The notes under the pieces are model-generated. The model saw nothing but the letters and a program-made list of their open reading frames with translations. It ran no database searches and was not told the DNA's origin. From assembly GCA_963789265.1 (NCBI GenBank), contig CAWBKB010000001.1:1120001-1184000 (forward strand): a stretch of DNA of 64,000 nucleotides, given 5' to 3'. This document shows, in pieces, positions 1-64,000 of this stretch. Numbering within the stretch: position 1 is the first letter of the stretch; every line of letters starts with the position of its first letter. Made by a program: the position numbers and the translations under genes. The DNA comes from an uncultured delta proteobacterium (lineage in GTDB: Bacteria; Desulfobacterota; Desulfomonilia; Desulfomonilales; Desulfomonilaceae).

Positions 1-379
1 GAGCTGCATTGCAAATGTTCCCTGCGACCGTAGCCCGATGCTGGATTTGAGTGGCTCCGATCTTGCCGGCTGCGATGGCAAGGGCCGGATATCGTTCCCT
101 GACCAGGCACGAGCGAGCTACCGCATGAACGTTGGCGAGTGCGCCTATTGCCAGCCCGGCATTTTCGTCGTAACGGATATAATCCAGTTCCCGGATGCCC
201 TTGAGATCTACAAGACATGTAGGAATCTTGCCCTGTCGCCGCTTGAGCTTGGGCAGCACGTCTGTACCGCCGGCAAACACCTTATAATCGATCCCGCCCT
301 CCATAAGCTCCCAGGCTTCCGAGAGGCTCTTGGGAGAAACGTAGTCGAATTTGGGAAGCCTCCGATAGAATACTGTCAT
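1..379 (-). CDS. Xanthine dehydrogenase/CoxM-family FAD-binding subunit (5' part; runs off window edge)
   Basis: Manual translation from ATG 379 (RBS GGAGG): MTVFYRRLPKFDYVSPKSL..FAGGTDVLP..LVDLKGI..IGATQIQHRATVAGNICNAA; the AGGTD and RATxxGN motifs are typical. Not in the ORF track. Confidence 0.9.
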   Translation of the reverse strand, partial: MTVFYRRLPKFDYVSPKSLSEAWELMEGGIDYKVFAGGTDVLPKLKRRQGKIPTCLVDLKGIRELDYIRYDENAGLAIGALANVHAVARSCLVRERYPALAIAAGKIGATQIQHRATVAGNICNAA

Positions 380-566
380 GGTATCCTCCACGTAATCTGC
401 ATGTACCACGCATTGGCATCCGGGAATTCGCGCCGTTGCCGGATTTCGCCCGGTTCGTTCCGATAAAACCGCCGCCGTAGGCGAGGCGAAGAATGGGCTG
501 ACTTGAACAAACGATTGATCCGGGTCACATTTAGTCTCTCCCGTCGCTGCGGCCGTGGATCAACTG

Positions 567-600
567 GAGATACTATATAGACACGTCTGTATAGTATCTC
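567..600. promoter_or_regulatory. Palindromic operator upstream of the FAD-subunit gene, probable TetR site
   Basis: gagatactatatagac-ac-gtctgtatagtatctc near-perfect inverted repeat; core resembles 1444-1465. Confidence 0.6.
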
Positions 601-679
601 CAAATAGAAATCTTTCGCTTCCACGTATGTGCCTTGTCTTCCAACCCTCTGCCCTAGACTCAGTCCGGTTTCCCCACTC

Positions 680-1369
680 TCAGTCTTCGCCCACTGCCTG
701 ATTGTTGACGTGTCGTTTTTCCCGTTTCGCGATGCCGTTACTTGCCCGGCTGCCAAAAACATGGGAGCGCCAGGAAATTCCGGGTTTCAAAATCCCTGAG
801 AAGAACACCTCTTCTATCGTGTCGACCAAGTCGTCGATTCCCTCCGGTTTGGAGTGATCGAACCAAGTGTATGGCCACATGACCATCCCGATAAGGGTGA
901 ATGCGACAAATAACTCTGGAAGTTCCTTGGCCTTGCCTTTCTCTTGGAGTTCACGAATCGTTTCGCGTATCGATTTCAGAGCATCCGCCCAGTGCTCACG
1001 CACCCATTCCAAGTGCTCCGGCGCAAGGTACGGAGTTTCATTTATTAGTGCTTTCGTGTCGGGATACAGGCATACGGCGCGGGCGTACTCTCGAACAAAG
1101 AAATCTAATCTTACGAGCGGATCGTCTATTTCTTTCATCCCGGCTACGATGGGCTGAATGCGGCTCTCTATTCTATCTTTGTGAACAGAGAACAGAATAT
1201 CTTCCTTGTCTCGGAAGTACCAGTACAAGGTTGGTCTTGATATGCCTAAACCTTCGCATATATCAGTCGTTGACATCCCATGGTAGCCCTTGCTCAGGAA
1301 CAATTCCATGGCTTTGTCCTGGATTTCCCGCCTGCTTGTTCTGAACGGGAGCTCTTCTTTTTCTCTCAA
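680..1369 (-). CDS. TetR/AcrR-family transcriptional regulator (KstR2-like)
   Basis: N-terminal HTH: AMELFLSKGYHGMSTTDICEGLGISRPTLYWYFRDKEDIL. Confidence 0.92.
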   Translation of the reverse strand: MREKEELPFRTSRREIQDKAMELFLSKGYHGMSTTDICEGLGISRPTLYWYFRDKEDILFSVHKDRIESRIQPIVAGMKEIDDPLVRLDFFVREYARAVCLYPDTKALINETPYLAPEHLEWVREHWADALKSIRETIRELQEKGKAKELPELFVAFTLIGMVMWPYTWFDHSKPEGIDDLVDTIEEVFFSGILKPGISWRSHVFGSRASNGIAKREKRHVNNQAVGED

Positions 1370-1443
1370 GTTTCATAATTCCTGTTTCGGTTCAACCGAC
1401 CTTTCAGAGCATTTCTCAGAGCGACAACTCCTTGATTTGTGGG

Positions 1444-1465
1444 CTATACATACCTGTATGTATAG
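1444..1465. promoter_or_regulatory. Palindromic operator overlapping the tetR promoter
   Basis: ctatacatac-ct-gtatgtatag perfect inverted repeat; minus-strand TTGACA at about 1482-1487. Confidence 0.65.
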
Positions 1466-1530
1466 GAACCTCATCTTATTTGTCAAGTTTTTTTCACGAA
1501 AGTCTCCGGAGAACTTCGAAGGAGGTGTGC

Positions 1531-2454
1531 TCACATTCCGATGGATGCCCTGACGCCATGGCCGGCAATTATATGCTGGAGTCTTGCGAGCTGCTCTCCA
1601 CTTGGGGCCCCGCTGCGGCTTGGGTTGTAAAGACGACCCATCTGGTCGCATTTTATCTTGCCTCCCTCATGATAGGGGAGCAAAGAGATCTTTTCGGCCT
1701 TCACTGCATTCGCGAGACGTGAAACTTCCTCCACATGCTCCGTGGAATCGTTGAAACCGAGGATCAAGGGGATACGGACCCACACTTTCGTGCATTGGGA
1801 AGCACTTTGTAGATTTTGGAGGATGAGCCGATTTCCCACACCGGTTGCCTTCCTGTGCTCGGAGGAATCTAGATGCTTCACGTCAAATAGAGCGAGATCG
1901 ACAAATTCGAGGACTTCCCGCATGGTCGCCCATTGAGCATAACCGGTTGTGTCCAACGCGGTATGGAGTCCGTGCTGCTTACACAATTTGAGCAGATGAC
2001 TAACGAATCGCGCCTGAGCAAGAGGTTCGCCTCCCGACACGGTGACTCCCCCACTCGAGTTCCTGTAAAACGCCTCGTCTCTGAGCACCTCGGTCAGGAC
2101 CTCTTCCGGCTCGACGTACCTGCCGCAGACGGTGAGTGAATCGTACATGCACGCCGCAACACATTCGAAACACCGGTCGCATTTTTCCCAGACGATTCTT
2201 CTGGCATGTTCATCCAGAGTGATGGCTCCGCGTGGGCAGGCATGTACGCACTTGCCGCACCTCGTGCACGTGGTAGTCCTAGCCATCAGCGTGGGAAAGG
2301 GTTCCTGAGATTCGGGATTCGAGCACCAGTCACATCTCAAAGGACAGCCCTTCATGAAAACGGTGGTCCTGATCCCCGGCCCGTCATGAATGCTGAATCT
2401 CTGGATATTGAAGATCAGGCCTTGGTTTCCGTGACGGTTTGGTGAGGTTGTCAT
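1531..2454 (-). CDS. Glycyl-radical enzyme activating enzyme (radical SAM) with 2x[4Fe-4S] ferredoxin insertion
   Basis: IQRFSIHDGPGIRTTVFMKGCPLRCDWCSNPE; CTRCGKCVHACP and CDRCFECVAAC; GGVTVSGGEP. Confidence 0.96.
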   Translation of the reverse strand: MTTSPNRHGNQGLIFNIQRFSIHDGPGIRTTVFMKGCPLRCDWCSNPESQEPFPTLMARTTTCTRCGKCVHACPRGAITLDEHARRIVWEKCDRCFECVAACMYDSLTVCGRYVEPEEVLTEVLRDEAFYRNSSGGVTVSGGEPLAQARFVSHLLKLCKQHGLHTALDTTGYAQWATMREVLEFVDLALFDVKHLDSSEHRKATGVGNRLILQNLQSASQCTKVWVRIPLILGFNDSTEHVEEVSRLANAVKAEKISLLPYHEGGKIKCDQMGRLYNPSRSGAPSGEQLARLQHIIAGHGVRASIGM

Positions 2455-3125
2455 CAACTGCTTTTTCCTCTGCCGAGTTTCTGTTCCACCCTCGCTGTAC
2501 CGGCTATGAAGATCTCGGCGAGCGTACGCGCCAACCGGTTCATGTGAGCAACAACTTCCGCCTCACTTCGGCCCGGATATTTCCGGAAGCTGATCAAGAT
2601 TCCATTCAGCGCCGAGAAAAAGAGATGAGAGAGTAATCTGACGTTGCCTTTCACGTGCATGTTCTTAAAGACCGTGTCAAAAACATCGAGAAGTTCGCGC
2701 TCCACAGCGTTCAGTTTTTCCACGGCTACAGGATTTACCTGTGCGTGCAGCATGAAATGGGCCATCATCCTGAAATATACGTCGTGCTCCGTCAGGTACT
2801 GGATGAATGCCTCGGCGGCCCTCTCCAGGTAGTGCTCTTCACTGTCCTGGATGGATGCCTTAAACTCATTCAGCATGTTCCTGGTGCCTCTCAAAGATGC
2901 TTCCACGAACAAAGACTCCTGATCCTTGAAGTAGGTGTAGATGGAGGCAGGTGAGATGTTGGCTTCTTGAGCGATGTCTCTCATACTAACCTTGTTGAAG
3001 GGTTTAGCCGCGAATACTCGTTCAGCCGCCTCGATTATGATATTCCTGCGAGCTTCTCTTTCTTTTTCTTTGAGCAGCGCGAATCCATTTCGTCGTTTCA
3101 TCAAGTTCCTCTCATAATTTGTCAT
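2454..3125 (-). CDS. TetR/AcrR-family transcriptional regulator
   Basis: IIEAAERVFAAKPFNKVSMRDIAQEANISPASIYTYFKDQESL; stop overlaps activase start. Confidence 0.92.
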   Translation of the reverse strand: MTNYERNLMKRRNGFALLKEKEREARRNIIIEAAERVFAAKPFNKVSMRDIAQEANISPASIYTYFKDQESLFVEASLRGTRNMLNEFKASIQDSEEHYLERAAEAFIQYLTEHDVYFRMMAHFMLHAQVNPVAVEKLNAVERELLDVFDTVFKNMHVKGNVRLLSHLFFSALNGILISFRKYPGRSEAEVVAHMNRLARTLAEIFIAGTARVEQKLGRGKSS

Positions 3126-3328
3126 TTACGGCTCCGGAAGCGTGAGCATATCCTAATTTCCCTGTGGTGGCGGGTTTTTGAGTGCAAGAACGTGGACGCC
3201 GATTCGACGCGCATCGGACTCTCTCGCTCTCGGGTTCAGATTGATTTGCGCCACATTTACACTTCATTATAAGGCATGAGCAACGATGGGATAGTACACC
3301 GAGCAGTCGTTGGGGTCAACAGCAATGG

Positions 3329-3370
3329 TTGACTTAACGAACATTATACCTTATGGTAAACATCGTTTAC
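3329..3370 (+). promoter_or_regulatory. Putative sigma70 promoter of the GRE with overlapping operator
   Basis: TTGACT(3329)-17 bp-TATGGT(3352); palindrome gtaaac-atc-gtttac at 3356-3370. Confidence 0.5.
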
Positions 3371-3402
3371 TAGAGTGACGCACGTTATGGAGGATATATC
3401 TT

Positions 3403-5799
3403 ATGCAAAATCCAAAAGATATAAAAAACAGGCTTGTCATCAAAGCCGTCCGCAACGTGCGGCGAGGATATCAAGGAGATGAGGTTGAAAGAGGCATGTA
3501 CCGCCCCGACATCAAGCTTGATCTCCAACGATCTCGGCTCCTCACAGAGTCCTACAAAGAAAGCGACGGGATGCCGATGGTCATGAGACGGGCAAAGGCC
3601 CTGGAAAACATCCTTACCAAAATGGATCTCTACATCCAAGACTGGGAACGAATCGTGGGCAGCAGCGCCTCCTCGCCCCAAGGTCTCTACTTCGGCATAG
3701 ACATGAACTGGCGGTCCGTGAGCAGGATCGTTAAAGGCCAGGAGGGCCAAACCCTGTTAGACGATGCTGGTAGAGCCGAGCTTGCAGGGCTCGTTGAATA
3801 CTGGAAAGGCAAGTCGATGAGTGACCGTCAGCAGGAGGTATTTACCGGAGATATTCTGAAATATTGGACCTACGACGGCACTTTCTTGTGGACTCATTGG
3901 TCGGAACTGGGAATCCCGAATTACGAAAAGATTTTTAGGGTAGGAATGGGCGGCATCATCGATCAGGCCGCGACACGACTCCTGGAGATTGATAGAGAAG
4001 TGCCCCCGGATTACGTCGAGCAAAAGGAATTCCTTCAGGCCGTTATCATCGCTTTGAAAGCGGTCATTAAATTCGCCCATAGATACGCGAAGATAGCCCG
4101 CGAAATGGCAGCAAAGGCGGCCGATGAAGAATCAAGGGCGCGCCTGGAAGCAATAGCTGCGACGTGTGAGCGGGTCCCGGAACGTCCTCCCGGATCTCTG
4201 GTCGAGGCGCTACAATCATTCTTCTTCATCCATGTGGCGCGATACATCGAATATTCGACCCTGGGGATCGGGGTCCGTTTTGACAAGTTGTTCGGCCCTT
4301 ACTACGAACGGGATCTGCGCGAAGGCAGGATGACCAGGAACGAGGCGCTGGAACTGCTGCAACTACTGTGGGTGAAGTTCCACGAATTGGGGCTCGTGTA
4401 TTCGCCGTTGCTGTCGGGAATATACGGAGGAGTGGAGTCCCTTCAGGCCATCACTCTGGGAGGCGTGGACAAAGACGGAAAGGATGTCACCAATGAGATG
4501 ACATACCTGGTCCTGGAGACGGCCAAGACCATGAGAACGCTCGAGCCGAGCATTGCCCTTCGTTATCATGCCAACTCACCTCAAGAATTGCTGTCTCAGG
4601 CCACGGATGTGATCCGGCTGGGCATCGGCTATCCGTCATTGTTCAATGATAAAGCTTTGATTCCCACACTGCTCAAGTGGGGTGTCCCTCACGAGGAAGC
4701 CAGGGATTACGCGGTGACGGGATGCGTGTACATTGAAATACCGGGCAAGAATATTTGTCGCCGGGCACTGGGAGCCTTGATTTTGCCGAAATGCTTGTGG
4801 TGGGCGTTGCGTCAAGGCAAGAAGCCGAAAACGGGCGTTCAGTGGGGCGCTGCCACGCCCGATCCCCGTACGTTTCAATCCGGCACGGAACTCCTCGACG
4901 CTTACCTGGATCAGGTGCGTTTCTTCTTTGGGAAACAGAGCCGGATTGAGAATACTTGTCGATCCCTCTATGCAAAGTACCTCCCGAGGCCCTTCTATTC
5001 TGCGGTGCTCGATGGCTGCATCGAGCGAGGCAATGACTGCCGGCAGTGGGCGTATCCCTCGATGGTGCACGACTTTTGCGTCATAATTGGCGCCACCAAC
5101 GTAGTCGATTCGATTGCCGCGATTCAAAAAGTCTTGTTCGAAGATAAAAGAGCATCCATGGACGAGCTTCTGGCCGCGTTGGATGCCAATTGGGTCGGAT
5201 ATGAAGATCTGCGGCAGATGATGATCCGAGCGCCCAAATTCGGCAACGACGACGATCTAGTGGATACGATCGCTGTTAAGGTTCACCACGGGACTTCGGA
5301 AGTCCTGGCGGAATTCACGGATCGCTTTGGCTATCCCTGCAGAGGAGACGGCAGCGGGGTGTCCGCGACATACGGTTGCGCGTTTGACACTCCTGCCACG
5401 CCCGACGGCCGAAGGGACGGAGAACCCTTCGCGGACGCAACACTTTCCCCGAGTCAGGGAAGGGACGTTCGGGGTCCGACCGCGGTTCTGAAATCCGCGG
5501 CCAAGATAGACACTACCAAGACCTACAACCATTTGTTGAATCAAAAGTTCTTGCCCCAAATGCTCGATGGAGAGCTGAAAGACGTGTTCATCAGCTATCT
5601 TAGGACGTGGGGCGATCTTGGTATCAGTCACATTCAGTTTAACGTGCTGGACAAAGAGACACTCTTGAACGCTCAACAAGAGCCGGAGAAGTATCCTGAT
5701 CTCATTGTAAGAGTGGCGGGTTACAGCGCCTACTTTGTCGATTTGAGCAAGGGCTTGCAAGATTCGATCATCGCTCGAACCGAGCAATCCTTTCATTAG
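3403..5799 (+). CDS. Glycyl radical enzyme (PFL superfamily, non-PFL, substrate unknown)
   Basis: 798 aa; C-terminal Gly loop LIVRVAGYSAYF; single-Cys loop YAVTGCVYIEIPG; PKFGNDDD and ATPDGR motifs. Confidence 0.95.
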   Translation: MQNPKDIKNRLVIKAVRNVRRGYQGDEVERGMYRPDIKLDLQRSRLLTESYKESDGMPMVMRRAKALENILTKMDLYIQDWERIVGSSASSPQGLYFGIDMNWRSVSRIVKGQEGQTLLDDAGRAELAGLVEYWKGKSMSDRQQEVFTGDILKYWTYDGTFLWTHWSELGIPNYEKIFRVGMGGIIDQAATRLLEIDREVPPDYVEQKEFLQAVIIALKAVIKFAHRYAKIAREMAAKAADEESRARLEAIAATCERVPERPPGSLVEALQSFFFIHVARYIEYSTLGIGVRFDKLFGPYYERDLREGRMTRNEALELLQLLWVKFHELGLVYSPLLSGIYGGVESLQAITLGGVDKDGKDVTNEMTYLVLETAKTMRTLEPSIALRYHANSPQELLSQATDVIRLGIGYPSLFNDKALIPTLLKWGVPHEEARDYAVTGCVYIEIPGKNICRRALGALILPKCLWWALRQGKKPKTGVQWGAATPDPRTFQSGTELLDAYLDQVRFFFGKQSRIENTCRSLYAKYLPRPFYSAVLDGCIERGNDCRQWAYPSMVHDFCVIIGATNVVDSIAAIQKVLFEDKRASMDELLAALDANWVGYEDLRQMMIRAPKFGNDDDLVDTIAVKVHHGTSEVLAEFTDRFGYPCRGDGSGVSATYGCAFDTPATPDGRRDGEPFADATLSPSQGRDVRGPTAVLKSAAKIDTTKTYNHLLNQKFLPQMLDGELKDVFISYLRTWGDLGISHIQFNVLDKETLLNAQQEPEKYPDLIVRVAGYSAYFVDLSKGLQDSIIARTEQSFH

Positions 5800-5998
5800 A
5801 CTGCCGGGCGGTGCAGGTTTCCGTGTTCCCTGGGCGGACGCGAATGAGAATACTCTTCAGCCAGGCTAAGCAAGGAAGGTGAGCGGGAACCATTTTGGGG
5901 GACGGGCGGTCCCCTAGCCAAGACTCTCATGCAAACAAGGCTTGCGATCCTTTTGACGTTCGGCTTCAAACCGACCAAACGACGTGGGAGGTATGCAC

Positions 5999-7651
5999 AT
6001 GGCAGAGAGTATCGACAAGAAAAGTTCGTATCTCAGATTTGAACCGGGGTGGGGAGCGGAGCCTTTGCCACCGATTCCGGAGGTCCCGTTTTATGAGCCG
6101 ATCAAGCAAACCGCTTATCGCTATCCCTTGAAGACCGCACTGATTTCCTTTGAAAGAAGCGTCACGTACAGTGAGTTGATGGAGTTGTCCGATCGATTTG
6201 CAGCAGCTCTCGTTGATCTAGGGGTGAGGAAAGGCGATCGGGTTGGAGTGGTGTTACCCAACACCGCTCAGCACGTCATTGCCTTTCAAGGCATAATCAA
6301 GGCTGGAGCAGTCTCGGTCCCGTGCAATGTGATGCTCAAAGGGCATGAGCTTGCGTACTTGTTCAATGATGCAGGAATCGAAGTGGTCGTGTGCCTGGAT
6401 CTCCTGTGCCCCCTCGTTGGCGCTATAAAGGGGCAGACGAACGTCAAACGCATCATCTCGGTCCATGTTCTGGACATGTCGGAACCAGGGGCATGGGTTC
6501 CGCCCATGCTAAGAGCGCAAAAAAAAGAAATACCCGGGACCCTGGATTTCCAGGTCCTGCTCGACACGTATACACCAGAAGTTCCGGCTGTTTCCATCGA
6601 TCCAAGGAAGGATCTCGCCCTGATCATATACACTGCAGGAACCATGGGGAGCCCCAAAGGAGTAATGCAAACCCATTACCACATGGTCTACACCTGTCTG
6701 AACCATGCTCATGTCCTCGGCCTCGATTACAACGACTCCAATTTGCAGCTTTTGCCCATGTTTCACATTGGGGGATATTACTTGTTTCTTCATCCCCTCC
6801 TTTACAAGGGCGGAAGAGTGGTCATGATGCCAATGTTCGATTCCAGCGAGCTGCTGAAGCTGATTGACAAGCATAAGTTGAACCTGCTTGTCGGCCCGCC
6901 AACTCTCTATGTTGCCCTGTTGAATCATCCGGACATATCTCGTTACGACCTTTCGCATTTCAAATCGAGCATCGCGGCCGCGGCGCCGGTTCCCACGATC
7001 CTGCAACAGCGCTGGCGCGAAGTTACGGGTATCGACCTGAACAAAGGGTGGGGCATGACGGAAACTAACGGAGGTGCCATCGTCTCGTTGCCCAACAAGA
7101 GCAGTCTCGATTCTATCGGGGTGCCCATGTGCGGCGAAGTCAAGATCGTCAAACCGGAAACCGATGACATCCTGCCCATCGGTGAAGTGGGTGAAATAAT
7201 GTGCCGAAGCCCACAGGTGGCCGGCGGTTACTGGAACAAACCTGAGGAGACCCGGGTCGCGTTTGAGCTCGATGGGTGGTTGCACACGGGGGACGCCGGC
7301 TATATCGGCGATGACGGGTTCGTGTACTTCGTGGAGCGCATCAAGGACCTGATCATCGCTTCAGGGTACAACATCGCCCCAAGCTATGTGGAATCGGAGA
7401 TTATGAAGCACCCGGCAGTGAGCGAGGTTGCGGTGATCGGGGTACCGGACGAATATCGAGGCGAAACGGTCAAGGCTTGCGTTGTTCTCAAAGATGAATT
7501 CAAGGGCAGGATCGCGGAGGACGACATCTTAGAGTTTTGCAGAGTCCACATGGCAGCCTTCAAACGCCCGCGCATAGTGCAGTTGGTGGATGACTTGCCC
7601 AAGAATACCATCGGCAAGATACTGCGCCGCGAACTGAGAGACAAATCGTAG
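5999..7651 (+). CDS. Acyl-CoA synthetase (long-chain fatty acid-CoA ligase-like AMP-binding protein)
   Basis: YTAGTMGSPKG, GWGMTE, WLHTGD, RIKDLII, LPKNTIGKILR motifs; RBS GGAGG before ATG 5999. Confidence 0.93.
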   Translation: MAESIDKKSSYLRFEPGWGAEPLPPIPEVPFYEPIKQTAYRYPLKTALISFERSVTYSELMELSDRFAAALVDLGVRKGDRVGVVLPNTAQHVIAFQGIIKAGAVSVPCNVMLKGHELAYLFNDAGIEVVVCLDLLCPLVGAIKGQTNVKRIISVHVLDMSEPGAWVPPMLRAQKKEIPGTLDFQVLLDTYTPEVPAVSIDPRKDLALIIYTAGTMGSPKGVMQTHYHMVYTCLNHAHVLGLDYNDSNLQLLPMFHIGGYYLFLHPLLYKGGRVVMMPMFDSSELLKLIDKHKLNLLVGPPTLYVALLNHPDISRYDLSHFKSSIAAAAPVPTILQQRWREVTGIDLNKGWGMTETNGGAIVSLPNKSSLDSIGVPMCGEVKIVKPETDDILPIGEVGEIMCRSPQVAGGYWNKPEETRVAFELDGWLHTGDAGYIGDDGFVYFVERIKDLIIASGYNIAPSYVESEIMKHPAVSEVAVIGVPDEYRGETVKACVVLKDEFKGRIAEDDILEFCRVHMAAFKRPRIVQLVDDLPKNTIGKILRRELRDKS

Positions 7652-7673
7652 CTTCTAGTTCATTTTCAACTAA

Positions 7674-7818
7674 GTGCAGCGTTTCATAAATACGGTGCCA
7701 CTTGCACAGACACCCACGACCCCGCGTCCCGCGGGGAGGCCGGTCCTACCGGAAGAGGGCTCCGGCTACAGGCATTATGTATGGAATAATACGTGACCGG
7801 ACTTATGAAAGAGAGTGA
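7674..7818. mobile_element. MITE-like element (second copy at 32420-32591)
   Basis: Imperfect terminal inverted repeats (tttcataaatacggt / accggacttatgaaa), flanked by CTAA on both sides, with high similarity to 32420-32591. Confidence 0.7.
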
Positions 7819-8165
7819 CTAAGTGATTCTCGGACAAGTTGCGAGTCAAATTTCGAGCTGAGATAGCCGGCCCCAGTGCGGATCGCAGCGATGATGTGGC
7901 TTTTTAATTCATTGGTGCGATTCAACACACACAGTGCCGCTACTGCGCAGAGTTCCCGCTCTCGTTGGGTCAACACATCACGCGCATAGAGATTGCCGAA
8001 CACGTGATTGATGAAATCCGACGGTATGTCAAAGTACCCGAATAGCTCATGGAGCAATTGAGTTCTTGTGCCCCCCACCAGTTTCTTGGACACGTCCGTA
8101 GGGTCGTCACCCGGACGGATGTCCGAAGCAATTGCCGCTTTCGTCTGGTCGTCTGGCATTACCAT
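7803..8165 (-). pseudogene. Carboxymuconolactone decarboxylase (CMD/AhpD-like) family protein, apparently 3'-truncated
   Basis: FGNLYARDVLTQRERELCAVAALCVL..ELKSHIIAAIRTGA is CMD-like; the expected xEEIxE..Y.G.P helix is absent. Confidence 0.6.
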
Positions 8166-8228
8166 AACTGTCTCCTCTACACGCAGTCAGGATTCTTTGT
8201 TAACTTTGTTCACCGGCATATCGAGATT

Positions 8229-9170
8229 TCATACCGGATCAAAAGCCTGTATCTTCTCCAAGTGCTCAAGCATCTTGAGATACCTTTTGTCTCGTTTGAT
8301 AAGGATTTCTTCCTCGGTGCGACCTCCATAGTCGTAAATACCTTTGGACGTCTTTGCGCCGAGTTGGCCTTGTTTCACTTTTTCTTCCACCAGAGGGCTG
8401 ATTCGATCATGGCTCCTCATGATGTCGGCCACGAGGTCGAGGCCCGTGAAATCCACCGATTGCACCACCCCTACGATGGGAAGTCTAATCCCGAGGCTGG
8501 CTTTGACGGCGAAATCGATCTCTTCAGGTGTCGCCCACTCGTTCTCCAACATCTCCCATACGGCTTTTCCGATGCTCCTTTGAATTCGGTTGACAATGAA
8601 GGATGGAACGAATTTTTTCAGCATCAGGGGCTTTTTTCCGATCCTCTTCATCAGTTCTGTAGTGAATGTGACGACCCTTGCATCGGTGTTCGGTCCGGGC
8701 ACCACCTCCACCAAAGGGATTATATGTGGCGGCGCGAACCAGTGGGCGACAATAAGGCGGTCCGGCGATTTTACCCGGGCGATCTCGAAGATATTCAATG
8801 ACGAGGTATTGCTGGCCAGAACAGTATCTTGAGGGCAGATTTCGTCGAGTTGTCTAAACACCTCCCGCTTGATATCAGGCACCTCGCTCACGGCCTCCAG
8901 GACAAAATCCGCTTTTCGTGCCGAGGCAGTCAGATCGGTTGATGTACGTATACGGGCCGTAATCTCCGGTATATCGTTTTCATGCACCCGTCCGAACTCG
9001 GCCAGGGTATGTAAATTAGTCCTTATGAGGGTCGTGGCACGCGTAAGCGCGCGTTCGTTCAGATCTACAAGATCCACTTCAATACCGGCCTGAGCAAAGA
9101 CCTGAGCGATGGAATGCCCCATCACCCCAGCCCCGACTACCAGGACAGTCCCGACATTACCAGCTTCCAT
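8229..9170 (-). CDS. 3-hydroxyacyl-CoA dehydrogenase
   Basis: VVGAGVMG Rossmann motif, EAVSE, ASNTSS, HWFAPP, FIVNRI. Confidence 0.93.
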   Translation of the reverse strand: MEAGNVGTVLVVGAGVMGHSIAQVFAQAGIEVDLVDLNERALTRATTLIRTNLHTLAEFGRVHENDIPEITARIRTSTDLTASARKADFVLEAVSEVPDIKREVFRQLDEICPQDTVLASNTSSLNIFEIARVKSPDRLIVAHWFAPPHIIPLVEVVPGPNTDARVVTFTTELMKRIGKKPLMLKKFVPSFIVNRIQRSIGKAVWEMLENEWATPEEIDFAVKASLGIRLPIVGVVQSVDFTGLDLVADIMRSHDRISPLVEEKVKQGQLGAKTSKGIYDYGGRTEEEILIKRDKRYLKMLEHLEKIQAFDPV

Positions 9171-9301
9171 GACAGCCGCTCCTCCCATTGATATTTCTCC
9201 TATTATGTTTTACCCGACCTTTTGCCGCGTCCGAGTGGATTGCACCCCATTTTGGGGTAAATCGCATCAACGGCTTCTGAGATCCGGCGCAGAGAACCTT
9301 G

Positions 9302-9342
9302 AGAAAGAAGCACCTCCCGCATCGTGCAAGCCGGAAGGTGCT
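9302..9342 (-). terminator. Putative intrinsic terminator
   Basis: agcaccttcc..ggaggtgct stem followed by a U-rich tract on the minus strand, downstream of the 9370 stop. Confidence 0.45.
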
Positions 9343-9369
9343 GAATTCATGGACTCTAATGAAAGTCGG

Positions 9370-10239
9370 TTATTTTTTGTAGCTGTACCAGCCCTCGCCC
9401 GTCTTCTGGCCGAGTTTACCTTCAGTAACCTTTTTCACAATGCTGGGAGTCGGAAGGTCCGCCCTGTCGCCGGTTTCATAGAAGTGGCTCATCCCGATGT
9501 CATAGCTCAGGTCGATACCCGTCAGATCCATGAGGCGGAACGGGCCCATGGGATGGCCGGCGCCGTAGACGCAAGCTTTGTCTATATCCTCATAAGAGGC
9601 CACGCCCATTTCGAGCATCCACATGGCTTCTTTCGAAATAGCCGCGACAATTCGGTTCAGGACGAAACCGTCCACTTCTTTCTTGATCAGGATGGGCACT
9701 TTGTCGATCTTCAGACAAAAGTCCATCATGCATTGCGCGGTTTCATCTGAGACATGGGGACCTTGGACCACTTCGACGAGCTTCATGACCAGCGCGGGGT
9801 TGAAGAAATGGAGATTGCAGACCTGGGAAGGACGATTGGTAACATCGACGATACGGGAACTTACAATGAAAGAACTGTTCGTGGCCAGAATGGCTTTCGG
9901 TGGAGTGAACTTATCCAGATCGGCAAAGACTTTCCGCTTCAGATCGATTCTTTCCAGGACCGCCTCTATAACCAGGTCGGCATCCTTGACGGCTTCTTTC
10001 AGATCGCCCGTAAACGAAATAAGACTGCGGGCCCTTTTCGCGGCATCTTCCGTCAGCTTCCCCTTTTGAACGCGCCCCGGCAGATAGGTATCGCAAAATT
10101 TCTCCGCTTTTTCGAGCACTTCCGGAACCACGTCGGTGCTGACCGTTTTTAAGCCGTGAAGGGCACACTGCAGCGCGATCTGGTGCCCCATGTTCCCGGC
10201 CCCCACAACAGATACGTTCTTCACTTCATCTATCTTCAT
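9370..10239 (-). CDS. 3-hydroxybutyryl-CoA dehydrogenase family protein
   Basis: GAGNMG, EAVLE, ATNSS, LHFFNP, GFVLNRI, GHPMGPF, GKLGQKTGEGWY. Confidence 0.93.
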   Translation of the reverse strand: MKIDEVKNVSVVGAGNMGHQIALQCALHGLKTVSTDVVPEVLEKAEKFCDTYLPGRVQKGKLTEDAAKRARSLISFTGDLKEAVKDADLVIEAVLERIDLKRKVFADLDKFTPPKAILATNSSFIVSSRIVDVTNRPSQVCNLHFFNPALVMKLVEVVQGPHVSDETAQCMMDFCLKIDKVPILIKKEVDGFVLNRIVAAISKEAMWMLEMGVASYEDIDKACVYGAGHPMGPFRLMDLTGIDLSYDIGMSHFYETGDRADLPTPSIVKKVTEGKLGQKTGEGWYSYKK

Positions 10240-10614
10240 GTTTCACTCTCCTCCCACTTTTCTTTTGGATCTCTGTTTATTGATTCCACCGCTACATAAG
10301 GTCAACGATTTTTTCATGAGACGGCGGCAAAAAGAAACGGAATGTTCAATTTGACAAACCCGCTATATGAATCGAAAGGAGATTGCTAATGAGAGTCAAG
10401 ACGCATCCAAGTGTTAAAAAAAGTGCCTGAATTTGTGCAACATGAATTGCCAGCGGATGAGTTGCAGGGTATAGCCCAGGCACCTGCACTTGTGGCTCCC
10501 GCAATTTGGGTAAATGTCCGCAAGATGAAGTTCAGCCACTAACTTTGGATGCGGATCCAATTAGCCGACGCTTTGGGCGAAAACAGTTAATTTGGCAGGA
10601 TAATGAAGTAATTC

Positions 10615-10661
10615 TGGAGCCGGGGATGGGAGTCGAACCCACGACCTGCTGATTACGAATC
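10615..10661 (-). repeat. Duplicated 3' half of tRNA-Thr (att site)
   Basis: 47 bp identical to 19934-19980, then diverges. Confidence 0.95.
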
Positions 10662-10810
10662 CCGCTATTGTGAGATTTAACAAAACATATTCAGGTACTT
10701 CCCTCTGGACTCCCGTTGCTACCTTCCAGGACAAATCAGGACGATACAGAACCCAATGGCACAAAATTGGCACACCCCGCTCCAGGGCAAAGAGCGCAAC
10801 ATACTTGTTC

Positions 10811-11699
10811 TTAGCCGACCATTTCGCGGATGACTTCTTTCACGGAGAGGATATCCGTCACGAGCCCTGCAATCTGGCCTGCAGGAAGAATACCCAGATC
10901 CACATTCCCCTTGAGCCAGGAATCCTCCATTGTTGGACCGCCGAAGCCCGACATCGCTTCAGTCTCTCCACTTTGAATTCTTTCCGTGAAAGCTGTCTTC
11001 AGCGCCCGAACCTGGAAACGTCCCAAGTTGATGAGTAGGGTCCCCAAGTCCCCTGCTTCAACTATAAGCTTCTTGTAATTGTCGTGCGCGATGCATTCCT
11101 TTGTGGCGATGAACCTCGTTCCCACTTGCACCCCTTCAGCTCCAAGGGCCATGGCTGCCCTGTACGCCCTAGAGTCCGCTATGCCTCCCGCAGCGATTAC
11201 CGGAACCTTGACCTTGTCCACAACCGCTGGAACAAGAACCATTGTTGATGGTCCTCCAAAGCCCTGTACACCACCTGATTCACTCCCTTCTGCCACTATG
11301 GCATCCGCTCCCAGTGCTTCCGCCTTGGAGGCAGAATCGGCGGTCGGTACAACGACCAGAGCTTTGATCCCATGCTCTCGGAGAAACGGAATGATTTGCT
11401 TTGGAGATCCTCCGGATACAGTCACCGCGCTGAATGCCTTCCTCAGCCATCACCGCACCAAATTCCAATACCTTGGGGTTCATGGCAAAGAGGTTTGCAC
11501 CAAAGGGTTTGTTGGTAAGCGCCTTGGTGGATCGCACCTGATCACGTACAGCTTCCGCGTCAGTCGCGAAAGCCGTTGCGAGGAGTCCGTAGCCGCCTGC
11601 CTCGGAAACCGCAGCCACGAGCTCTGGATTGCAAATCACTCCCATGGCGCCCTGAATGACTGGATACTTCACGCCTAATAGTTCAGACACACGCGACAT
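10811..11699 (-). CDS. Nitronate monooxygenase/FabK-family flavoprotein (one +1 frameshift near 11430)
   Basis: YPVIQGAMG..VAAVSEAGGYG..PFGANL in one frame; AEGSESGG, AAGGIADS, GVQVGTRF in the next. Confidence 0.88.
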
Positions 11700-11874
11700 T
11701 GCTCTTTGCCTCCATTTGAGCGCGGAAATGACGGATCGATCATGGATCAGATGACTGGGCTACAACAGGTACTTTGATGCCACAGATTAACTGTCGCCAA
11801 ATCTCACTTACCCGAGAAGCCATCAGGAGAGGTTTTTGCCGTGAAAAGGACCGACCTGCATCCCTCTGGGTTCC

Positions 11875-12441
11875 TCACATGAACTTATGAGCAAATTTCA
11901 CGGCCTCAGCCTTGATTTCCTGGCCCATGGCATCAGGTGTGGTCGTAAAGGGTATTACAAGGGTTCCAGGGACGCTGCATTTCGTGTACTCCATTAGCCT
12001 GTTGAACATCTTCATCACGAGGTCCGCGTTTTCTTCGATAGGACCCGCGCACGTTACCAGAAGCCCAGCCTTTTTTCCTTCAAGGAGGGACTTCCATTTA
12101 GGAGTACCGTAATCTGTAACAAGACAGAAACAACGGTCTATCAACGGCTTGATTTGCGAAGAGAAGCCCCAGCAAAAGAGTGGTGAAGCCAATAGAATGA
12201 CGTCAGAAGCTATTAGTCGCTCAAAGATTTCCTTCGCGTCATCCTCTTGAGGACAGCCCGGCTCGTCGGGAATGCCTTGACACGTGTAGCATTCTTGGCA
12301 GCCATTCACCTTTTTATCTATTATATTGATATGATCGACGAAGTGACCGTTCGCCCGCAGTTCTTCCTCCCCCCACCCTAGAACCTTTGCCGTGTTGCCC
12401 TTTTTCGGGCGCGGACTTCCCAACACGCTCACAATCCTCAT
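11875..12441 (-). CDS. Flavodoxin-fold protein (iron-sulfur flavoprotein / NADPH-dependent FMN reductase)
   Basis: GSPRPKKGNT, CQECYTC..C Cys cluster, ASPLF, KPLIDR. Confidence 0.9.
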   Translation of the reverse strand: MRIVSVLGSPRPKKGNTAKVLGWGEEELRANGHFVDHINIIDKKVNGCQECYTCQGIPDEPGCPQEDDAKEIFERLIASDVILLASPLFCWGFSSQIKPLIDRCFCLVTDYGTPKWKSLLEGKKAGLLVTCAGPIEENADLVMKMFNRLMEYTKCSVPGTLVIPFTTTPDAMGQEIKAEAVKFAHKFM

Positions 12442-12885
12442 TTTTGCCTCCTCCATCAACGAAACAGTGAATTTTAGGCCATTTTCTTAGAGTCAGATTG
12501 GTGGTCACGTCGTGCAGAATTTTCCCTTCGTGAAGATCGCGATTTATCTGTACCAAGAATTATGCACCGGTTTGGCCACTTCAATGTTTCTTCTGCCGGG
12601 AACCGGACGTAACATCCTTGCTTGGACATCGAAAAGGGTTCCCATTTCCTCGCCTGATCGTCAGAAGCAAAATTCTCACGATGGTGCCTAAAAGCTAATT
12701 TTATCTTCTGCTTGAGCATACCTCACCGTACGCCAAGCGGTCAATCTGTATATTACTCCTTGTGTCCGGTTCACGAAAATGGCTCCTGATTTGATTGTAC
12801 GAAGCCCGAGAATGTGTGCTGTCCTTTCAGCCAGAGCACTAAATATCAAGCACTTGACTCTGAAGGTTCAGAGAGATTGAAGCCT

Positions 12886-12984
12886 TTAGCGAAGAATGCC
12901 CTCCAGAATACTGGGTTCAACAAACAGAAGGATGACTATCAATATGATAGCGAACATGAAGATCTCGGAAACGATTCCGTTCAT
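12886..12984 (-). CDS. Putative 32-aa single-pass membrane peptide
   Basis: MNGIVSEIFMFAIILIVILLFVEPSILEGILR with upstream GAGG; below ORF-track cutoff. Confidence 0.45.
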   Translation of the reverse strand: MNGIVSEIFMFAIILIVILLFVEPSILEGILR

Positions 12985-13548
12985 GGCAAACCTCTTCGCG
13001 TTCAATTGATTCATTCTTTTTAAGTACTTGGACTAGAAATTTTGTGATCCGTTAAAAAGATGACGAGTCGGGATGAGCTGGAAACGGTCGGATTCCGAGA
13101 TTTGAGATGTACTGGGCTTGGATATGAGTGAGGCAACAAGCAATCCTGGAAAAGGGGTCATACACTTGCCGAGAACTGCGGAATCAGGCTCCCGTTCGGG
13201 TTCAAACATTAGCCTTTTCGGCAACAAGCGGCCACATTTGCAAACAAATATTGAAATATGAAAAATCACCCATAGCAGCTTTCCCCTGCCTCTTTCAGAA
13301 AGTCGCTCAGAATTGATTCTGCGAAGCCTCAGTTTCGATTTGACCGCCCGCTGGATTCCGGGTATCGTCTGCCTTCGTTGCAATGCATTCAGGAAATCCA
13401 GATCATCGCCACCCTGCTGGTGGAGTGGAATTTCTCTGCCTTGGGGGCCTCTCGGGAATGGCAGAACCGATCCTGCGGCCGGTCATTGGCCCAAGGCCGC
13501 AGAAATGGCAAGACCGCCGCATAATTCAGAATAAAATCGGAGGTTCTC

Positions 13549-13854
13549 ATGTTAACGATAGTTGCCTTCGCTCAAGCGAAACCCGGTAAAGAAAAGGATC
13601 TTGAAAAAGCTCTTCTGGAACTAGTTTCCCATACTAGGAAAGAAGCGGCCTGCATCAATTATGATCTCCATCGGCACCTCAACAAACCGGGTATGTTCGT
13701 GTTCTATGAAAATTGGATTGATAAAGCCGGCCTGGAGCAACACGGCAAATCACAACATATTGCGGATTTCAAAACAAAAGCGGGCGACCTGCTGGCAGAA
13801 CCGCTTAAAATCGAATTGTGCGAAATGGTGTCTCAGCAGGTCTCTAAGAAATGA
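13549..13854 (+). CDS. ABM-family putative quinol monooxygenase
   Basis: AKPGKE..TRKEAACINYDLH..FVFYENW..H; RBS GGAGG. Confidence 0.9.
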   Translation: MLTIVAFAQAKPGKEKDLEKALLELVSHTRKEAACINYDLHRHLNKPGMFVFYENWIDKAGLEQHGKSQHIADFKTKAGDLLAEPLKIELCEMVSQQVSKK

Positions 13855-14001
13855 GGAACGGAGTTTGACCTAGGACCCTTGGGAAAGGTATCCAGATCAA
13901 CAGCCTTTTGTGCTACCACCGGTGGCTTTCTTTGCACTTTCGCTGTTTCTTGCGTCACGGGATAGTGGAACATAACAAAAGAGAGAGCCGGACCAAGCCA
14001 A

Positions 14002-14196
14002 CTAATGCTTTCTTTCTGGGTTTGGGAAGCTGGAAGAACAGGGCGGGCTAATCGTGGCCGTGTGATCCGAAATTATGACAAGGGTTCTTGTCTTAAGGGA
14101 TCGTCTCATCCCACCTTGCGTGGAGCACTTGAATATCCTTGCAAGTTCCTCATCGCTTATCGTTTGGCCTGGCGAAAGGCCGTGTTCAAGTAGCAT
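14002..14196 (-). pseudogene. N-terminal stump of an SRA-like domain/HNH endonuclease
   Basis: IFKCSTQGGMRRSLKTRTLVIISDHT matches my recollection of that family N-terminus; homology stops after about 46 aa; start overlaps NUDIX stop. Confidence 0.6.
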
Positions 14197-14578
14197 GATG
14201 GGTCCTCCTCAATTTATGAACAAATGGTAAATCAGCGGGAACAAACTCGTAGTTCTCCAGTTCCTCAAATGAGACCCACCTGCTACTTTCGTGATCCGTT
14301 AATGACATTTCTCCGCCTGTCCAATCGACTACGTATGCAAGAAGCCTGATGGACCCATGCTTGTAATGATAAATGCTTTCACCAAAGAACTCCTGAACAG
14401 ACACCTCTATGCCAAACTCTTCTCTCATTTCACGCGCCAGGCACTCCTGGGGCGTCTCTCCATTTTCCAATTTCCCGCCTGGAAATTCCCACAAGTATTC
14501 AAGCTGCTTTCCGGCTTTCCGCTGGCCGATAAAGACCTTACGGTTCTGAATAAGGATGGCCGCGGTCACCGTCTGCAT
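14186..14578 (-). CDS. MutT/NudG-like NUDIX (d)NTP pyrophosphohydrolase
   Basis: WEFPGGKLENGETPQECLAREMREEFG Nudix box; PAD motif. Confidence 0.95.
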   Translation of the reverse strand: MQTVTAAILIQNRKVFIGQRKAGKQLEYLWEFPGGKLENGETPQECLAREMREEFGIEVSVQEFFGESIYHYKHGSIRLLAYVVDWTGGEMSLTDHESSRWVSFEELENYEFVPADLPFVHKLRRTHHAT

Positions 14579-14706
14579 GGCTTGTTACGTCCTATTTGCT
14601 TCAAATGGGTTTGGACTCTCGGGCACTCTTCTACTTAGGATGCAGCCCCTGGCCAAGACGGTGCAGCATGTTAGCCGGTTCTGTCCCAGCGTTTTGAAAC
14701 AGGGGA

Positions 14707-15817
14707 TCACATGAACTTGTCCCTGAAAGCCCGCTGTTTCTCCAACGTCCATCGGACACAAAAAGCTGGTTTCCCTTTCATCACGATCTTAGTACACGCA
14801 TTGCACGAGTCGCACTGCAAAATTTCTTTGTCCCGCCCATCCATCACCTTTTGAGGCCATTCGGGATCAGTCCAGAGCACTCTGGCAAGTCCGATGAGAT
14901 CTGCACACCCATCGGCAACTATCTGTTCTGCCAACTCTCCCGTTACAATGAGGCCAGCAGTTACGATAGGAATTTCCACTTCCTTCTTTATCGCAGCCGC
15001 CAACTCAACCATGTAGCCCGGCCTTGTCGATCTTTCGATGATTTCTGGTAGGATAAAGGACTCATACGTGCCACCCATAACAGAAAGGTATGCCACTCCA
15101 AGATCGGAGAGCGTGCGAGCGAAAACAGAGGATTCTTCCAACTTCAAGCCATCGGGCAGCCATTCATCAGCCAGGAAACGGTATCCCACGGGGAAATTAC
15201 CGACGGCTTTCTTGACCTTGGTCACAACCTCCAATGCAAATCTTTGCCGCTTCTCAAAGGTGCCACCATACTCATCTTGTCTTTTGTTCGTTCTTGGGGA
15301 GAGAAACTGTGCGAGCAGGTACCCAGTACCTCCGTGCAATTCTACCAGGTCGAACCCCGCCTTCTTCACTCGGACAGCGGCATCGACGTACTTATCTTGG
15401 ATTTCTCTAATTTCTGCAACGGTCAAAGCTCTCGCCATGCGACCAAACGTATTTACGGGAGAAGGTGCAACTGGCTCCGGGATGCCGGCAAACCGCCCTG
15501 CGTGATTGATCTGCAAACAAGCCTGCGCTCCTTGCTCTTTGATCGTATCAGCCAAAAGTCTAAGCCCGTCCAGATTGTCATCGGTATCGGACCGAATGGT
15601 CCGACTGGAGCCGCTGCCCAAGTTGAAATCGATGGTGGAATTTTCCACAACCACTAGCGCAACACCACTTTGGGCCATGAGTCTATAATGATCGAGGAGC
15701 AGTTCGGTGACTGTCCCGCCGTAGCCAGCATATCCTAGGGTAAAGAGGCGGCATTATCAGTCGGTTCTTGAATTTCAAGCCGCCGATTTCCAAGGATTCG
15801 AAAAGATGGGAATACAT
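14707..15817 (-). CDS. NADH:flavin oxidoreductase (Old Yellow Enzyme family); +1 frameshift at 15738-15740
   Basis: MYSHLFESLEIGGLKFKNRLIMPP joins LGYAG..LQINHAGR..AGFDLVELHG..GYLLAQFLSPRTNKRQDEYGG if one G of GGG is removed. Confidence 0.9.
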
Positions 15818-15886
15818 GAGCTGTTCCTTTCGAAAGGGAAGCGTCTACTCACGATTTCTGGACTGCATTTTCGGTCACAGGATCAT

Positions 15887-16222
15887 TCACTCTCTCGGCT
15901 TTGGTTGCCTGTTTCTTTTGTCGCGAGCTTCATCCTTCCCGCTGATTACTAGAAAGTCCAGTGGCAACCTCTTCAGGACATCCTCCATGGTAACCTCCGG
16001 CAATTTCTCATTATATTGCATTTTGCCACTATCATACGTCTGGATGCTGATGCCCTTGCTCCCTTTTATGATTATTACTTTGTAAAGCCGGGTCTTATAA
16101 CCTTGAGGTATCGTAATGAAATACTCTGTCTTTGATCTGGACCACCTTGGCTTTATACCATGCGCCTTGGCCTCTTCCGCTCGCTTTAATATTGCCTCGA
16201 ACAGGTCCTTGATTGCCACCAC
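15887..16222 (-). CDS. Hypothetical protein
   Basis: 111-aa ORF with protein-like composition; no motif recognised. Confidence 0.5.
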   Translation of the reverse strand: MVAIKDLFEAILKRAEEAKAHGIKPRWSRSKTEYFITIPQGYKTRLYKVIIIKGSKGISIQTYDSGKMQYNEKLPEVTMEDVLKRLPLDFLVISGKDEARDKRNRQPKPRE

Positions 16223-17013
16223 CGCTTTTCACCCCCGAATTTTAGTGGCCGGGTACAATGATGAAAAAGACTCCATTGCTTATAGTCTGACACCAGGGCT
16301 TGTATTTTAAACAGTGTGCCGCAGCACAAGTGGAAAAGCAATGGGAATCATCTCATCGAGATCATGGAAAGAGCGTCTTTTTTGGCCGCGAGGCAGCGCG
16401 GCCCACAACACTGTTTCATCCAAGGAACTGTGCCGGAGGCAATTATTGCCTTTCGTGATTCGCACTCCTATTAGGATGCCATACGAACGCGATCTGACTT
16501 GGAGGAGACAGATACGCTGGCTTGCATAACGGGTGGAAACGCACAAGCGTTTCATAGCGGTGTTCCTGATCTTATTCGCGACAAGGTTCGGCAGTTGCTT
16601 CCGTCCGATCTGTGGGTGGTTACGCATAACTTCATCGTTGAGCAGGGATTGGGACGATGTGTCAGACAAGCTCTTTCGCTAATTGGGCTGGATGTGAGAT
16701 GTAAGGTGACCTTAAGTAGTGCGCAGTGCCCTCAATTATTGTGGCAAATTACTACACCTCACGAAATTTACCTCAGCAGTATAATTCGCTCTAAGATCAA
16801 CTAATTACAACCTTTATCTCTGTCCGACTGTTGCATTTTACCTCACTCTAGCCATCGCCCCGAAATACCATACCCTGTAAATCAATCGTAAAATAAGCCA
16901 ATTAATTAATTTCTTCATCTTGGCACACTTAATGAATGTAAGGAGGGTAAAGAGGACGGCAGATGGAATCCAAAGCAGACAGCTCCAATCCCAGATATAG
17001 ACAGGAGGTCATC

Positions 17014-18039
17014 ATGGAAAACACAAGAACCGGCGGGCTATTCAAACCAGCCGTAAAAGATCAAAAGTGTATCCATACGCTCACAGGACTTGTGCCAGAT
17101 CATAAGATATGCACTAACGCTTACAACTGCGAGAGCTGTGAGTATGACCAAATGTTGCAAGATACTCCCAAGGGTATCACCGGATTTAACCTGTCTGGAA
17201 AAGAGTGCATCTATATGAAGGCGAGACTTGTGCCCACCAAGTATTGCGACAACGCATTTGACTGCACAACCTGCCTGTTTGACAAGGCGATGAGTCGCAA
17301 GAAGGCTAAAGAGTCTCCCGGCGTATCTTGGAGTTCTGCTGTTTCTAATAGGGCAATAGACCTCCGTTGTCGCCATGCCCTCACTGGCGGTATGGCAGCG
17401 ACTAAGATGTGCGCGAATGACTATGACTGTGCAAACTGCGCGTACGATCAGATGCTCGATGACATGATACAGACCGACCACACGATGTTTGGGCCGCCGC
17501 AGTATCTCAAGGCCCACGGCTATTCTGTCCCCAGGGATTATTACCTCCACAAGGGGCATGGGTGGGCTAGAGTTGAATATGGTGGGCGAGTTCGTATTGG
17601 TCTAGACGATTTTGGAAACCATCTTGTCGGCAAAATTGACAAGTTCCGTCTTCCATCCATCGGCACGAGGTTCAAACCAGAAGAAGAGTCTTTCATCCTC
17701 GAAAGAGAAGGCCATGAGGCTGGTGTAAAGGCTCCGGTGATGGGAGTTGTCACCGCTGTTAATCAGAGAATCTTGGAACACCCTGCCTGCACCGGTACGG
17801 ACCCATACTGCTCTGGCTGGGTGATGCTCGTCGATCCTCTGGAATTGAAATCTGATTTGAAAGATCTTGCGTTCGGGCTTGGAAGCGTCAGGTTCATAGA
17901 AACAGAGGCAGAGAGACTTCTTTCGATGATTTCCGACGATCCCAAAGCAGCCGCTGCCACAGGTGGCGAGCCCATCGCTGACGTGTACGGGGCATTTAAA
18001 GATGTGGGCTGGGATAGGTTGGTAAAGAGCTTTATTTAG
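17014..18039 (+). CDS. GcvH-like domain protein with three N-terminal Cys4 repeats (alternative start 16963)
   Basis: YYLHKGHGWARVE..VRIGLDDF..APVMGVVTAVN..DPYCSGW is a GcvH fold; three C-x12/13-C-x-N-x-Y/F-x-C-x2-C repeats. Confidence 0.85.
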   Translation: MENTRTGGLFKPAVKDQKCIHTLTGLVPDHKICTNAYNCESCEYDQMLQDTPKGITGFNLSGKECIYMKARLVPTKYCDNAFDCTTCLFDKAMSRKKAKESPGVSWSSAVSNRAIDLRCRHALTGGMAATKMCANDYDCANCAYDQMLDDMIQTDHTMFGPPQYLKAHGYSVPRDYYLHKGHGWARVEYGGRVRIGLDDFGNHLVGKIDKFRLPSIGTRFKPEEESFILEREGHEAGVKAPVMGVVTAVNQRILEHPACTGTDPYCSGWVMLVDPLELKSDLKDLAFGLGSVRFIETEAERLLSMISDDPKAAAATGGEPIADVYGAFKDVGWDRLVKSFI

Positions 18040-18533
18040 GTCAAGCTATGAAATCTCGGCCGACCCCGAGGATAATGGCCGCTCAGAGTATAGGAGTTCC
18101 GAAGGGCAAACAGTGGTGCCCTGAATTCTCACCGATGCGACGATGTTTGCGGACGGAAATGGGCGCCACATGGCGCTCATTTTCAGTGGGGTAGGACGAG
18201 AGGAAGGACTGCCTTACTCATTAGAAACTGCTGTGCAATGCGTTGCCGGTGCTGCAACATGCTCTGAACTGCCGGGAATCCTCATATTCACGATTGGTGA
18301 GGTCATATACTCGGGAATCTTCCGTTTCTACTCTGCAGCAAAAGTGACTTGTTTTCGGTCAAGCAAAAAGGGACCAGGGGCGGCCAACTAAAGGGAGACC
18401 ACCTGGTTGAAGAAAAAGAAATCATTGTTTCTTCTTTCTGGGCATACTCTGTTTGAACTGGTAGCTCTCCCCGTTCATAGAGAGGATCTGAGCATGATGG
18501 GTCAGGCGATCAAGGAGTGCTCCTGTTAATTGT

Positions 18534-18830
18534 TCACTGCGGAACATCAGCTCCATTCACCGCCGCTTTTAACACCGGAGAGTATTTCCAGGTAAGAACT
18601 CGGCGGGCATCTAGCACCATCTCCTCGCCGGTCTTTGGATTTCTACCCCTCCGAGCGTGCTTAGACTTGACAGACCATTTCCCGAAGCTAGAGATCATAA
18701 CCTCTTCCCCGACGACAAGATTCGCTTTCACTATTGCGAGCAGCTTCTCTAAGATCTCCTCCGCTTCCCCTTTCATGAAACCGCAATCATCCGCTATTTT
18801 CTTTGCTATATGTGCCTTGGTAAGTGTCAT
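18534..18830 (-). CDS. Integration host factor alpha-like protein (island copy)
   Basis: MTLTKAHIA..ISSFGKWSVKSKHARRGRNPKTGE..ARRVLTWKYS. Confidence 0.9.
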   Translation of the reverse strand: MTLTKAHIAKKIADDCGFMKGEAEEILEKLLAIVKANLVVGEEVMISSFGKWSVKSKHARRGRNPKTGEEMVLDARRVLTWKYSPVLKAAVNGADVPQ

Positions 18831-19274
18831 GACAACCTCCCCAAATTGAAACTGAAATAGTAACGAATCAGCAGAATAGCAGAACCGCAAACTTAAAGGC
18901 AATGATATCAGGATATTCTTTAAGGAGGCTTGGCAATCATTGTGACAGAGGAGAAGCCTGTGACATGGTCGGAAGGAGTGTGCCTCCTGTCCTCACACGC
19001 TAGCCAACGGCTACCGAATGCATTCTCGCGTTCTCAGAACCCCATACACGAACGTTCCTAGTTTGGAACACCCTCAGATACCTATTGCCAGAAAATCGCG
19101 CATGATCGTTCTCAGGTGCCTTTTTGAACGAATCTCGTGGGCGGGCTGGTCGCGGATTGCAGACCAGAACCGAACCATGTGTCCAGGCCGGGTACCGCTG
19201 TGGCTCAGATCAACTCCTGTTTGCGGTTCTTGAGACCGGTCACCGTGTGATAGACTGCTTCCATAGTCCGCTCC

Positions 19275-19919
19275 GTGGAGGCTGCGCCGGTGAGTATCCC
19301 TGAAGATCCGATGGAAAGAAAGAAATGGATGTTGAGGCTCTGGCACGAGTACGGGGAGCACTTTGCCGTCTTCCATCCCGACGAGCAGCCCCTCCCGCCC
19401 CTTGAAGTCTGGCATGAGGATATGTACGCCCCTTACAAACCCGAACCTGACGAAAAAGGGAACCTCGATCCCCGTGTCATACGGCATCTGAGATGGTGGC
19501 CCGATACCAAGGAATTCCTGCGGCAGCGGGTCGGGCTTCAGGTCGGCCCCGATTACCTCTTCGACTGTCTTGCCGGAAAATACCAAGGCAGATTCTCCGA
19601 CGAAATTGATGAAAAGCAGGAAAAGCGGTGGTACGTCCGTGCTCTCCGAATGGGCTCCTTCATGTACTACGGCAAGGTCGGCGTCGGATTCAGTTGCAGG
19701 TCCCGGCGTTGTCTCCGCATCAAGTGCCCTCTTAATCTGCAAAGGAAGAAGAAGGACCAGAAAAGGCTCAACCGAGTGAATGTGTTCGAGCTGATGCAGA
19801 TCTTCTATGGCGAACAGAAGATGCCATTGAGTAAGGTGGTTGAGGAAATCTCTCAGCGGTTCGACATTCCCCTGCGTGCCTTTGGCCGCCCCCATTACGC
19901 CAGCCTGTCTTTAGGCTAA
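19275..19919 (+). CDS. Hypothetical mobile-element protein, possibly truncated at the att site
   Basis: ORF ends 14 bp from the tRNA 3' end; C-terminal NVFELMQ..VVEEISQRFDIPL resembles the helix pair after primase CHC2 zinc fingers. Confidence 0.5.
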   Translation: MEAAPVSIPEDPMERKKWMLRLWHEYGEHFAVFHPDEQPLPPLEVWHEDMYAPYKPEPDEKGNLDPRVIRHLRWWPDTKEFLRQRVGLQVGPDYLFDCLAGKYQGRFSDEIDEKQEKRWYVRALRMGSFMYYGKVGVGFSCRSRRCLRIKCPLNLQRKKKDQKRLNRVNVFELMQIFYGEQKMPLSKVVEEISQRFDIPLRAFGRPHYASLSLG

Positions 19920-19933
19920 CCTCTTGGTTTTAT

Positions 19934-20009
19934 TGGAGCCGGGGATGGGAGTCGAACCCACGACCTGCTGATTACGAATCAGCTGCTCTGGCCTCTGAGC
20001 TACCCCGGC
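19934..20009 (-). tRNA. tRNA-Thr(CGT)
   Basis: 76 nt GCCGGGGTAGCTCAG..GCTGA-TTCGTAA-TCAGC..GGTTCGACTCC..CCCCGGCTCCA, with encoded CCA. Confidence 0.97.
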
Positions 20010-20096
20010 CTTCTTGAATCATACAGAGAAGGATTCAAAAATAGAATAAACTTCGGCCGCGTGTCAATGTTTTGCTGCACCCGTCCTGAGATCCTG

Positions 20097-20927
20097 CTAC
20101 TCGACGAAGTTCAGAGGAACCGGGATGAAGGTCAGCACGAACAGCACGATAGCGACCCATCCGAGGAGACGGCCGGTGCGGTCCAGAGGCGTATAGGGGT
20201 CAAGCGGAGGAGGGTGTCGTAACCCCAGAAAGAATGCCAGAATACCGAATATAAGCCAACCAGGCCACAACAAAATCCCCAGAGGAATCAGACACGCGAA
20301 CACAGCAACGGAAATGATCTGCGCGCGCCGCGGCCCGAAAAGCGCATAGATAACGTGACCACCATCAAGTTGGCCGATGGGGAGCAGATTCATCGACGTG
20401 ACAAACAGGCCGAACCAGGCAGCTACTGCCGTGGGATGCAAAAGGATCGTGGCGCTGGAAGTAAACTTACCGAACCTGAGCCAGCATAACAGCTCCAAAA
20501 TGATCGAGGAACCGAATGTAAAACCTTTAGCTTGCCCCATCTGAGGCTGCACTTTCGAGAGGTACAGGCCCACAATCAGCAGAGGAATCGCTACAAGCGC
20601 CCCCGCGACGGGTCCGGATGCCCCTACTTCTACGAGAGCCTTCCGATCCGTTATCGGTGAACGTATCTTTATGAACGCGCCGAATGTGCCCAGAGGAGGT
20701 ATAGCCGGGATGAAGTACGGTGGCGTAACATCCAGGTGATGCCGACGGCCGGTCAGATAATGCCCGCTTTCGTGCACGAGAAGGATCGACATAAGCGGCA
20801 CGGAAAAGACCCAGCCGTGCAAAAAGAACGAGACCCATGAGTGGGGAGGTTCATTGGCATAGATGCCGCCCACAGCCGTGGTCGTCAGACAGGTAAGTAT
20901 GAAGAGCACAATGTTAATTATGGGCAA
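20097..20927 (-). CDS. Site-2 protease family (M50) membrane metalloprotease
   Basis: HESGH and NLLPIGQLDGGH motifs; multiple TM segments. Confidence 0.93.
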   Translation of the reverse strand: MPIINIVLFILTCLTTTAVGGIYANEPPHSWVSFFLHGWVFSVPLMSILLVHESGHYLTGRRHHLDVTPPYFIPAIPPLGTFGAFIKIRSPITDRKALVEVGASGPVAGALVAIPLLIVGLYLSKVQPQMGQAKGFTFGSSIILELLCWLRFGKFTSSATILLHPTAVAAWFGLFVTSMNLLPIGQLDGGHVIYALFGPRRAQIISVAVFACLIPLGILLWPGWLIFGILAFFLGLRHPPPLDPYTPLDRTGRLLGWVAIVLFVLTFIPVPLNFVE

Positions 20928-20977
20928 TTTATTGCGGATTGCGGGCTCCCTTCAAAATTGTGCGGCAGCTTCAAAAT

Positions 20978-22850
20978 TCACACTTGCTGGAGTTGCCCCA
21001 TTGTGCTGCGCAAGTGAATCGGTTCATTAAAGTGTGGGTCGGGCTGTGCCACGCGTAATACTTCTTCGGGCGTTGTGACTCCGTTGAGCATCTTTCGAAT
21101 GGCATTTTCCCATAATGTGCTGAACTTCTTTTTCCTAGCCATTTCTTTCATAGCGATTATGTCAGGAGAATCTATGATCAATTTGCTCATGTCATCATCA
21201 ACCGCTACCACCTCATAGATGCTCTCCCGTTTGAAATAGCCGGTGTCACGGCATTGATAGCACCCCCGCCCCCTCCTGAGCAAGACCTTCTCAGGCCCCT
21301 CGAAGTTGAATCCTCTTTTGTTCAATTCCTTCAACTCGATCGAATGGTCCTGAGCACAATAGGGACATATTTTGCGTATGAGCCGCTGAGCCATCAGGCC
21401 GACGACAGTGGAAGCCAAGAGGAAACTAGGGACTTTAAGGTCCAGCATTCGGTGCACCGCACTGAGGGCATCATTGGTATGAACCGTGGAAAAGACGAGG
21501 TGGCCGGTGAGCGCGGCTTGCACGGCCAGTTGGGCTGTCTCTTCGTCTCGGATCTCTCCTATCATTATGACGTCGGGGTCTTGCCGCATGACATGCCGCA
21601 TAAGGGGCCCAAAGGTCATTTTCTCCTCAGGATTGTGGAGCATACTGACCGCGGGGTTCACGCTAATCTGATTGAATCTCTCAAACACCATTTCCACGGG
21701 GTCTTCGATGGTGGTTATATTCCGATCGGCAGTGGCAAGGACCTTCATGGCAGAATAAAGACTAGTAGTCTTGCCGGAACCGGTCGGGCCTGTAACTAGA
21801 ACTATCCCGAACGGGCGGACTATTAGGCTCTGAAATGTGGTCAAATCCAGAGGAGTCAGGCCAAGCTCTTCGAGGTCCATGAAAAGTAGGTCCGGGTCCT
21901 GTATCCTGCATACGGTCTTTTCTCCAAACGCCGTCGGCACCGTGGAAACTCGGACCTCTATTTCGCGGTTACGCGTGCTCAGCTTTATTCGACCATCCTG
22001 GGGGCGCCTCTTTTCGGCTATGTCCAGCGCGGCCATCCCTTTGATGCCGCGAAGTGAAGGCCCCGTGTAGCGGAGCCGGAATCCAGTCGACATCGTGCAA
22101 TATTCCGTCTATACGCATCCTGATGACTGTCTTTGTCCGCTTGGGCTCGATATGAACATCACTGGCCCGTTGTGAAAGGGCCCGCCGAAACATCGCGTCC
22201 ACGGCGGTGCGGATGTTCTTATCGGTGTGCGAGATCTCTTCAAGACTTTTGATTTCAGCGAGCCGTTCGAGGTCGGAGAGATCCTTGAAATACTTGACAT
22301 GCTTCTCAGCCGCGGCCTTGATTGAGCCTCTAAAGCCGTGGAACTCCAGGAGGATCTTCATGATGTCCGATTTTGGGGACACCACAACCTCAAGCTCTTT
22401 TCCCGCGACACGGGATACGTCTTCGAGTACCTCTCTCAGAGAGGGGTCGTAGATGGCCACGCGCAGCTTGCCGTTGACTTCGTCCACAGGAACCAGCAGA
22501 AAACGGTCGGCAAATTTTTGCGGGAGAGTTCGGGTGACAAAATCCGGGTCCAGGTCCAGCGCTTCTAGCCTCATAAACGGATGGCCCAAGTGATCCGCCA
22601 GGACTTCGACAATAATCGGTTCCTCGACTTGGCCGTGAGGACCTGAAAGTTTCATGTCCGCGATAATTTCGATCGCAGTGGTCTGGTGGGCATGGGGGAC
22701 CGAGGCTCGTGCTTGCTTGGCAACATCCTGGGACAGACGATCCTTAATATAAAGTTCCGCCTCCTGAAGGCGCACCAAGCTGCTGTCATCCAAGAAGCCT
22801 TTGGAGTAGAGTATTTCGCCGATCTGGTTGATATCGTTATAGAGTTCCAC
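20978..22850 (-). CDS. GspE/PulE/PilB-family secretion ATPase; +1 frameshift near 22047
   Basis: RASDVHIEP..RIDGIL..FTSR then IKGMAALDIAEKRRPQDGR, GPTGSGKTT, RQDPDVIMIGEIRD, TGHLVFSTVHTN. Confidence 0.92.
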
Positions 22851-23071
22851 CAGCGTTCATAAGATCACGATTCTTGGATAGGGGCGCGAGTTTCAGCACT
22901 TGGGCGCGACGCGGCCCGTCTAGCGCCAAGCCTTACACTCCTTTGCCCCCTATCATAATCGTTGCGGAATACAGAATCAACAGTGCTGGAGAGAGTTGGT
23001 AAGCGTTTCCCGCAGTGTGGAATTTGTTCCAGTGAAAAAGAAACGCTTACCGGAGAGTCATGGTTTCCTTA

Positions 23072-23353
23072 TTAATCACTCTCGTCGACCTTTTCCCTCA
23101 GTTCTTTCCCTGTCTTGAAGAAGGGGAGCCTCTTCTCGTACACGGCTATTTTGTCCCCTGTCTTGGGATTCCTTCCTGTATAGCCCCTGTATTCTTTCAC
23201 CATGAATGATCCAAAACCTCGAATCTCGATCCGGTCGCCGTCAATAAGCGCGGTAGACATGGTGTCGAAGACCAAATTGACAATTTCCTCGGACTTTCTC
23301 AGAGGAAGGTCCGCCTCTTTGGCCAGGGCCACAATAAGATCTGATTTATTCAT
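23072..23353 (-). CDS. ihfB: Integration host factor beta subunit
   Basis: MNKSDLI..GDRIEIRGFGSF..GRNPKTG..LPFFKTGKELRE. Confidence 0.85.
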   Translation of the reverse strand: MNKSDLIVALAKEADLPLRKSEEIVNLVFDTMSTALIDGDRIEIRGFGSFMVKEYRGYTGRNPKTGDKIAVYEKRLPFFKTGKELREKVDESD

Positions 23354-23376
23354 GGCAGATTCCTATACTCTGAGAT

Positions 23377-23661
23377 TCATTTGATCTTCTTTACCGCATC
23401 CTTCAATGCCTTAGACGCGCTGAAACGAGCGACTTTGGCAGCCGCTATCTTGATCTTCTGGCGCGTTTGCGGATTCACTCCGGTGCGGGCTTTCTTCTTA
23501 ATGACTTTGAAGGTACCCAAATCCGCTATCCGGATCTTTCCCTCTTTCTTCTTTAGGGAATCGTGGATCGCTCCAACAAGAGAGTTAAGTGCGGAGGCGG
23601 CAGCCTTCTTGGTAATAGCCGCTTCTTCAGCCATTTTCTGCACGAGTTCAGCTCTGGTCAT
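23377..23661 (-). CDS. HU-family DNA-binding protein
   Basis: MTRAELV..LGTFKVIKKKARTGVNPQT..IKIAAAKVARFSASKALKDAV. Confidence 0.92.
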   Translation of the reverse strand: MTRAELVQKMAEEAAITKKAAASALNSLVGAIHDSLKKKEGKIRIADLGTFKVIKKKARTGVNPQTRQKIKIAAAKVARFSASKALKDAVKKIK

Positions 23662-23999
23662 CACATTTCCTCCTGAAAAGTCAAAAGGTTCAAGATTCAC
23701 CAAACGATTGCACATTGTTATCTATACTAGAGTGAATTGTCAAGACAAATTCGTTTTGCCCTGAAAAATTCCTCGTGCAAGTACTGAGAATCACACACCC
23801 GACCAGGGTAAACACTCACTTACAGGCGGCAAAAGCTTCTCATTGCCAGTCTCGCTGGTCGCGAGATTGCATTCTTCGCGATGACCATCTTTGCCCGCGC
23901 ATAATTGAATGTTTACCGATTCGTGCCGATTCCCCTTGACAATGCCGGCAAGTCGGTTTAACCGGTTCGCACCGGGGTGAAAACTGGAGGTCCGGTCTT

Positions 24000-24266
24000 A
24001 TGAATGAGATGTTATTGCTGGAGCATTTGGAACAAATAGCGATGCGTTTGGGAGTCGAGCTTAGGTATGAAAACCTTGGAATAGGCGGCGTAAGAAGCGA
24101 TGGAGGGTACTGTAGGGTTTGCGGGAAGCCGATGATCCTGATCAACAGAAAGGATTCAAGACGGAAAAAGATCCTGATCCTGGCCAAATCTCTCCAAAGG
24201 CTCAATCTGGAAGGCATTTTTATCCCACCTGCTGTGCGAAAGATACTGGACAAGCAGAATAACTGA
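24000..24266 (+). CDS. Small hypothetical protein
   Basis: RBS GGAGG; LGVELRYE..GGYCRV..IFIPPAVR; 88 aa. Confidence 0.75.
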   Translation: MNEMLLLEHLEQIAMRLGVELRYENLGIGGVRSDGGYCRVCGKPMILINRKDSRRKKILILAKSLQRLNLEGIFIPPAVRKILDKQNN

Positions 24267-24572
24267 TTGGCGCGGATCGGCACCTCGGTCCGCCGTAACC
24301 GGTCAGTGGGGAAAGGAACTGCCCCAGAGGCCGCGGAGATGACAGAGAAGAAACCGGGCCGAGACAATATAGGTCAAGGGATGTCGTGCCGACCGATACC
24401 GGTGAAGATCTGCCGTGTGACACGCTAAATGGGTTATGCCTCCAGCGGACGAAAAGTGAGAAAAGCAGATTTCTCTCCGTTCTCAGCGAACTCCGGGGTG
24501 AATGATAAGCGTTTTTTGAACGTGAAATGATATCAATAACCATTTTCATCATAAGAATGATACTATCCTGCA

Positions 24573-26327
24573 TTGTGGAGCGGGATAGGTGGGACCTCCC
24601 GGTTGTTCTTCTGCGTCCGGGAGATGGGGAATCAAAGAGTGACAGATTTGGCGGAAACGCTTTCGCTATCATTCGACAAGAGGCTGGCCGCGGCTCCGAT
24701 TCTCGAAGAAAAGCGTTATCGGGCGGAGCGATTGCTCAACGCGCTTTTATGGAAATCTGCACTCGACAGCGGTTTTCCTCCTGTTATCTGTTTGGTGGGT
24801 GGGACCGGAACAGGCAAAAGCACTGTGTTCAATTCCCTGGCCGGATACAAGATCAGCGAAGTGGGGACGCGCAGACCTTCTACCTTGCAAGCAGTGATTC
24901 TAATTGGTCAGGCCTTCGCTGCTCAGCTCGGAACAGCCCCCTTTGTACGACGCTCAGGCGAGTCCTGCGCGATAGTCTTTCCTCACCAGCATCCTGAACT
25001 GATGGACCTTGTCCTGGTCGATACGCCCGACTTCGACAGCGTCGAGCTTTCCAACCGAGCTATTGCAGACGACTTCTTCACAATCAGCGATGTGTTGGTC
25101 TTCATCACTTCCCAGGAAAAATACGCCGATCTCACCGGTCAGGACATGCAGGCGCGGGCTCGCCAATGGGGCAAGAAAACGGTTTTCGTGATGAACAAGG
25201 TGGTTTCCGATACGGCGTACAATGATTTCAAAGGGCTGCTCCGTGGCACCGGACACGAGGCCTCCCCAATCCGGATAGAAAGGCTCGGTAAGTCACCGGA
25301 CCTCATTCCAGGACTGAGGGATCGCCTCGAATTTTCTGAACTGCTTGCCGGGGCGCGCGGGAAATCCGGGGCTACGATCCGAAATGAGGAACTTTGCAGG
25401 CTGCACGATCGCGCCCTGGGGAGCTTGGACGATTTGATAAATGCCATTGAATTTCAGGTCCAACGGATTGCAGCCGTCAATGGTGAAATCGGTCGTATCC
25501 TGGCCGAGGTCTCAAAGGGAATGGAAGCCCAATTGGATGCCATTGTTTCCGACGATGTGGAAGTCAAGATTCGGGACCGGCTTCAGCGACTCTTGCGAAA
25601 GTACGACATTCTCTTCCTGCCGCGGATGGTGGTGCGCAACGCGGTAAGGCATCTTTTCAACACCGTGGTAGAAATTTTCATCTCCGGCGGGATAGGTTCT
25701 GCGAAGACGGATGATGAGAAGGATATTCGAACCGAGGACTTCGAAGCCACCAAGGCTCTGGTCAGGCTCCAACCGCTGGAATGGGCGGTTTCCAAACTTA
25801 ACCTGGCAATTGCGGAGACCCTGTCTTCCAATCCTGCCTTCGAAGACCTGTGTCAGGTAGCGGCTACCGACGTACCCAGGTGGTCGGCTCAAGAGATCCG
25901 GTCCCGTTACGACGCGGCTTTTCCGGGAATGGAGCATTTGCTCGAGGCTGAGTTCAACCGATTCAGGGATGGACTTTCTCGAACCGACGAATTCAAACTC
26001 TACGGATCATATACACTGTGGGCTTTTTTCCTGATCACCGCTGAAATTGTCGTAGGAGGAGGTTTTACTTTGCTTGACGCGGTACTCAACACGGTGATAG
26101 TGCCTTTCATTCCAAAATGGTTGCTCAATCTGAAAGTCCTCGACGTGCTCCGAGAGATTGGCGAACGTGTGGATCGCGAGCACAGAAATACATTAAGAGG
26201 CATTCTTCAGAAACAGGCCGAACTCTATACAGAGCGATTTTCCAAGTTAATCCCAACAGAGGCGGTCTTGGAAAGATCCCGCTTACTGGAGGAAAACCTC
26301 GCCGCTCACGGCCGAGCGCCCATTTGA
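24573..26327 (+). CDS. Dynamin-like/TRAFAC GTPase with C-terminal membrane segment (start uncertain, may be 24624)
   Basis: GGTGTGKST, DTPDFDS, TSQEKYAD, NKV; helical middle region and hydrophobic C-terminal hairpin. Confidence 0.85.
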   Translation: MWSGIGGTSRLFFCVREMGNQRVTDLAETLSLSFDKRLAAAPILEEKRYRAERLLNALLWKSALDSGFPPVICLVGGTGTGKSTVFNSLAGYKISEVGTRRPSTLQAVILIGQAFAAQLGTAPFVRRSGESCAIVFPHQHPELMDLVLVDTPDFDSVELSNRAIADDFFTISDVLVFITSQEKYADLTGQDMQARARQWGKKTVFVMNKVVSDTAYNDFKGLLRGTGHEASPIRIERLGKSPDLIPGLRDRLEFSELLAGARGKSGATIRNEELCRLHDRALGSLDDLINAIEFQVQRIAAVNGEIGRILAEVSKGMEAQLDAIVSDDVEVKIRDRLQRLLRKYDILFLPRMVVRNAVRHLFNTVVEIFISGGIGSAKTDDEKDIRTEDFEATKALVRLQPLEWAVSKLNLAIAETLSSNPAFEDLCQVAATDVPRWSAQEIRSRYDAAFPGMEHLLEAEFNRFRDGLSRTDEFKLYGSYTLWAFFLITAEIVVGGGFTLLDAVLNTVIVPFIPKWLLNLKVLDVLREIGERVDREHRNTLRGILQKQAELYTERFSKLIPTEAVLERSRLLEENLAAHGRAPI

Positions 26328-26357
26328 AGCGGTGGAAGACTGCACGGGAGCTGGGAT

Positions 26358-26545
26358 TTATACCATTTCGCTTTCGAACAAGTGACACGTCTTTCCAGTG
26401 GGACAGACATCCTGCCTGTCGTCAAGCCCGCGGACGCGGCTGTAGGGGCGAATGGCATTCGCCCTGGGCGGTCCCGCGTTCCGCGCGGGGTGCCTCACCA
26501 TGTCTTGTCCACGATGGTTACTTGTTTGATAGCGCATTAGTATTT
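26358..26545. mobile_element. MITE-like element carrying REP-like palindromes
   Basis: Imperfect ~29-bp terminal IRs (ataccatttcgctttcgaacaagtgac / gttacttgtttgatagcgcattagtat); same left end at 35297, 62726, 63453. Confidence 0.65.
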
Positions 26546-26823
26546 GTCGGACAGAGGGAGACGCCGAGCGTCTCGCCTGCGAGCGGCCATTCAACGGCAA
26601 CAAAAAAGGAACGCCTTGAGCAAACCGGTGTCTTAAGGTCCGTTACGGGGACCGATCCCAAAAATTGATCCCCTCAATTTTCCGGCATGCTGAGACGGCT
26701 TCTGCTGACTCGGCAGTTGTAGCCGACCATAGCGGGTCTCGTCTTCTTTGAAAGGGTTGGATTTTTGTTGTCGATTGTCAGTGCAATGCGCACTTATTAA
26801 GTAAAGAGTCACAGGAGAGAGTA

Positions 26824-29493
26824 ATGGCGCCTTTTTGCAGCCTCACTTCCATCGTCGGCTGGATGTTGGCCACGGTGTTGTTTTGGATGGTTCCCATGAA
26901 TGCAAATGCAATGGAGGAAAAGTTGAAGCATTTTACACTATCAAACGGCTTGAACGTTTTCATCAAGGAGGATCATGCCCGTAAAGTGGCGGCCATACAG
27001 CTTTGGGTCATGGTTGGAAGCGCTGCCGAGGAACCTTCGGAATTGGGCATCAGCCACCTCATTGAGCACATGGCCTTCAAGGGGACAGAACGGCGAGGGG
27101 TTGGACAAATCGCTTCTGAAGTTGAGGCCCTTGGAGGAGAAATTAATGCTTATACCAGTTGGGATGAGACTGTTTTTCACATCACCGTGCCGTCGAGTGC
27201 AACTTCACAGGGCCTCGACATTCTGACCGATGCTGTAATGAGGCCCGTTATTGATCCCAAAGAACTCGCTAAGGAAAAACAAGTCGTCCTCGAGGAAATT
27301 CTGGAAGGGGACGAGCGGCCTGAAAGAGTGGCATCAAAGCAGCTCTTCATGACGGCATACAAGAGCAGTCCGTATCGCTTTCCCGTCATAGGATACAAGG
27401 AGCAAGTTGAAAAGTATGGCCGGAAGGAGATACTCGATTTTCGCAAGAAATGGTACGTCCCTGACAACATGTTCCTGCTCATTGTAGGAGATGTGGACAG
27501 CGCCAAGCTACGTGGTGAAATCGAGCATTACATGGGCGATTTCAAACCCAAAGGTTTTTTCAGGTCTCCCAGAGCGGTTGAACCGCCCCAAAAAGAAATC
27601 AGAAGCTCTCTCATCAGAGATCGCAATGCCAGGGAGACCCGCCTAAATATCGCATTTCACATACAGTCCATGAAAGGACCGGACGTCAACGCCCTGGATC
27701 TTGCCGCAGATGTCCTCGGATCTAGAGAGAGTTCCCGTCTTGTGAGGATTCTCAAGAAGGAGAAAGCCCTGGTTCATTCCATTTCCGCGTACTCTATCAC
27801 ACCCAAGGAACCCGGCATTATGGCGATCTCCGCGACCCTTGACGCCAAAAACCTGGAAGCAGCTACGCAAGAAATAATGAAGGAACTGGCTCGGCTGGCA
27901 AAGGAGCCGCCTTCCGCGAAAGAACTGGAGCGTGCGCAAATTCATATTGAATCTCAGCACCTGTATGCGAGAGAAACGGTCCAGGGAATGGCTCGGAGCA
28001 TCGGTAGTTTTCAAGCCGACATAGGCGATGCCGGTTATGAAGCAAAGTATCTCAGCCTCAATAACGCGGTGACCCCGAAACAGGTGTCTGAGGTAGTCGG
28101 TCGGTACCTTGTGCCCCCAAATGTCACCGTTTCAATTCTGATACCTGGCGGTGACCGCCAAGATTTTCAAATTCAGAAGTTGACGGAGATCGTAAACTCT
28201 TTCAAACCAAAGGTAAAAGCCGCCGCGCAAGCAGTATCCACGTCACAGGTTGTTACGCGGACACTGCCGAACGGGATTCATGTGGTCCTGCTCCCCGATG
28301 ATTCCAATCCGGTTGTTTCGTTCAGGATAGCGTGTCTCGGCGGAAAGCGTTTTGAGAACAAACAAAACCAGGGCATCATGAACTTCATAGCGCAGATGTT
28401 GAACAAAGGAACAAGTAAGCTGAGCGAAGTAGAGATATCTCGGAAGGTCGAGGATATGGGCGGCCGTCTCAACGGGTTCTCCGGATATGATTCATTCGGC
28501 CTTTATGGTAATTTTTTCAGCCGTTATATGGATTCGGGCCTTCAGCTTCTGGCGGAGCTATACACAGAGCCGATGTTTCCGCAGGACAAACTGGAGAGGG
28601 AGCGAAACCTAATCTTAAACCGGATTAAGACGGAGCCGGACAGACCGGTACCTTACGCGATCAGAGTCTTGAATGGTAATCTATTCCACAATCACCCCTA
28701 TGGATTTGATCTAGAGGGGACACTTGCCACGGTATCGGGATTCACAGCGGCCGACCTCAAGGAGGCTTACGAGCGCTTCGCTGTTCCGTCCAACACGGTC
28801 ATCACCGGCACCGGTGACATGGACCCGCAAAAGGTCATGGATCGAATAAACGAACTTTTCGGAAAGATTCCGGCAAAGGCTCTGGACCGTCCGGAGATCC
28901 CGCCTGAGGAGCCTTTGAACAAGGCCAGAGAAAATATCGTCCGCATTCCCAGGGCCAAGGCACATCTGGTGATCGGCTTCAGGGGAACCACTCTGGTCGA
29001 CCAAGATCGCTATGCCCTCGATGTGCTGAGCAACATCTTGGCAGGGCAGGGGGGGCGCCTGTTCCTACAACTCAGAGACAAGCAGTCATTGGCGTACACC
29101 GTGACGTCGTTTGATCGACCCGGTATAGATCCCGGCGTGTTTGCTTTTTATATGGCGTGCGACGTATCTAAAGCCGACCGCGCTCTTAAGGGATTGTATC
29201 GGCAGATCGAACTCATACAGAAGGCGCCTGTTAGCAACGAGGAACTTCACCGAGGGATCACCAACCTGATCGGCAATCATCAGATATCCTTGCAGAGTTC
29301 ATGGTCGCGAGCCGAAAATATCGCCTTGAACACGCTTTATGGTTTGGGATATGATTATGAAAGTAAATACATCAAAAAGATATCGGAAGTGAGCGCGGCT
29401 GATGTGCTCGGAGTGGCAAAGAAATATCTTAATTTAAAGAATTGCGCGACCGTAAAAATTCTTCCCCCGGAAAGTGAAAAGAAGGGAGAATAG
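26824..29493 (+). CDS. M16 (pitrilysin-family) zinc protease with signal peptide
   Basis: HLIEHMAFKGT inverted zinc motif, NAYTS; two M16 halves. Confidence 0.95.
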   Translation: MAPFCSLTSIVGWMLATVLFWMVPMNANAMEEKLKHFTLSNGLNVFIKEDHARKVAAIQLWVMVGSAAEEPSELGISHLIEHMAFKGTERRGVGQIASEVEALGGEINAYTSWDETVFHITVPSSATSQGLDILTDAVMRPVIDPKELAKEKQVVLEEILEGDERPERVASKQLFMTAYKSSPYRFPVIGYKEQVEKYGRKEILDFRKKWYVPDNMFLLIVGDVDSAKLRGEIEHYMGDFKPKGFFRSPRAVEPPQKEIRSSLIRDRNARETRLNIAFHIQSMKGPDVNALDLAADVLGSRESSRLVRILKKEKALVHSISAYSITPKEPGIMAISATLDAKNLEAATQEIMKELARLAKEPPSAKELERAQIHIESQHLYARETVQGMARSIGSFQADIGDAGYEAKYLSLNNAVTPKQVSEVVGRYLVPPNVTVSILIPGGDRQDFQIQKLTEIVNSFKPKVKAAAQAVSTSQVVTRTLPNGIHVVLLPDDSNPVVSFRIACLGGKRFENKQNQGIMNFIAQMLNKGTSKLSEVEISRKVEDMGGRLNGFSGYDSFGLYGNFFSRYMDSGLQLLAELYTEPMFPQDKLERERNLILNRIKTEPDRPVPYAIRVLNGNLFHNHPYGFDLEGTLATVSGFTAADLKEAYERFAVPSNTVITGTGDMDPQKVMDRINELFGKIPAKALDRPEIPPEEPLNKARENIVRIPRAKAHLVIGFRGTTLVDQDRYALDVLSNILAGQGGRLFLQLRDKQSLAYTVTSFDRPGIDPGVFAFYMACDVSKADRALKGLYRQIELIQKAPVSNEELHRGITNLIGNHQISLQSSWSRAENIALNTLYGLGYDYESKYIKKISEVSAADVLGVAKKYLNLKNCATVKILPPESEKKGE

Positions 29494-29556
29494 GCTGAAA
29501 GAAAGCTTTGTTTACGCTAACTTCCTAGAACTTCAGATGCTAAGGGGGGGGCGGCA

Positions 29557-31239
29557 TTGAGTGGAGTATCCGGTTCAATCCGTGGTCTTAAGGCCTCCCA
29601 GAGGACCAGGGTGGAGCGATTGGCCCTCAGGAGGATTCCTGTCGGCCGGGTGGTTACACAGGAGATGGCGCGCCACCTGGCAGGGATTTCCCGTGAGATT
29701 AGCCGTCAGATCGGTATTCTTGTAGATCGCAAGGGGAACGTGCGACGCGTGGTAGTTGGAGATGCTCGCTCCGTCATGATCCCTAAACTGGACGGATGGC
29801 GGGTAGGCGCCGGGCGGCTACGTGGTCTCAGGCTCATTCACACCCATCTCAAGGATGAGCCGCTCAGCCAGGAAGATTTGACCGACCTTGCTCTGCTTCG
29901 CCTCGATTTGGTGGCGTCTATTGGAGTAGACAGTCAAGGCTTGCCGACCGTGGTTCGCATGGCCCATCTTTTGCCGGACAATCCGCGAGGCGAAGTTTGG
30001 CAGCTACTTGAACCGGTTCCACCGTCTTTGCTTACCTTGGACTTCGGCGCCTTTATCAAATCTCTGGAAGATGAAATATCGAGGTCTGTCAGCGCTCGTT
30101 CTGTGGCGGCTGCCGAGCGGGCCTATCTGGTCGGAAGAACTACGGGTAATGAATGGGAGATCGAAGAATCTTTGGATGAGCTTAAGGAACTTGCTCGATC
30201 TTCCGGAGTTGATGTAGTGGGGACGGCCATCCAACGTCGCGACACTGCTCATCCCCGTTTTGTAGTCGGGAAGGGAAAACTCAAGGAGATAGTGATTGAT
30301 GCGCTACAAAAGGGCGCGAGCCTTATGGTCTTCGATACGGAACTCAGTCCCGCGCAGGTAAAGGCGATCGGAGAATTCACCGAATTGAAGGTTATTGATC
30401 GCTCGCAACTGATCCTGGACATTTTTGCGCAGAGGGCCAAGTCTCGTGAAGGGAAAATACAGGTAGAGCTTGCCCAGTTGAAATATGCCCTTCCCAGGCT
30501 TGCAGAGAAGGATGACTCGCTTTCGCGTTTGACCGGCGGAATCGGAGGTCGCGGTCCTGGAGAAACTAAGTTGGAAATTGACCGTAGACGGATTCACAGC
30601 CGAATCGGATTTTTGGAGAAACAGATTCAGCAGCTCGGAAAGCGCCGTTCCCTTAGAAGGGAACTTCGGAACAGAAGGGGCGTACCGGTAATCTCCATCG
30701 TGGGTTATACCAACGCCGGGAAATCGACCCTTTTGAACAACCTGACGAAATCGGACATTCTTGTGGAAGATAAGCTCTTTGCGACCTTGGATCCAACCAG
30801 TCGGCGGCTGAGATTTCCTCGAGAAACCGAAGTAATCGTAACCGATACCGTGGGCTTCTTGCAGGATCTTCCCGAGACGCTTGTGACTGCCTTCTCCGCG
30901 ACCCTCGATGAGCTTGCCGATGCGGACCTTCTTCTCCACGTCATAGATTGTTCCAATCATGCCTTTGAAATGCAGTTGGCCGCGGTAGAGAGACTGCTGG
31001 AACAGCTTAACCTTGGCGGGGTCCCAATGATTAGGGTCTTTAATAAGCAGGACCTTGTCGATCCGGTAACTTTGGGCAATATTTGCGCCGGTTATGACGG
31101 AATCGGAATTTCTGCCATTAACACTAAGACATTTCCACCACTTATAAAACGGATGGAAGACGAAATACTGAGAAAGCTGTCTATGTCGAGGAATATGACA
31201 GTCGATCGTCGTTTGGCCCCCCAACCCGGCCTTTCCTGA
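29557..31239 (+). CDS. hflX: GTPase HflX
   Basis: LILDIFAQRA, GRGPGETKLE, GYTNAGKST, LFATLDPT, DTVGF, NKQD. Confidence 0.96.
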   Translation: MSGVSGSIRGLKASQRTRVERLALRRIPVGRVVTQEMARHLAGISREISRQIGILVDRKGNVRRVVVGDARSVMIPKLDGWRVGAGRLRGLRLIHTHLKDEPLSQEDLTDLALLRLDLVASIGVDSQGLPTVVRMAHLLPDNPRGEVWQLLEPVPPSLLTLDFGAFIKSLEDEISRSVSARSVAAAERAYLVGRTTGNEWEIEESLDELKELARSSGVDVVGTAIQRRDTAHPRFVVGKGKLKEIVIDALQKGASLMVFDTELSPAQVKAIGEFTELKVIDRSQLILDIFAQRAKSREGKIQVELAQLKYALPRLAEKDDSLSRLTGGIGGRGPGETKLEIDRRRIHSRIGFLEKQIQQLGKRRSLRRELRNRRGVPVISIVGYTNAGKSTLLNNLTKSDILVEDKLFATLDPTSRRLRFPRETEVIVTDTVGFLQDLPETLVTAFSATLDELADADLLLHVIDCSNHAFEMQLAAVERLLEQLNLGGVPMIRVFNKQDLVDPVTLGNICAGYDGIGISAINTKTFPPLIKRMEDEILRKLSMSRNMTVDRRLAPQPGLS

Positions 31240-31329
31240 TGGCACTTTTCGAGGGGAAGAGGATCGGATCGAAAAGATTTCTTCTCCGAGCTTTTTTCGA
31301 CATTGCGGATATGTCAGATAGGAGTGACC

Positions 31330-31755
31330 GTGCAGAATCCGACCCTTCTTCAGAGGACGCATGGTGAATACGACGAGCGTTTTTTGGAATTCATAAAGCT
31401 CCTCGCGGCCATCGAAAGAAACCACGGGCTTTTCCCGAAAGATTGCCGAACGTGTGGACGAAAGTTCGTCAGCTTCTCGGAATACTTTTGGGCCACTACC
31501 TGTAAAGGTCACGGTTTGGAAGATTGCAGCGACGTCATGCTAAGACCGTTCACGATGATTTATCGCCACTGTCCATGCGGGAACACCCTTGTTGTGACTT
31601 TGACCCGGGAAACCTTCCCCATGTTGGACAATTTGTGGGCCATGTTACAACGCGTAGCCGCAGAAAGACAGGAACCGCTTCAGACGGTGGTTTCTCAGTT
31701 TGTGGAAAAGTGTTCGGACTATATTCTGGCACGAAACAAGCCATGTCCAGTGTGA
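31330..31755 (+). CDS. Hypothetical protein with putative zinc-binding Cys pairs
   Basis: FPKDCRTCG..RHCPCGNTL. Confidence 0.65.
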   Translation: MQNPTLLQRTHGEYDERFLEFIKLLAAIERNHGLFPKDCRTCGRKFVSFSEYFWATTCKGHGLEDCSDVMLRPFTMIYRHCPCGNTLVVTLTRETFPMLDNLWAMLQRVAAERQEPLQTVVSQFVEKCSDYILARNKPCPV

Positions 31756-31773
31756 CGTCGGCAACTCAGCAGG

Positions 31774-32415
31774 ATGAATCGAGCAGTCAGCAACATACTT
31801 TTTGATCTGGGGAATGTGCTTATCCCGGTTCACTTGGAAACAGCTTTCCGGAAATTGCTTCCGCACCTGCCGCCTGATCGTGCCAAGCTCATGAAAGAAG
31901 ATAGGGAAGCTTTTATTGATTTGTTGCGTGAACCTGCTACAGCCCTGGAAAAAGGAGCAACGGATGCCGAGCAGTTCTACAGAACTTCTGCCGATCTGCT
32001 GGGAACGGACCTGAACCGTGACGACTTCCTCGAGATCTGGTGCAATATTTTCAGCATGAATGAGACCATGATCGCTTTGGGGGAATCTCTTTCCAAGGAG
32101 TACGGGACATGGCTTGTGTCGAATACAAGCCGTCTTCACTACGAATACATTGTCCGCAAGTATCCTCGGGTGACGTTTTACAAGGATGCGGCGCTCTCCT
32201 TTGATCTCGGTGTTATGAAGCCTTCAGCGGCCTATTATGAAAAAGCAATTGAGAAGTTCCGCATTGATCCTCTGTCTGCCGTGTTCATCGACGATCTTCC
32301 CGAAAATGTTGAAGGAGCGGTGCGCTCGGGCATGATGGGTGTGGTATTTCGCAATTCCACTCAACTTCTCCAAGAGCTTCAAAGTCTTGGGGTGAATGTG
32401 CCTGAATGTGAGTAG
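31774..32415 (+). CDS. HAD-family phosphatase (YihX-like)
   Basis: FDLGNVL, SNT, MKP, FIDD..NV. Confidence 0.93.
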   Translation: MNRAVSNILFDLGNVLIPVHLETAFRKLLPHLPPDRAKLMKEDREAFIDLLREPATALEKGATDAEQFYRTSADLLGTDLNRDDFLEIWCNIFSMNETMIALGESLSKEYGTWLVSNTSRLHYEYIVRKYPRVTFYKDAALSFDLGVMKPSAAYYEKAIEKFRIDPLSAVFIDDLPENVEGAVRSGMMGVVFRNSTQLLQELQSLGVNVPECE

Positions 32416-32419
32416 ACAA

Positions 32420-32591
32420 GTACAGCGTTTCACAAATACGGTGCCACGCGCACAGTAGGACCGGCTTCCGTGCCGGGCACTGACACCCACGACCCCGCGT
32501 CCCGCGGGGAGGCCGGTCCTACCGGAAGCGGGTCAGGTCTTCGAGCATCATCCACGTCAAAATATGTGACCGAACTTATGAAAGGGAGTAC
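32420..32591. mobile_element. MITE-like element (longer copy of 7674-7818)
   Basis: Same ends and body; contains gtaggaccggc..gccggtcctac REP pair. Confidence 0.7.
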
Positions 32592-32596
32592 GAAGG

Positions 32597-33799
32597 TTGA
32601 AACCTAAGGAGTCGCCAATTCAAGGATTCAGATTCAGCGCCGTTGCCGCCGGAATTAAGCGGGCAGGCACAGACCGCCTCGACATGGGCCTCATAGTATC
32701 GGATTCACCTACGGCAACCGCGGCTGTAACGACAACCAATCTAGTCTTTGCCGCACCGGTACAAATAACCCGAGAGCGCCTTGCAAGCGGGTCGTGCCAG
32801 GCCGTACTCATAAATTCGGGCAACGCCAATGCGTACACGGGCGATCAGGGGCGTCAGGATGCTATAGATCTCACGGGAGAAGTGGCGGCAGGGCTGGGAA
32901 TCGAGTCGGGGCTGATCGTTCCCATGTCTACGGGGGTTATCGGCCTGCGCTTGCCTGTGGACAGAATACGCGCACAAATCCGGCCGCTCCTCAAAGGACT
33001 TGACCGGGGTACGTTCATGGAGGTCGCCAGAGCTATGTTGACCACCGACACCCGCCCGAAGACGGTTATCCTCGAGGGAACCTTGTCGAACGGCTCATTC
33101 AAAATGTTGGGAATGGCCAAAGGAGCCGGGATGATAGCTCCCAACATGGCCACGTTGCTGGCAGTAATCCTCACGGATGTCAAAATCGAAGCAAATCGCC
33201 TCAGAGAATGCCTTGTCGAAGCCAACAGTGGTACGTTCAACTGTATTACCGTCGACGGAGACACCAGTACCAACGATACTGTCCTGGTGATGGCAGGCGC
33301 ACACCCGGAGGCTCGGGAACTAGGCGAGGACCGGACCGATTGGAAGGTTTTTTCGTCGCTATTGAACGATGCTTGCATGAGTCTTTCGCGTCAACTCGTG
33401 CTCGATGGGGAAGGGGCAACCAAGATGGTGGAGGTCCGCGTAGTCGGTGCGCCCGGGCCTACCGCGGCTGCCAAAGTAGCTCGAACTATCGCCGAATCCC
33501 CTCTGGTCAAGACCGCGTTTCACGGGGAAGATCCAAACTGGGGTCGAATACTTTGTAGCGCGGGACGGGCCGGCGTGGCTTTCGATCCCAACAAAGTGGA
33601 CTTGTTCATCGGTAGGGTCCACGTTGTGAGCCAAGGGAGCGTAACGGCAGACGACTGGGAATCAGCCGCTCACCGGGTGATGCAGGGCCGAGAGTTCTCT
33701 ATCCTCCTGGATCTCAAAGTCGGAGAAGGTGAGGCAAGCCTTCTCACAACAGACATGTCAGAGGAATACGTTACTATTAATGCCGATTATCGCTCTTGA
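32597..33799 (+). CDS. argJ: Bifunctional glutamate N-acetyltransferase
   Basis: NSGNANA, STGVIG, TTDT, KGAGMIAPNMATLL, DTSTND, DGEGATK, DPNWGRI. Confidence 0.97.
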   Translation: MKPKESPIQGFRFSAVAAGIKRAGTDRLDMGLIVSDSPTATAAVTTTNLVFAAPVQITRERLASGSCQAVLINSGNANAYTGDQGRQDAIDLTGEVAAGLGIESGLIVPMSTGVIGLRLPVDRIRAQIRPLLKGLDRGTFMEVARAMLTTDTRPKTVILEGTLSNGSFKMLGMAKGAGMIAPNMATLLAVILTDVKIEANRLRECLVEANSGTFNCITVDGDTSTNDTVLVMAGAHPEARELGEDRTDWKVFSSLLNDACMSLSRQLVLDGEGATKMVEVRVVGAPGPTAAAKVARTIAESPLVKTAFHGEDPNWGRILCSAGRAGVAFDPNKVDLFIGRVHVVSQGSVTADDWESAAHRVMQGREFSILLDLKVGEGEASLLTTDMSEEYVTINADYRS

Positions 33800-33850
33800 C
33801 GACAGAAATAAGCGGTCGCAATAAAGAGTCGGCTCAAGTGACGGCTTTTG

Positions 33851-35138
33851 CTATAAGTCATCCCTCGCCCACGAGACGCGTTTACTTCTTCGCACAGTTC
33901 TCTTTATCCGGGTGGCTACTACCGGAACTACGATTCTCTGGCCCTTGTGGAGCCGTCTGCGAAAATTTACATCTGGGTTTAGACTGGCAAGTTGGGCCTT
34001 TCGTATACGGTAGCGCTTGAGAATCCTTCGGAGGCTGTCCCCTCTACGGACAACATGTACTATCTGGTGGCGCGACGGCTCAGGCGGCATTTCTTTCAAC
34101 TTGGCAGCGAGGAGTTTCTCTTTTGCCGACCGGCACTCTGAGAGAGCACGATGGACCTTGTGGGGTCGCTCCCCTTATCAGGGCGGGATTCAGTTCGGCA
34201 AGGCAACTCTTGGGAACTCCAATTGCCTTGGCCAGGGTTTCCAACGAATGCGACCCATCCACGGTGATCAGTTCGTGCTTGGGCCCCCGCGCTTTGTCGG
34301 GAAGAGAGGCAAATCCGTATTTGGCCGCATTCTTGGCAATGTGGGCTATGGCCAAAAATCTTGGATAGAATTCTCTCGTCTCTCGTTTCAGATGGCGGCT
34401 GGAGCAGATCTCGTCGTACTCGCTGGCATCTTCCTGGCAAAGAACCTTGTTCAGTTTGTTCTCTCCCGAATTGTACGTGCTGAGTGCGAGTCGCCAACAC
34501 CCAAACATTCCGTAAAGGTCCTTCAGATACAACATGGCGGCCTTGGTGGATTTCTGCGGATCTAACCTTTCGTCCACCCAACTATCCACGCGTAGCCCGT
34601 AGCTGCGCGGAGTTGCGGGCATAAACTGCCACATACCGAGGGCATTGGCCCGGGAGCGTGCCTCCGGATTCGCTCCGGATTCGAGCATAACAAGGTATGC
34701 GATGTCACAAGGCAGGCCGCCCTCTTTGGTCGCCTCTTTTACTGCCGGCAGATACTCGGTCGCATTGGCCAAGTAGCGCTTCATTGTCTCGCGGTGCCTA
34801 TAGGCGTATTCGCGAATAAATTTATGGACGAGTCTGGAGTTTTCGTCTGTGGGGAGAGGCGGATAGGATGCGAGCTTGGTTGCGGGGCGTTTTGGGGTCC
34901 CGCGACCGAGACAGATAACCCTCGAAAAAGCATTGGCCACCGCCGGTCTGTATTCTGCCTCTTGCTTGACAAGGCACGCGGTTGACCCGCAACCTGCCAG
35001 CGCAGCAACCCATGCGACCAGAACCAGCAGCGCTACCGGCGATCCCAGTGGCCGGAGGCGGATTACATTCACAGTCCCGAGGGTGGGCTCGGGATTCACT
35101 CTCCAACCTCCAAAGTATACATTGAAATCACAAAACAA
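33851..35138 (-). CDS. MltD-like lytic transglycosylase with LysM domains; +1 frameshift near 34121-34124
   Basis: LESG..SRANALGMWQFMPAT..DERLDP..YNSGE..ETREF; C-terminal LysM HVVRRGDSL..LASLNP in the adjacent frame. Confidence 0.9.
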
Positions 35139-35427
35139 TTCCGTATCATGGCGGGGATCATGATATCACAGCCAACAATCCTGTCAACGCGAAAAAGGCA
35201 GGAGTTACCTTAAAGATCTGAGTCAAGAACTGGTCAAGTCGGGTAGAGAAAGGGCATCGGCAATTGGATGTAGGAAGAAATGCAGAGCACAGCGCTTAAT
35301 GCCAATTCGCTTTCAAGCAAGTGACACCGTGTTTGATGGTGCAAGCATCCTGCCTGTTCTCATGTCCATGTACGCGGGGAAATGTAGGGGCGAATGGCAT
35401 TCGCCCTGAGCGGTCCCAGTTCCCGCG

Positions 35428-35604
35428 CATAGGCGTTAACTTAAGGCAATTTCGTTCCTTTTCAAGAGGTAAATGCAGACCGAGGGCGATCAAAGTCCCC
35501 TTTTCTAAAGGGGGATTTAGGGGGATTTTGAATGAGTTATCCCAAAATCCCCCCTGGCCCCCCTTTACGAAAGGGGGGAATAAATCATTAACTTAACGCC
35601 CATG
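35428..35604. mobile_element. MITE with CAT termini (IS4-family-like) inserted in another repeat
   Basis: cataggcgttaacttaa / ttaacttaacgcccatg 15/17 inverted repeat; internal C/G-run palindromes. Confidence 0.75.
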
Positions 35605-35670
35605 CGCGGGAGGTGGGCCTCGCAATGACAATCTTTCTCGCGGGTAAGTGAATGTGTACGTCAACAGGGA

Positions 35671-36843
35671 TTAGAAATTGAATGTTCCTGACAATCCCAC
35701 GTCGAAAGTGTACTGGCTGAGGGTTGACGTGCCGCTACTCGTCGCCGAGAAAAGCTCTGGCAACCTGAATGTGAGCGGTCCTAGAAATGCGAACAAGCTG
35801 CTCTGGCCAGCCAGACTTAAGTCCCCGTCTCCTCGGATTCTTAACCAGCTACCCTTCGCCCAGAGCGTTGCATTGAAAATTCCGAAGGAGAAATTGGATT
35901 CCAGACCTGCTTCTACGAAGAGGCCCGCGTTCTTGAAAGTGTATTCGGCTTGTTCGGAAAGGTCTCGTCTACCCACACCGAACACAGGTGGGATAAAGAA
36001 GCCCAAGTAGGGGCCCGCGTGAGTAAGATCCAAGGGGAGTCTTAAGCTGGCACTTGCGCTTCCTATGAGAACCGATCCTTTGAAGTACGGGCCCAAAATT
36101 TCGCAGCCAATATATGGAATTGTGAAAAAGGTATTGAGGTCGCCCGAATAGTTCGGGAAGGTGACACCCTGGATGGTAGGCGGTGGAAAGCTGATGATCC
36201 CATAATAACCGGGCAGAGGCTCCGGCTCCGAGAAACGGACTGAAACGCGATCGAACCTTATACCCGCCGCCAGGCCGACAGCCGGATTTATGTTGTAACT
36301 CCCACCGACCTCAAATTCCGACCATTGAAACCGCGATCCCGTCCAACTCCGCTCCTGCGGCGGAATCTGCCCCATGGAAGGGCCTTCATTTGATTGAATA
36401 GTCACCGTACGGGGAATGTTCGCGGAAACACTGCCGAACAGACCGAAGAAAGGTGTAATCCATGCATCGAGACGGAACGAGCCGACAGCCAAATCGGCCG
36501 ACTGGATCTTAATATCCAAAGGGTAGAGGTCAAGTAAGCTTCCATATTGACGAAAAAATAAAAAAGGACTGAGCAATTGGGTGACTGGAATATCCAGATT
36601 GAAATTCAGACCTATCTTTTTGTAGCCCACTTCCGCACTCGGCACCACTTTTATATCGCCTGCTTCAATCCAGTTCAGTCCCGGGAGGGAAGTAATGCCA
36701 GAAAACCACCCTGAGCCCCCCGCCCCCCTGAAAGGAATCGCTGCAGTCGGAGACGGTTCAGAAAGTAAGCCTTGTGCTGAGGCAGCAACAGGGAACGCGA
36801 GCAAGAGCCACAACCCGACCAAAACCACGCGGCGTTTGGTCAT
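35671..36843 (-). CDS. Putative outer-membrane beta-barrel protein
   Basis: Signal peptide ending AASA; amphipathic beta-strand patterning; C-terminal Phe. Confidence 0.7.
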   Translation of the reverse strand: MTKRRVVLVGLWLLLAFPVAASAQGLLSEPSPTAAIPFRGAGGSGWFSGITSLPGLNWIEAGDIKVVPSAEVGYKKIGLNFNLDIPVTQLLSPFLFFRQYGSLLDLYPLDIKIQSADLAVGSFRLDAWITPFFGLFGSVSANIPRTVTIQSNEGPSMGQIPPQERSWTGSRFQWSEFEVGGSYNINPAVGLAAGIRFDRVSVRFSEPEPLPGYYGIISFPPPTIQGVTFPNYSGDLNTFFTIPYIGCEILGPYFKGSVLIGSASASLRLPLDLTHAGPYLGFFIPPVFGVGRRDLSEQAEYTFKNAGLFVEAGLESNFSFGIFNATLWAKGSWLRIRGDGDLSLAGQSSLFAFLGPLTFRLPELFSATSSGTSTLSQYTFDVGLSGTFNF

Positions 36844-37219
36844 AATCCATACCCCCACCAACCTGACGCGGCCATGCCTCGAATATGCCTTGAAGCAACC
36901 CGTCAGATCATCCCGAGCAAACTTAAATTTACAATAACGATAATGATTTCATAACATTTTTGCCGATGGTGGTCAAGCTACAAGTTTCAAGAACTTCCAC
37001 CCAATTAGCCTTTCCGAAACCGCAAGAGTCAACTGCCGCCGGCGAATTTAGATTCCGCAACAATATTTGGGGTAATACCAATTCGCGTTCAAAGTTGAAA
37101 TGAACTCCGCTCTATCCCCCCTTTATTAAAGAGGGGAAGGGGGCATAGGCATTAGAATAAGAAGGCACGCCGATTTTGTGAGCCCCAGAGGGGCTCAACG
37201 ACAGTAGCCCGGCAATTCA

Positions 37220-38895
37220 GAAACTGTCTCAAAAGTCGATTTTGGGCTCGCGATTCTCAACCGATTCTACTAATGAGATGTGAAAAGAGAATCGGAGAGG
37301 GAAAGGATTATGCCGCAAATCAGAGCCGACTACAAGCAGGTGTTTCTGCTTCCGCCCGCTATAGATGACTGGATAGGGCCTGATCATCCAGCGCGCTTCA
37401 TAGGAGACTTTGTGGATTCCTTGGATTTGGAGGTGCTGGGTTTTCGAGTTCCGAATGGCGAAACGGGCCGTCCTCCCTATATTACCGATCTTTTGTTGAA
37501 GGCATGGCTCTACGGCTATTTCAGCAGAATCAGGTCATCGCGCAAGCTTGAGAAGGCATGCATGGAGAACATGGGATTGATTTGGCTGACGGGTATGAAT
37601 GCAGCGGATCATAATACCCTGTGGCGATTCTGGAGGGACAACAAGAAGGTTTTCAAGGGAATATTCAAACAATCGGTTCAAGTGGCAGTCAAAGCCGAGT
37701 TGATAGGTATGGCGGTTCATGCATTGGATGGAACCAAGATCCCTGTCGGATCATCTCGGGAGAAGTTCAAGAACCAAGATCAGTTGGAGCGGATGCTTGA
37801 GAATTTGGACAAGTGCGTTGCCGACGTCATGACGGAGACAGAGAGGTGCGAGCAAGAGGAGGGTGGCGAATGGCGTCTTCCCGAAGCCCTGCAGGACGAG
37901 TTGAAACGCAAGGAGCGGATACAGAAGGCCTTGCAGGAATTGGATAAGACTGACAAGAAGGTCGTCCATCCCTGCGAGCCGGATGCCCGGTACATGAAGA
38001 ACCGGCGGTCTACTGAGCCCTCTTACAATGCTCAAGCGGTGGCAGACCAACAAAGCGGCATGATTGTGGCTGAGGAAGTGGTCGACGAAGGCAATGACAA
38101 TGGGCAGCTTGTTCCCATGCTGGATCGAGTTCAGGAAAATTTGGGCGCAACCGCAGAGGAAACCGTGGCGGACGCAGGATACTTCGCATCGGCTCAAATC
38201 GCGTTGGCCGAAGAGAAGGAGTACGAGGTCTTGGTCGCCAAGTCGTCGGGAGAGTCCGCTGCGGAAAAAGGCGCTCAATGGGACCCTTATCACGCTTCCC
38301 AGTTCGTCTACGACCAAGAGCGAGACGTCTGTATTTGTCCGCAAGGCGCATCGCTGAACTTTCTTCAGAAGAAAGTCACAGGAAAAAACGGAAACGAGAT
38401 CCGGCGGTATCGATGCCGGGACTACTTGACGTGTCCTGAACGGTGGAAGTGCAGCAAGAGCAAGAATGGCCGTCTCATAGACATTAACATCTATCGTGAC
38501 GCAGTTGAGCGCCACCGCAAGAAACGGGAGGTCCCGGAAAGCAAGACGCTACTCCGAGCCCGCAAGGTGATCATTGAGCCGGTCTTTGCATGGATAAAGA
38601 GCCACTTGGACTTTAGACGGTGGACCGTGTCCGGATTATCCAATGCGAGGGCTCAATGGTCTTTGATGTGCGCCACCTTGAATCTCAAGAAGCTCTACAG
38701 CCATTGGCTGACGGGGCGTCTGGTGCTAACCGCGGCCTAAGACATCAGGACGGAGAGTGACTCATGGCTGCCTGAGGCATACTCATAGCCGGCCCCGGCT
38801 CGTCGGAGACAAGGGAGGCCAAGGTGCGAGATTAACCGCACCCTACCACCCCGAGAGTCGTCATCGTGCCACTACAACCGTTTTGAGACACTCTC
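37220..38895 (+). mobile_element. IS1182-family insertion sequence
   Basis: IRs gaaactgtctcaaaa / ttttgagacactctc; flanks ttca/ttta; single transposase. Confidence 0.9.
37310..38740 (+). CDS. IS1182-family DDE transposase
   Basis: QVFLLPP..DHPAR..GRPPY..SSRKLE..DHNTLWRF..ALDGTKI..YNAQ..ADAGY..CPQG..RKVIIEPVF. Confidence 0.95.
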   Translation: MPQIRADYKQVFLLPPAIDDWIGPDHPARFIGDFVDSLDLEVLGFRVPNGETGRPPYITDLLLKAWLYGYFSRIRSSRKLEKACMENMGLIWLTGMNAADHNTLWRFWRDNKKVFKGIFKQSVQVAVKAELIGMAVHALDGTKIPVGSSREKFKNQDQLERMLENLDKCVADVMTETERCEQEEGGEWRLPEALQDELKRKERIQKALQELDKTDKKVVHPCEPDARYMKNRRSTEPSYNAQAVADQQSGMIVAEEVVDEGNDNGQLVPMLDRVQENLGATAEETVADAGYFASAQIALAEEKEYEVLVAKSSGESAAEKGAQWDPYHASQFVYDQERDVCICPQGASLNFLQKKVTGKNGNEIRRYRCRDYLTCPERWKCSKSKNGRLIDINIYRDAVERHRKKREVPESKTLLRARKVIIEPVFAWIKSHLDFRRWTVSGLSNARAQWSLMCATLNLKKLYSHWLTGRLVLTAA

Positions 38896-39172
38896 TTTAG
38901 CGCCGGGTGACCGATGAGCAATGATTCAGTTCTTCGTCCCCGAGGGGCGCTCGAAGGATCTCTTGGCCGTTCATTCTCGGCGATAAATCGCCGGGCTACT
39001 ATCGTGCCGTCCCTCCGGGACGAGGAGGACTTGGAGTCTATTTTAACACCGATGAGGGAAGGGGGGATTTTGAATTCAAATTCCTATAAGACCTTGAAAA
39101 GGAGATGGCCGAGTATCGGCCTAGGTACGTCATCAATTGAGACGGCACGGGCGAGGGGCTGGTGCGGCCTGC

Positions 39173-39874
39173 TCAGGGAAAAGTGAGCTGCAACGCGGAA
39201 TCGGTTGCACGGATATTTCCCCCGATGGACGAGAGAACAGCACTCGCGGTGGCCAACCCGGTGTGACTTCGGGCATCCATGACACTCATATCCGGGGGCA
39301 GCTCTCCGGAATCCCAGAGGATGTGAGTCGCGCAAATGCCGTCAAGGTCAATGAATTTCACTGTTAGTATTTTTTTGTATGGCAGACCGCGCTGGTCGTG
39401 CCACACGCCAATTGCCGCAACGGCATCTCTGGCAAAGGCCAGTCCTTGCACAATGATCCCCTCAACTAGGTTCGGATTGTTTCTGACAGGGGGAACCGCT
39501 TCATCGCACTCACATACCAGTTCGATGCCCCGGCTTATGAATTGTTGCCCCATCAATCCTTTGATCTTTTCGAATATACCTTGGATGCCTGCTTCTTCGA
39601 AACCTGAGAAATTGGCACCGCTGAACGCTCTGAGCCCTTCCACAATCTTGCCGGCTTTTTGCACCTGAGATGTCACAATGTTCAATCGATGAACTATAAA
39701 TTCCTTTTCATCTTTCGGCAGTGCACTACGTTCCACTTTGAGCTGTACCACCTGGGATGCGATCATAATCGCATTCAGGGGTTGCGCAATCTCATGGGCG
39801 AAGCCCCCGAAGACCTCTCCCAATGAAGCCAAACGCAGCAGATCCTCTTGAGGCAGAAGACATTCTGTTTCCAT
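39173..39874 (-). CDS. Sensor-less histidine kinase-like protein with degenerate ATPase domain
   Basis: H-box LGEVFGGFAHEIAQPLNAI; N, G1, F and G2 boxes degenerate. Confidence 0.75.
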   Translation of the reverse strand: METECLLPQEDLLRLASLGEVFGGFAHEIAQPLNAIMIASQVVQLKVERSALPKDEKEFIVHRLNIVTSQVQKAGKIVEGLRAFSGANFSGFEEAGIQGIFEKIKGLMGQQFISRGIELVCECDEAVPPVRNNPNLVEGIIVQGLAFARDAVAAIGVWHDQRGLPYKKILTVKFIDLDGICATHILWDSGELPPDMSVMDARSHTGLATASAVLSSIGGNIRATDSALQLTFP

Positions 39875-40165
39875 CAATCCTCCGTAGAACAGCAATGTGG
39901 TGATTGACATGCCAATGGCGGAAATTAGCGACGCTGTCCAGAATATCTATATGCAAGACGATTGCAAGTTCTTCTCAACCAGGCGGAACTCGGCCCATGT
40001 GGCAGCAGGCTCGGAAGACTGCATTCGTAGACGTGTAAGAGCCGACGACATGAAACGATAGCAGGAGAAGAGCCACGAAGGAAATAATGTTCACCAATTT
40101 CACGACCCAAGCAGCGGCCGTGATTCCGACAGAGGCCGGCAAGGATTTCGAGATCTATTCAGGGC

Positions 40166-40260
40166 TTATGCCAATTCGCATTCAAAATCCCCCCTTCCCC
40201 CCTTTATTAAAGGGGGGCTAGAGGGGATTTCATTTCAACTTTGAATGCGAAACGGCATTA
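40166..40260. mobile_element. 95-bp MITE-like element (uninterrupted relative of 37073-39088)
   Basis: ttatgccaattcgcattcaaa / tttgaatgcgaaacggcatta terminal IRs. Confidence 0.75.
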
Positions 40261-40341
40261 GGAGTGACCCAAGCCACCTGGAACGCTGAAGGGGTTGCTC
40301 GTTCCGCCAAAAAAGTGTCGCAGAACTAACTTGCGTTTTCT

Positions 40342-41901
40342 TTACCGAGCGAATTCTACAGCCCTTGCTTCCCTTATAACCACTATCTTGATCTGGCCCG
40401 GATAAGAGAGTTCTTTTTCGATTTTCTTTCGTATATCGTGGGCCAATAGGGTAAGCCCTTCATCGCCGATATTCGAGTTTTCTACGATGATACGAATTTC
40501 TCGTCCCGCCTGTATGGCAAAGGACTTGCTTACGCCCTTGAACGAATCGGCTATTCTTTCAAGGTCTTCGAGACGTTTGACGTAGTTTTCCAGCATCTCC
40601 CGCCGCGCGCCGGGTCTGGCCGCGGACAACGTGTCAGCCGCCTGGACCAGCACCGCCAGCGTGCTGGTGGGGTCCTCGTCACCGTGATGTGCAGCAATGG
40701 CATTGACAATCAGGGAGGATTCGCCGTGGCGGCGTGCTATGTCCGCGCCTATTATGGCATGCGCCCCCTCCACCTCGTGATCGATGGCCTTGCCTATGTC
40801 GTGAAGCAGACCGGCGCGTTTTGCTTTCTTAGGATTCAGTCCGAGTTCCGCGGCCATGATGCCGCACAGGAACGCGACTTCAATAGAATGCTGATAAACG
40901 TTTTGAGCGAAGGAGGTCCTATACTTGAGTTTGCCCACCAGCTTTATCAATTCCGCGTTAATGCCGTGAACACCCACATCGAAACTGGCTTGCTCTCCCG
41001 CCTCGATGATAGTCTCCTCCATCTCCTGAGTGACTTTTTTTACTACTTCCTCGATTCGAGCGGGGTGGATTCTGCCGTCGGTGATGAGCCTCTCGAGAGC
41101 TATCCTTGCAACTTCTCGCCGGATGGAGTTGTAACCGGAAAGTATGACGGCCTCGGGAGTGTCGTCAATTATGAGATCTATTCCGGTGGCGGCTTCTATT
41201 CCGCGAATGTTGCGGCCTTCGCGGCCTATAATTCGCCCTTTCATTTCCTCGTTGGGGAGGTTCACCACGGAAACGGTTCGTTCCGCCACGTAATCCGCTG
41301 CATATCGGCCTACTGCCGTAGAGATGATTTCTTTGGCTTTTTTGTCGGACTGGGCGAGAGTTTCCTCCTCTATTTGCCTTATGATCTTGCCGCTTTCGAT
41401 TCGCGTCTCATCGCTGACCTTTTGCAGAAGCATTTCCTTGGCATCGAGGGCTGACAGACCGGCAACCTGTTCTAACTTTTCCAGTTGGTTCTTGACCAGC
41501 TTTTCCGCCTCGAGCTCTTTTTCTTTTGCTCTCTTGTGCCCCGTATCTATGTCTTTTTCGCGTTTGGCTAAGGCCATTTCTTTAGATTCGAATTGTGAGG
41601 TCTTTCTTTCGAGGTTCTCTTCCTTTTTCAGGAGACGCGCTTCCCGCACCGATATTTCAGCACGTCGTTCCTTTATCTCGTGCTCAAGATCCGTTCGAGA
41701 TTGGAACAGCTTATCTTTGGCCTGAAGAAGGGCCTCTTTTTGGACGGTTTCAGCCTCCTTTTTGGCGGCTTTGATGATTTCGTCCGCTTCAGATTTGGCC
41801 GAGTGGCCTCGGCTGTTATCGAGGATTCTTGTCACGGCGTATCCAGCCGCACCCCCCACTAATATAGCGACAAGGGCAGGAAGAAGGGAAATCAATTCCA
41901 C
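40342..41901 (-). CDS. rny: Ribonuclease Y
   Basis: N-terminal TM, coiled coil, KH motif [15 protein letters not shown] motif LLHDIGKA. Confidence 0.97.
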
Positions 41902-42120
41902 AGCCCACTCCAGTGTATGTATTTGACGGGATGCTTACGCGGACAGAGCGGGGGAGGATGTCGAGTCTTCAAAGAATGGGTTAAGGGTAAGAAGTATAAA
42001 CTGCGTGCCGATTACCCAAAGAACGACGTATATATGTACTCCGCCGAATGGCTATCCAGGGCTGCCGCCCGCATCCCGGTTGTAAGGCGAAAAGCAACGA
42101 GTGATCAGGCGATTTGAAGA

Positions 42121-42300
42121 AATCCCCCGCAAGCAGCCGTGCAGACAGAACTTTTGAACCTGGTTACCCAGGTGGGACCCTATCGACTGCTTCAGGCTTC
42201 CTGCTTCAGGGCAGGCATGCTCACCACAGCCGGGGGCGGTTCCCATTTTTTGAGTGTTGGCTCAAAAAATTGCTGTCTATCACGCACTGCGCAGGGGATT
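42121..42300 (-). ncRNA. ssrS: 6S RNA
   Basis: About 180 nt directly downstream of zapA; complementary ends aatcccctgcg / gcgggggatt; gagcc..ggttc inner pairing; canonical zapA-ssrS-rny context. Confidence 0.85.
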
Positions 42301-42309
42301 GCCGCAACT

Positions 42310-42630
42310 TCAAACGACCCGGTCGATGGCTCTTATGAGCCGATCGGTCTTTTCCTCCAGTTCTTTTATAGTCTGCTCCTTAGCCAGCTTGTATTGGAAC
42401 ATCTCGTCTGCGACGTTCACCAGTGTCAAAATCGCCAAATCCAGTGTAGATATCACGGAAGCCTGGCGCTGGATTTCATTTGCTCTCTCTTTGATGAAAT
42501 CCGCGAGTGTTTGAATGTACTTCTTGTTCCCGTGTCCTCGTATGCTGTACTCGCGACCGAACAATCGCACCTTTACGGCTTCAGTCAACTCCTCCGAGTT
42601 GTTCCCGTAATCCAAAGCATTACCGGCCAA
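42310..42630 (-). CDS. zapA: Cell division protein ZapA
   Basis: VRLFGREYSI..LAILTLVNVADE; context. Confidence 0.9.
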   Translation of the reverse strand: MAGNALDYGNNSEELTEAVKVRLFGREYSIRGHGNKKYIQTLADFIKERANEIQRQASVISTLDLAILTLVNVADEMFQYKLAKEQTIKELEEKTDRLIRAIDRVV

Positions 42631-42638
42631 TTGCTCTT

Positions 42639-42860
42639 TCAGGTGAATGCCTCCAGCTTCTCGATGATTCTGTCCAGTTTACCTTTGGCCGATTTGTGAT
42701 CCTTTTGGATTTTCTTGAGGGTACGATCCAATTCGCCGATTCGTTTGTCCCTCTTTTCCAGTTCCCTGCTAAACCGTTCTTGCTCTTTTTTGGACAGATC
42801 ATTTTGCTCTATCAAATGCATGATCTTCTCTTCGAGAAGAGCAAGCTTATCAGCATTCAT
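42639..42860 (-). CDS. ZapB-like coiled-coil protein
   Basis: 73-aa coiled coil immediately upstream of zapA. Confidence 0.75.
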   Translation of the reverse strand: MNADKLALLEEKIMHLIEQNDLSKKEQERFSRELEKRDKRIGELDRTLKKIQKDHKSAKGKLDRIIEKLEAFT

Positions 42861-43108
42861 AGGGGATCTCCAAGAGATTTTTTGAGAACCGCTTTAATTA
42901 TATTTCTTTAGGAAGAGGTGTCAAGAAGTATCTTGAACCGGTACCAGGCCCATTACAAGCTACAAGTCTTTAATTTTAGGTTAGATTAGGCCGATTCCCA
43001 GCATACAAAAAAACGCGCGGGAAAAGTTTTGGGCACGTCGTCGAAGGCAAAATAGAGCGCATAACAAGCAGATGCAGGGAGCTCAACGGCAAGATCACGG
43101 CGGCTATT

Positions 43109-43438
43109 TTAAGATTCAGACTCTTCTTGCTGAAGGCCACGGGAATCGATCAGTTTCTGAATCTTCCTGTGAAATGTGTTTCGGCTCATACCGAGCCACT
43201 TTGCAGCTTGCAGTTTGTTGCCGCGGCTTCGTTCAAGCACTTTAATGATTAAACGCTTCTCTACCTCTCCCATTATGAGAGGATGAATCCCTTTCACGTT
43301 GTTGTCCACCAGGTACTCTACCAACGTGTCAATGGAGTCAGCGATGTTGGTCTTGAGTACACCCTTCGCCTTGCCGGTTTTACGGGGACCTTCGCGCATT
43401 TCCGGGTCCGAAATCTTATCGGTTCTTTCCGCTGTCAT
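43109..43438 (-). CDS. Fis-family HTH DNA-binding protein
   Basis: EVEKRLIIKVLERSRGNKLQAAKWLGMSRNTFHRKI; ATGA overlap with dusB. Confidence 0.88.
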   Translation of the reverse strand: MTAERTDKISDPEMREGPRKTGKAKGVLKTNIADSIDTLVEYLVDNNVKGIHPLIMGEVEKRLIIKVLERSRGNKLQAAKWLGMSRNTFHRKIQKLIDSRGLQQEESES

Positions 43439-44409
43439 GAGATCGCGACTTTCCCAAAGAACTGCTGCGTGAGATGCATGAGTGCATCCCGATCGTCCAG
43501 AGTGAAGACCGTGCGCCGGAACTCGCTCCCTTGGGCAAACCCTTTCGAGTACCATGCCAAATGTTTTTGCATCAGGCGAACAGCAGTGCGGCCATCCCAC
43601 CACTCCAGGATATATCGGAAGTGTTCGCGGATCACATCAATAAAGGTCAATATGCCTTCAGACATTCCGGTACCGCCGTCGGCTCGTTCAAGAATCCGGC
43701 CGGGCAGCCACGGCCTTCCTACGGCGCCCCTTCCTACCATGACCCCGTCACATCCTGTACGAATCGCCATTTCTATTGCGTCCTCCACGTCTTGGATTCC
43801 GCCGTTGCCTATTACAGGTATCCCAACCGTCTTCTTGACCTCTTCCAAGACGGTCAGAGACGGAGGGCCGGAATGAGCCCTGGATCTACTCCGAGAATGC
43901 ACGATCAGTGCATTTGCCCCCTCAGACTCAATCACGCGCGCGACCGCCGCTGCATTTGGGTTCGCTTCGTCCCACCCCAACCTCATCTTTACCGTAAGGG
44001 GAATACTAAGCACTTTTCGCATCGCAGCAACAATCCGGCCCGCAAGTCCGATATTTTTCATGAGCGCGGCGCCGGCCCCTCGATTTACGACCTTTCTTGC
44101 GGGACAACCCATGTTTACGTCTATTGCCGCTGCCCCTTCGTCCTGAAGCCTTTTGGCCGCTTCAGCCATCACCTCCGGATCTGTCCCGGCGAGTTGAAAG
44201 ACAGTAGGGGCTTCGCTGCAACGAATCTGCATTGTACGCATCGTGTCTGAGGTTCTCGCCACGCTATCTGCACTGATCATTTCAGTCCACACAGCCGACA
44301 CCCCAAACTTCTGAACTATCTTCCGAAAGGAAGGATCGGTGATCCCAACCATAGGCGCCAAAAAAACATTTCCCACCAGATCAAGATTTCCGATCTTCAT
44401 CGGGTGCAC
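43435..44409 (-). CDS. dusB: tRNA-dihydrouridine synthase B
   Basis: LAPMVGITD, DVNMGCP, GAGAALM, VKMRLGW, NGGI, MVGRG. Confidence 0.93.
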   Translation of the reverse strand: MHPMKIGNLDLVGNVFLAPMVGITDPSFRKIVQKFGVSAVWTEMISADSVARTSDTMRTMQIRCSEAPTVFQLAGTDPEVMAEAAKRLQDEGAAAIDVNMGCPARKVVNRGAGAALMKNIGLAGRIVAAMRKVLSIPLTVKMRLGWDEANPNAAAVARVIESEGANALIVHSRSRSRAHSGPPSLTVLEEVKKTVGIPVIGNGGIQDVEDAIEMAIRTGCDGVMVGRGAVGRPWLPGRILERADGGTGMSEGILTFIDVIREHFRYILEWWDGRTAVRLMQKHLAWYSKGFAQGSEFRRTVFTLDDRDALMHLTQQFFGKVAIS

Positions 44410-45778
44410 CCGGCCCCTGATCCCTTCTCAGAGGAAAAATCTTTTGCTTGGCCCTGGAAACCGCCAGGCTTCTCGGAGGCACGTCGCGAGTTATGGTGCT
44501 GCCCGCACCCACGATGCTGCCTTCGCCTATCTCCACTGGGGCGATGAACTGGACATCCGAACCTATAAAGCATCTGTCGCCTATAGTGGTGGGATGCTTT
44601 TTTTTGCCGTCATAGTTGCAGGTAATGGTTCCGCATCCGATATTGACATCAGCCCCGATTAGGCTATCGCCGAGGTAGGTGAGGTGAGCGGCTTTTGAGC
44701 CGTTTCCCACCGCAGTCTTCTTAACTTCCACGAAATTCCCGATCCTTGCATTCTTTCCGATCCTTGCATCCGGCCTGAGATTAGCCATCGGTCCCACGGT
44801 AGTGCCGTCATCTACCGAGGCCCGGTCGAGTCGAGAACCCTGCAAGATTCTCACGCCGTCTCCCAGTATACTGTCCATAATATAGACGCCGGATTCTATG
44901 ACGCAATTCCGTCCAATCTCGGTACGGCCCGAAATGGTCACGCAAGGATGAATCACGGTGTCCGCCCCGACTCCGACCTGCGAGTCAACATAAACCGATG
45001 AAGGATCTAGTAGCGTGACACCAGAATCCATCAGCTCTTCACGGAGGCGGTTCCATACCATTGCCGAAACGCGGGCCAGGTCAGCGCGCGTATTGATTCC
45101 TGTCGCTTCCTTGGCGTTCGCAAGTACAAAAGCATGGACCGGTATCGATTCTTTCGTCGCCTCCTTCACGATGTCGGTCAAGTAGTACTCGCCCTGCGAA
45201 TTGTTCGAGCCTATCTTGTCCACGAGTGAATAGAGGAGTTTGGCATTTGCAACGTACACGCCCGTATTGATCTCCTTTACGGCCTTTTGCGAGTCATTCG
45301 CATCTCTGTCTTCCACAATTCCAGCTACTTGACCGCGGTCAGTCCTTACGATCCGTCCGTATCCGGCCGCAATCTCGGGAAACGCAGTCATCACCGTCAA
45401 TTTGCTCTCATTTCCTCGGTGGAAGCGAATTAATTCCTCTATGGTTCGAGACTGAACGAGCGGGATGTCTCCGCACAGGATCAGGATGTCGCCGGAAAAT
45501 TCCTTGAACAAGTCTCTTGCGGATGCCACGGCATGGCCTGTGCCCAGTTGCGGTTCCTGTATGGCAAACTCAACCCCCGAGGATCCGGCTACCTTTCTAA
45601 CTTCTGCGGATTCATGGCCCACCACTAATACAATTTTTTGGAATCCACACGAATGAACTGCGTCTATCACATAAGAAATCATCGGGCGGCCTGCTACAGG
45701 ATGCAAGACCTTGCATACCCCGGATTTCATGCGCGTGCCTTTACCAGCCGCCAATATGAGAGCAGTAATCTCTTCCAT
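44381..45778 (-). CDS. glmU: Bifunctional UDP-GlcNAc pyrophosphorylase/acetyltransferase
   Basis: LAAGKGTRMKS, QLGTGHAV, EYYLTD, GNFVEVKK, HLTYLGD, CNYDG. Confidence 0.97.
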   Translation of the reverse strand: MEEITALILAAGKGTRMKSGVCKVLHPVAGRPMISYVIDAVHSCGFQKIVLVVGHESAEVRKVAGSSGVEFAIQEPQLGTGHAVASARDLFKEFSGDILILCGDIPLVQSRTIEELIRFHRGNESKLTVMTAFPEIAAGYGRIVRTDRGQVAGIVEDRDANDSQKAVKEINTGVYVANAKLLYSLVDKIGSNNSQGEYYLTDIVKEATKESIPVHAFVLANAKEATGINTRADLARVSAMVWNRLREELMDSGVTLLDPSSVYVDSQVGVGADTVIHPCVTISGRTEIGRNCVIESGVYIMDSILGDGVRILQGSRLDRASVDDGTTVGPMANLRPDARIGKNARIGNFVEVKKTAVGNGSKAAHLTYLGDSLIGADVNIGCGTITCNYDGKKKHPTTIGDRCFIGSDVQFIAPVEIGEGSIVGAGSTITRDVPPRSLAVSRAKQKIFPLRRDQGPGAPDEDRKS

Positions 45779-46009
45779 AATCACGCAAAAGTCGCATCGA
45801 CTAAATTGAACGTGGCAAACTTATCGCTTTGTTAGAATGCTGTCAAGCTGCCTTTTCCTATCGAGGAAGGCTTTCACCGAACTTCTGCTTTGAAGTAGTA
45901 ATTGATAGACCGCGCAATGGATCAGGTTCGTCAGTCTTACTGCACTTGTTCCCTGTGGATCGAAAGGCTACACTCGCGTCGTTTGCAGAGGTTCCGCGGG
46001 AGGGCTGGG

Positions 46010-46567
46010 ATGATGAAATCGGACCGAACCTTCAAATTGGCCGTCTTGGGTTCCGCTTCGGCTAACGATACGTCGCCTGGCTGGGAGAAAGCAGTGAGGA
46101 TCGGTAGGTCTGTAGGGGCCCGGAGCGAAGTCCTTTTGACCGGAGCATGTCCGGGATATCCTTATGCCGCTACTCTGGGGGCCAACTCCGCCGGCGGACT
46201 GACCGTGGGAATTTCTCCGGCAATGAACAGGGAGGAGCACGCAAACATTTACTCTTACCCATTGGAGAGTCGGATCAACCTGTTCACCGGTATGGGGGCC
46301 AAAGGACGCAATGTCATCCTGATAAGGAGCGCGGATGCCTGCTTATTTATAGGTGGTGGAATGGGAACTCTAAATGAGTTCACCATCGCTTGTGCCGATT
46401 TGGGTCCAAGCTGCGCCATCGGCATTCTCACCGGGACCGGCGGCTTTTCGGACGAATTCCTCCGTCTGGTCGAGCTTTCCGGAAAATCTCCTCGCGCTCT
46501 GCTGGTCGCGGAGTGTGATCCGGAGAAGCTGGTGGAGAAACTTTTCAGGCATATAGCCGGGCAATAA
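46010..46567 (+). CDS. LOG/SLOG-family nucleotide-binding protein
   Basis: LTGACPG..GGLTVGISP..RNVILIRS..GGGMGTLNE. Confidence 0.85.
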   Translation: MMKSDRTFKLAVLGSASANDTSPGWEKAVRIGRSVGARSEVLLTGACPGYPYAATLGANSAGGLTVGISPAMNREEHANIYSYPLESRINLFTGMGAKGRNVILIRSADACLFIGGGMGTLNEFTIACADLGPSCAIGILTGTGGFSDEFLRLVELSGKSPRALLVAECDPEKLVEKLFRHIAGQ

Positions 46568-46726
46568 TTCTTCCGACCAGTATCTGAGCGCATGGGACAA
46601 AAAACCTGAGTTTTCAATGACATGGCCGCGAATAAACCTTGACCCGCGTCGAGAAGTGTGGTAGTACTCGAATTCCACATCCGACTAAGATTTTGCTATT
46701 TTGTCTTGGCAGAACTGGGGACCCGC

Positions 46727-48235
46727 ATGAAAACCTTGAGGTCTATCGCAAAGTCGCGTGCGTTCATCGGCCAAACTCGTGATAGCGAGCATGAAACCTT
46801 CAGGAAAGGAATAAGCAGAGCAAATCCGGCGCGGCACCCCGATCGACCAGTCAACCTGGAATACAGGGCCCCAGGCGGAGCGCCGCGCACCGAGCGCAAT
46901 GATTCGGTGTCGCCTCTCCATGCAGTATCTCGCCTGATAACAGCGGTAACAATCATTCTCGCTGCCGCGGTTCCTATTCTCTGGAACCCCATGCCGGCAT
47001 TTGCCCAGTATCCTCAGGGCCTAACAGAGGCGCTGGAAAATCAAAAGGCCGGAAGGCTCAAAGAAGCTATTGAAATCTACACTGAAGTCATCGCCAAGAA
47101 CCCGCGTTCCGCTGAGGCTTATAACTGGCGCGGAATGGCATACCAGGATCTGGGCCAACTGGACAAGGCATTGGCGGACTTCAACAAAGCCATAGCGATT
47201 GCCGGCGACTACGCGGATGCTTACAACAACCGGGGCGAGATTTATCGCGCGAAGAACATGATTCCTCAGGCTACAGCCGACTATCGTAGAGCAACTCAGT
47301 TGGAAAAGAACTTTGCTGAAGCCTATTACAACCTGGGGATGATGTATGAGACTAATAAACATGGAGAACGGGCGATAGCGGAGTATGAGAATTACCTGAA
47401 ATTTAAGCCTGACGCGGCTGACAAACAGCAGGTTCTGGAAAAAATCCAGGCATTGAAGAAAGCAGCAGTGGCTCAGCAACCTCACCCGCGTACCGCCGGG
47501 GAGAGGCCGGGGCAAAAGCCTGCGGCCGAAAGGCCGTTACCCGGGAAGCCTGCTGCCCCGAGTGCGGTGCCCGGAAAACCGGCCGTAGAGAAACCAGGAC
47601 TGTCAAAGCCGGCTATGCCGGCAAAGCCGCCCACACCCGCAAAGCCGGTTACACCCGCAAAGCCGGTTACACCCGCGAAACCGGTTACACCCGCGAAACC
47701 GATCACGCCCGCGAAACCGATCACGCCCGTGAAACCCCTCACACCACAGGGCATCGATCTCGGCATACCCGGTGTCCCGCAGATCCCGATGAGCCTCGAG
47801 GCGTTGATTGCCACGGCCACTCATTTGAGCCTGATAACTGCCGTAATCAATGCCATCGTATATCTTTTCTTCTCAATAATGCTTTTCCTCATTGCCGTCA
47901 AATCGAATACCAGTCTTCCTTGGTTGGCATTTATTCCTGTTGTTCAAGTGATAATCCTGCCGCTGATGATAGCGCGAAAGCCAATGTGGTGGCTGCTGTT
48001 GTTATTTCTTCCGATCATCTCTGTGGGTGCAGTCTTGCTCGAAACGGTAATGCCTACTGGTGGAATGCTCTTGCTTACTGTGCTCGGCGTCACTATGCTG
48101 ATCTCCGCCATTACGGTTCTACTTATCTGTCTGGGAATTGCCCGGGCGAGGCAAAAGTCTGCAGCCTGGGGCGTATTACTATTCATTCCCTGTACGTCGC
48201 CGATTGCCCTCGCGTATCTGGGGCTTTCGAGATAG
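46727..48235 (+). CDS. TPR protein with Pro/Lys-rich linker and C-terminal multi-TM domain (start uncertain)
   Basis: AEAYNWRG, ADAYNNRG, AEAYYNLG TPRs; TPAKPV repeats; WLAFIP..KPMWW membrane domain. Confidence 0.85.
   Translation: MKTLRSIAKSRAFIGQTRDSEHETFRKGISRANPARHPDRPVNLEYRAPGGAPRTERNDSVSPLHAVSRLITAVTIILAAAVPILWNPMPAFAQYPQGLTEALENQKAGRLKEAIEIYTEVIAKNPRSAEAYNWRGMAYQDLGQLDKALADFNKAIAIAGDYADAYNNRGEIYRAKNMIPQATADYRRATQLEKNFAEAYYNLGMMYETNKHGERAIAEYENYLKFKPDAADKQQVLEKIQALKKAAVAQQPHPRTAGERPGQKPAAERPLPGKPAAPSAVPGKPAVEKPGLSKPAMPAKPPTPAKPVTPAKPVTPAKPVTPAKPITPAKPITPVKPLTPQGIDLGIPGVPQIPMSLEALIATATHLSLITAVINAIVYLFFSIMLFLIAVKSNTSLPWLAFIPVVQVIILPLMIARKPMWWLLLLFLPIISVGAVLLETVMPTGGMLLLTVLGVTMLISAITVLLICLGIARARQKSAAWGVLLFIPCTSPIALAYLGLSR
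47633..47740 (+). repeat. 18-bp coding tandem repeat (about 6 units, TPAKPV/I)
   Basis: acacccgcaaagccggtt and variants in tandem. Confidence 0.9.
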
Positions 48236-48247
48236 CTCCGCACTTTC

Positions 48248-50762
48248 ATGAGGGACCCCAGCCTTGAGCCTGAATATTTCGTTCGTGACAGAATTGTCCG
48301 GTCGGAGCCTCTGATGACCCCAGATAGGGGCGAGTTTGAAACCCGCCCCTACTCCGTCCAGGCCGGTAACATTGAAATTACCGGCACGGAGGCCGGTCCC
48401 ACCCCCGAACGCTTCGCCGGCCTCGGGGATTCGATCCGGTTTCGTTCGTCTTTGCCCGTTCTGACTATCACAGTGCAGCCGCCGAAGAGAGACCTTTCAG
48501 AATTCAACCAGTTATCAGCAAAGCTTCTTAATTGCACGGCCAGATCTCTGTTGGTGGGGGTTAAGCTCATTCACGGCTCGGAAACGGGCGGATTCGGGAC
48601 TCCGGATGTGTCGTTATCCGGCGGTCGCGAAGAACTCCGCTCCGGCGCATGGACTGACTTGCGGTTCCCTGCTGAGAGCTTCGGAACTTACGGCACACCA
48701 CCCCACTGGAAAGATATTCGTGAGATCGAGCTTAGCTTCTCCCATGAACGTACCTATGAGGGGATGGACCCGATAGAAGTGGAAATAAGATCCCTGACCG
48801 GAGAACTTAGAGAAATTCCCCACGGGCCTCGCCTGACTCTCCAGGGTTTAGCTCACGCCTTAAACTCGGATCTTCGACCTGTAGCGCAATTCCTGGAAGA
48901 TGATAGAGGTGCAGTCAGGTGCGCTCGGCAGGTTTGGTCTCCAGGTCCTCCCTATGCGGCCGATGATTCCGGGCTTCTTATCCCGCCCCCGCATCCCTAT
49001 CCGCGAGAATCAGCAGATGAAATCCTCCGCGGGAGAATTATGGGTCGCTCGGTCGACTATCCGTTAGCGTGGGGAGACTGTCCGTCTGTGGTCCTGGAGT
49101 GGTGTCACTTCCTTAATCGTCACCATTTCATGAGACAACTGCTCATCGCCTTCGTGCAGACAAGATGCGAACGGTACATCGGGGAGTTGGGCAGGGTCAT
49201 ATCAAGTTGGATCGATTCCAACTCTGCGCCCGTTGGTTCCAACGGAGGTGCGGGACCTTCCTGGGAAACGCTTACTGTGGCCTGGCGGCTCAGGGAATGG
49301 CTTTGGGTGGCAGGCATAGCATGGCCGGTCGAGGCATTTCAGAAGTCGGTAAAATTGGACATGCTGCGCTCGATATGGGAACACGCGCGCAGCCTTATGG
49401 ATCATAGAGGGCACCCCAACAACTGGATCATCGTGGAATCTTCCTCTCTGGCCCTTGCCGGGATCTGTTTTCCCGGATTCCGGGAAGCCGAGCTTTGGAT
49501 GAAAACAGGGATAGAAAGACTCAAAACGGAATTCCATAGACAGTTCTTCAAGGACGGCGTGCACTTCGAAATCTCGCCCATGTATCATGCGATTTGTTTG
49601 CACGCGATGCTTGAGGTCAAGCAGGCTGCCGCGGCAAGAGAGATGCCTCTTCCCGAGACATTCGGTAGGCCGCTTGAAAGGTGTTTTGACTACCTCGCGG
49701 CCCTGTGTCGCCCCGACTTCACCTGGCCGTCCCTGAACGATTCCGGCTCCGTGTCTTCAGATTACACCACTCTAATGCGCAAAGCCGGAGAAGTATTTCA
49801 GCGCGAGGATTTCCAATGGATCGGATCGCGAGGGGATACGGGAACACCTCCGCCTGGTAGATTCCGTGTCTTTCCGGATGCGGGAATTGCTGCATTCCGG
49901 TCTGGACATCACCCGGACGCGAATTTCTTGGTTTTCCGGGCCGGACCGCCGGGCGCGGCACACGGGCACGGGGATGCGCTCTCCATTGATGTAACGGCTC
50001 TCGGTGTTCCGCGGCTTGTCGATCCCGGAATCACCTCCTACGCTCCGGATAAATTGACTCAGGTACTATCGCTCACCCGCGGCGCACAATGTCATCATGA
50101 TTGATGATCGCGGGCCGGACCGCTCCGCTTTGACATTCCGGGAAAAGGTCCGGAAGGCCGGATCTGACTTTTCGTGTTGGAGTGATGAATCTCTGGATGT
50201 AGCCACCGGAGTCTGTCACGGGCCCTGGGAAGGAATCAGAGATAAGTACGTTCTCACCCGTACCGTAGTGTTCGTCAAGCCGGATTACTGGATTGTCAGA
50301 GACCGGGTGGATGGCTCGGAAGAGCACGAGATATCAGCTCATTGGCAATTCTATCCGAGCAGAGTGGAGATAGACATCAAGACGCTCGCAGCACGATGCG
50401 TAGATGCACGCGGCCCCGGATTCGAGCTGAAGCCGTTGTTGGCTGCCAACAGAGCCGACATTGAAATCTCGACAGGATTGTTGAGCCCGCCCCGAGGATG
50501 GGTGTCTCTGAACGGCTCGGATGTTCCCGCGACGAGCTGTATTTACCGGGTGAAGACCTTTTTGCCGACCACACTAATTTGGCTTCTGCTGCCTTTCGAG
50601 AAGGGTTTTGCTTCAAGGATTCAGGCAATCCGACGGGATTCGGATGAAGGAGAAGTGACTCTGGAAATTCGGTTCCCGGAGGGACGGAACGACTTAATTA
50701 GGCTGGGCAAAGAACGGGTTGACGCGAAACGCCTCGGCCAGAACCCACCTGCATCGCGATAA
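48248..50762 (+). CDS. Heparinase II/III-like (alginate lyase fold) protein; +1 frameshift near 50062
   Basis: LNRHHF, NNW, DGVHFEISPMYH, HGHGDALS, VDPG; removing one G restores YYRSPAAHNVIMID joining the 50097 ORF. Confidence 0.9.
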
Positions 50763-50877
50763 GAATGCTCCGAGTTCGCGATTAGGCCTCGTGTAGGGCG
50801 GCCCGTGGCCGCCGTCCCGCGCCTCGCGGGATCGGGCATGGCCCGACCTACCCGCTCCGCCGACTCTCGAAATTCCC

Positions 50878-50988
50878 TCAAAGATGTCCTTCGAGGTGCT
50901 CTTCCGCCACAGTGGTCACATGGTGTCCGGCGTCTTCCAGTGGTGTTCGCCATCGAGGATCAGCGTTTTCGTCAAGCTTGAACTGCAC
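50878..50988 (-). pseudogene. DUF5615 PIN-like toxin, truncated to 36 codons
   Basis: MQFKLDEN..LEDAGHHVTTV..L.G overlapping the DUF433 stop, ending just before a REP cluster. Confidence 0.75.
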
Positions 50989-51226
50989 GATCGTGGCTCG
51001 CGTCAATTGAGATAACCCGTTCCCGGGCATTTTCAGCAGCATAGGCCAAGCAGGCCCGGATGTCGTCGCGAGTGAGAGCCGGGTATGCAGCCAAAATGTC
51101 CTCAAAGCTGTCGCCGCTTGCCAGGTAATTTAGTATGAGCCATACCATGATTCGCGTCCCTTTGACACAAGGCTGACCGTGGCACACGTTGGGATCTACG
51201 CTTATTCTTTCCAGGAGCGGAGACAT
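50972..51226 (-). CDS. DUF433 domain protein (putative antitoxin)
   Basis: RISVDPNVCHGQPCVKGTRI..ILAAYPALTRDDIRACLAYA. Confidence 0.93.
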   Translation of the reverse strand: MSPLLERISVDPNVCHGQPCVKGTRIMVWLILNYLASGDSFEDILAAYPALTRDDIRACLAYAAENARERVISIDASHDRAVQA

Positions 51227-51345
51227 GTCGATCCTCCAGCATCAAACTACACTTTGTGACTTCCCGGTCAGGTGATAGTTCCTATAAGTTTGAAAGGACA
51301 CCCGTAAGCACGGTATTGGAAGCTTCCGAGCATCGGTTGCAGCCC

Positions 51346-52127
51346 TCACATTTTGTGGAGAGAAGGACCGACCAGCATAACCACAAGCACAATCCCTCCC
51401 AACACCAGGCCGCAACAGACCAGCGCCGGTAATATGAAGGCCAAGACCGATCTTCCGGTGCTTATGCCGTGCACTTCCCGGATGCCGATAACCGTGATGT
51501 ATATCTTCCATATCAGCCCGATAACTCCACCAATCACCGGCAGTACGGCGAACAAATCAGTCGCCATAGAATAGCAAACCACCCTAAACGTGGCCTCGAA
51601 GTCTTCCTTTGCGCCACCGACCAAAAAAAGCGAAACGTGGAGCAAAACGGCCGACATAACAATGCCCATAAATACTAACAGGGGTACGAGGAAGCCGATG
51701 GCGACTGCCTTTCCTTTTGATAAAACAATCACCGTCGTTATTGAGTGGCCCAGAGCAAGGGACCACGTGTAGCCGATCATGGCCCCTACAGTTCCCACAA
51801 TGAGAGCGTAGAGGAGCGGAATCAGAAGCCCGCCCTGATGAGGTATTCTGTCAAAGAAATTGTTAGGTGAAAAAAGACTCTGCTTAACGGTTTGAATGAT
51901 TCCCTGCAAGAAGCCGAGATGTTCCTGATCTTCCCAGGGGCAATATTCGTCTCGACGCACGAAGACAACCTCAGGCGGTTGCGGCGAAAGGGCACCGCCT
52001 CTGGAATCTCCCGCGGAGGGCTTTTCCTCCTTGGAATTGTTGGGAGCCTCCAGAGGCGCTCCACACCAAGAGCAGGCTCTTGGCCCTCCACAGGGACAAA
52101 ATCTCGACCACACTTAGGGCAAGTCAC
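51346..52127 (-). CDS. YIP1-family membrane protein with N-terminal zinc ribbon; -1 frameshift near 52080
   Basis: CPKCG and CSWCG fall in different frames; PWED..SPNNFF..FEATFRVVCYS. Confidence 0.85.
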
Positions 52128-52179
52128 ATCACTCTCCTTCCCCGATTTCGCTCATCCGGGCCCATGAATAAGAAGCATC

Positions 52180-53223
52180 TCAAAGCATGTGATCGGCTAT
52201 CCAATCCCGGCTCGCCACGTCTGCAACTCTGATGCGACGCGGGCTGCCATTGCTGTCTTGCAGGCATATCCACTCCCCACGTGATGACTCCTTTGCGTAT
52301 CTGCGGATAACACTGCCGATTATGGATTCCTCGTGAGGATCCGGGCGTCCCACCGCCAGGACCAGCGGGCCGGGAAAATCTTCCGGACTAAACAGAGAAC
52401 CTGCGTCAGCTAACCGTTCAATGCGCTGGTTTTCCGTTTCATTCCGGCCTACGACTATCTTCAAACCGGGCCTCACTCGGAGGTGCCGCCCCACGTGCAA
52501 CAATTCAAGGTCGGCAGGGGACACTTCATCTGTGTGGGCCAACAGGTCTCGAACGCGATTGGAAAAGCCCTTATCCGTCAACAGACAACCACCGGCAGGC
52601 GGCGAATAGCCGGACAGGCCCAACTCGGCAGCCATTCGTAGCTGGGTTTTTCGCCCTCGCCCCGCGACGTCCAGGAGTCGCTCTCGGTCTACAACCCCCG
52701 TTTCTTCTGGTCTCGTTGGGGCGAGGCGTTTGGCGGAAAGTGGCCTGAGCACAAATCCTTCGCAATCTGACTGCTTGTCTATAAGACGGATGGCATTTCT
52801 CCGCTGAGACATGGGTCTTTGGCCTACGACTTCGCCGGTGACGATGAAGGATGCCCCAATTTCCTGCGCGAACTCTTTTGCCTTAATAAAAGTGTAAATG
52901 CGGCAGTCTATGCAGGGATTGAGATTCTTCCCATGGCCGTACCGGGGATTACGAATGAGTTCGAGGAAATCCTTCCCCTTCGGGAAAAGTCTCAGAGGTA
53001 CATCCAACTGGCGGGCCAGCTCGCGGACCGGAGAATCCTCGACTCCAGCGTCCAGCGGGGAAAAGAAAGAGGTGAAATGGACCGCGACCACATCTATACC
53101 CTGGCGTTTCACCAGATAAACGGCCAGGGCGGAATCCAGCCCTCCGGACAGTAGAGCAACAGCCTTTCTGCCCGGTGGTGATTCTTTAGGAGCGGGACTA
53201 AAAGACATCGGCTGAGAAGACAT
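52180..53223 (-). CDS. ThiI/MnmA-like PP-loop tRNA thiolation family protein
   Basis: SGGLDS, NPCIDC, TGEVVGQRPMSQ, PAGGCLLT. Confidence 0.88.
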   Translation of the reverse strand: MSSQPMSFSPAPKESPPGRKAVALLSGGLDSALAVYLVKRQGIDVVAVHFTSFFSPLDAGVEDSPVRELARQLDVPLRLFPKGKDFLELIRNPRYGHGKNLNPCIDCRIYTFIKAKEFAQEIGASFIVTGEVVGQRPMSQRRNAIRLIDKQSDCEGFVLRPLSAKRLAPTRPEETGVVDRERLLDVAGRGRKTQLRMAAELGLSGYSPPAGGCLLTDKGFSNRVRDLLAHTDEVSPADLELLHVGRHLRVRPGLKIVVGRNETENQRIERLADAGSLFSPEDFPGPLVLAVGRPDPHEESIIGSVIRRYAKESSRGEWICLQDSNGSPRRIRVADVASRDWIADHML

Positions 53224-53767
53224 AAATCTCCGTCCCCTTGTCTTTCCAAGCGTCCATGGGCAAGCCTGCCTTCCTGCAGGTCTCCTTCAGGAATGTGATT
53301 CGGTCCCAGTTCCGCTCGGATGCCACCTGCGGGAGAAGCAGACCGGAAAACACACCTCTCTTTATCATAATACCGTGTTTCCCGATTTGGATCTCTTCCG
53401 GATCGTTAATCTGAACCAGGGGAGTAAGCGCGGATATCTCCAGATCCAGGTAGGGCAGTTCATCAGCGCTTACAGGACGGAAACGCGGATCGCGACAGGC
53501 CGCGGCCTGCGCCATTTCTGCAACATTCTCGTACAGAGGGTCGTCGGCATCGAGCGATCCTATGCATCCTCTCAACATTCCTTGTTTGTAAATGCACACG
53601 AACGCCCCACATCCTTCTTTGAGCTTTTCGGTGGAGGGCGTAAACGCAGGAATCGCCTCCCCTCGGCTTTTCGCCTCGATCACAGTCAGGGCGATTCGGC
53701 GAAGCTCCTGCTTCTCGTCGTCCGTGAGACCCAGATCTGCGCCAACCATTTTCTTTTCTGACGACAT
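53198..53767 (-). CDS. amrA: AMMECR1-domain AmmeMemoRadiSam protein A
   Basis: GAFV..LRGCIG, DPRF, GLLLPQVA, CRKAGL. Confidence 0.92.
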   Translation of the reverse strand: MSSEKKMVGADLGLTDDEKQELRRIALTVIEAKSRGEAIPAFTPSTEKLKEGCGAFVCIYKQGMLRGCIGSLDADDPLYENVAEMAQAAACRDPRFRPVSADELPYLDLEISALTPLVQINDPEEIQIGKHGIMIKRGVFSGLLLPQVASERNWDRITFLKETCRKAGLPMDAWKDKGTEIYVFSADVF

Positions 53768-53821
53768 CCTCTTATCCCTCCCGTTGATAGGCGAACACGT
53801 TGTAGGTTCAAAACCATGAGG

Positions 53822-54859
53822 TCAGGGAAACGTGGGAAGCGCGGTTAGTCCGGCTGTCTCGTCAAGCCCCATCATGAGGTTCATGTTCTGAACCGCCGCA
53901 CCGGATGCTCCCTTGACCAGATTGTCCAACGCGGCCATCGCGACAACCCACCCGGTTCGTTCATCGAGTTCCACTGACAGGTGGCATTGGTTCGAGCCCC
54001 GAACAAGCGCGGTGTCTGGAAAGATTCCTTTGGGGAGAACCCTTATGAAAGGCTCCGACCGGTAGTAATCCCGATATGCTTCGCGAATGGCATCACCGGA
54101 AATGGGTGCCCTTAGAGGCACGTAGATGGTGCTCACCATGCCTCGTGCAACGGGAATCAGGTGCGGGGTGAACCTCACCTTTATCGGTCTACCCGCTAAT
54201 TTAGATAGCTCCTGTTCCATTTCGGGGATATGCCGGTGTCCGATGACACCGTAGGGTTTGAAGCCTTCGCCGACCTCGCAGAAGCTGGTGCCGAGCTTGG
54301 CTGCACGGCCCGCGCCGGAAATCCCGGACTTGGAGTCCACCACAGGGCAACTGGTATCGACTTCACTGAGCCCGATGAGCGGTGCGACTCCTAAAATCGC
54401 GGTTGTTGGATAGCATCCCGGGTTAGCAATAAGGGCAGCTTCTCGTATGATATCCCGGTGAATTTCGGGGAGACCGTATACTGCTTTGTCAAGAAGCGCG
54501 GCCGCTTTGTGAGGACCGTACCACTTTTCGTAAGTTTCCAAGTTATTGAGGCGAACGTCAGCCGACAGGTCTACCACCTTGAGGCCCGCATCCAGGAGCG
54601 GCTGGATGAGGCCCGCTGACTCGCCATGCGGAAGAGCAAGAAATGCGACATCGGCCTGAGCATTGCTTTTTAGCTCATCAAGGGGGCTCAGAGGAAAATC
54701 CAGTTCCGCCGTGACAAAAGGAAGAACTTCACCGGCCTTCTTTCCCGCCCAGTTGCGGGAGCTGCCTCCGACGATTGCAGCGTGAGGGTGCGATGCGAGT
54801 ATGCGAATAAGCTCCAACCCGGTGTATCCGGTGGCGCCGAAAACCAGTGCATGAATCAT
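53822..54859 (-). CDS. argC: N-acetyl-gamma-glutamyl-phosphate reductase
   Basis: GATGYTG, LPHG, ANPGCYPT, SGAGR, HRHIPE, DNLVKGASG. Confidence 0.97.
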   Translation of the reverse strand: MIHALVFGATGYTGLELIRILASHPHAAIVGGSSRNWAGKKAGEVLPFVTAELDFPLSPLDELKSNAQADVAFLALPHGESAGLIQPLLDAGLKVVDLSADVRLNNLETYEKWYGPHKAAALLDKAVYGLPEIHRDIIREAALIANPGCYPTTAILGVAPLIGLSEVDTSCPVVDSKSGISGAGRAAKLGTSFCEVGEGFKPYGVIGHRHIPEMEQELSKLAGRPIKVRFTPHLIPVARGMVSTIYVPLRAPISGDAIREAYRDYYRSEPFIRVLPKGIFPDTALVRGSNQCHLSVELDERTGWVVAMAALDNLVKGASGAAVQNMNLMMGLDETAGLTALPTFP

Positions 54860-55004
54860 CTTGTTTATTCCTGTCGAGCAACGGAATCGCAGTCGGAAGC
54901 CGTTGCAGATCCTTGCGGAAGTGTTGTATCGTGCGACTTTCCCGGAGAAGTCGGCCGATGGCTAATTACTCCTTTTCGCAAATACGGTTTCGTATTCTGG
55001 TACC

Positions 55005-55580
55005 ATAGCCGTCATTCCCGCGCACACGGTCCCGCGAGACGCGGGATGCCGGTTGTTCGCGAAAGGCCGGCAGGAAGAAACTGTCTCAAAACTTCGCATG
55101 GAGTTCAAATCGTGCCACAATCGAGGCTGCGATGTGTTTTGTTTCCCTCACCCCAACCCTCTCCCATAGGGAGAGGGAGCAGGTCCAGAGCAGTTTTACA
55201 CTTCCCTCGCCCTCTGAGAGAGGGACACAGGGTGAGGGATTTTCTCGTTTCTAGTCCCGCGTCTCGCGGGACTGCCTGGGAATGCCTGTCGAGAGGCTCT
55301 GCCTCGACTATGATAGTGAAATGAAGCCAGTTTGCGGGCAGAGCCCGCGAGATATAGGTTCCCAGGCAGAGCCTGGGAACCAGAACCTTATTTCGAAGTG
55401 CGGTGTCCTGTTTCAGGCAGTGATGCCTGTGCTTTCACTCCTATCCGACGTCGTAACCTCGGACTCCGATCCGGAGGTAGGTTGGGCCATGCCCGACGCA
55501 ATACGGCGGCCGCAGGGCGCCCTACGCGATGCCGCGTACGCGGGAATGACGGCAATGGTACCGGAATAGGAGACCGAATT
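55005..55580. repeat. Intergenic mosaic of several REP-like palindrome families
   Basis: gtcattcccgcg..cgcgggaatgac, ccctcacccc..gggtgaggg, gttcccaggcagagcctgggaac and gtaggttgggccatgccc types. Confidence 0.85.
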
Positions 55581-55622
55581 TAGGCATTAGAGAACTAGGT
55601 TGCACCATCACGGGCGCCAATT

Positions 55623-57101
55623 TCAGCGAATGTTGCCCACCCATCCGGAATCCAGGCGATAATTGGGGGCCTCCTTGGTTATCACCACGTCGTGAACATG
55701 AGATTCTTTGAGACCGGCAGGAGTAATCTTCATAAAATGGGCTTTCGCGCGAAGTTCGTCAAGATTGCGAGCCCCCAAGTACCCCATGCCCGCCTTGAGA
55801 CCGCCCACAAGCTGATTGACGGAATGCTCCACAGGCCCTTTTGCCGGAACCATTCCCACTATTCCTTCCGGAACCAATTTGTTTTCCGGCACTCCTTCGT
55901 GCTGGCCATACCGGTCACGGGATCCTTCTCTCATGGCCTCCAGAGATCCCATCCCTCGGTAAGACTTGTAAGAGCGCCCCTGGTAGAGCACCATCTCACC
56001 GGGACTTTCATCTGTTCCTGCAAACAGCCCTCCGATCATGACGGTATGCGCACCCGCTGCGAGGGCTTTGGTGATATCGCCCGAGAATTTGATGCCACCA
56101 TCGGCTATAATTGGAACTCCAAATTCCGAGGCCTTCTTCGCGCACTCCATAATCGCGCTTATCTGAGGCACGCCGACCCCTGCGACGATGCGAGTAGTGC
56201 AAATCGAGCCTGGGCCGACTCCTATCTTTATCCCATCTGCGCCGGCTTTCACGAGATCTTCCACCGCGTCAGCCGTGGCCACGTTGCCGCCAATCACCTG
56301 GACATCGCCGAAATTGCGTTTGATGTCACTGATTGCATCCACGACATTCTTTGAGTGACCGTGTGCGGTATCGACGACGATCACATCGACTCCCCGACGG
56401 ATAAGCGTGGACACTCGTTCTTCTCGGTCAGGGCCTACCCCCACTCCAGCTCCTACGCGCAGGCGGCCGAGCGGGTCCTTTGCCGAATCGGGGAATGTAA
56501 TTGCTTTTTGTATGTCCTTAATGGTGATGAGCCCCTTAAGGCGGTTGTCTTTGTCGACGACCAGCAGTTTTTCGATGCGGTGCTTGTGCAGCAAGGCTTT
56601 GGATTCTTCAATACCGATCTTGTCGTCTACCGTAACCAGGTTCTCACGGGTCATGACCTCCGCAACCTTGAGATCCATGTTTTCCACGAAGCGGAGATCC
56701 CGATTTGTCAGGATGCCTGACAAATAGCCGTTTACGGTAACCGGAACACCTGAAATATGGTACTTCTTCATTATTTGGAGCGCATCCGCTATTTTCTGAT
56801 CGGGATTGATAGTAATGGGATCCACGATCATCCCGGATTCCGACCGCTTCACGCGATCTACTTCTCTAGCCTGATCTTTGATAGCGAGGTTCCGATGGAT
56901 AATCCCGATTCCGCCCTGCCGAGCCAAACTGATAGCCATTTCGGATTCTGTCACTGTGTCCATGGCAGCGCTGATCAGGGGGATGGTGAGGACAATTTCC
57001 CTGGTCAGTCGCGTCAAGACATCGACCTCGGAAGGCAGTATTTCTGAATAACAAGGCATTAGGATTACATCGTCAAAGGTGAGAGACTCGCTAATTACCA
57101 T
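55623..57101 (-). CDS. guaB: IMP dehydrogenase
   Basis: [39 protein letters not shown]. Confidence 0.97.
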
Positions 57102-57244
57102 CCAATTTTCTCCCTCCTAACGTGTGGAATGAATTTCCTTCTCTCGAAGTAAGCGCTCAACATAGTCGCGACTTTCTTCAGGATCAACCGAAACTTTTAG
57201 AGCAATGTCAGCATACAGTCACAGCCGAAATTTGCGGGTGGCTT

Positions 57245-57490
57245 CGTGGGGTGGGCTTTCTAGCCCGCCATTGAACAGGGGTTTCCCCAGGCAGGCAGTC
57301 CCGCGCCTCGCGGGACTGCCTCACAAGACTGAATGGTTACAGAGCATTGTAAGCATCTTTTCTCGTTCTCAAGCTCTGCTTGGGAATGCCTGTCGCGAGG
57401 CTCTGCCTCGACTATGATGGTGAAATAAACCAGTTAACGGGCGGAGCCCGCGAGATTTGGATTCCCAGCGGAGCCTGGGAACCAGAAAAA
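57245..57490. repeat. REP-like cluster; right part is a diverged copy of 55244-55385
   Basis: gtggggtgggctttctagcccgcc type plus ctcgttc..gggaatgcctgtcg..ggctctgcctcgactatgat block. Confidence 0.85.
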
Positions 57491-57515
57491 CTAAACGAGG
57501 TTCGGCTCCCGGTAC

Positions 57516-58427
57516 TTAACGTACCGCAGGCGGGCTCGCCTCGATTGCCCGGGTTTGCTCCAATGCCTTGGTTATTGATCCCGCAACGGAGCTTGTGAAC
57601 AGGCCAAATAAACTTTCCCACTTCTTCTTCGGGTAAACTATTACGGGTTCTGTTTTGATGCCGCCCAGCTTCGCTGCAATCTTTACCGCATCGTAAAAGT
57701 TGCCTATGGTATCCACCAATCCCAACTCTTTGGCCCTCTCGCCCGTAAAGAACCTTCCGTCCGCAATCTCGTGCAGTTTGACTTTGTCTATCTTGCCCTT
57801 GCGACCCGCTGCCACATCGGAAATGAACTGCTCGTGAACTTCAGCCGCGAAATTTTGCAGAATGTTCCTCTCATCGTCGGTCAACGGTCTTACGCCGGTC
57901 CCGAGATCCTTATACTTGCCGGCTTTGATAATGTTCACGTCCACGCCGATCTTTTCGATGACTTTGTGTATTTCGGGCAGCATCATGATGACCCCGATGC
58001 TCCCTGTGATGGTTCCCCGGGAACAGACAATGTTGTTTGTACTGCTTGCTATATAGTAAGCGGCCGACGCTCCCACGGTTTCCATGGAAGCGACAACGGG
58101 CTTTTTCTTCTTAATCTTAACAATTTCTCGATAGATCTCCTGGGCAGGCGCAACCGTACCGCCGGGGGAGTTTATGCGGATCAGAATCGCCTTAATGGAA
58201 GAATTCTTTGAAAATTTGCGCAATTGTTTGAGGGTCTCGTCCGAGGACATGATCGTTCCCCCGATATTTATCACCCCAATCTCATTTCCGACCGCAAATA
58301 CTCGTTCCAATGCGGTACCTTCTATACCTTCATTGGAAACCAGCGAAACTGCCACGAGCACCGCCACAAATCCAGCCACCAGAAAAAGAATAACAAGGAT
58401 GGCTAAGCCGGTCCTCGATTTCTTCAT
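57516..58427 (-). CDS. sppA: Signal peptide peptidase SppA (short form)
   Basis: RINSPGG, ASAAYYIA, TGSIGV, GKYKD, ADGRFFTG..GLVD. Confidence 0.95.
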   Translation of the reverse strand: MKKSRTGLAILVILFLVAGFVAVLVAVSLVSNEGIEGTALERVFAVGNEIGVINIGGTIMSSDETLKQLRKFSKNSSIKAILIRINSPGGTVAPAQEIYREIVKIKKKKPVVASMETVGASAAYYIASSTNNIVCSRGTITGSIGVIMMLPEIHKVIEKIGVDVNIIKAGKYKDLGTGVRPLTDDERNILQNFAAEVHEQFISDVAAGRKGKIDKVKLHEIADGRFFTGERAKELGLVDTIGNFYDAVKIAAKLGGIKTEPVIVYPKKKWESLFGLFTSSVAGSITKALEQTRAIEASPPAVR

Positions 58428-58784
58428 GGTATGTCTCCCCTCTGACCAGACTTCATCAATTTAGCCCAAATATCAAGAAGTTGGCCGATGAATTCCTCAA
58501 AGAATATTAAACGTTAGCAGAATTTTTGGTCCCCCGCAAGCGGTGTGCTTGGGGTGAAATCCCGCGCCTGGCACCTGGGTGCGGCGTGCCCCTGCACGGC
58601 ACTCGACGTACCCGTGCAAGCTCTTAGTAGGATGCGGTGAATTCCGCGGACGCAGAGGAACCGCATCGCTCGCGGTATGACTCGGATGATGCGGTTCCTC
58701 CGCTTTGCCCAGGGTCACCCCATCGCTACGTTACCTTGATCCTTTCCCCCAAAATCATTGACAAAAAAGGCGGAAGACGAACCA

Positions 58785-58892
58785 TTGCCGCGGGTGCAAG
58801 TCATGTTTTATCAGGAAGCGGACGGAACAGTTCCGGTGATGGCCTGGTTGGAGAATCTCCGGCCACAACCAAAGCACCGAGCTAGGTTGTAG
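58785..58892 (+). pseudogene. N-terminal stump of a RelE/HigB (Gp49-like) toxin
   Basis: MPRVQVMFYQEADGTVPVMAWLENL.. from TTG; stop codon supplied by the GTAG of the following REP. Confidence 0.6.
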
Positions 58893-59300
58893 GTCGGCCC
58901 GTGGCCGACGTGGCTCACGCAACCACGGCGGCCACGGGCCGCCCTACCACAGGCGAAAGAGTTTCTGGTAGCTTGTAGGATGCGGTGAATTCCGCATCTT
59001 GCGGGATGAACCGCATCGCTCGGGCCGGTGGGACAGGCATCTTGCCTGTCGTCATGCCCGCGTAAGTGGGCACCGGTAGGACCGGCCTCCGTGCCGGTCA
59101 TTCATTTGCCACCGGCGGGGTTGCGGGACAGGCGTCCCGCCTGTCGACGGGCAAGATGCCCGTCCCACTGCGCTACTACCCGGATCGGAGTCCGGGGTGA
59201 CGAATGGCAGGCAGGATGCCTGCCCCACTATTCTTTATACAGCCATATTCCGCGAATGGTGCGGTGCCTCCGCATTCCCGGGGATCATCACAACATCCTG
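58889..59300. repeat. Dense GTAG/GTGG-type REP cluster
   Basis: gtaggatgcggtgaattccgc (also 58627), gtgggacaggcatcttgcctgtc, gtaggaccggcctccgtgccggtc, ggcaggatgcctgccccac. Confidence 0.85.
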
Positions 59301-59345
59301 CTTGTGGCATACGTCTCCGCGGTAAACGATTGCCTTTTCCTTTAA

Positions 59346-60125
59346 CTACTCCATCGGCATTTCGACAATCCCCAAGCTTCCCTTCAGCCCTTCCGTTTCC
59401 TCGTGTCCGGTCAGTTTCAAGAATGCCTTTTCCAGGTTGCCCTTTGTCCTGGCAATAGTATTCTTTATGTTGGCAGGAGTATCGGAAGCTATGATCTTCC
59501 CCTTGTGAATGATCGTGATCATAGTGCATATCTCTTCAGCAACCCCAAGAGTGTGCGTGGACATAAATACGGCCATCCCATGACTGCGAGCCATCTGCAT
59601 AAACAGGTCCTTCACCAGCCGCACTCCGCGTGGGTCCAATCCCACCATGGGCTCGTCGATTATAAAGATCTTCGGTCGGTGAAGCAGTGCCGCGCTTATG
59701 ATGAGACGTTGCTTCATGCCGTGGGAGTAGCCCTCAATCAATTCATCTTTCCAGTCGGCCAGTTCGAACATCTCGAGGTACTGCATCCCGATCTTCTCCA
59801 GGTGGCCGTTATCCACTCCGTAGATTCCCGCGCTGAACTGAAGAAACTCCCAGCCGGTCAGCTTCTCATAAAGGTATGGCCTGTCGGGAACAAAGCCGGT
59901 GATGGCTTTCGCTTTTTCAGGCTCCTTTGCCAGGTCGTAGCCGCCCAGGATTATGGTCCCCGCGTCGGGCTTCATCAGGCCTGCCAGCATGCGGATCGTG
60001 GTGGTCTTGCCGGCGCCGTTCGGCCCTAGGAATCCCATCACTTCACAGGGTGGCACATGAAGCCCTATTTGGTCTACGGCAAGTGTCTTGCCAAACCTCT
60101 TTGTCAGGTTTTCGATATGAATCAT
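59346..60125 (-). CDS. ABC transporter ATP-binding protein
   Basis: GPNGAGKTT, YSHGMKQR, IIDEP, STH. Confidence 0.95.
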   Translation of the reverse strand: MIHIENLTKRFGKTLAVDQIGLHVPPCEVMGFLGPNGAGKTTTIRMLAGLMKPDAGTIILGGYDLAKEPEKAKAITGFVPDRPYLYEKLTGWEFLQFSAGIYGVDNGHLEKIGMQYLEMFELADWKDELIEGYSHGMKQRLIISAALLHRPKIFIIDEPMVGLDPRGVRLVKDLFMQMARSHGMAVFMSTHTLGVAEEICTMITIIHKGKIIASDTPANIKNTIARTKGNLEKAFLKLTGHEETEGLKGSLGIVEMPME

Positions 60126-60157
60126 CTTATGTAACCATTCAGCGGGCCTCAAGATTC

Positions 60158-60346
60158 ATCGCAGAGTCCGCAGAGAACGCAGAGATAAAAAGCTTATTCA
60201 ATGCCGAGTCGGTCATCGCGCGTACAGTCGGGCAGTCATTGCCTTTCCCGCGTCGCGAGATCACGTATCGCAATCTGCCTTGCCCTAAGTGCACAGACGT
60301 TCTGAACAAACACTATTCTCTGCGGTCTCCGCGTTCTCCGCGGTGA
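60158..60346. repeat. Inverted pair of short cgcagag-type repeats (related pair at about 24321-24500)
   Basis: cgcagagtccgcagagaacgcagag .. ctctgcggtctccgcgttctccgcggtg. Confidence 0.65.
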
Positions 60347-60392
60347 ACCATGTCCATGTTATTTCAAATCATCTCGTAACGCATCTGTTCCA

Positions 60393-61883
60393 CTATTTTA
60401 TCTCCAAAACCTTCAGTCGCAGTCGCCCAAGGAAAGATACGACGTTCACGTGTTTATCCACATCGCCATAAAGGAGAGTCACGTACGAAGGGGTCACGGG
60501 TAGCTTGTTCCTAAGCGGATCTCCCGTGAACCATCTCTTTCCTGCCCAGTATGCAGCCCATGCATGATAGTAAAAACCACCATCGGCATAAATCAATCCA
60601 ACTGCCATTTTAGCCGGAAGCCCAATCGCTCTCGCAAGCGACACCGCCAGAATAGCATGCTCCTGGCAAGCCCCTTGCTTTGTCTGCAACACTGTGTACG
60701 CATCCGGAACCGAAGCAGTCGGGACCTTTTTCAAATACTTGAACACCCACTGGTTGATGAGCTCTGCCGCCTTGATCGGATTATTTTCGCCGCCCACAAT
60801 TTTCCGAGCCGTTTGAATTATCTCCGGGTTGTCGCTCCTAAGAAAACGAGAAGTGGCCAGAAAGGGCTCCATTGCTGGATCTTTGCAGGGCAGGGTATAT
60901 GTGGCCTTCGGGAGAGTTTCCCTCGTGATCACGATATCGGAGCCTTTCCATGATTGCCGGAAATCATCGCTTGGAACCGCCCAGTCCTTGCTGCCCTGCA
61001 TACGCAACCGAACCAGCTTGAGATCGTCTCTGTCGGGAATGGAGCCTTCAAGAGGGACCGCAGCCAAAGAGATCATGTCAGGGAGTTCGCGAGTCGCATG
61101 CATCTCCCGCATGATATCGGCCTTGTCCGAGCGTGTGACCGTGATCCCCAGCGGCATGCGCCCTTTCAGCAGACGACCCTGGTCATCTATCCACGAAGTG
61201 AGTTCCAAGTTGCGCAAAGAGGCGTGTACTTGCCAGGCTTGCACTTTCTTTCCCGCCACTTCCAGGTCCGCTTTTTCCAAAACTTTAATGGTCGCGTTCC
61301 ATTTGTGCCCATCCAAAGGATCGAAGATCGGGAGTCGAATCTCCTCGCCGACATGTAAGCCTGTGAGCGGAACCGGCAATCCCAACGACCTTGATATTCG
61401 GGGCCTTTCGTAAAGTTTCAGCCGCTTGACCCCTCCACCCTTGGAGGCCGGCATTTCAAGGATCAGATCTCTGCCCTCCATGTGGCCCTTCTGCTCGAAT
61501 GAAATGATGCCGGACGACACTTTCAAATGAAAGGATATCAGCCGGAAGTTTGTGTCCAGGGTGGAGTGGGTGAAGATTCGAACCGGCTTTATCTGACCTT
61601 GAAGGTTCAAGGAGATGTTCAATTCGTCTCGCAGCGTCCATTGGTCGCGATTTCGGAATTGCCTGGAACGACCAAAGCCTGCGTAGGAGCCTCCGATTCG
61701 AATGAGAAACCAGTCATCTGTTTCAGCCCGCGAAATCTGGAAGTTCTCTGTGATTTCCGAGCTTCCACCGGGAAGGTAGCGGTCCGCGAGGAGCATGCCC
61801 AAGAGTACAAGCCAGACGCCCACAATTGCGGCCGTCAACAAAGGACTAAAACGAGATCCTGAATGTCGTGACAAACCGAACAT
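60393..61883 (-). CDS. Transglutaminase-like domain protein with N-terminal membrane anchor
   Basis: GACQEHA..RAIGLPA..YHAW..DP catalytic triad pattern. Confidence 0.9.
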   Translation of the reverse strand: MFGLSRHSGSRFSPLLTAAIVGVWLVLLGMLLADRYLPGGSSEITENFQISRAETDDWFLIRIGGSYAGFGRSRQFRNRDQWTLRDELNISLNLQGQIKPVRIFTHSTLDTNFRLISFHLKVSSGIISFEQKGHMEGRDLILEMPASKGGGVKRLKLYERPRISRSLGLPVPLTGLHVGEEIRLPIFDPLDGHKWNATIKVLEKADLEVAGKKVQAWQVHASLRNLELTSWIDDQGRLLKGRMPLGITVTRSDKADIMREMHATRELPDMISLAAVPLEGSIPDRDDLKLVRLRMQGSKDWAVPSDDFRQSWKGSDIVITRETLPKATYTLPCKDPAMEPFLATSRFLRSDNPEIIQTARKIVGGENNPIKAAELINQWVFKYLKKVPTASVPDAYTVLQTKQGACQEHAILAVSLARAIGLPAKMAVGLIYADGGFYYHAWAAYWAGKRWFTGDPLRNKLPVTPSYVTLLYGDVDKHVNVVSFLGRLRLKVLEIK

Positions 61884-61978
61884 AAGCTATTGAACCAACT
61901 TGCTGTAAAAATATGCACGTGCGGCGGCTTGCGGAAGGCCCTTTATCAGGGCAACAATTGCCGTGCGCCGATTAGTTT

Positions 61979-62638
61979 TCACACGAAACGACCCTTGAGT
62001 GTTTTAAAGAGATCTTCGTTATTCTTCAAAACTTGTCCCGCTTTGGCTTCAGTCATGCCGGCACCCAACAAGATTCTCAAGGCAGATTCACGGGTTATGA
62101 GATCGTCGGGGTCATGGGCGTCAGTGTCAACTACCAGTCGAGCGCCCTGATCAAATGCGGTAGTCGCCACATGGCCGTTGGTAATACTATGGCCCGCTCT
62201 GGCAGTAATTTCCAGAAAGACACCCTTATCCGCGGCCAGCCGTGCCTCAGTGGGGCTGATAAATCCAGGATGGGCAAGTATGTCCGCGCCGGCCTCGATT
62301 CCGGCAAGATTTGTCCCTGATGCCACGGGTTCGACGGGAGATTCACCGTGCACCACAACGAATACTGCTCCGAGCCTTCTCGCTTGGCCAACCAGTTCCG
62401 CAATTTGGCCCGGGGGCGCGTGCGTGATTTCGATCCCGGGGATCACGAATGTCTCTTGAAATCGATTCAGATCGCCGGCAACCTTGACTATCCTTGGGAC
62501 AATCCAATCCAAGTTGGATCCGTCCGCATGGTCCGTCAGACCAATGGCTCGATAACCGATATTGCAGGCCCTGCGCACCAATTCGCTTGGAACAAGAGCT
62601 CCGTCGCTCAAAATGCTGTGAGTGTGAAAGTCAATCAC
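61979..62638 (-). CDS. PHP-domain phosphoesterase
   Basis: DFHTHS..SDG, TDH, HGE, AHPG, DTDAH. Confidence 0.92.
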   Translation of the reverse strand: MIDFHTHSILSDGALVPSELVRRACNIGYRAIGLTDHADGSNLDWIVPRIVKVAGDLNRFQETFVIPGIEITHAPPGQIAELVGQARRLGAVFVVVHGESPVEPVASGTNLAGIEAGADILAHPGFISPTEARLAADKGVFLEITARAGHSITNGHVATTAFDQGARLVVDTDAHDPDDLITRESALRILLGAGMTEAKAGQVLKNNEDLFKTLKGRFV

Positions 62639-62785
62639 GTTCGCCTCCGTTGGTGCGATCTAATCTCACAAGCGGCTGATATTTCGCAATATTCTGTTAC
62701 GTCTTGTCGAGGCGTGACTTTGGTTGAGACCGATTCGCTTTCAAGCAAGTGATACCGAGTTTCCGGTAGGGGCGGGTTTCAAACC

Positions 62786-62959
62786 CAATGCTGTTGACTT
62801 AAGCCGCATGCCCCTTGTCCAGGAACTTTACCTTCGACGGGCCTTCACCTCGTCATTCCGGCGGAGGCCGGAATCCAGGTTTTCCTAATCTCCCCTGGAC
62901 CCCGGCCTTCGCCGGGGTGACGGTGGGGTAGACGGAGGTCCCTTAAGTCAACAGCATTG
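62786..62959. mobile_element. 174-bp MITE with perfect 18-bp TIRs and 11-bp target duplication
   Basis: caatgctgttgacttaag / cttaagtcaacagcattg; ggtttcaaacc at 62775-62785 and 62960-62970. Confidence 0.9.
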
Positions 62960-63856
62960 GGTTTCAAACCCGCCCTTACATGTCGGCGTGCTCGCGCACG
63001 CGGTAATCAAGACAAGGTGTGTGGGGCGGACTTTCCAGCCCGCCGTTTTCCGTCATTCCCGCGCTCGTGGTCCCGCGTTTTGCAGGGTAAATTGGACAAA
63101 ACTTTTGGCAACTACTATAACTATTCTATTGCGTCTTATCGAGGCATGATTTTGGTTGAGACACTACGTTGACTCGTGCCTCTACAGGATACATGGACGT
63201 GGCAAAAACTCCAAGCGCACATCAGCCTCTCTCGTACAGTCTTTGGTTTGGAGTGGCCGAAGCGTGTGGATGCGAGGAGCAACGCGACAGGTCCCGCGAA
63301 GCGCGGGACTGCCCCTGGCGGGAAAGGGCAAGGTGAGCGGGATTTTTGAGCAGATCCTCCGCTCTTATTTTAACACCTACTCCCGTTCGCGCGAATCGAG
63401 TAGGGCGGCCCGCGGCCGCCGCATTGCTTCGGGCATGGCCCAACCTACCTCCTGATGCTGATTCGCTTTCAAACGAGTGACACCGTGCTCTCAGTGGGAC
63501 AGGCATCTTGCCTGTCGTCATGCCCGCGTACGCGGGCATCCAGACTGGTCCTCGGATCGAAGTCCGGGGTGACGAATGGTCGGCAACATGCCCGGCCACG
63601 GAAACGAGGCTGGACGACGCCGTCAAAAATCTCTTTCAATAGCCTCAGTTTTATTCTAAGATCGGCTCCAATGGCGAAGTCTTGGTCTTGCCAATTCCGA
63701 AATGAAGCTGAGGTGAATCCAACCCTATCCCTGCCGGCATTGATCTTGCCGCAGGTTCGGGGCCACAGGTGTAAGTGAAGCTTGCCGCGATTGATCTGAT
63801 GAAACTCATACTGATGACTTGCATGGACGCATAGCGTTAAAGCGATTCGACAGGCG

Positions 63857-64000
63857 ATGGAAAAAAAAGAGGCACGCATAAATTGTAGCGGTTGTGGGAC
63901 ATCCTACAAGGTGAAAATTCCCGTAACGGACAAACCCGTTAGCTTTAAGTGCAAGAAATGCGGGAAAGTTCTCAAGCTCAGGATCAAGTCGGTCCCTGCA
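63857..64000 (+). CDS. Zinc-ribbon domain protein (5' part; runs off window edge)
   Basis: MEKKEARINCSGCGTSYKV..FKCKKCGKVL. Confidence 0.75.
   Translation, partial: MEKKEARINCSGCGTSYKVKIPVTDKPVSFKCKKCGKVLKLRIKSVPA

Follow-up and report, generated by a model that had tools for sequence, protein, structure and literature searches.

Glycyl radical enzymes (GREs) are oxygen-sensitive and perform some of the hardest anaerobic reactions, and to our knowledge only a few dozen have known functions. The described classes can be told apart by the loop that carries the catalytic cysteine: formate lyases (PFL, TdcE) have a tandem Cys-Cys; the GRE 1,2-eliminases and isomerases have C-x-E; and the X-succinate synthases have C-M-[SA]-P. 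A residue other than Glu two positions after the cysteine (Cys+2) has precedent, being Gln in PhdB and Ser in PflB and BssA (PMC7079210). PhdB, a decarboxylase of environmental anaerobes, is further described as dependent on a tyrosine near its cysteine (PMC7079210). In the X-succinate synthases, arginine side chains bind fumarate (BSS Arg508 and MASS Arg492; PMC12358834).

Here, a GRE gene occupies positions 3403-5799 (+) of the window, meaning the whole 64,000-nucleotide stretch of DNA that was analysed. The reading frame starts with ATG, carries GGAGGA 9-14 nt 5' of that codon, and encodes 798 residues free of internal stops. Both the PFL-like barrel and the C-terminal glycyl radical domain are present (Pfam PF02901, E 2.6e-159, residues 38-640; PF01228, E 1.3e-29, residues 681-779), which places the protein in the GRE superfamily. 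The AlphaFold2 model (pLDDT 92.6, pTM 0.92) matches solved GREs in the PDB at TM 0.88-0.92; as every GRE class scores in this range, Foldseek is uninformative on class and was dropped as a class indicator. The Gly loop RVAGYS (Gly773; 5710-5727, +), described as intact in an earlier note on this DNA, is so in the translation and fits the RVxG[FWY] fingerprint. RVAGYSAY is found in 120 of 120 family sequences, and all 121 family representatives keep Gly773, the radical glycine that AAREs replace by Ala, Ser, or Thr. A search of sequencing runs listed no RNA run; those listed were solely soil-metagenome DNA runs from one study, possibly the origin of the assembly. The sequence suggests that the product is a functional member of a GRE family without a characterised member.

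The Cys loop reads GCVYIEIPG (4720-4746, +), with the catalytic cysteine at Cys441, a tyrosine at Tyr443, and a glutamate at Glu445. In all five printed HMMER alignments (CutC 9f3w, glycerol dehydratase 1r8w, IseG 5ymr, and the propanediol dehydratases 5i2a and 9rco), the catalytic cysteine lies opposite Cys441 and the CxE glutamate opposite Tyr443, without gaps. All 121 cluster representatives, which are 66-100% identical, carry the motif C-V-Y-x-E-x-P-G, so the earlier proposal that tyrosine sits at the catalytic glutamate position extends to the whole set. Because Cys441, Tyr443, Glu445, and Gly773 are each found in 121/121, the Tyr loop is neither chance nor a sequencing error. Among the 150 nearest cluster representatives, the Cys+2 residue is highly variable. 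Each class signature is absent: Tyr443 replaces the Glu of C-x-E in every family representative; a single cysteine (G-C-V) is found where formate lyases have two; and CVYIE stands where BSS and the synthase-like protein P0189 have LCMSPG. The AlphaFold2 model places a strand at residues 443-445, and since the invariant Glu445 shares the hairpin strand of Tyr443 in this model, a Tyr-Glu dyad appears sterically plausible.

The family has sharp borders. The best 120 clusters listed are 68-100% identical to the 798-residue GRE; in a 50%-identity cluster library, one representative is 67% identical and the next only 45%. The closest solved structure is at most 34% identical. Against NCBIfam the protein scores below every equivalog cut-off, with TIGR01774 and HpsG as its best rows. 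In bits against the cut-off, the eliminase and isomerase models give 476/1100 (HypD), 444/1050 (CutC), 538/1000 (HpsG), 441/1000 (HpfG), and 398/1109 (PflD-type PRK09983); the decarboxylase models give 290/1150 (HPAD) and 374/1100 (IAD); and the formate lyase model TIGR01255 gives 103 against 994. PDB scores are 452 bits for CutC, 438 for glycerol dehydratase, 386 for MasD, 368 for AAD (7e7l), and 358 for BSS, with CutC, glycerol dehydratase, IseG, and the propanediol dehydratases together spanning about 400-452 bits. No characterised family member was found in the literature, the available text of the 2026 GRE review (PMC13450708), or the databases searched, and neither was a characterised GRE of high identity with the same active-site residues, the observation that the earlier note had set against its own proposal of an uncharacterised GRE class. 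That proposal is supported by the drop from 67% to 45% identity, the sub-threshold equivalog scores, and the distance to solved structures. By sequence, the Tyr-loop family forms a discrete and strongly conserved set, apart from each of the characterised GRE classes tested, and it is very probably a genuine orphan family that belongs to none of the known functional classes as annotated.

At 90% identity, the family comprises well over 100 clusters. Hosts include Desulfobacterota, Syntrophales, Chloroflexota, Actinomycetota, and one Leptospirales-labelled genome; the genomes come from soil, peat, and sediment, and show no specific link to hydrocarbons. The cultured Desulfatibacillum alkenivorans DSM 16219 has two copies of the gene, one on each side of a single activase gene (L023). 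Two candidate relatives from the literature were ruled out: the limonenylsuccinate synthase is 61% identical to BssA (PMC12583861), and the benzene 'Magic' gene cluster contains no GRE as described in the available text (PMC13101534). Elsewhere, Asgard GREs that share only 29-33% identity with AssA/BssA were interpreted as alkane- or toluene-activating (PMC8163825).

Phylogeny, which the earlier note had named as a check, separates the family from the characterised classes. In an unrooted IQ-TREE phylogeny, the orphan, synthase-like, and CxE groups meet at one open node, so this tree cannot rank the nearness of the groups; for this reason E. coli PflB, YbiW, and PflD were added. In the PflB-rooted tree, a quick search of hand-picked rows whose rooting rests on a single long outgroup branch (2.1) because the three groups otherwise radiate from one node, the Tyr-loop family (SH-aLRT 100) lies within a 20-row group of orphan families (SH-aLRT 100). 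This group and the X-succinate-synthase-like group form a 32-row clade (SH-aLRT 100) in which no row has Glu at Cys+2. The only characterised-like members of the clade resemble X-succinate synthases: in the sister group, the best PDB match of P0189 is BSS (755 bits) and that of P0140 is MasD (522 bits). YbiW, PflD, HpsG, and CutC fall outside the clade. The Tyr-loop family is a sister-level group in this rooted tree and is not nested among the X-succinate synthases. A FastTree analysis of 146 rows gives the same grouping. By NCBIfam, with 110 of the 150 listed representatives scanned, the 20-row group has no characterised member.

Conservation in the family extends well beyond the radical loops. 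Of the 798 positions, 230 reach at least 98% conservation across 121 representatives, and 52 positions combine this level with a residue that no more than 10% of 149 other representatives share. The 52 include His165, Trp166, Glu168, Tyr443, Glu445, Arg454, Asp649, and Thr656. His165, Trp166, and Glu168 are each present in 121/121 representatives. Arg453-Arg454 (4759-4764, +), at the start of the modelled strand that follows the Cys loop (455-460), is a candidate carboxylate anchor, with Arg454 in 120/121 and Arg453 in 117/121 representatives. HMMER aligns Arg454 (Cys+13) with CutC Thr502. In L-INS-i alignments, which contain indels in this loop, Arg453-Arg454 align with the conserved [KR]-R of X-succinate-synthase-like proteins; HMMER puts the arginine of P0189 two residues earlier. 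Equivalence of Arg454 to BSS Arg508 thus depends on how the loop is aligned, and is put forward on that condition. The segment Asp649-Gly650-Ser651 (5347-5355, +) corresponds to a barrel strand that faces the active site in relatives; Asp649 and Ser651 are each present in 120/121 representatives, Ser651 aligning with BSS Gln707 and Asp649 with glycerol dehydratase Tyr640. The positions that putatively line the pocket are polar or charged.

An activase gene and a regulator gene lie on one side of the GRE gene. A GRE-activating radical-SAM enzyme of 308 residues (1531-2457, -; PF04055, Fer4) is predicted to act on the 3403-5799 product. The ferredoxin-like insertion that the earlier note had seen in this activase is confirmed by 4Fe-4S ferredoxin-type Pfam matches at residues 61-106 and by a TIGR02494 score of 345.4 bits, the cut-off being 174.35. 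Activase orthologues, 49-73% identical, lie beside the GRE gene in 24 of 42 loci, and the gap between the two genes is often -4 to 20 bp in relatives. A TetR-family regulator (2454-3125, -; PF00440) is divergent from the GRE gene, with a 4-bp overlap between its stop and the start of the activase gene. Orthologues of this regulator, 52-83% identical, adjoin the GRE gene in 10 loci, and a TetR-family neighbour is present in 17/42.

Two palindromes in the intergenic region are candidate TetR operators, their function being proposed from sequence. The first, GTCAAC-N7-GTTGAC (3315-3333), overlaps a -35-like TTGACT, and a similar inverted repeat is found at the same place in four loci with an orthologous TetR gene. 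The second, GTAAAC-ATC-GTTTAC (3356-3370), lies just 3' of a -10-like TATGGT; at the equivalent place, L002 and L014 have TTGAAC-N3-GTTCA(A) and L036 has a half-site. Both palindromes are single-copy in the 64-kb window, which shows only the absence of a second copy because the search patterns were taken from the sites themselves. A promoter/terminator scan gave three promoter-like sites against 4.0 expected, so such sites are no evidence on their own.

On the other side, an AMP-forming acyl-CoA ligase (FadD-like, 555 residues; 5984-7651, +; PF00501 and PF13193) follows the GRE gene. This ligase is below all NCBIfam cut-offs and has A. fulgidus FadD-1 (3g7s, 275 bits) as its best PDB match. 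Orthologues 57-68% identical lie beside the GRE gene in five loci of differing lineages (L014, L021, L028, L038, and L001), and two others (L004 and L009) have non-orthologous ligases together with Liv-type ABC transporter genes. Across all 42 loci the neighbours are the activase in 24, the TetR family in 17, and an AMP-ligase in 10; restricting the set to the 27 loci that extend 3 kb or more to each side gives 16, 11, and 9. The recurrent neighbours are the activase, the regulator, and the ligase; the remainder varies, and no recurring mutase or carboxyltransferase gene was found among the 42 loci. Two 3-hydroxyacyl-CoA dehydrogenase genes (8229-9188 and 9370-10239, both -; PF02737 and PF00725) possibly represent downstream beta-oxidation; the cluster occurs in only two loci and is not a conserved partner. 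As pathway parts, the downstream beta-oxidation, OYE, NMO, and FMN-reductase genes were dropped because they do not recur in relatives. The earlier statement that no small-subunit ORF adjoins the GRE gene stands: the flanks of the gene within the window hold no plausible candidate, and the 184-bp gap 3' of the gene contains only a 78-residue TTG frame that runs into the ligase gene, along with antisense frames. The accessory FeS small subunit of the X-succinate synthases is thus absent from the locus, where many relatives have gaps of -4 to 20 bp.

Set against the named systems, the Tyr-loop GRE has features of more than one. With the X-succinate synthases (BssA/TutD 4PKC, 4PKF, and 5BWE; MasD 9O8U) it shares: the fold (TMq 0.90-0.92); the PflB-rooted clade; a Cys loop without Glu at Cys+2; a ferredoxin-type activase; and, in some loci, a CoA-activating enzyme and beta-oxidation genes nearby. 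The conserved arginine after the Cys loop may be a further likeness, Arg454 aligning with the synthase-like [KR]-R subject to the loop indels. It differs from them in identity (~30%), with bit scores below those of the eliminases, in having CVYxE instead of CMSP, and in having Ser651 where BSS has Gln707 and MASS has Glu690. Genes for beta, gamma, and delta subunits are absent at the locus, which has no room for them. The GRE eliminases and isomerases (1R8W, 5I2A/9RCO, CutC, IseG/IslA, HpsG, HypD, and YbiW/PflD) give the top sequence scores and equal structural similarity, and resemble the Tyr-loop GRE in consisting of a single subunit, in a loop that begins with G-C-V, and in the P-G turn. 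In contrast to these enzymes, the Tyr-loop GRE replaces the defining Glu by Tyr and is placed outside the CxE part of the rooted tree. PhdB (PAD) is alike in lacking the Cys-loop Glu, in its tyrosine near the cysteine, and in its environmental hosts; as judged by published motifs only, it differs in its CxQ, in Trp495 at Cys+13, and in Tyr691 on a barrel strand, none of which is found here (PMC7079210).

Taken together, these data are most likely explained by acid/base-assisted radical chemistry on a carboxylate-bearing substrate; the explanation as a whole, with the mechanism set out below, is held tentatively, at somewhat below even probability. On balance, the substrate or co-substrate is probably a carboxylic acid; C-C addition chemistry is possible, with the odds clearly against it. 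Among reaction types, we place first a radical C-C addition of the succinate-synthase kind, with an unsaturated acid as acceptor, or the reverse of such an addition; it would act on a polar substrate and proceed without accessory subunits. In the proposed mechanism, the activase would install a radical on Gly773, which would give a thiyl radical on Cys441. The candidate carboxylate anchor, Arg453-Arg454, would lie at the site where fumarate is bound in the X-succinate synthases. Together with Asp649 and the His165/Glu168 loop, Tyr443, which probably forms a pair with Glu445 on one face of the hairpin, would support proton transfers; the succinate synthases, being acid/base-free, do without these. 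The neighbouring ligase would then thioesterify the resulting acid, which would be oxidised in turn. Several observations count against the succinate-synthase-like reading and its pathway: raw similarity favours the eliminases (CutC and glycerol dehydratase over MasD and BSS, in the bits given above); the CMSP loop and an equivalent of Gln707 are absent; only a third of complete loci have the ligase, with no mutase or carboxyltransferase recurring; and the hosts are from soil, peat, and sediment, and are not specifically hydrocarbon-linked.

The same loop could instead serve familiar chemistry. The enzyme might be a 1,2-eliminase or isomerase whose substrate is a hydroxy or amino compound; the single Glu would then be replaced by a Tyr443-Glu445 relay, and Asp649 or His165 would protonate the leaving group. 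The top sequence scores fall to enzymes of this kind (CutC, glycerol dehydratase, IseG, and the propanediol dehydratases, 407-452 bits), as do the best NCBIfam rows, and the model puts the invariant Glu445 two residues past Tyr443 on the same hairpin strand. This assignment is nevertheless unlikely. The scores lie below every eliminase equivalog cut-off, and the rooted tree sets the family apart from CxE proteins. Moreover, the positions that we take to handle protons in glycerol dehydratase (His164, His281/Ser282, Tyr339, and Asp447) align with Ile171, Leu287/Gly288, Leu347, and Ala455, that is, with residues that lack the polar groups. CxE is described as kept in all characterised eliminases and isomerases (PMC13450708), and CutC and HypD are inactive when this Glu is mutated to Gln or Ala (PMC7079210). 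A small-subunit-free decarboxylase with a function comparable to that of PhdB or AAD, taking an organic acid as substrate and perhaps converting a dicarboxylate to a mono-acid for the ligase with Tyr443 as proton donor, is more improbable still. PhdB does work without a Cys-loop Glu (CxQ) and requires a tyrosine near its cysteine, the Y691F variant being inactive (PMC7079210), and AAD is described as needing no accessory subunit (PMC13450708). The invariant arginine and acid residues would also fit carboxylate binding, and some loci carry acid-uptake-type ABC genes. The PhdB motifs, however, are replaced: Gln at Cys+2 by Tyr443, Trp at Cys+13 by Arg454, and the S-x-Y-x-V about 124 residues before the glycine by R-G-D-G-S. 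P0224, which carries those motifs, lies outside the 32-row clade; the HPAD and IAD scores are far short of their cut-offs; and a mono-acid substrate would leave the ligase partner unexplained.

A third reading is a reaction type new to GREs, for instance rearrangement of a carbon skeleton, lyase cleavage of a C-C bond, or Tyr-mediated proton-coupled electron transfer on an acid or acyl-CoA. The 52 family-specific positions and the surrounding 20-row group without a characterised member would suit such novelty, and entire GRE clades are said to lack validation (PMC13450708). No particular new reaction has positive support, and most GRE discoveries to date fit few mechanistic classes (PMC13450708); this reading too is unlikely. 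An inactive relic or pseudo-enzyme is highly improbable: the orthologue in a genome of the same genus (G004) is split and carries an internal TGA, but here the frame is intact, the glycine and cysteine never vary in the family, near-invariance across phyla extends to 230 of the 798 positions, and the activase is co-located. Returning to the preferred carboxylate chemistry, we consider it conceivable, though doubtful, that the reaction falls outside the classes of the 2026 review (formate lyase, decarboxylase, hydroalkylase, eliminase, and isomerase). The enzyme would then be a subunit-free descendant of the hydroalkylase lineage, with a Tyr-Glu proton (or proton-coupled electron) relay beside the thiyl radical; it would form or cleave a C-C bond in an organic acid common in soil or sediment and feed a dedicated CoA ligase. 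The 'new chemistry' of the earlier note accordingly stays a candidate.

The Tyr-loop family is abundant and extremely conserved, and its rewritten catalytic loop makes it a good target for finding new anaerobic chemistry. In the PflB-rooted tree it stands on the hydrocarbon-activating side of the GREs, yet has no accessory-subunit genes beside it and has a putatively polar active site. These results bear on annotation, as public records name such proteins formate C-acetyltransferase or choline TMA-lyase. For radical C-H functionalisation, the Tyr-loop GRE could also offer a scaffold that is simpler and consists of one subunit. Once assigned, its reaction would account for a step that is widespread in the turnover of carbon under anoxic conditions.

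The glycyl radical enzyme (GRE) is encoded by a single open frame of 798 codons (3403-5799, + strand) with an ATG start, preceded by GGAGGA 9-14 nt 5' of the ATG. The product matches PF02901, the PFL-like barrel domain (E 2.6e-159), and PF01228, the glycyl radical domain (E 1.3e-29). Its translation contains the Cys loop GCVYIEIPG (4720-4746, +) and the Gly loop RVAGYS (5710-5727, +). In HMMER alignments to five solved enzymes (CutC, 9f3w; glycerol dehydratase, 1r8w; IseG, 5ymr; and the propanediol dehydratases 5i2a and 9rco), the catalytic Cys lies opposite Cys441 and the Glu of the C-x-E motif (CxE) opposite Tyr443, ungapped in all five. The translation and these alignments confirm what the earlier note had read from the DNA: an intact Gly loop and a Cys loop with Tyr in the Glu position. 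Structure prediction, which that note had proposed, yielded a confident AlphaFold2 model from a 50-row input alignment (pLDDT 92.6, pTM 0.92); both finger hairpins are present, with strands 437-439/443-445 and 768-771/774-777.

Of 8000 proteins scored in a word-indexed search, 825 reached E <= 1e-50. Identity to the query is 68-100% across the best 120 clusters, nearly all of them metagenomic, with taxon labels of Syntrophales, Thermodesulfobacteriota/Deltaproteobacteria and Chloroflexi. In the database they bear such generic names as "formate C-acetyltransferase" and "pyruvate formate lyase family protein", and in one case "choline trimethylamine-lyase". When 50%-identity representatives were searched exhaustively with HMMER, one cluster was found at 67% identity (1219 bits) and the following one at 45% (733 bits). 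Because identity falls so sharply between successive clusters, the family forms a discrete island. The 67% representative and the best 120 clusters make up a family set of 121, all of which carry C-V-Y-x-E-x-P-G, with the preceding Gly in 119; RVAGYSAY is found in 120/120 of the best clusters, and 230 of the 798 positions are conserved at >=98%. As judged from these sequences, the CVYxExPG Cys loop is the family signature.

The enzyme gene is separated by a divergent region of 277 bp from a TetR gene (2454-3125, −), the stop of which overlaps the start of the activase gene (1531-2457, −); a second TetR gene lies at 680-1369 (−). The divergent region holds a −35/−10-like pair, TTGACT-17-TATGGT (3329-3357), although the promoter scan of the window was overall not above shuffled sequence. 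Two perfect palindromes, GTCAAC-N7-GTTGAC (3315-3333) and GTAAAC-ATC-GTTTAC (3356-3370), overlap this pair. Each is single-copy in the 64-kb window, and loci with an orthologous TetR have similar inverted repeats in matching places; both are candidate operators.

On the other side of the enzyme gene lies an AMP-forming acyl-CoA ligase gene (5984-7651, +). Between this gene and two downstream 3-hydroxyacyl-CoA dehydrogenase genes sits a small ORF of 120 aa (7803-8165, −), whose match to the carboxymuconolactone-decarboxylase family is weak (E 8e-6). The downstream part of the locus also contains an FMN reductase, an OYE-type flavoprotein and an NMO/enoyl-reductase-like gene (10811-11699, −) that is split over two overlapping frames, with PF03060 positions 3-84 in ORF 11280-11699 and positions 125-329 in ORF 10811-11425. 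This gene is frameshifted, either as a pseudogene or through an assembly error. The remainder of the window consists of housekeeping genes. There, a T2SSE ATPase ORF (20978-22093, −) and an MshEN-domain ORF (21969-22850, −) overlap by ~125 bp in different frames and may together represent a single type IV pilus or MSHA-type ATPase gene with a frameshift. A DDE transposase gene (PF13751; 37280-38740, +) is ~31 kb from the enzyme gene and does not adjoin the locus.

From species-representative genomes, 43 related loci were taken, with hosts that include Desulfatibacillum alkenivorans DSM 16219, a Desulfosudis oleivorans MAG and MAGs labelled Chloroflexi, Actinomycetota and Leptospirales. Neighbours were counted within 6 kb at the 42 loci, including the window, where ORF calling recognised the enzyme gene: an activase gene is present at 24, a TetR-family gene at 17 and an AMP-ligase gene at 10. 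Where both flanks reach >=3 kb, these genes occur at 16/27, 11/27 and 9/27 loci, respectively. Within five ORFs, enoyl-CoA hydratase occurs at four loci, acyl-CoA dehydrogenase and ABC ATPase at three each, and others more rarely. Ligase orthologues (57-68% identical) follow the enzyme gene at five loci (L014, L021, L028, L038 and L001); at L004 and L009 the ligases are unrelated (31-33%) and accompanied by Liv-type binding-protein, permease and ATPase genes. This recurrence defines a core module of TetR, enzyme and activase, often with the ligase, in an otherwise mosaic neighbourhood. In many loci the enzyme-activase gap measures −4 to 20 bp, which leaves no room for small subunits of the succinate-synthase or HPAD type, and bears out the earlier report that no small-subunit ORF adjoins the enzyme gene. 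The family lacks CxE, a CMSP loop and, by its gene context, small subunits.

The family has also diversified within genomes. In the cultured sulfate reducer D. alkenivorans DSM 16219, two paralogues flank one activase (L023, 8698-14449); one MAG has tandem copies (L037, 9980-14828), and several MAGs have two family loci (L006/L033, L034/L037, L039/L041). In the window's own genome (6.06 Mb, 9 contigs, 95.6% complete, 6.1% contaminated), the enzyme gene is the only PF02901 gene. Three of 40 relatives, G004, G013 and G017, have family-level copies (62-90% identity), with two in each of the latter two; the remaining matches are <=42% identical. The orthologue in G004, which belongs to the same genus as the window's genome, is split in two and has a single internal TGA (C49:230792-232964; 82-90% identical); either the copy is broken or the assembly is at fault. 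Since only 3/40 relatives carry the family and it is spread across phyla, the gene is accessory and probably moves laterally.

By the tests applied here (NCBIfam, PDB sequences and Foldseek), the enzyme fits no characterised family. It falls below the cut-off of the NCBIfam subfamily model TIGR01774 (551 vs 678 bits) and misses every equivalog cut-off by far: HpsG (538 vs 1000), HypD (476 vs 1100), CutC (444 vs 1050), HpfG (441 vs 1000), PflD-type (398 vs 1109), IAD (374 vs 1100), HPAD (290 vs 1150) and PFL (103 vs 994). Its top PDB sequence scores are to CutC (452 bits), glycerol dehydratase (438) and IseG (435), then propanediol dehydratase (422 and 407), MasD (386) and BSS (358). Foldseek hits in the PDB are 22-34% identical; the fold comparison does not discriminate between GRE classes, because every class scores TM 0.88-0.92. 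An NCBIfam scan of 110 of the 150 nearest representatives gave only four above an equivalog cut-off, three for HpsG and one for CutC; these four share 31-38% identity with the query and are not among the 20 closest. No description of a Tyr-loop GRE turned up in the main text of the open-access and bioRxiv papers searched. The available text of a 2026 review of the superfamily (PMC13450708) mentions Tyr only in the Gly loop and as PAD Tyr691, not at this Cys-loop position. PhdB has Gln at Cys+2, where PflB and BssA have Ser (PMC7079210).

Among the 150 nearest representatives, Cys+2 is very variable (E, S, H, Q, D, T, V, R and W, among others). For a FastTree analysis, 8 family members were added to 138 sequences of >=740 aa, namely the query and 137 representatives (146 rows; 13 shorter representatives were left out). 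The tree places the family (support 100) within a 36-row set (99) entirely lacking Glu at Cys+2, which also holds CMS/CMA proteins; for two of these, P0189 and P0140, the top PDB matches are BSS and MasD (755 and 522 bits). An unrooted IQ-TREE quick search of 55 hand-picked rows gives three groups: a 20-row orphan group with the family (100), a synthase-like group (87) and a CxE group (98). A further tree, with YbiW and PflD added as labelled CxE enzymes, was rooted on E. coli PflB by one long outgroup branch (2.1; quick search, LG+G4, rows hand-chosen from the query's neighbourhood). Its root falls among CxE proteins, and the orphan group, the synthase-like group and representative P0135 form a 32-row clade (SH-aLRT 100). 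YbiW, PflD, HpsG and CutC lie outside it, as does the group of P0224, which alone among the representatives carries PhdB-like motifs (CVQ, Trp at Cys+13, S-x-Y-x-V). Closest to the family are P0123 (loop C-A-V, support 99) and a C-M-[WIQ] trio (97). Of these trees, a check of the kind that the earlier note had proposed, the rooted one sets the family apart from CxE enzymes; in the unrooted one all three groups join at one open node, so that it is silent on the nearest group. Closeness to the succinate synthases is accordingly seen only with the PflB root, and raw scores do not mirror it. In our reading of the trees, the family would belong to a Glu-less lineage that also gave rise to the X-succinate synthases, as a separate branch not itself among them. 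Loops around the family in this clade (P0122-P0144) include CMW, CMI, CAV, CVS, CVT, CVR, CVG, CLQ and others.

Active-site positions were mapped by sequence alignment only, independently of model coordinates. In the HMMER alignment, glycerol dehydratase His164, His281/Ser282, Tyr339, Asp447 and Tyr640, which we take to be residues with catalytic roles, lie opposite Ile171, Leu287/Gly288, Leu347, Ala455 and Asp649, and Glu435, catalytic like Cys433, opposite Tyr443. CutC Thr502 (Cys+13), a mutated active-site residue according to PDB titles, lies opposite Arg454. In an L-INS-i alignment of 34 sequences, Arg453-Arg454 fall opposite a [KR]-R that the synthase-like group conserves; Ser651 falls opposite BSS Gln707 via P0189, with Asp649 two residues earlier. 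BSS and MASS are described as gripping fumarate through the Cys-loop backbone, Arg508/Arg492 (Cys+15) and Gln707/Glu690 (PMC12358834). A D-G-S motif is common to much of the orphan group, whereas the synthase-like group has P-Q-S there. Where BSS has Glu189, Tyr197 and Ser199 in the loop after the first barrel strand, the enzyme has H-W-S-E-L-G, with His165, Trp166 and Glu168 each in 121/121 family representatives. At 52 positions, a residue conserved at >=98% in the family is found in <=10% of 149 other representatives; these include His165, Trp166, Glu168, Tyr443, Glu445, Arg454, Asp649, Thr656, Arg247 and Trp466. Arg247 (4141-4143) and Trp466 (4798-4800), each in 120/121 family members, are Glu in 137/149 and 130/149 of the others, and may be a coupled structural replacement. 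Taken in aggregate, the alignments suggest a polar, charged pocket in which a putative carboxylate-anchoring Arg is kept.

The radical on Gly773 would generate a Cys441 thiyl, which would abstract H from a substrate whose carboxylate is held at Arg454; Tyr443/Glu445, Asp649 and His165/Glu168 could transfer protons, and the product might pass to the acyl-CoA ligase. The reading ranked first, tentatively, is a succinate-synthase-like C-C addition to a polar acid, or its reverse. An eliminase or isomerase using a Tyr-Glu relay appears rather unlikely; the available text of PMC13450708 has CxE kept by all eliminases and isomerases. That text lists class III RNR, formate lyases, decarboxylases, X-succinate synthases, eliminases, isomerases and aminoacyl radical enzymes, and a reaction type new to GREs would be a similarly long shot. 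A decarboxylase is more doubtful still. That the protein is a relic is very improbable: the GRE is intact and has its own activase, its Gly and Cys are invariant, and its family is discrete and conserved.

Beyond this family, no row of the 32-row Glu-less clade passes an NCBIfam equivalog cut-off, the succinate-synthase-like rows excepted. The clade is a large unstudied sector of the GREs.

Follow-up and report, generated by a model that had tools for sequence, protein, structure and literature searches.

The closest precedents for the repeat described here are the SDRs of cyanobacteria and the neisserial dRS3/NIME elements. Elhai et al. 2008 reportedly found that SDR4-6 of Nostocaceae form hairpins and occur inside larger repeats (MITEs), that they insert without the usual lengthening of the target, and that they are present or absent at corresponding sites. 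SDR5, of 21 nt, is linked to HIP1 sites or inserted in them and, in the excerpts of the two papers that treat it, is found solely in a few heterocystous cyanobacteria (PMC5861425, PMC13756078). The 2018 excerpt confines ultra-small repeats that enter other repeats to Nostocaceae (PMC5861425), and the 2026 excerpt still calls SDR function unknown (PMC13756078). A related hairpin is the NTS, CGTCATTCCCGCGMAVGCGGGAATCYRG (Chenal et al. 2025, PMC11893778); according to the excerpted text, Ssn GIY-YIG nucleases bind the NTS/SRM hairpin as single-stranded DNA and cut the motif, and the directional flanks of NTS are crucial for SsnA (PMC11893778). In the portion of the literature on NIME arrays consulted, dRS3 is a 20-bp inverted repeat, ATTCCC-N8-GGGAAT, that bounds RS elements; its hairpins stand between >100 RS families, and a recombinase or a phage-integration site has been proposed (PMC1797815). 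Finally, REPs are described, in the source excerpt, as palindromes of 20-40 bp in which one end bears a conserved GTAG or CGTC tag (PMC3733652). A literature search for intergenic palindromic repeats in Desulfomonil* returned nothing relevant.

The window analyzed here, a stretch of 64,000 nucleotides from an uncultured delta proteobacterium whose genome is described as sulfate-reducer-type and Thermodesulfobacteriota-type, carries a discrete 17-mer, T-CCCGCG-YYY-CGCGGG-A, with a 7-bp stem and a 3-nt pyrimidine loop, which we call the cassette. Like the SDRs it is ultra-short, dispersed and regarded as mobile, and it shows nesting and filled and empty states of the kind reported for SDRs. It differs in being shorter (17 versus ~21-27 nt), in belonging to a Thermodesulfobacteriota-type phylum rather than to cyanobacteria, and in having an NTS/SRM-related core; a cyanobacterial origin, or one through HIP1, was rejected, GCGATCGC being counted merely 110 times. 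With NTS the cassette has in common the hairpin core ...TCCCGCG..GCGGGA... given in the excerpt (PMC11893778), and both lie outside genes in hundreds of copies. However, its 190 loop-3 copies lack the conserved NTS/SRM flanks (CGTCAT... upstream and ...ATCYRG downstream), which a loop-2 hairpin family (66 copies in the genome) does carry; it has a 3-pyrimidine loop, nests in other repeats and has a copy number that does not track Ssn-homolog presence, and insertion or replacement behavior is absent from the NTS description in the excerpted text (PMC11893778). Cassette and dRS3 are both inverted repeats of ~20 bp among many short intergenic repeat families, and the surroundings of both are mosaic and differ between close relatives, as far as the excerpt on NIME arrays goes (PMC1797815); the terminal hexamers are different, and the cassette is internal to hosts that have contiguous empty forms and shows no IS110-type link. 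Like REPs and REPINs, as the source excerpts describe them (PMC3116915, PMC3733652), it is a short extragenic palindrome of high copy number, but at 17 nt it has no GTAG or CGTC tag, forms no inverted doublets and flanks no RAYT gene. The cassette parasitizes REPs and is not itself a REP. A preliminary description of this DNA knew of no described system with such a signature; this does not hold in view of the SDR and dRS3/NIME precedents and the published NTS/SRM core, and because of those two precedents the cassette is not a new category.

We conclude that the 17-nt hairpin family is probably a repeat within repeats, which arises by occasional replacement writing and then spreads with its host repeats. 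Once in a while the 17 nt would be written to a fresh site, in almost every case within another intergenic repeat (REP/REPIN, Ssn-type or MITE), where a short host stretch, mostly of 5-10 nt, would be replaced without target duplication; the filled host repeat would then multiply or disappear whole, and this second step would yield most copies. The cassette thus provides a second case of an otherwise rare phenomenon, the ultra-small repeat within repeats, and it places SDR-like behavior, with sharp 17-nt ends, dozens of recipient contexts and in-situ differences between sister species, in a distant phylum.

A discrete 17-nt hairpin

Searching the window with CCCGCGNNNCGCGGG gave seven matches, at 7721, 32494, 50816, 55031, 55256, 57300 and 63293, all between called ORFs, and 100 dinucleotide-preserving shuffles of the window gave none. 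The loops read TCC, TCC, CCT, AGA, TCT, CCT and AAG in order, so that each is all-pyrimidine on one strand, just as the preliminary description had it; the degenerate copy that it placed near 63071 is likewise present (Table 1).

Table 1 Cassette copies and related repeats, in positions of the window
Feature	Position	Strand	Description
Cassette	7720..7736		C..G closing pair, loop TCC; inside GTAG-type REP, right flank GAGGCCGGTCCTAC
Loop-5 variant CCCGCG-TTCCG-CGCGGG	26472..26490		CG-slippage form of the cassette
Cassette	32493..32509		C..G closing pair, loop TCC; inside ~165-bp repeat block
Filled REPIN	50793..50851		Cassette between two inverted GTAG-type REPs
Cassette	50815..50831		T..A closing pair, loop CCT; center of REPIN 50793-50851
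Cassette	55030..55046		T..A closing pair, + strand loop AGA; 764-bp repeat-filled asd/guaB spacer
Cassette	55255..55271		T..A closing pair, loop TCT; empty sister of host repeat at ~57357-57487
MITE-like host element, ~142 bp	57209..57350		Imperfect 9-bp direct repeat at its sides
Cassette	57299..57315		T..A closing pair, loop CCT; within MITE-like element
Empty sister of 55255 host repeat	57357..57487 (ends approximate)		AGCTC in the cassette's place
Empty GTAG-type REP hairpin	59076..59100	-	Sister of host at 7718
Decayed cassette	63071..63087		Right arm TGCAGG, loop TTT
Cassette	63292..63308		T..A closing pair, + strand loop AAG; left flank unique, right flank repeated
Empty sister REPIN	63400..63448		CATTGCT (63422-63428) in the cassette's place relative to 50793-50851
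Ssn-related, NTS-like motif	63516..63543	-	+ strand CGTCATGCCCGCGTACGCGGGCATCCAG; cassette's stem, long conserved flanks

Across the genome there are 190 exact copies, making the cassette the commonest of all 6-3-6 hairpins (runner-up, 115), and arm-swapped and backwards control motifs gave 0-1 exact copies; the excess over a null that the preliminary description left to be counted is therefore found. Copies with one mismatch number about 215-236 (15-19 for controls) and those with two mismatches 489 (180-366 for controls). Each of six independently assembled congeners holds 54-123 copies. Set against these counts, chance, compositional bias or an assembly artefact is hardly conceivable as the source of the matches. 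The unit ends sharply: over the 190 copies, information content is ~0 beyond positions -2/+16.

The copies are strongly extragenic, with 19 of the 190 inside ORFs of at least 150 aa and 52 inside ORFs of at least 100 aa, which cover 80% of the genome. This placement, together with the conservation of the exact stem and closing pair in several genera, is what a functional hairpin under selection (a protein-binding site, a terminator or an RNA-stabilizing stem) would look like. However, the hairpin is not followed by a T-run; the copies are spread over convergent, divergent and co-directional spacers (35, 35 and 99) as spacer lengths would predict; and the loop strand is unoriented to transcription (48:51). 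The stem has changed at ~1 per 12 bases, orthologous copies have decayed or been lost, and no Rfam family lies over the sites at the gathering threshold. A selected function is accordingly very improbable, and a terminator or RNA element was rejected on the missing T-run, the absence of orientation or spacer-class bias and the lack of an Rfam match. Single copies of the cassette decay like neutral DNA; loop variation consists of transitions only, and the loop can be inverted. In the whole window, Rfam at the gathering threshold reported 6S RNA and one tRNA only.

Nesting in host repeats and replacement of host bases

The cassette is nested in other repeats. Paralogs spanning the site were found for 173 of the 190 copies, compared with 99 of 400 random intergenic sites, and the host repeats are mainly GTAG-type REP/REPINs, which RAYT genes serve, besides hairpin repeats of Ssn type and a ~140-bp MITE. 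Many unrelated host families are involved, the cassette surroundings falling into 77 left-flank and 81 right-flank clusters. Because the REP/REPIN and SRM families here are chimeric, clustering repeats by sequence splits or merges families wrongly unless the cassette is masked.

The cassette takes the place of host bases. From 112 of the 190 copies we obtained 832 filled/empty paralog pairs, in which the commonest boundary was the exact 17 nt (272 of 832), although these pair counts are non-independent and inflated by large families; the replaced host stretch was 5, 6, 7 or 8 nt long in 103, 75, 142 and 74 pairs, respectively. The exact 17-nt swap recurs in 19 strictly defined, distinct flank contexts without target duplication. 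In place of the TIRs, target-site duplication and full-length addition that mark a MITE, we found mostly 5-8 host nt removed, and this replacement without target duplication makes the cassette unlike DDE transposition. The discrete ultra-short unit and the replacement of host bases therefore stand as first described, and the three filled/empty pairs originally quoted (63418/50811, 57370/55253 and 59076-59100/7718) are all real.

The same mosaic could in principle come from a recombination joint of the dRS3/NIME kind, at which left and right repeat modules are swapped at an existing hairpin and nothing is inserted. The repeats of this genome are mosaics of hairpin modules, one 39-copy right-flank cluster is joined to many left-flank clusters, and the 77 x 81 flank clusters form 120 joint contexts; NIME arrays with their recombinase hypothesis, as the source excerpt presents them, are a published analogue (PMC1797815). 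Module exchange would, however, leave no empties of the kind found in the 272 exact swaps, the 112 copies above have paralogs with unbroken flanks on either side of a short stretch that alone differs, and both flanks are also retained in orthologous filled/empty pairs. The ends of five IS110-family copies, moreover, do not abut half-cassettes. We therefore regard a recombination joint as unlikely. IS110 targeting of the hairpin was rejected on those same five copies, which fall in two families.

Several features of the recipient sites were compared with controls. Replaced host stretches showed no preference for unpaired bases (mean unpaired fraction 0.46; 0.44 in controls), placement in a terminal loop was modestly enriched (7 of 52 contexts versus 5.2% of control windows), and the positions flanking the cassette paired at 2.47 of 8 (2.59 in shuffles). 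The idea that the cassette always caps a longer hairpin was rejected on the 7 of 52 terminal-loop contexts and because its stem is not prolonged into a host stem. TCT/AGA loops in one host had suggested that the loop is inherited from the host hairpin; this too was rejected, since the loops of filled and empty forms differ in the remaining contexts. A single master copy accounts poorly for the differing loops across host repeats, unless loops mutate or invert fast.

Turnover, hitch-hiking and lineage restriction

We compared 50 cassette sites with G001, a sister genome ~90% identical to this one. At 17 the orthologous flanks were missing, at 10 the entire repeat unit was missing in this genome, at 18 the spacer held different sequence, and at five the same host copy was kept in both genomes. 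One of these five is filled in both and one is complex; at the other three, G001 has the cassette and this genome is empty. The cassette is thus turned over in situ, with true filled and empty states at orthologous sites. The empty stretches opposite the G001 copies are CGCAATATGG, CAGAG and CCAAGGG. At one locus, L021, the orthologous spacer of G003-G006 has no REPIN, and the paralogs of this REPIN in G006 and G003 lack the cassette; parsimony therefore favors a gain in the G001 lineage. Polarity rests on this one case, and in the remaining filled/empty pairs the cassette may instead have been lost through gene conversion; the spacer of the L240 pair is not conserved in G002-G006. Three DNA sequencing runs of a single study, in the form of contigs with at most 0.30 of the words, yielded neither joints nor informative bridging pieces for filled and empty alleles within the population, and no RNA run was listed.

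Within the window, whole host repeats come and go. The orthologous spacer of G001 lacks the repeat block around 32493, and in G002 and G006 the sequences matching the flanks of this block likewise abut. The spacer holding REPIN 50793-50851 is ~300 bp long here and ~70 bp in G001. The MITE-like element at 57209-57350 is absent at the orthologous G001 site; most of its paralogs carry the cassette, and a few have GGAAAGC instead. The empty repeat at 57357-57487 occurs in G001 too, where it is likewise empty. Most copies of the cassette result from hitch-hiking on multiplying host repeats, a source that the preliminary description had missed.

The decayed cassette at 63071-63087 is intact in G001, with its loop inverted (GAA). 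Inversion of the loop between orthologous copies is a change typical of intra-hairpin switching, and it would suit templated patch repair or template switching during replication or transposition of the host repeats, in which a polymerase stalled at a structured repeat would copy the hairpin from a different repeat before returning, a route that needs no dedicated enzyme. Such a route would also account for replacement without target duplication and for the marked bias toward structured repeats as recipients. Microhomology, however, predicts variable ends, whereas the same 17-nt ends recur in the 19 contexts, whose flanks are mutually non-homologous, and we saw no carried-over donor flanks; a templated route of this kind thus appears quite unlikely.

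The cassette is restricted by lineage: copy numbers are patchy within the family and fall to 0-1 in the neighboring family. In other genera the identical 17-mer (20 + 20 loci; 116 public loci) again sits inside repeats, though of different kinds.

Candidate writing enzymes

For the replacement writing proposed above, we infer a structure-guided reaction on single-stranded DNA that would be carried out by a host-encoded hairpin enzyme. Of the candidates present, RAYT-type HUH transposases alone are able both to cut ssDNA and to rejoin it; alternatively, Ssn might make the cut and repair complete the exchange. Along the contigs we found no strand bias of cassettes, and the 183 adjacent cassette pairs showed no preferred spacing or orientation, so strand bias and doublet spacing give no support to an ssDNA-type insertion. 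It is conceivable, if doubtful, that the cassette is truly mobile in its own right, which would make it the smallest such unit so far. A host ssDNA enzyme specific for the hairpin (a RAYT-type HUH transposase, or an Ssn-type GIY-YIG nuclease plus repair) would then act on it in trans, excising a short stretch of another structured repeat and setting the hairpin in the gap. If so, it would represent a "loop replacement" mode of transposition that is described for no element, and a second, independent SDR-like lineage after that of Nostocaceae.

An HUH gene flanked by the motif, which the preliminary description had envisaged, was not seen: none of the six Y1_Tnp/RAYT-like loci of the genome has a cassette copy within 1.5 kb. 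Two genes exceed the NCBIfam cut-off for a REP-associated tyrosine transposase and are flanked by GTAG-type REPs that belong to the cassette's hosts. Among 31 related genomes, neither Y1_Tnp (27/31) nor GIY-YIG (29/31) nor an Ssn homolog (13/31) tracks cassette counts in its presence. A RAYT link was rejected on the distance and the absence of co-occurrence, and a GIY-YIG or Ssn link by co-occurrence was rejected as well.

A homolog of the Ssn-like protein P0001 was not found in G001, G002, G004 or G006, despite their 64-123 cassette copies, in a survey where several genomes are only 76-88% complete; G012, by contrast, has a 63% P0001 homolog and 0 copies. In 10 other genomes the sequences flanking the Ssn homolog were free of CCCGCG-type hairpins by the pattern used, bar one weak match. 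The Ssn-like protein fell in no NCBIfam family, and the PDB gave a weak match only (1zg2, E = 0.0067). The cassette hairpin being the core of an Ssn-recognized motif, it offers concrete candidates (Ssn and RAYT) and substrates for a biochemical test of writing.

A 97-aa single-domain GIY-YIG gene here has NTS matches on both sides, and the genome holds 6 strict NTS matches in total. Of the five small GIY-YIG genes, two are found where 5 loop-3 copies crowd into 3.1 kb, and three have no loop-3 copy within 3 kb. The repeats that directly bracket these small genes are NTS-type or GTCATTGCGAG-type.

The cassette family and its consensus

The preliminary description had reported a short hairpin recurring within unrelated repeats; this finding is real and is more general than was seen there. 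A pattern search of the window recovered all seven hairpin copies at the coordinates given there, with CCCGCGNNNCGCGGG occurring seven times versus none in 100 dinucleotide-preserving shuffles, and the degenerate copy reported near 63071 was borne out as well. The loops of the seven copies (TCC, TCC, CCT, AGA, TCT, CCT, and AAG) were all-pyrimidine on one strand in every case, the closing pair was T..A in five and C..G in two, and all seven copies were intergenic relative to the called, Pfam-annotated ORFs.

Across the whole genome (6.06 Mb in nine contigs, 52.5% G+C; the window spans C1:1120001-1184000), the motif was present in 190 exact copies, which placed it at the top of all 6-3-6 hairpins (runner-up, 115 copies). 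Control hairpins (arm-swapped, backwards, and others) had 0 to 3 exact copies, and the count that the preliminary description had proposed as a check is therefore above chance. Copies with one mismatch numbered 236 versus 15 to 19 in controls, and copies with two mismatches numbered 489 versus 180 to 366; from these excesses, the family comprises approximately 500 or more members. Change within it amounted to ∼1 per 12 stem bases, and the decay appears to be neutral.

The cassette is a discrete unit. When the 190 copies were compared position by position, conservation was confined to R-T-CCCGCG-YYY-CGCGGG-A-Y, and information fell to approximately zero beyond it. The closing pair was Watson–Crick in 174 copies, and 173 loops consisted of three pyrimidines (three purines on the opposite strand), so loop differences are transitions only. 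The same stem also occurred in two sister classes: a loop-2 class (66 copies) with long conserved flanks and a loop-5 class (77 copies), which is a CG-slippage form.

Host repeats and the replacement signature

Cassette copies are extragenic; 19 of the 190 fell within ORFs of at least 150 aa and 52 within ORFs of at least 100 aa, a size class that makes up 80% of the genome. We found no preference for a class of spacer (co-directional 99, divergent 35, and convergent 35, matching the expectation from spacer length), no bias of the loop strand relative to the direction of transcription (48:51), and neither a strand bias along contigs nor a characteristic spacing of pairs. What the copies do prefer is structured repeats. 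Using BLAST with ±100-bp flanks, and requiring paralogs that span the site, 173 of 190 copies lay inside larger repeats, compared with 99 of 400 random intergenic sites, and 169 copies had paralogs missing the exact motif. Their flanks formed 77 clusters on the left and 81 on the right, giving 120 joint contexts, and three kinds of host were involved: REPINs and REP hairpins of the GTAG type, hairpin repeats bracketing small GIY-YIG genes, and a MITE-like element. Tandem REPs of the GTAG type (GTAGGACCGGCATCTTGCCGGT and GTAGGACAGGCTTCCAGCCTGTC) flanked two RAYT genes, each at a REPtron-like locus.

The three pairs of filled and empty host copies quoted in the preliminary description all matched what it said of them. 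Extending the comparison to pairs in which each flank matched at 20 or more of 25 bases gave 832 filled/empty paralog pairs from 112 of the 190 copies, and the exact 17 nt, T to A inclusive, formed by far the modal boundary, in 272 pairs. In empty copies, the host sequence at this position was most often short (5 nt in 103 pairs, 6 nt in 75, 7 nt in 142, and 8 nt in 74), and longer stretches were also seen. Because large families inflate the pair counts, contexts are the safer thing to count: after collapse to distinct flank hexamers, the exact 17-nt swap was present in 19 contexts, and a looser filter gave 52 replacement contexts. No target duplication was seen in the replacement contexts. 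The proposal that the cassette is written by replacement, rather than by DDE transposition, stands, with a short host stretch swapped and no duplication left behind.

The replaced stretch began with C in 13 of the 19 contexts and ended with G in 14. In DNA folds of empty copies it was not systematically a hairpin loop (mean unpaired 0.46 versus 0.44 for all windows), and it was located at a terminal loop in 7 of 52 contexts versus 5.2% of control windows. Nor did the cassette stem continue into the host stem, as 2.47 of 8 positions paired versus 2.59 ± 0.10 in shuffles. The pyrimidine loop was seen in both orientations at the identical site of an identical host.

Turnover between species

The motif was abundant in all six congeners (54–123 copies per genome), unevenly distributed among the family's other genera (0, 0, 0, 0, 1, 4, 10, 20, 20, 34, 109, and 120 copies), and nearly missing from a neighboring family of the same class (0–1 copies). 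We compared 47 loci covering 50 cassette sites of the sister species G001, whose flanking genes are ∼90% identical to those of the genome under study (G000). Orthologous flanks were not found for 17 sites, the whole repeat unit was missing in G000 for 10, and the G000 spacer held other sequence for 18, leaving five sites at which the host repeat copy was common to both genomes. One of these five was filled in both, the G000 cassette carrying one mismatch; three were filled in G001 and empty in G000, where CGCAATATGG, CAGAG, and CCAAGGG stood instead; and one was complex. The REPIN of the CGCAATATGG pair was missing from the orthologous spacer of four further congeners (G003–G006), and its paralogs in G006 and G003 were empty; the parsimonious reading is therefore that the cassette was gained in the G001 lineage.

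Within the window, the blocks containing the copies at 32494, 50816, 55031, 55256, and 57300 were missing or much shorter in G001. The asd/guaB spacer consisted of 764 bp of stacked repeats; its length was ∼18 bp in the closest sister genome and ∼90 to 130 bp in four other genomes. The MITE-like element, which has an imperfect 9-bp direct repeat on its flanks, was not at the orthologous G001 site. From the outcomes at the G001 sites and these window blocks, copy number changes mostly as whole host repeats are gained or lost, the cassette hitch-hiking with them, and change of the cassette in place is a smaller stream. At the decayed window copy, the loop was TTT, and the intact G001 ortholog (locus L047, contig C63) had GAA, as though the palindrome's spacer had been turned around.

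At 20 loci from each of two other genera, the 17-nt unit had identical boundaries and sat in other, genome-specific host repeats. The same held for public sequences carrying the 17-mer with a TCC loop (116 loci), in which unit and boundaries were unchanged and the hosts were again other and genome-specific; multicopy public records were labeled as Desulfomonilaceae, Thermodesulfobacteriota, or "delta proteobacterium" MAGs. Copies appear to decay neutrally, and perfect ones are continually renewed across genera; this renewal argues for an active copying process and not for selection on each copy.

Related hairpins and candidate enzymes

Small dispersed repeats (SDRs) of cyanobacteria nest in MITEs. 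SDR5 is 21 nt long and linked to HIP1 sites, and the papers citing it place it only in Nostocaceae, with function unknown (PMC5861425, PMC13756078); as described in these citing papers, such repeats are the nearest behavioral precedent for the cassette. PMC1797815 describes dRS3/NIME, with 20-bp inverted repeats among >100 RS families. According to PMC11893778, the Neisseria Transformation Sequence (NTS) is CGTCATTCCCGCGMAVGCGGGAATCYRG, and SsnA is a single-domain GIY-YIG nuclease that binds the NTS hairpin and cuts upstream of it in single-stranded DNA only. The assertion that no such system had been described thus fails, as cyanobacterial SDRs, NTS/SRM hairpins, and dRS3-type hairpins precede it. 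Unlike REPs and REPINs, the cassette is missing a tag, doublets, and RAYT adjacency, and we class it as SDR-like nested mini-repeats built on an NTS/dRS3-type hairpin.

The loop-2 class consensus (66 copies) equals the NTS consensus, with six strict NTS matches in G000. Repeats on both sides of a 97-aa single-domain GIY-YIG gene match the Neisseria consensus letter for letter, in the NTS-ssnA-NTS layout given in PMC11893778; judged by sequence, G000, a Thermodesulfobacteriota-type genome, carries an Ssn/NTS system. Hairpin repeats of the GTCATTGCGAGCGAAGCGAAGCAATC type, a family that includes the commonest 12-mer in G000 (TGTCATTGCGAG, 161 copies), stand on either side of each of three additional small GIY-YIG genes, one of which has an in-frame stop; genes and repeats probably constitute a second Ssn/SRM pair. 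A 3.1-kb region with five loop-3 copies, one of which is an NTS variant, contained two of the genome's five small GIY-YIG genes; none of the remaining three had a loop-3 copy within 3 kb.

Our best guess, held with low confidence, is that the cassette would be written in a structure-guided single-strand reaction, by a RAYT-type hairpin enzyme able to cut and rejoin. An alternative is an Ssn cut followed by repair, and another is template switching. The cassette is the bare SRM core hairpin with a different loop, and it is without the flanks called crucial for SsnA in PMC11893778. Among 31 related genomes, the presence of Ssn homologs (13), GIY-YIG (29), or Y1_Tnp, the HUH domain of RAYT-like proteins (27), was without relation to cassette copy number. 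As for the RAYT-type enzyme, the preliminary description had suggested looking for an HUH nuclease gene flanked by the motif, and no Y1 gene in G000 had a cassette nearby. Two nearly identical Y1_Tnp-like genes, with a long C-terminal extension after the domain, had no cassette or obvious REP beside them. IS110 elements were rejected as the agent, being unrelated to cassette sites.

Coordinates of features in the window and on the contigs (C) of G000
Feature	Location	Remarks
Decayed cassette copy	window 63071-63087
asd/guaB spacer	window 54860-55622
MITE-like element, ~142 bp	window 57209-57350	between guaB and S49 peptidase gene
NTS-like copy	window 63516-63543
6S RNA	window 42120-42300 (-)	124 bits
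tRNA	window 19937-20009 (-)	Rfam gathering threshold
RAYT gene	C3:99581-100036	above NCBIfam cut-off for REP-associated tyrosine transposase
RAYT gene	C7:408822-409436	above NCBIfam cut-off for REP-associated tyrosine transposase
Y1_Tnp-like gene pair, ~350-370 aa	C4:127748-128857, C1:91569-92627	weak Y1_Tnp domain
97-aa GIY-YIG gene	C7:415058-415348	NTS repeats on both sides
Three small GIY-YIG genes	C7:55855-56133, C5:170672-170953, C7:413404-413685	each bracketed by GTCATTGCGAG...GAAGCAATC repeats

The 6S RNA and the one tRNA were the sole Rfam matches in the window at the gathering threshold.
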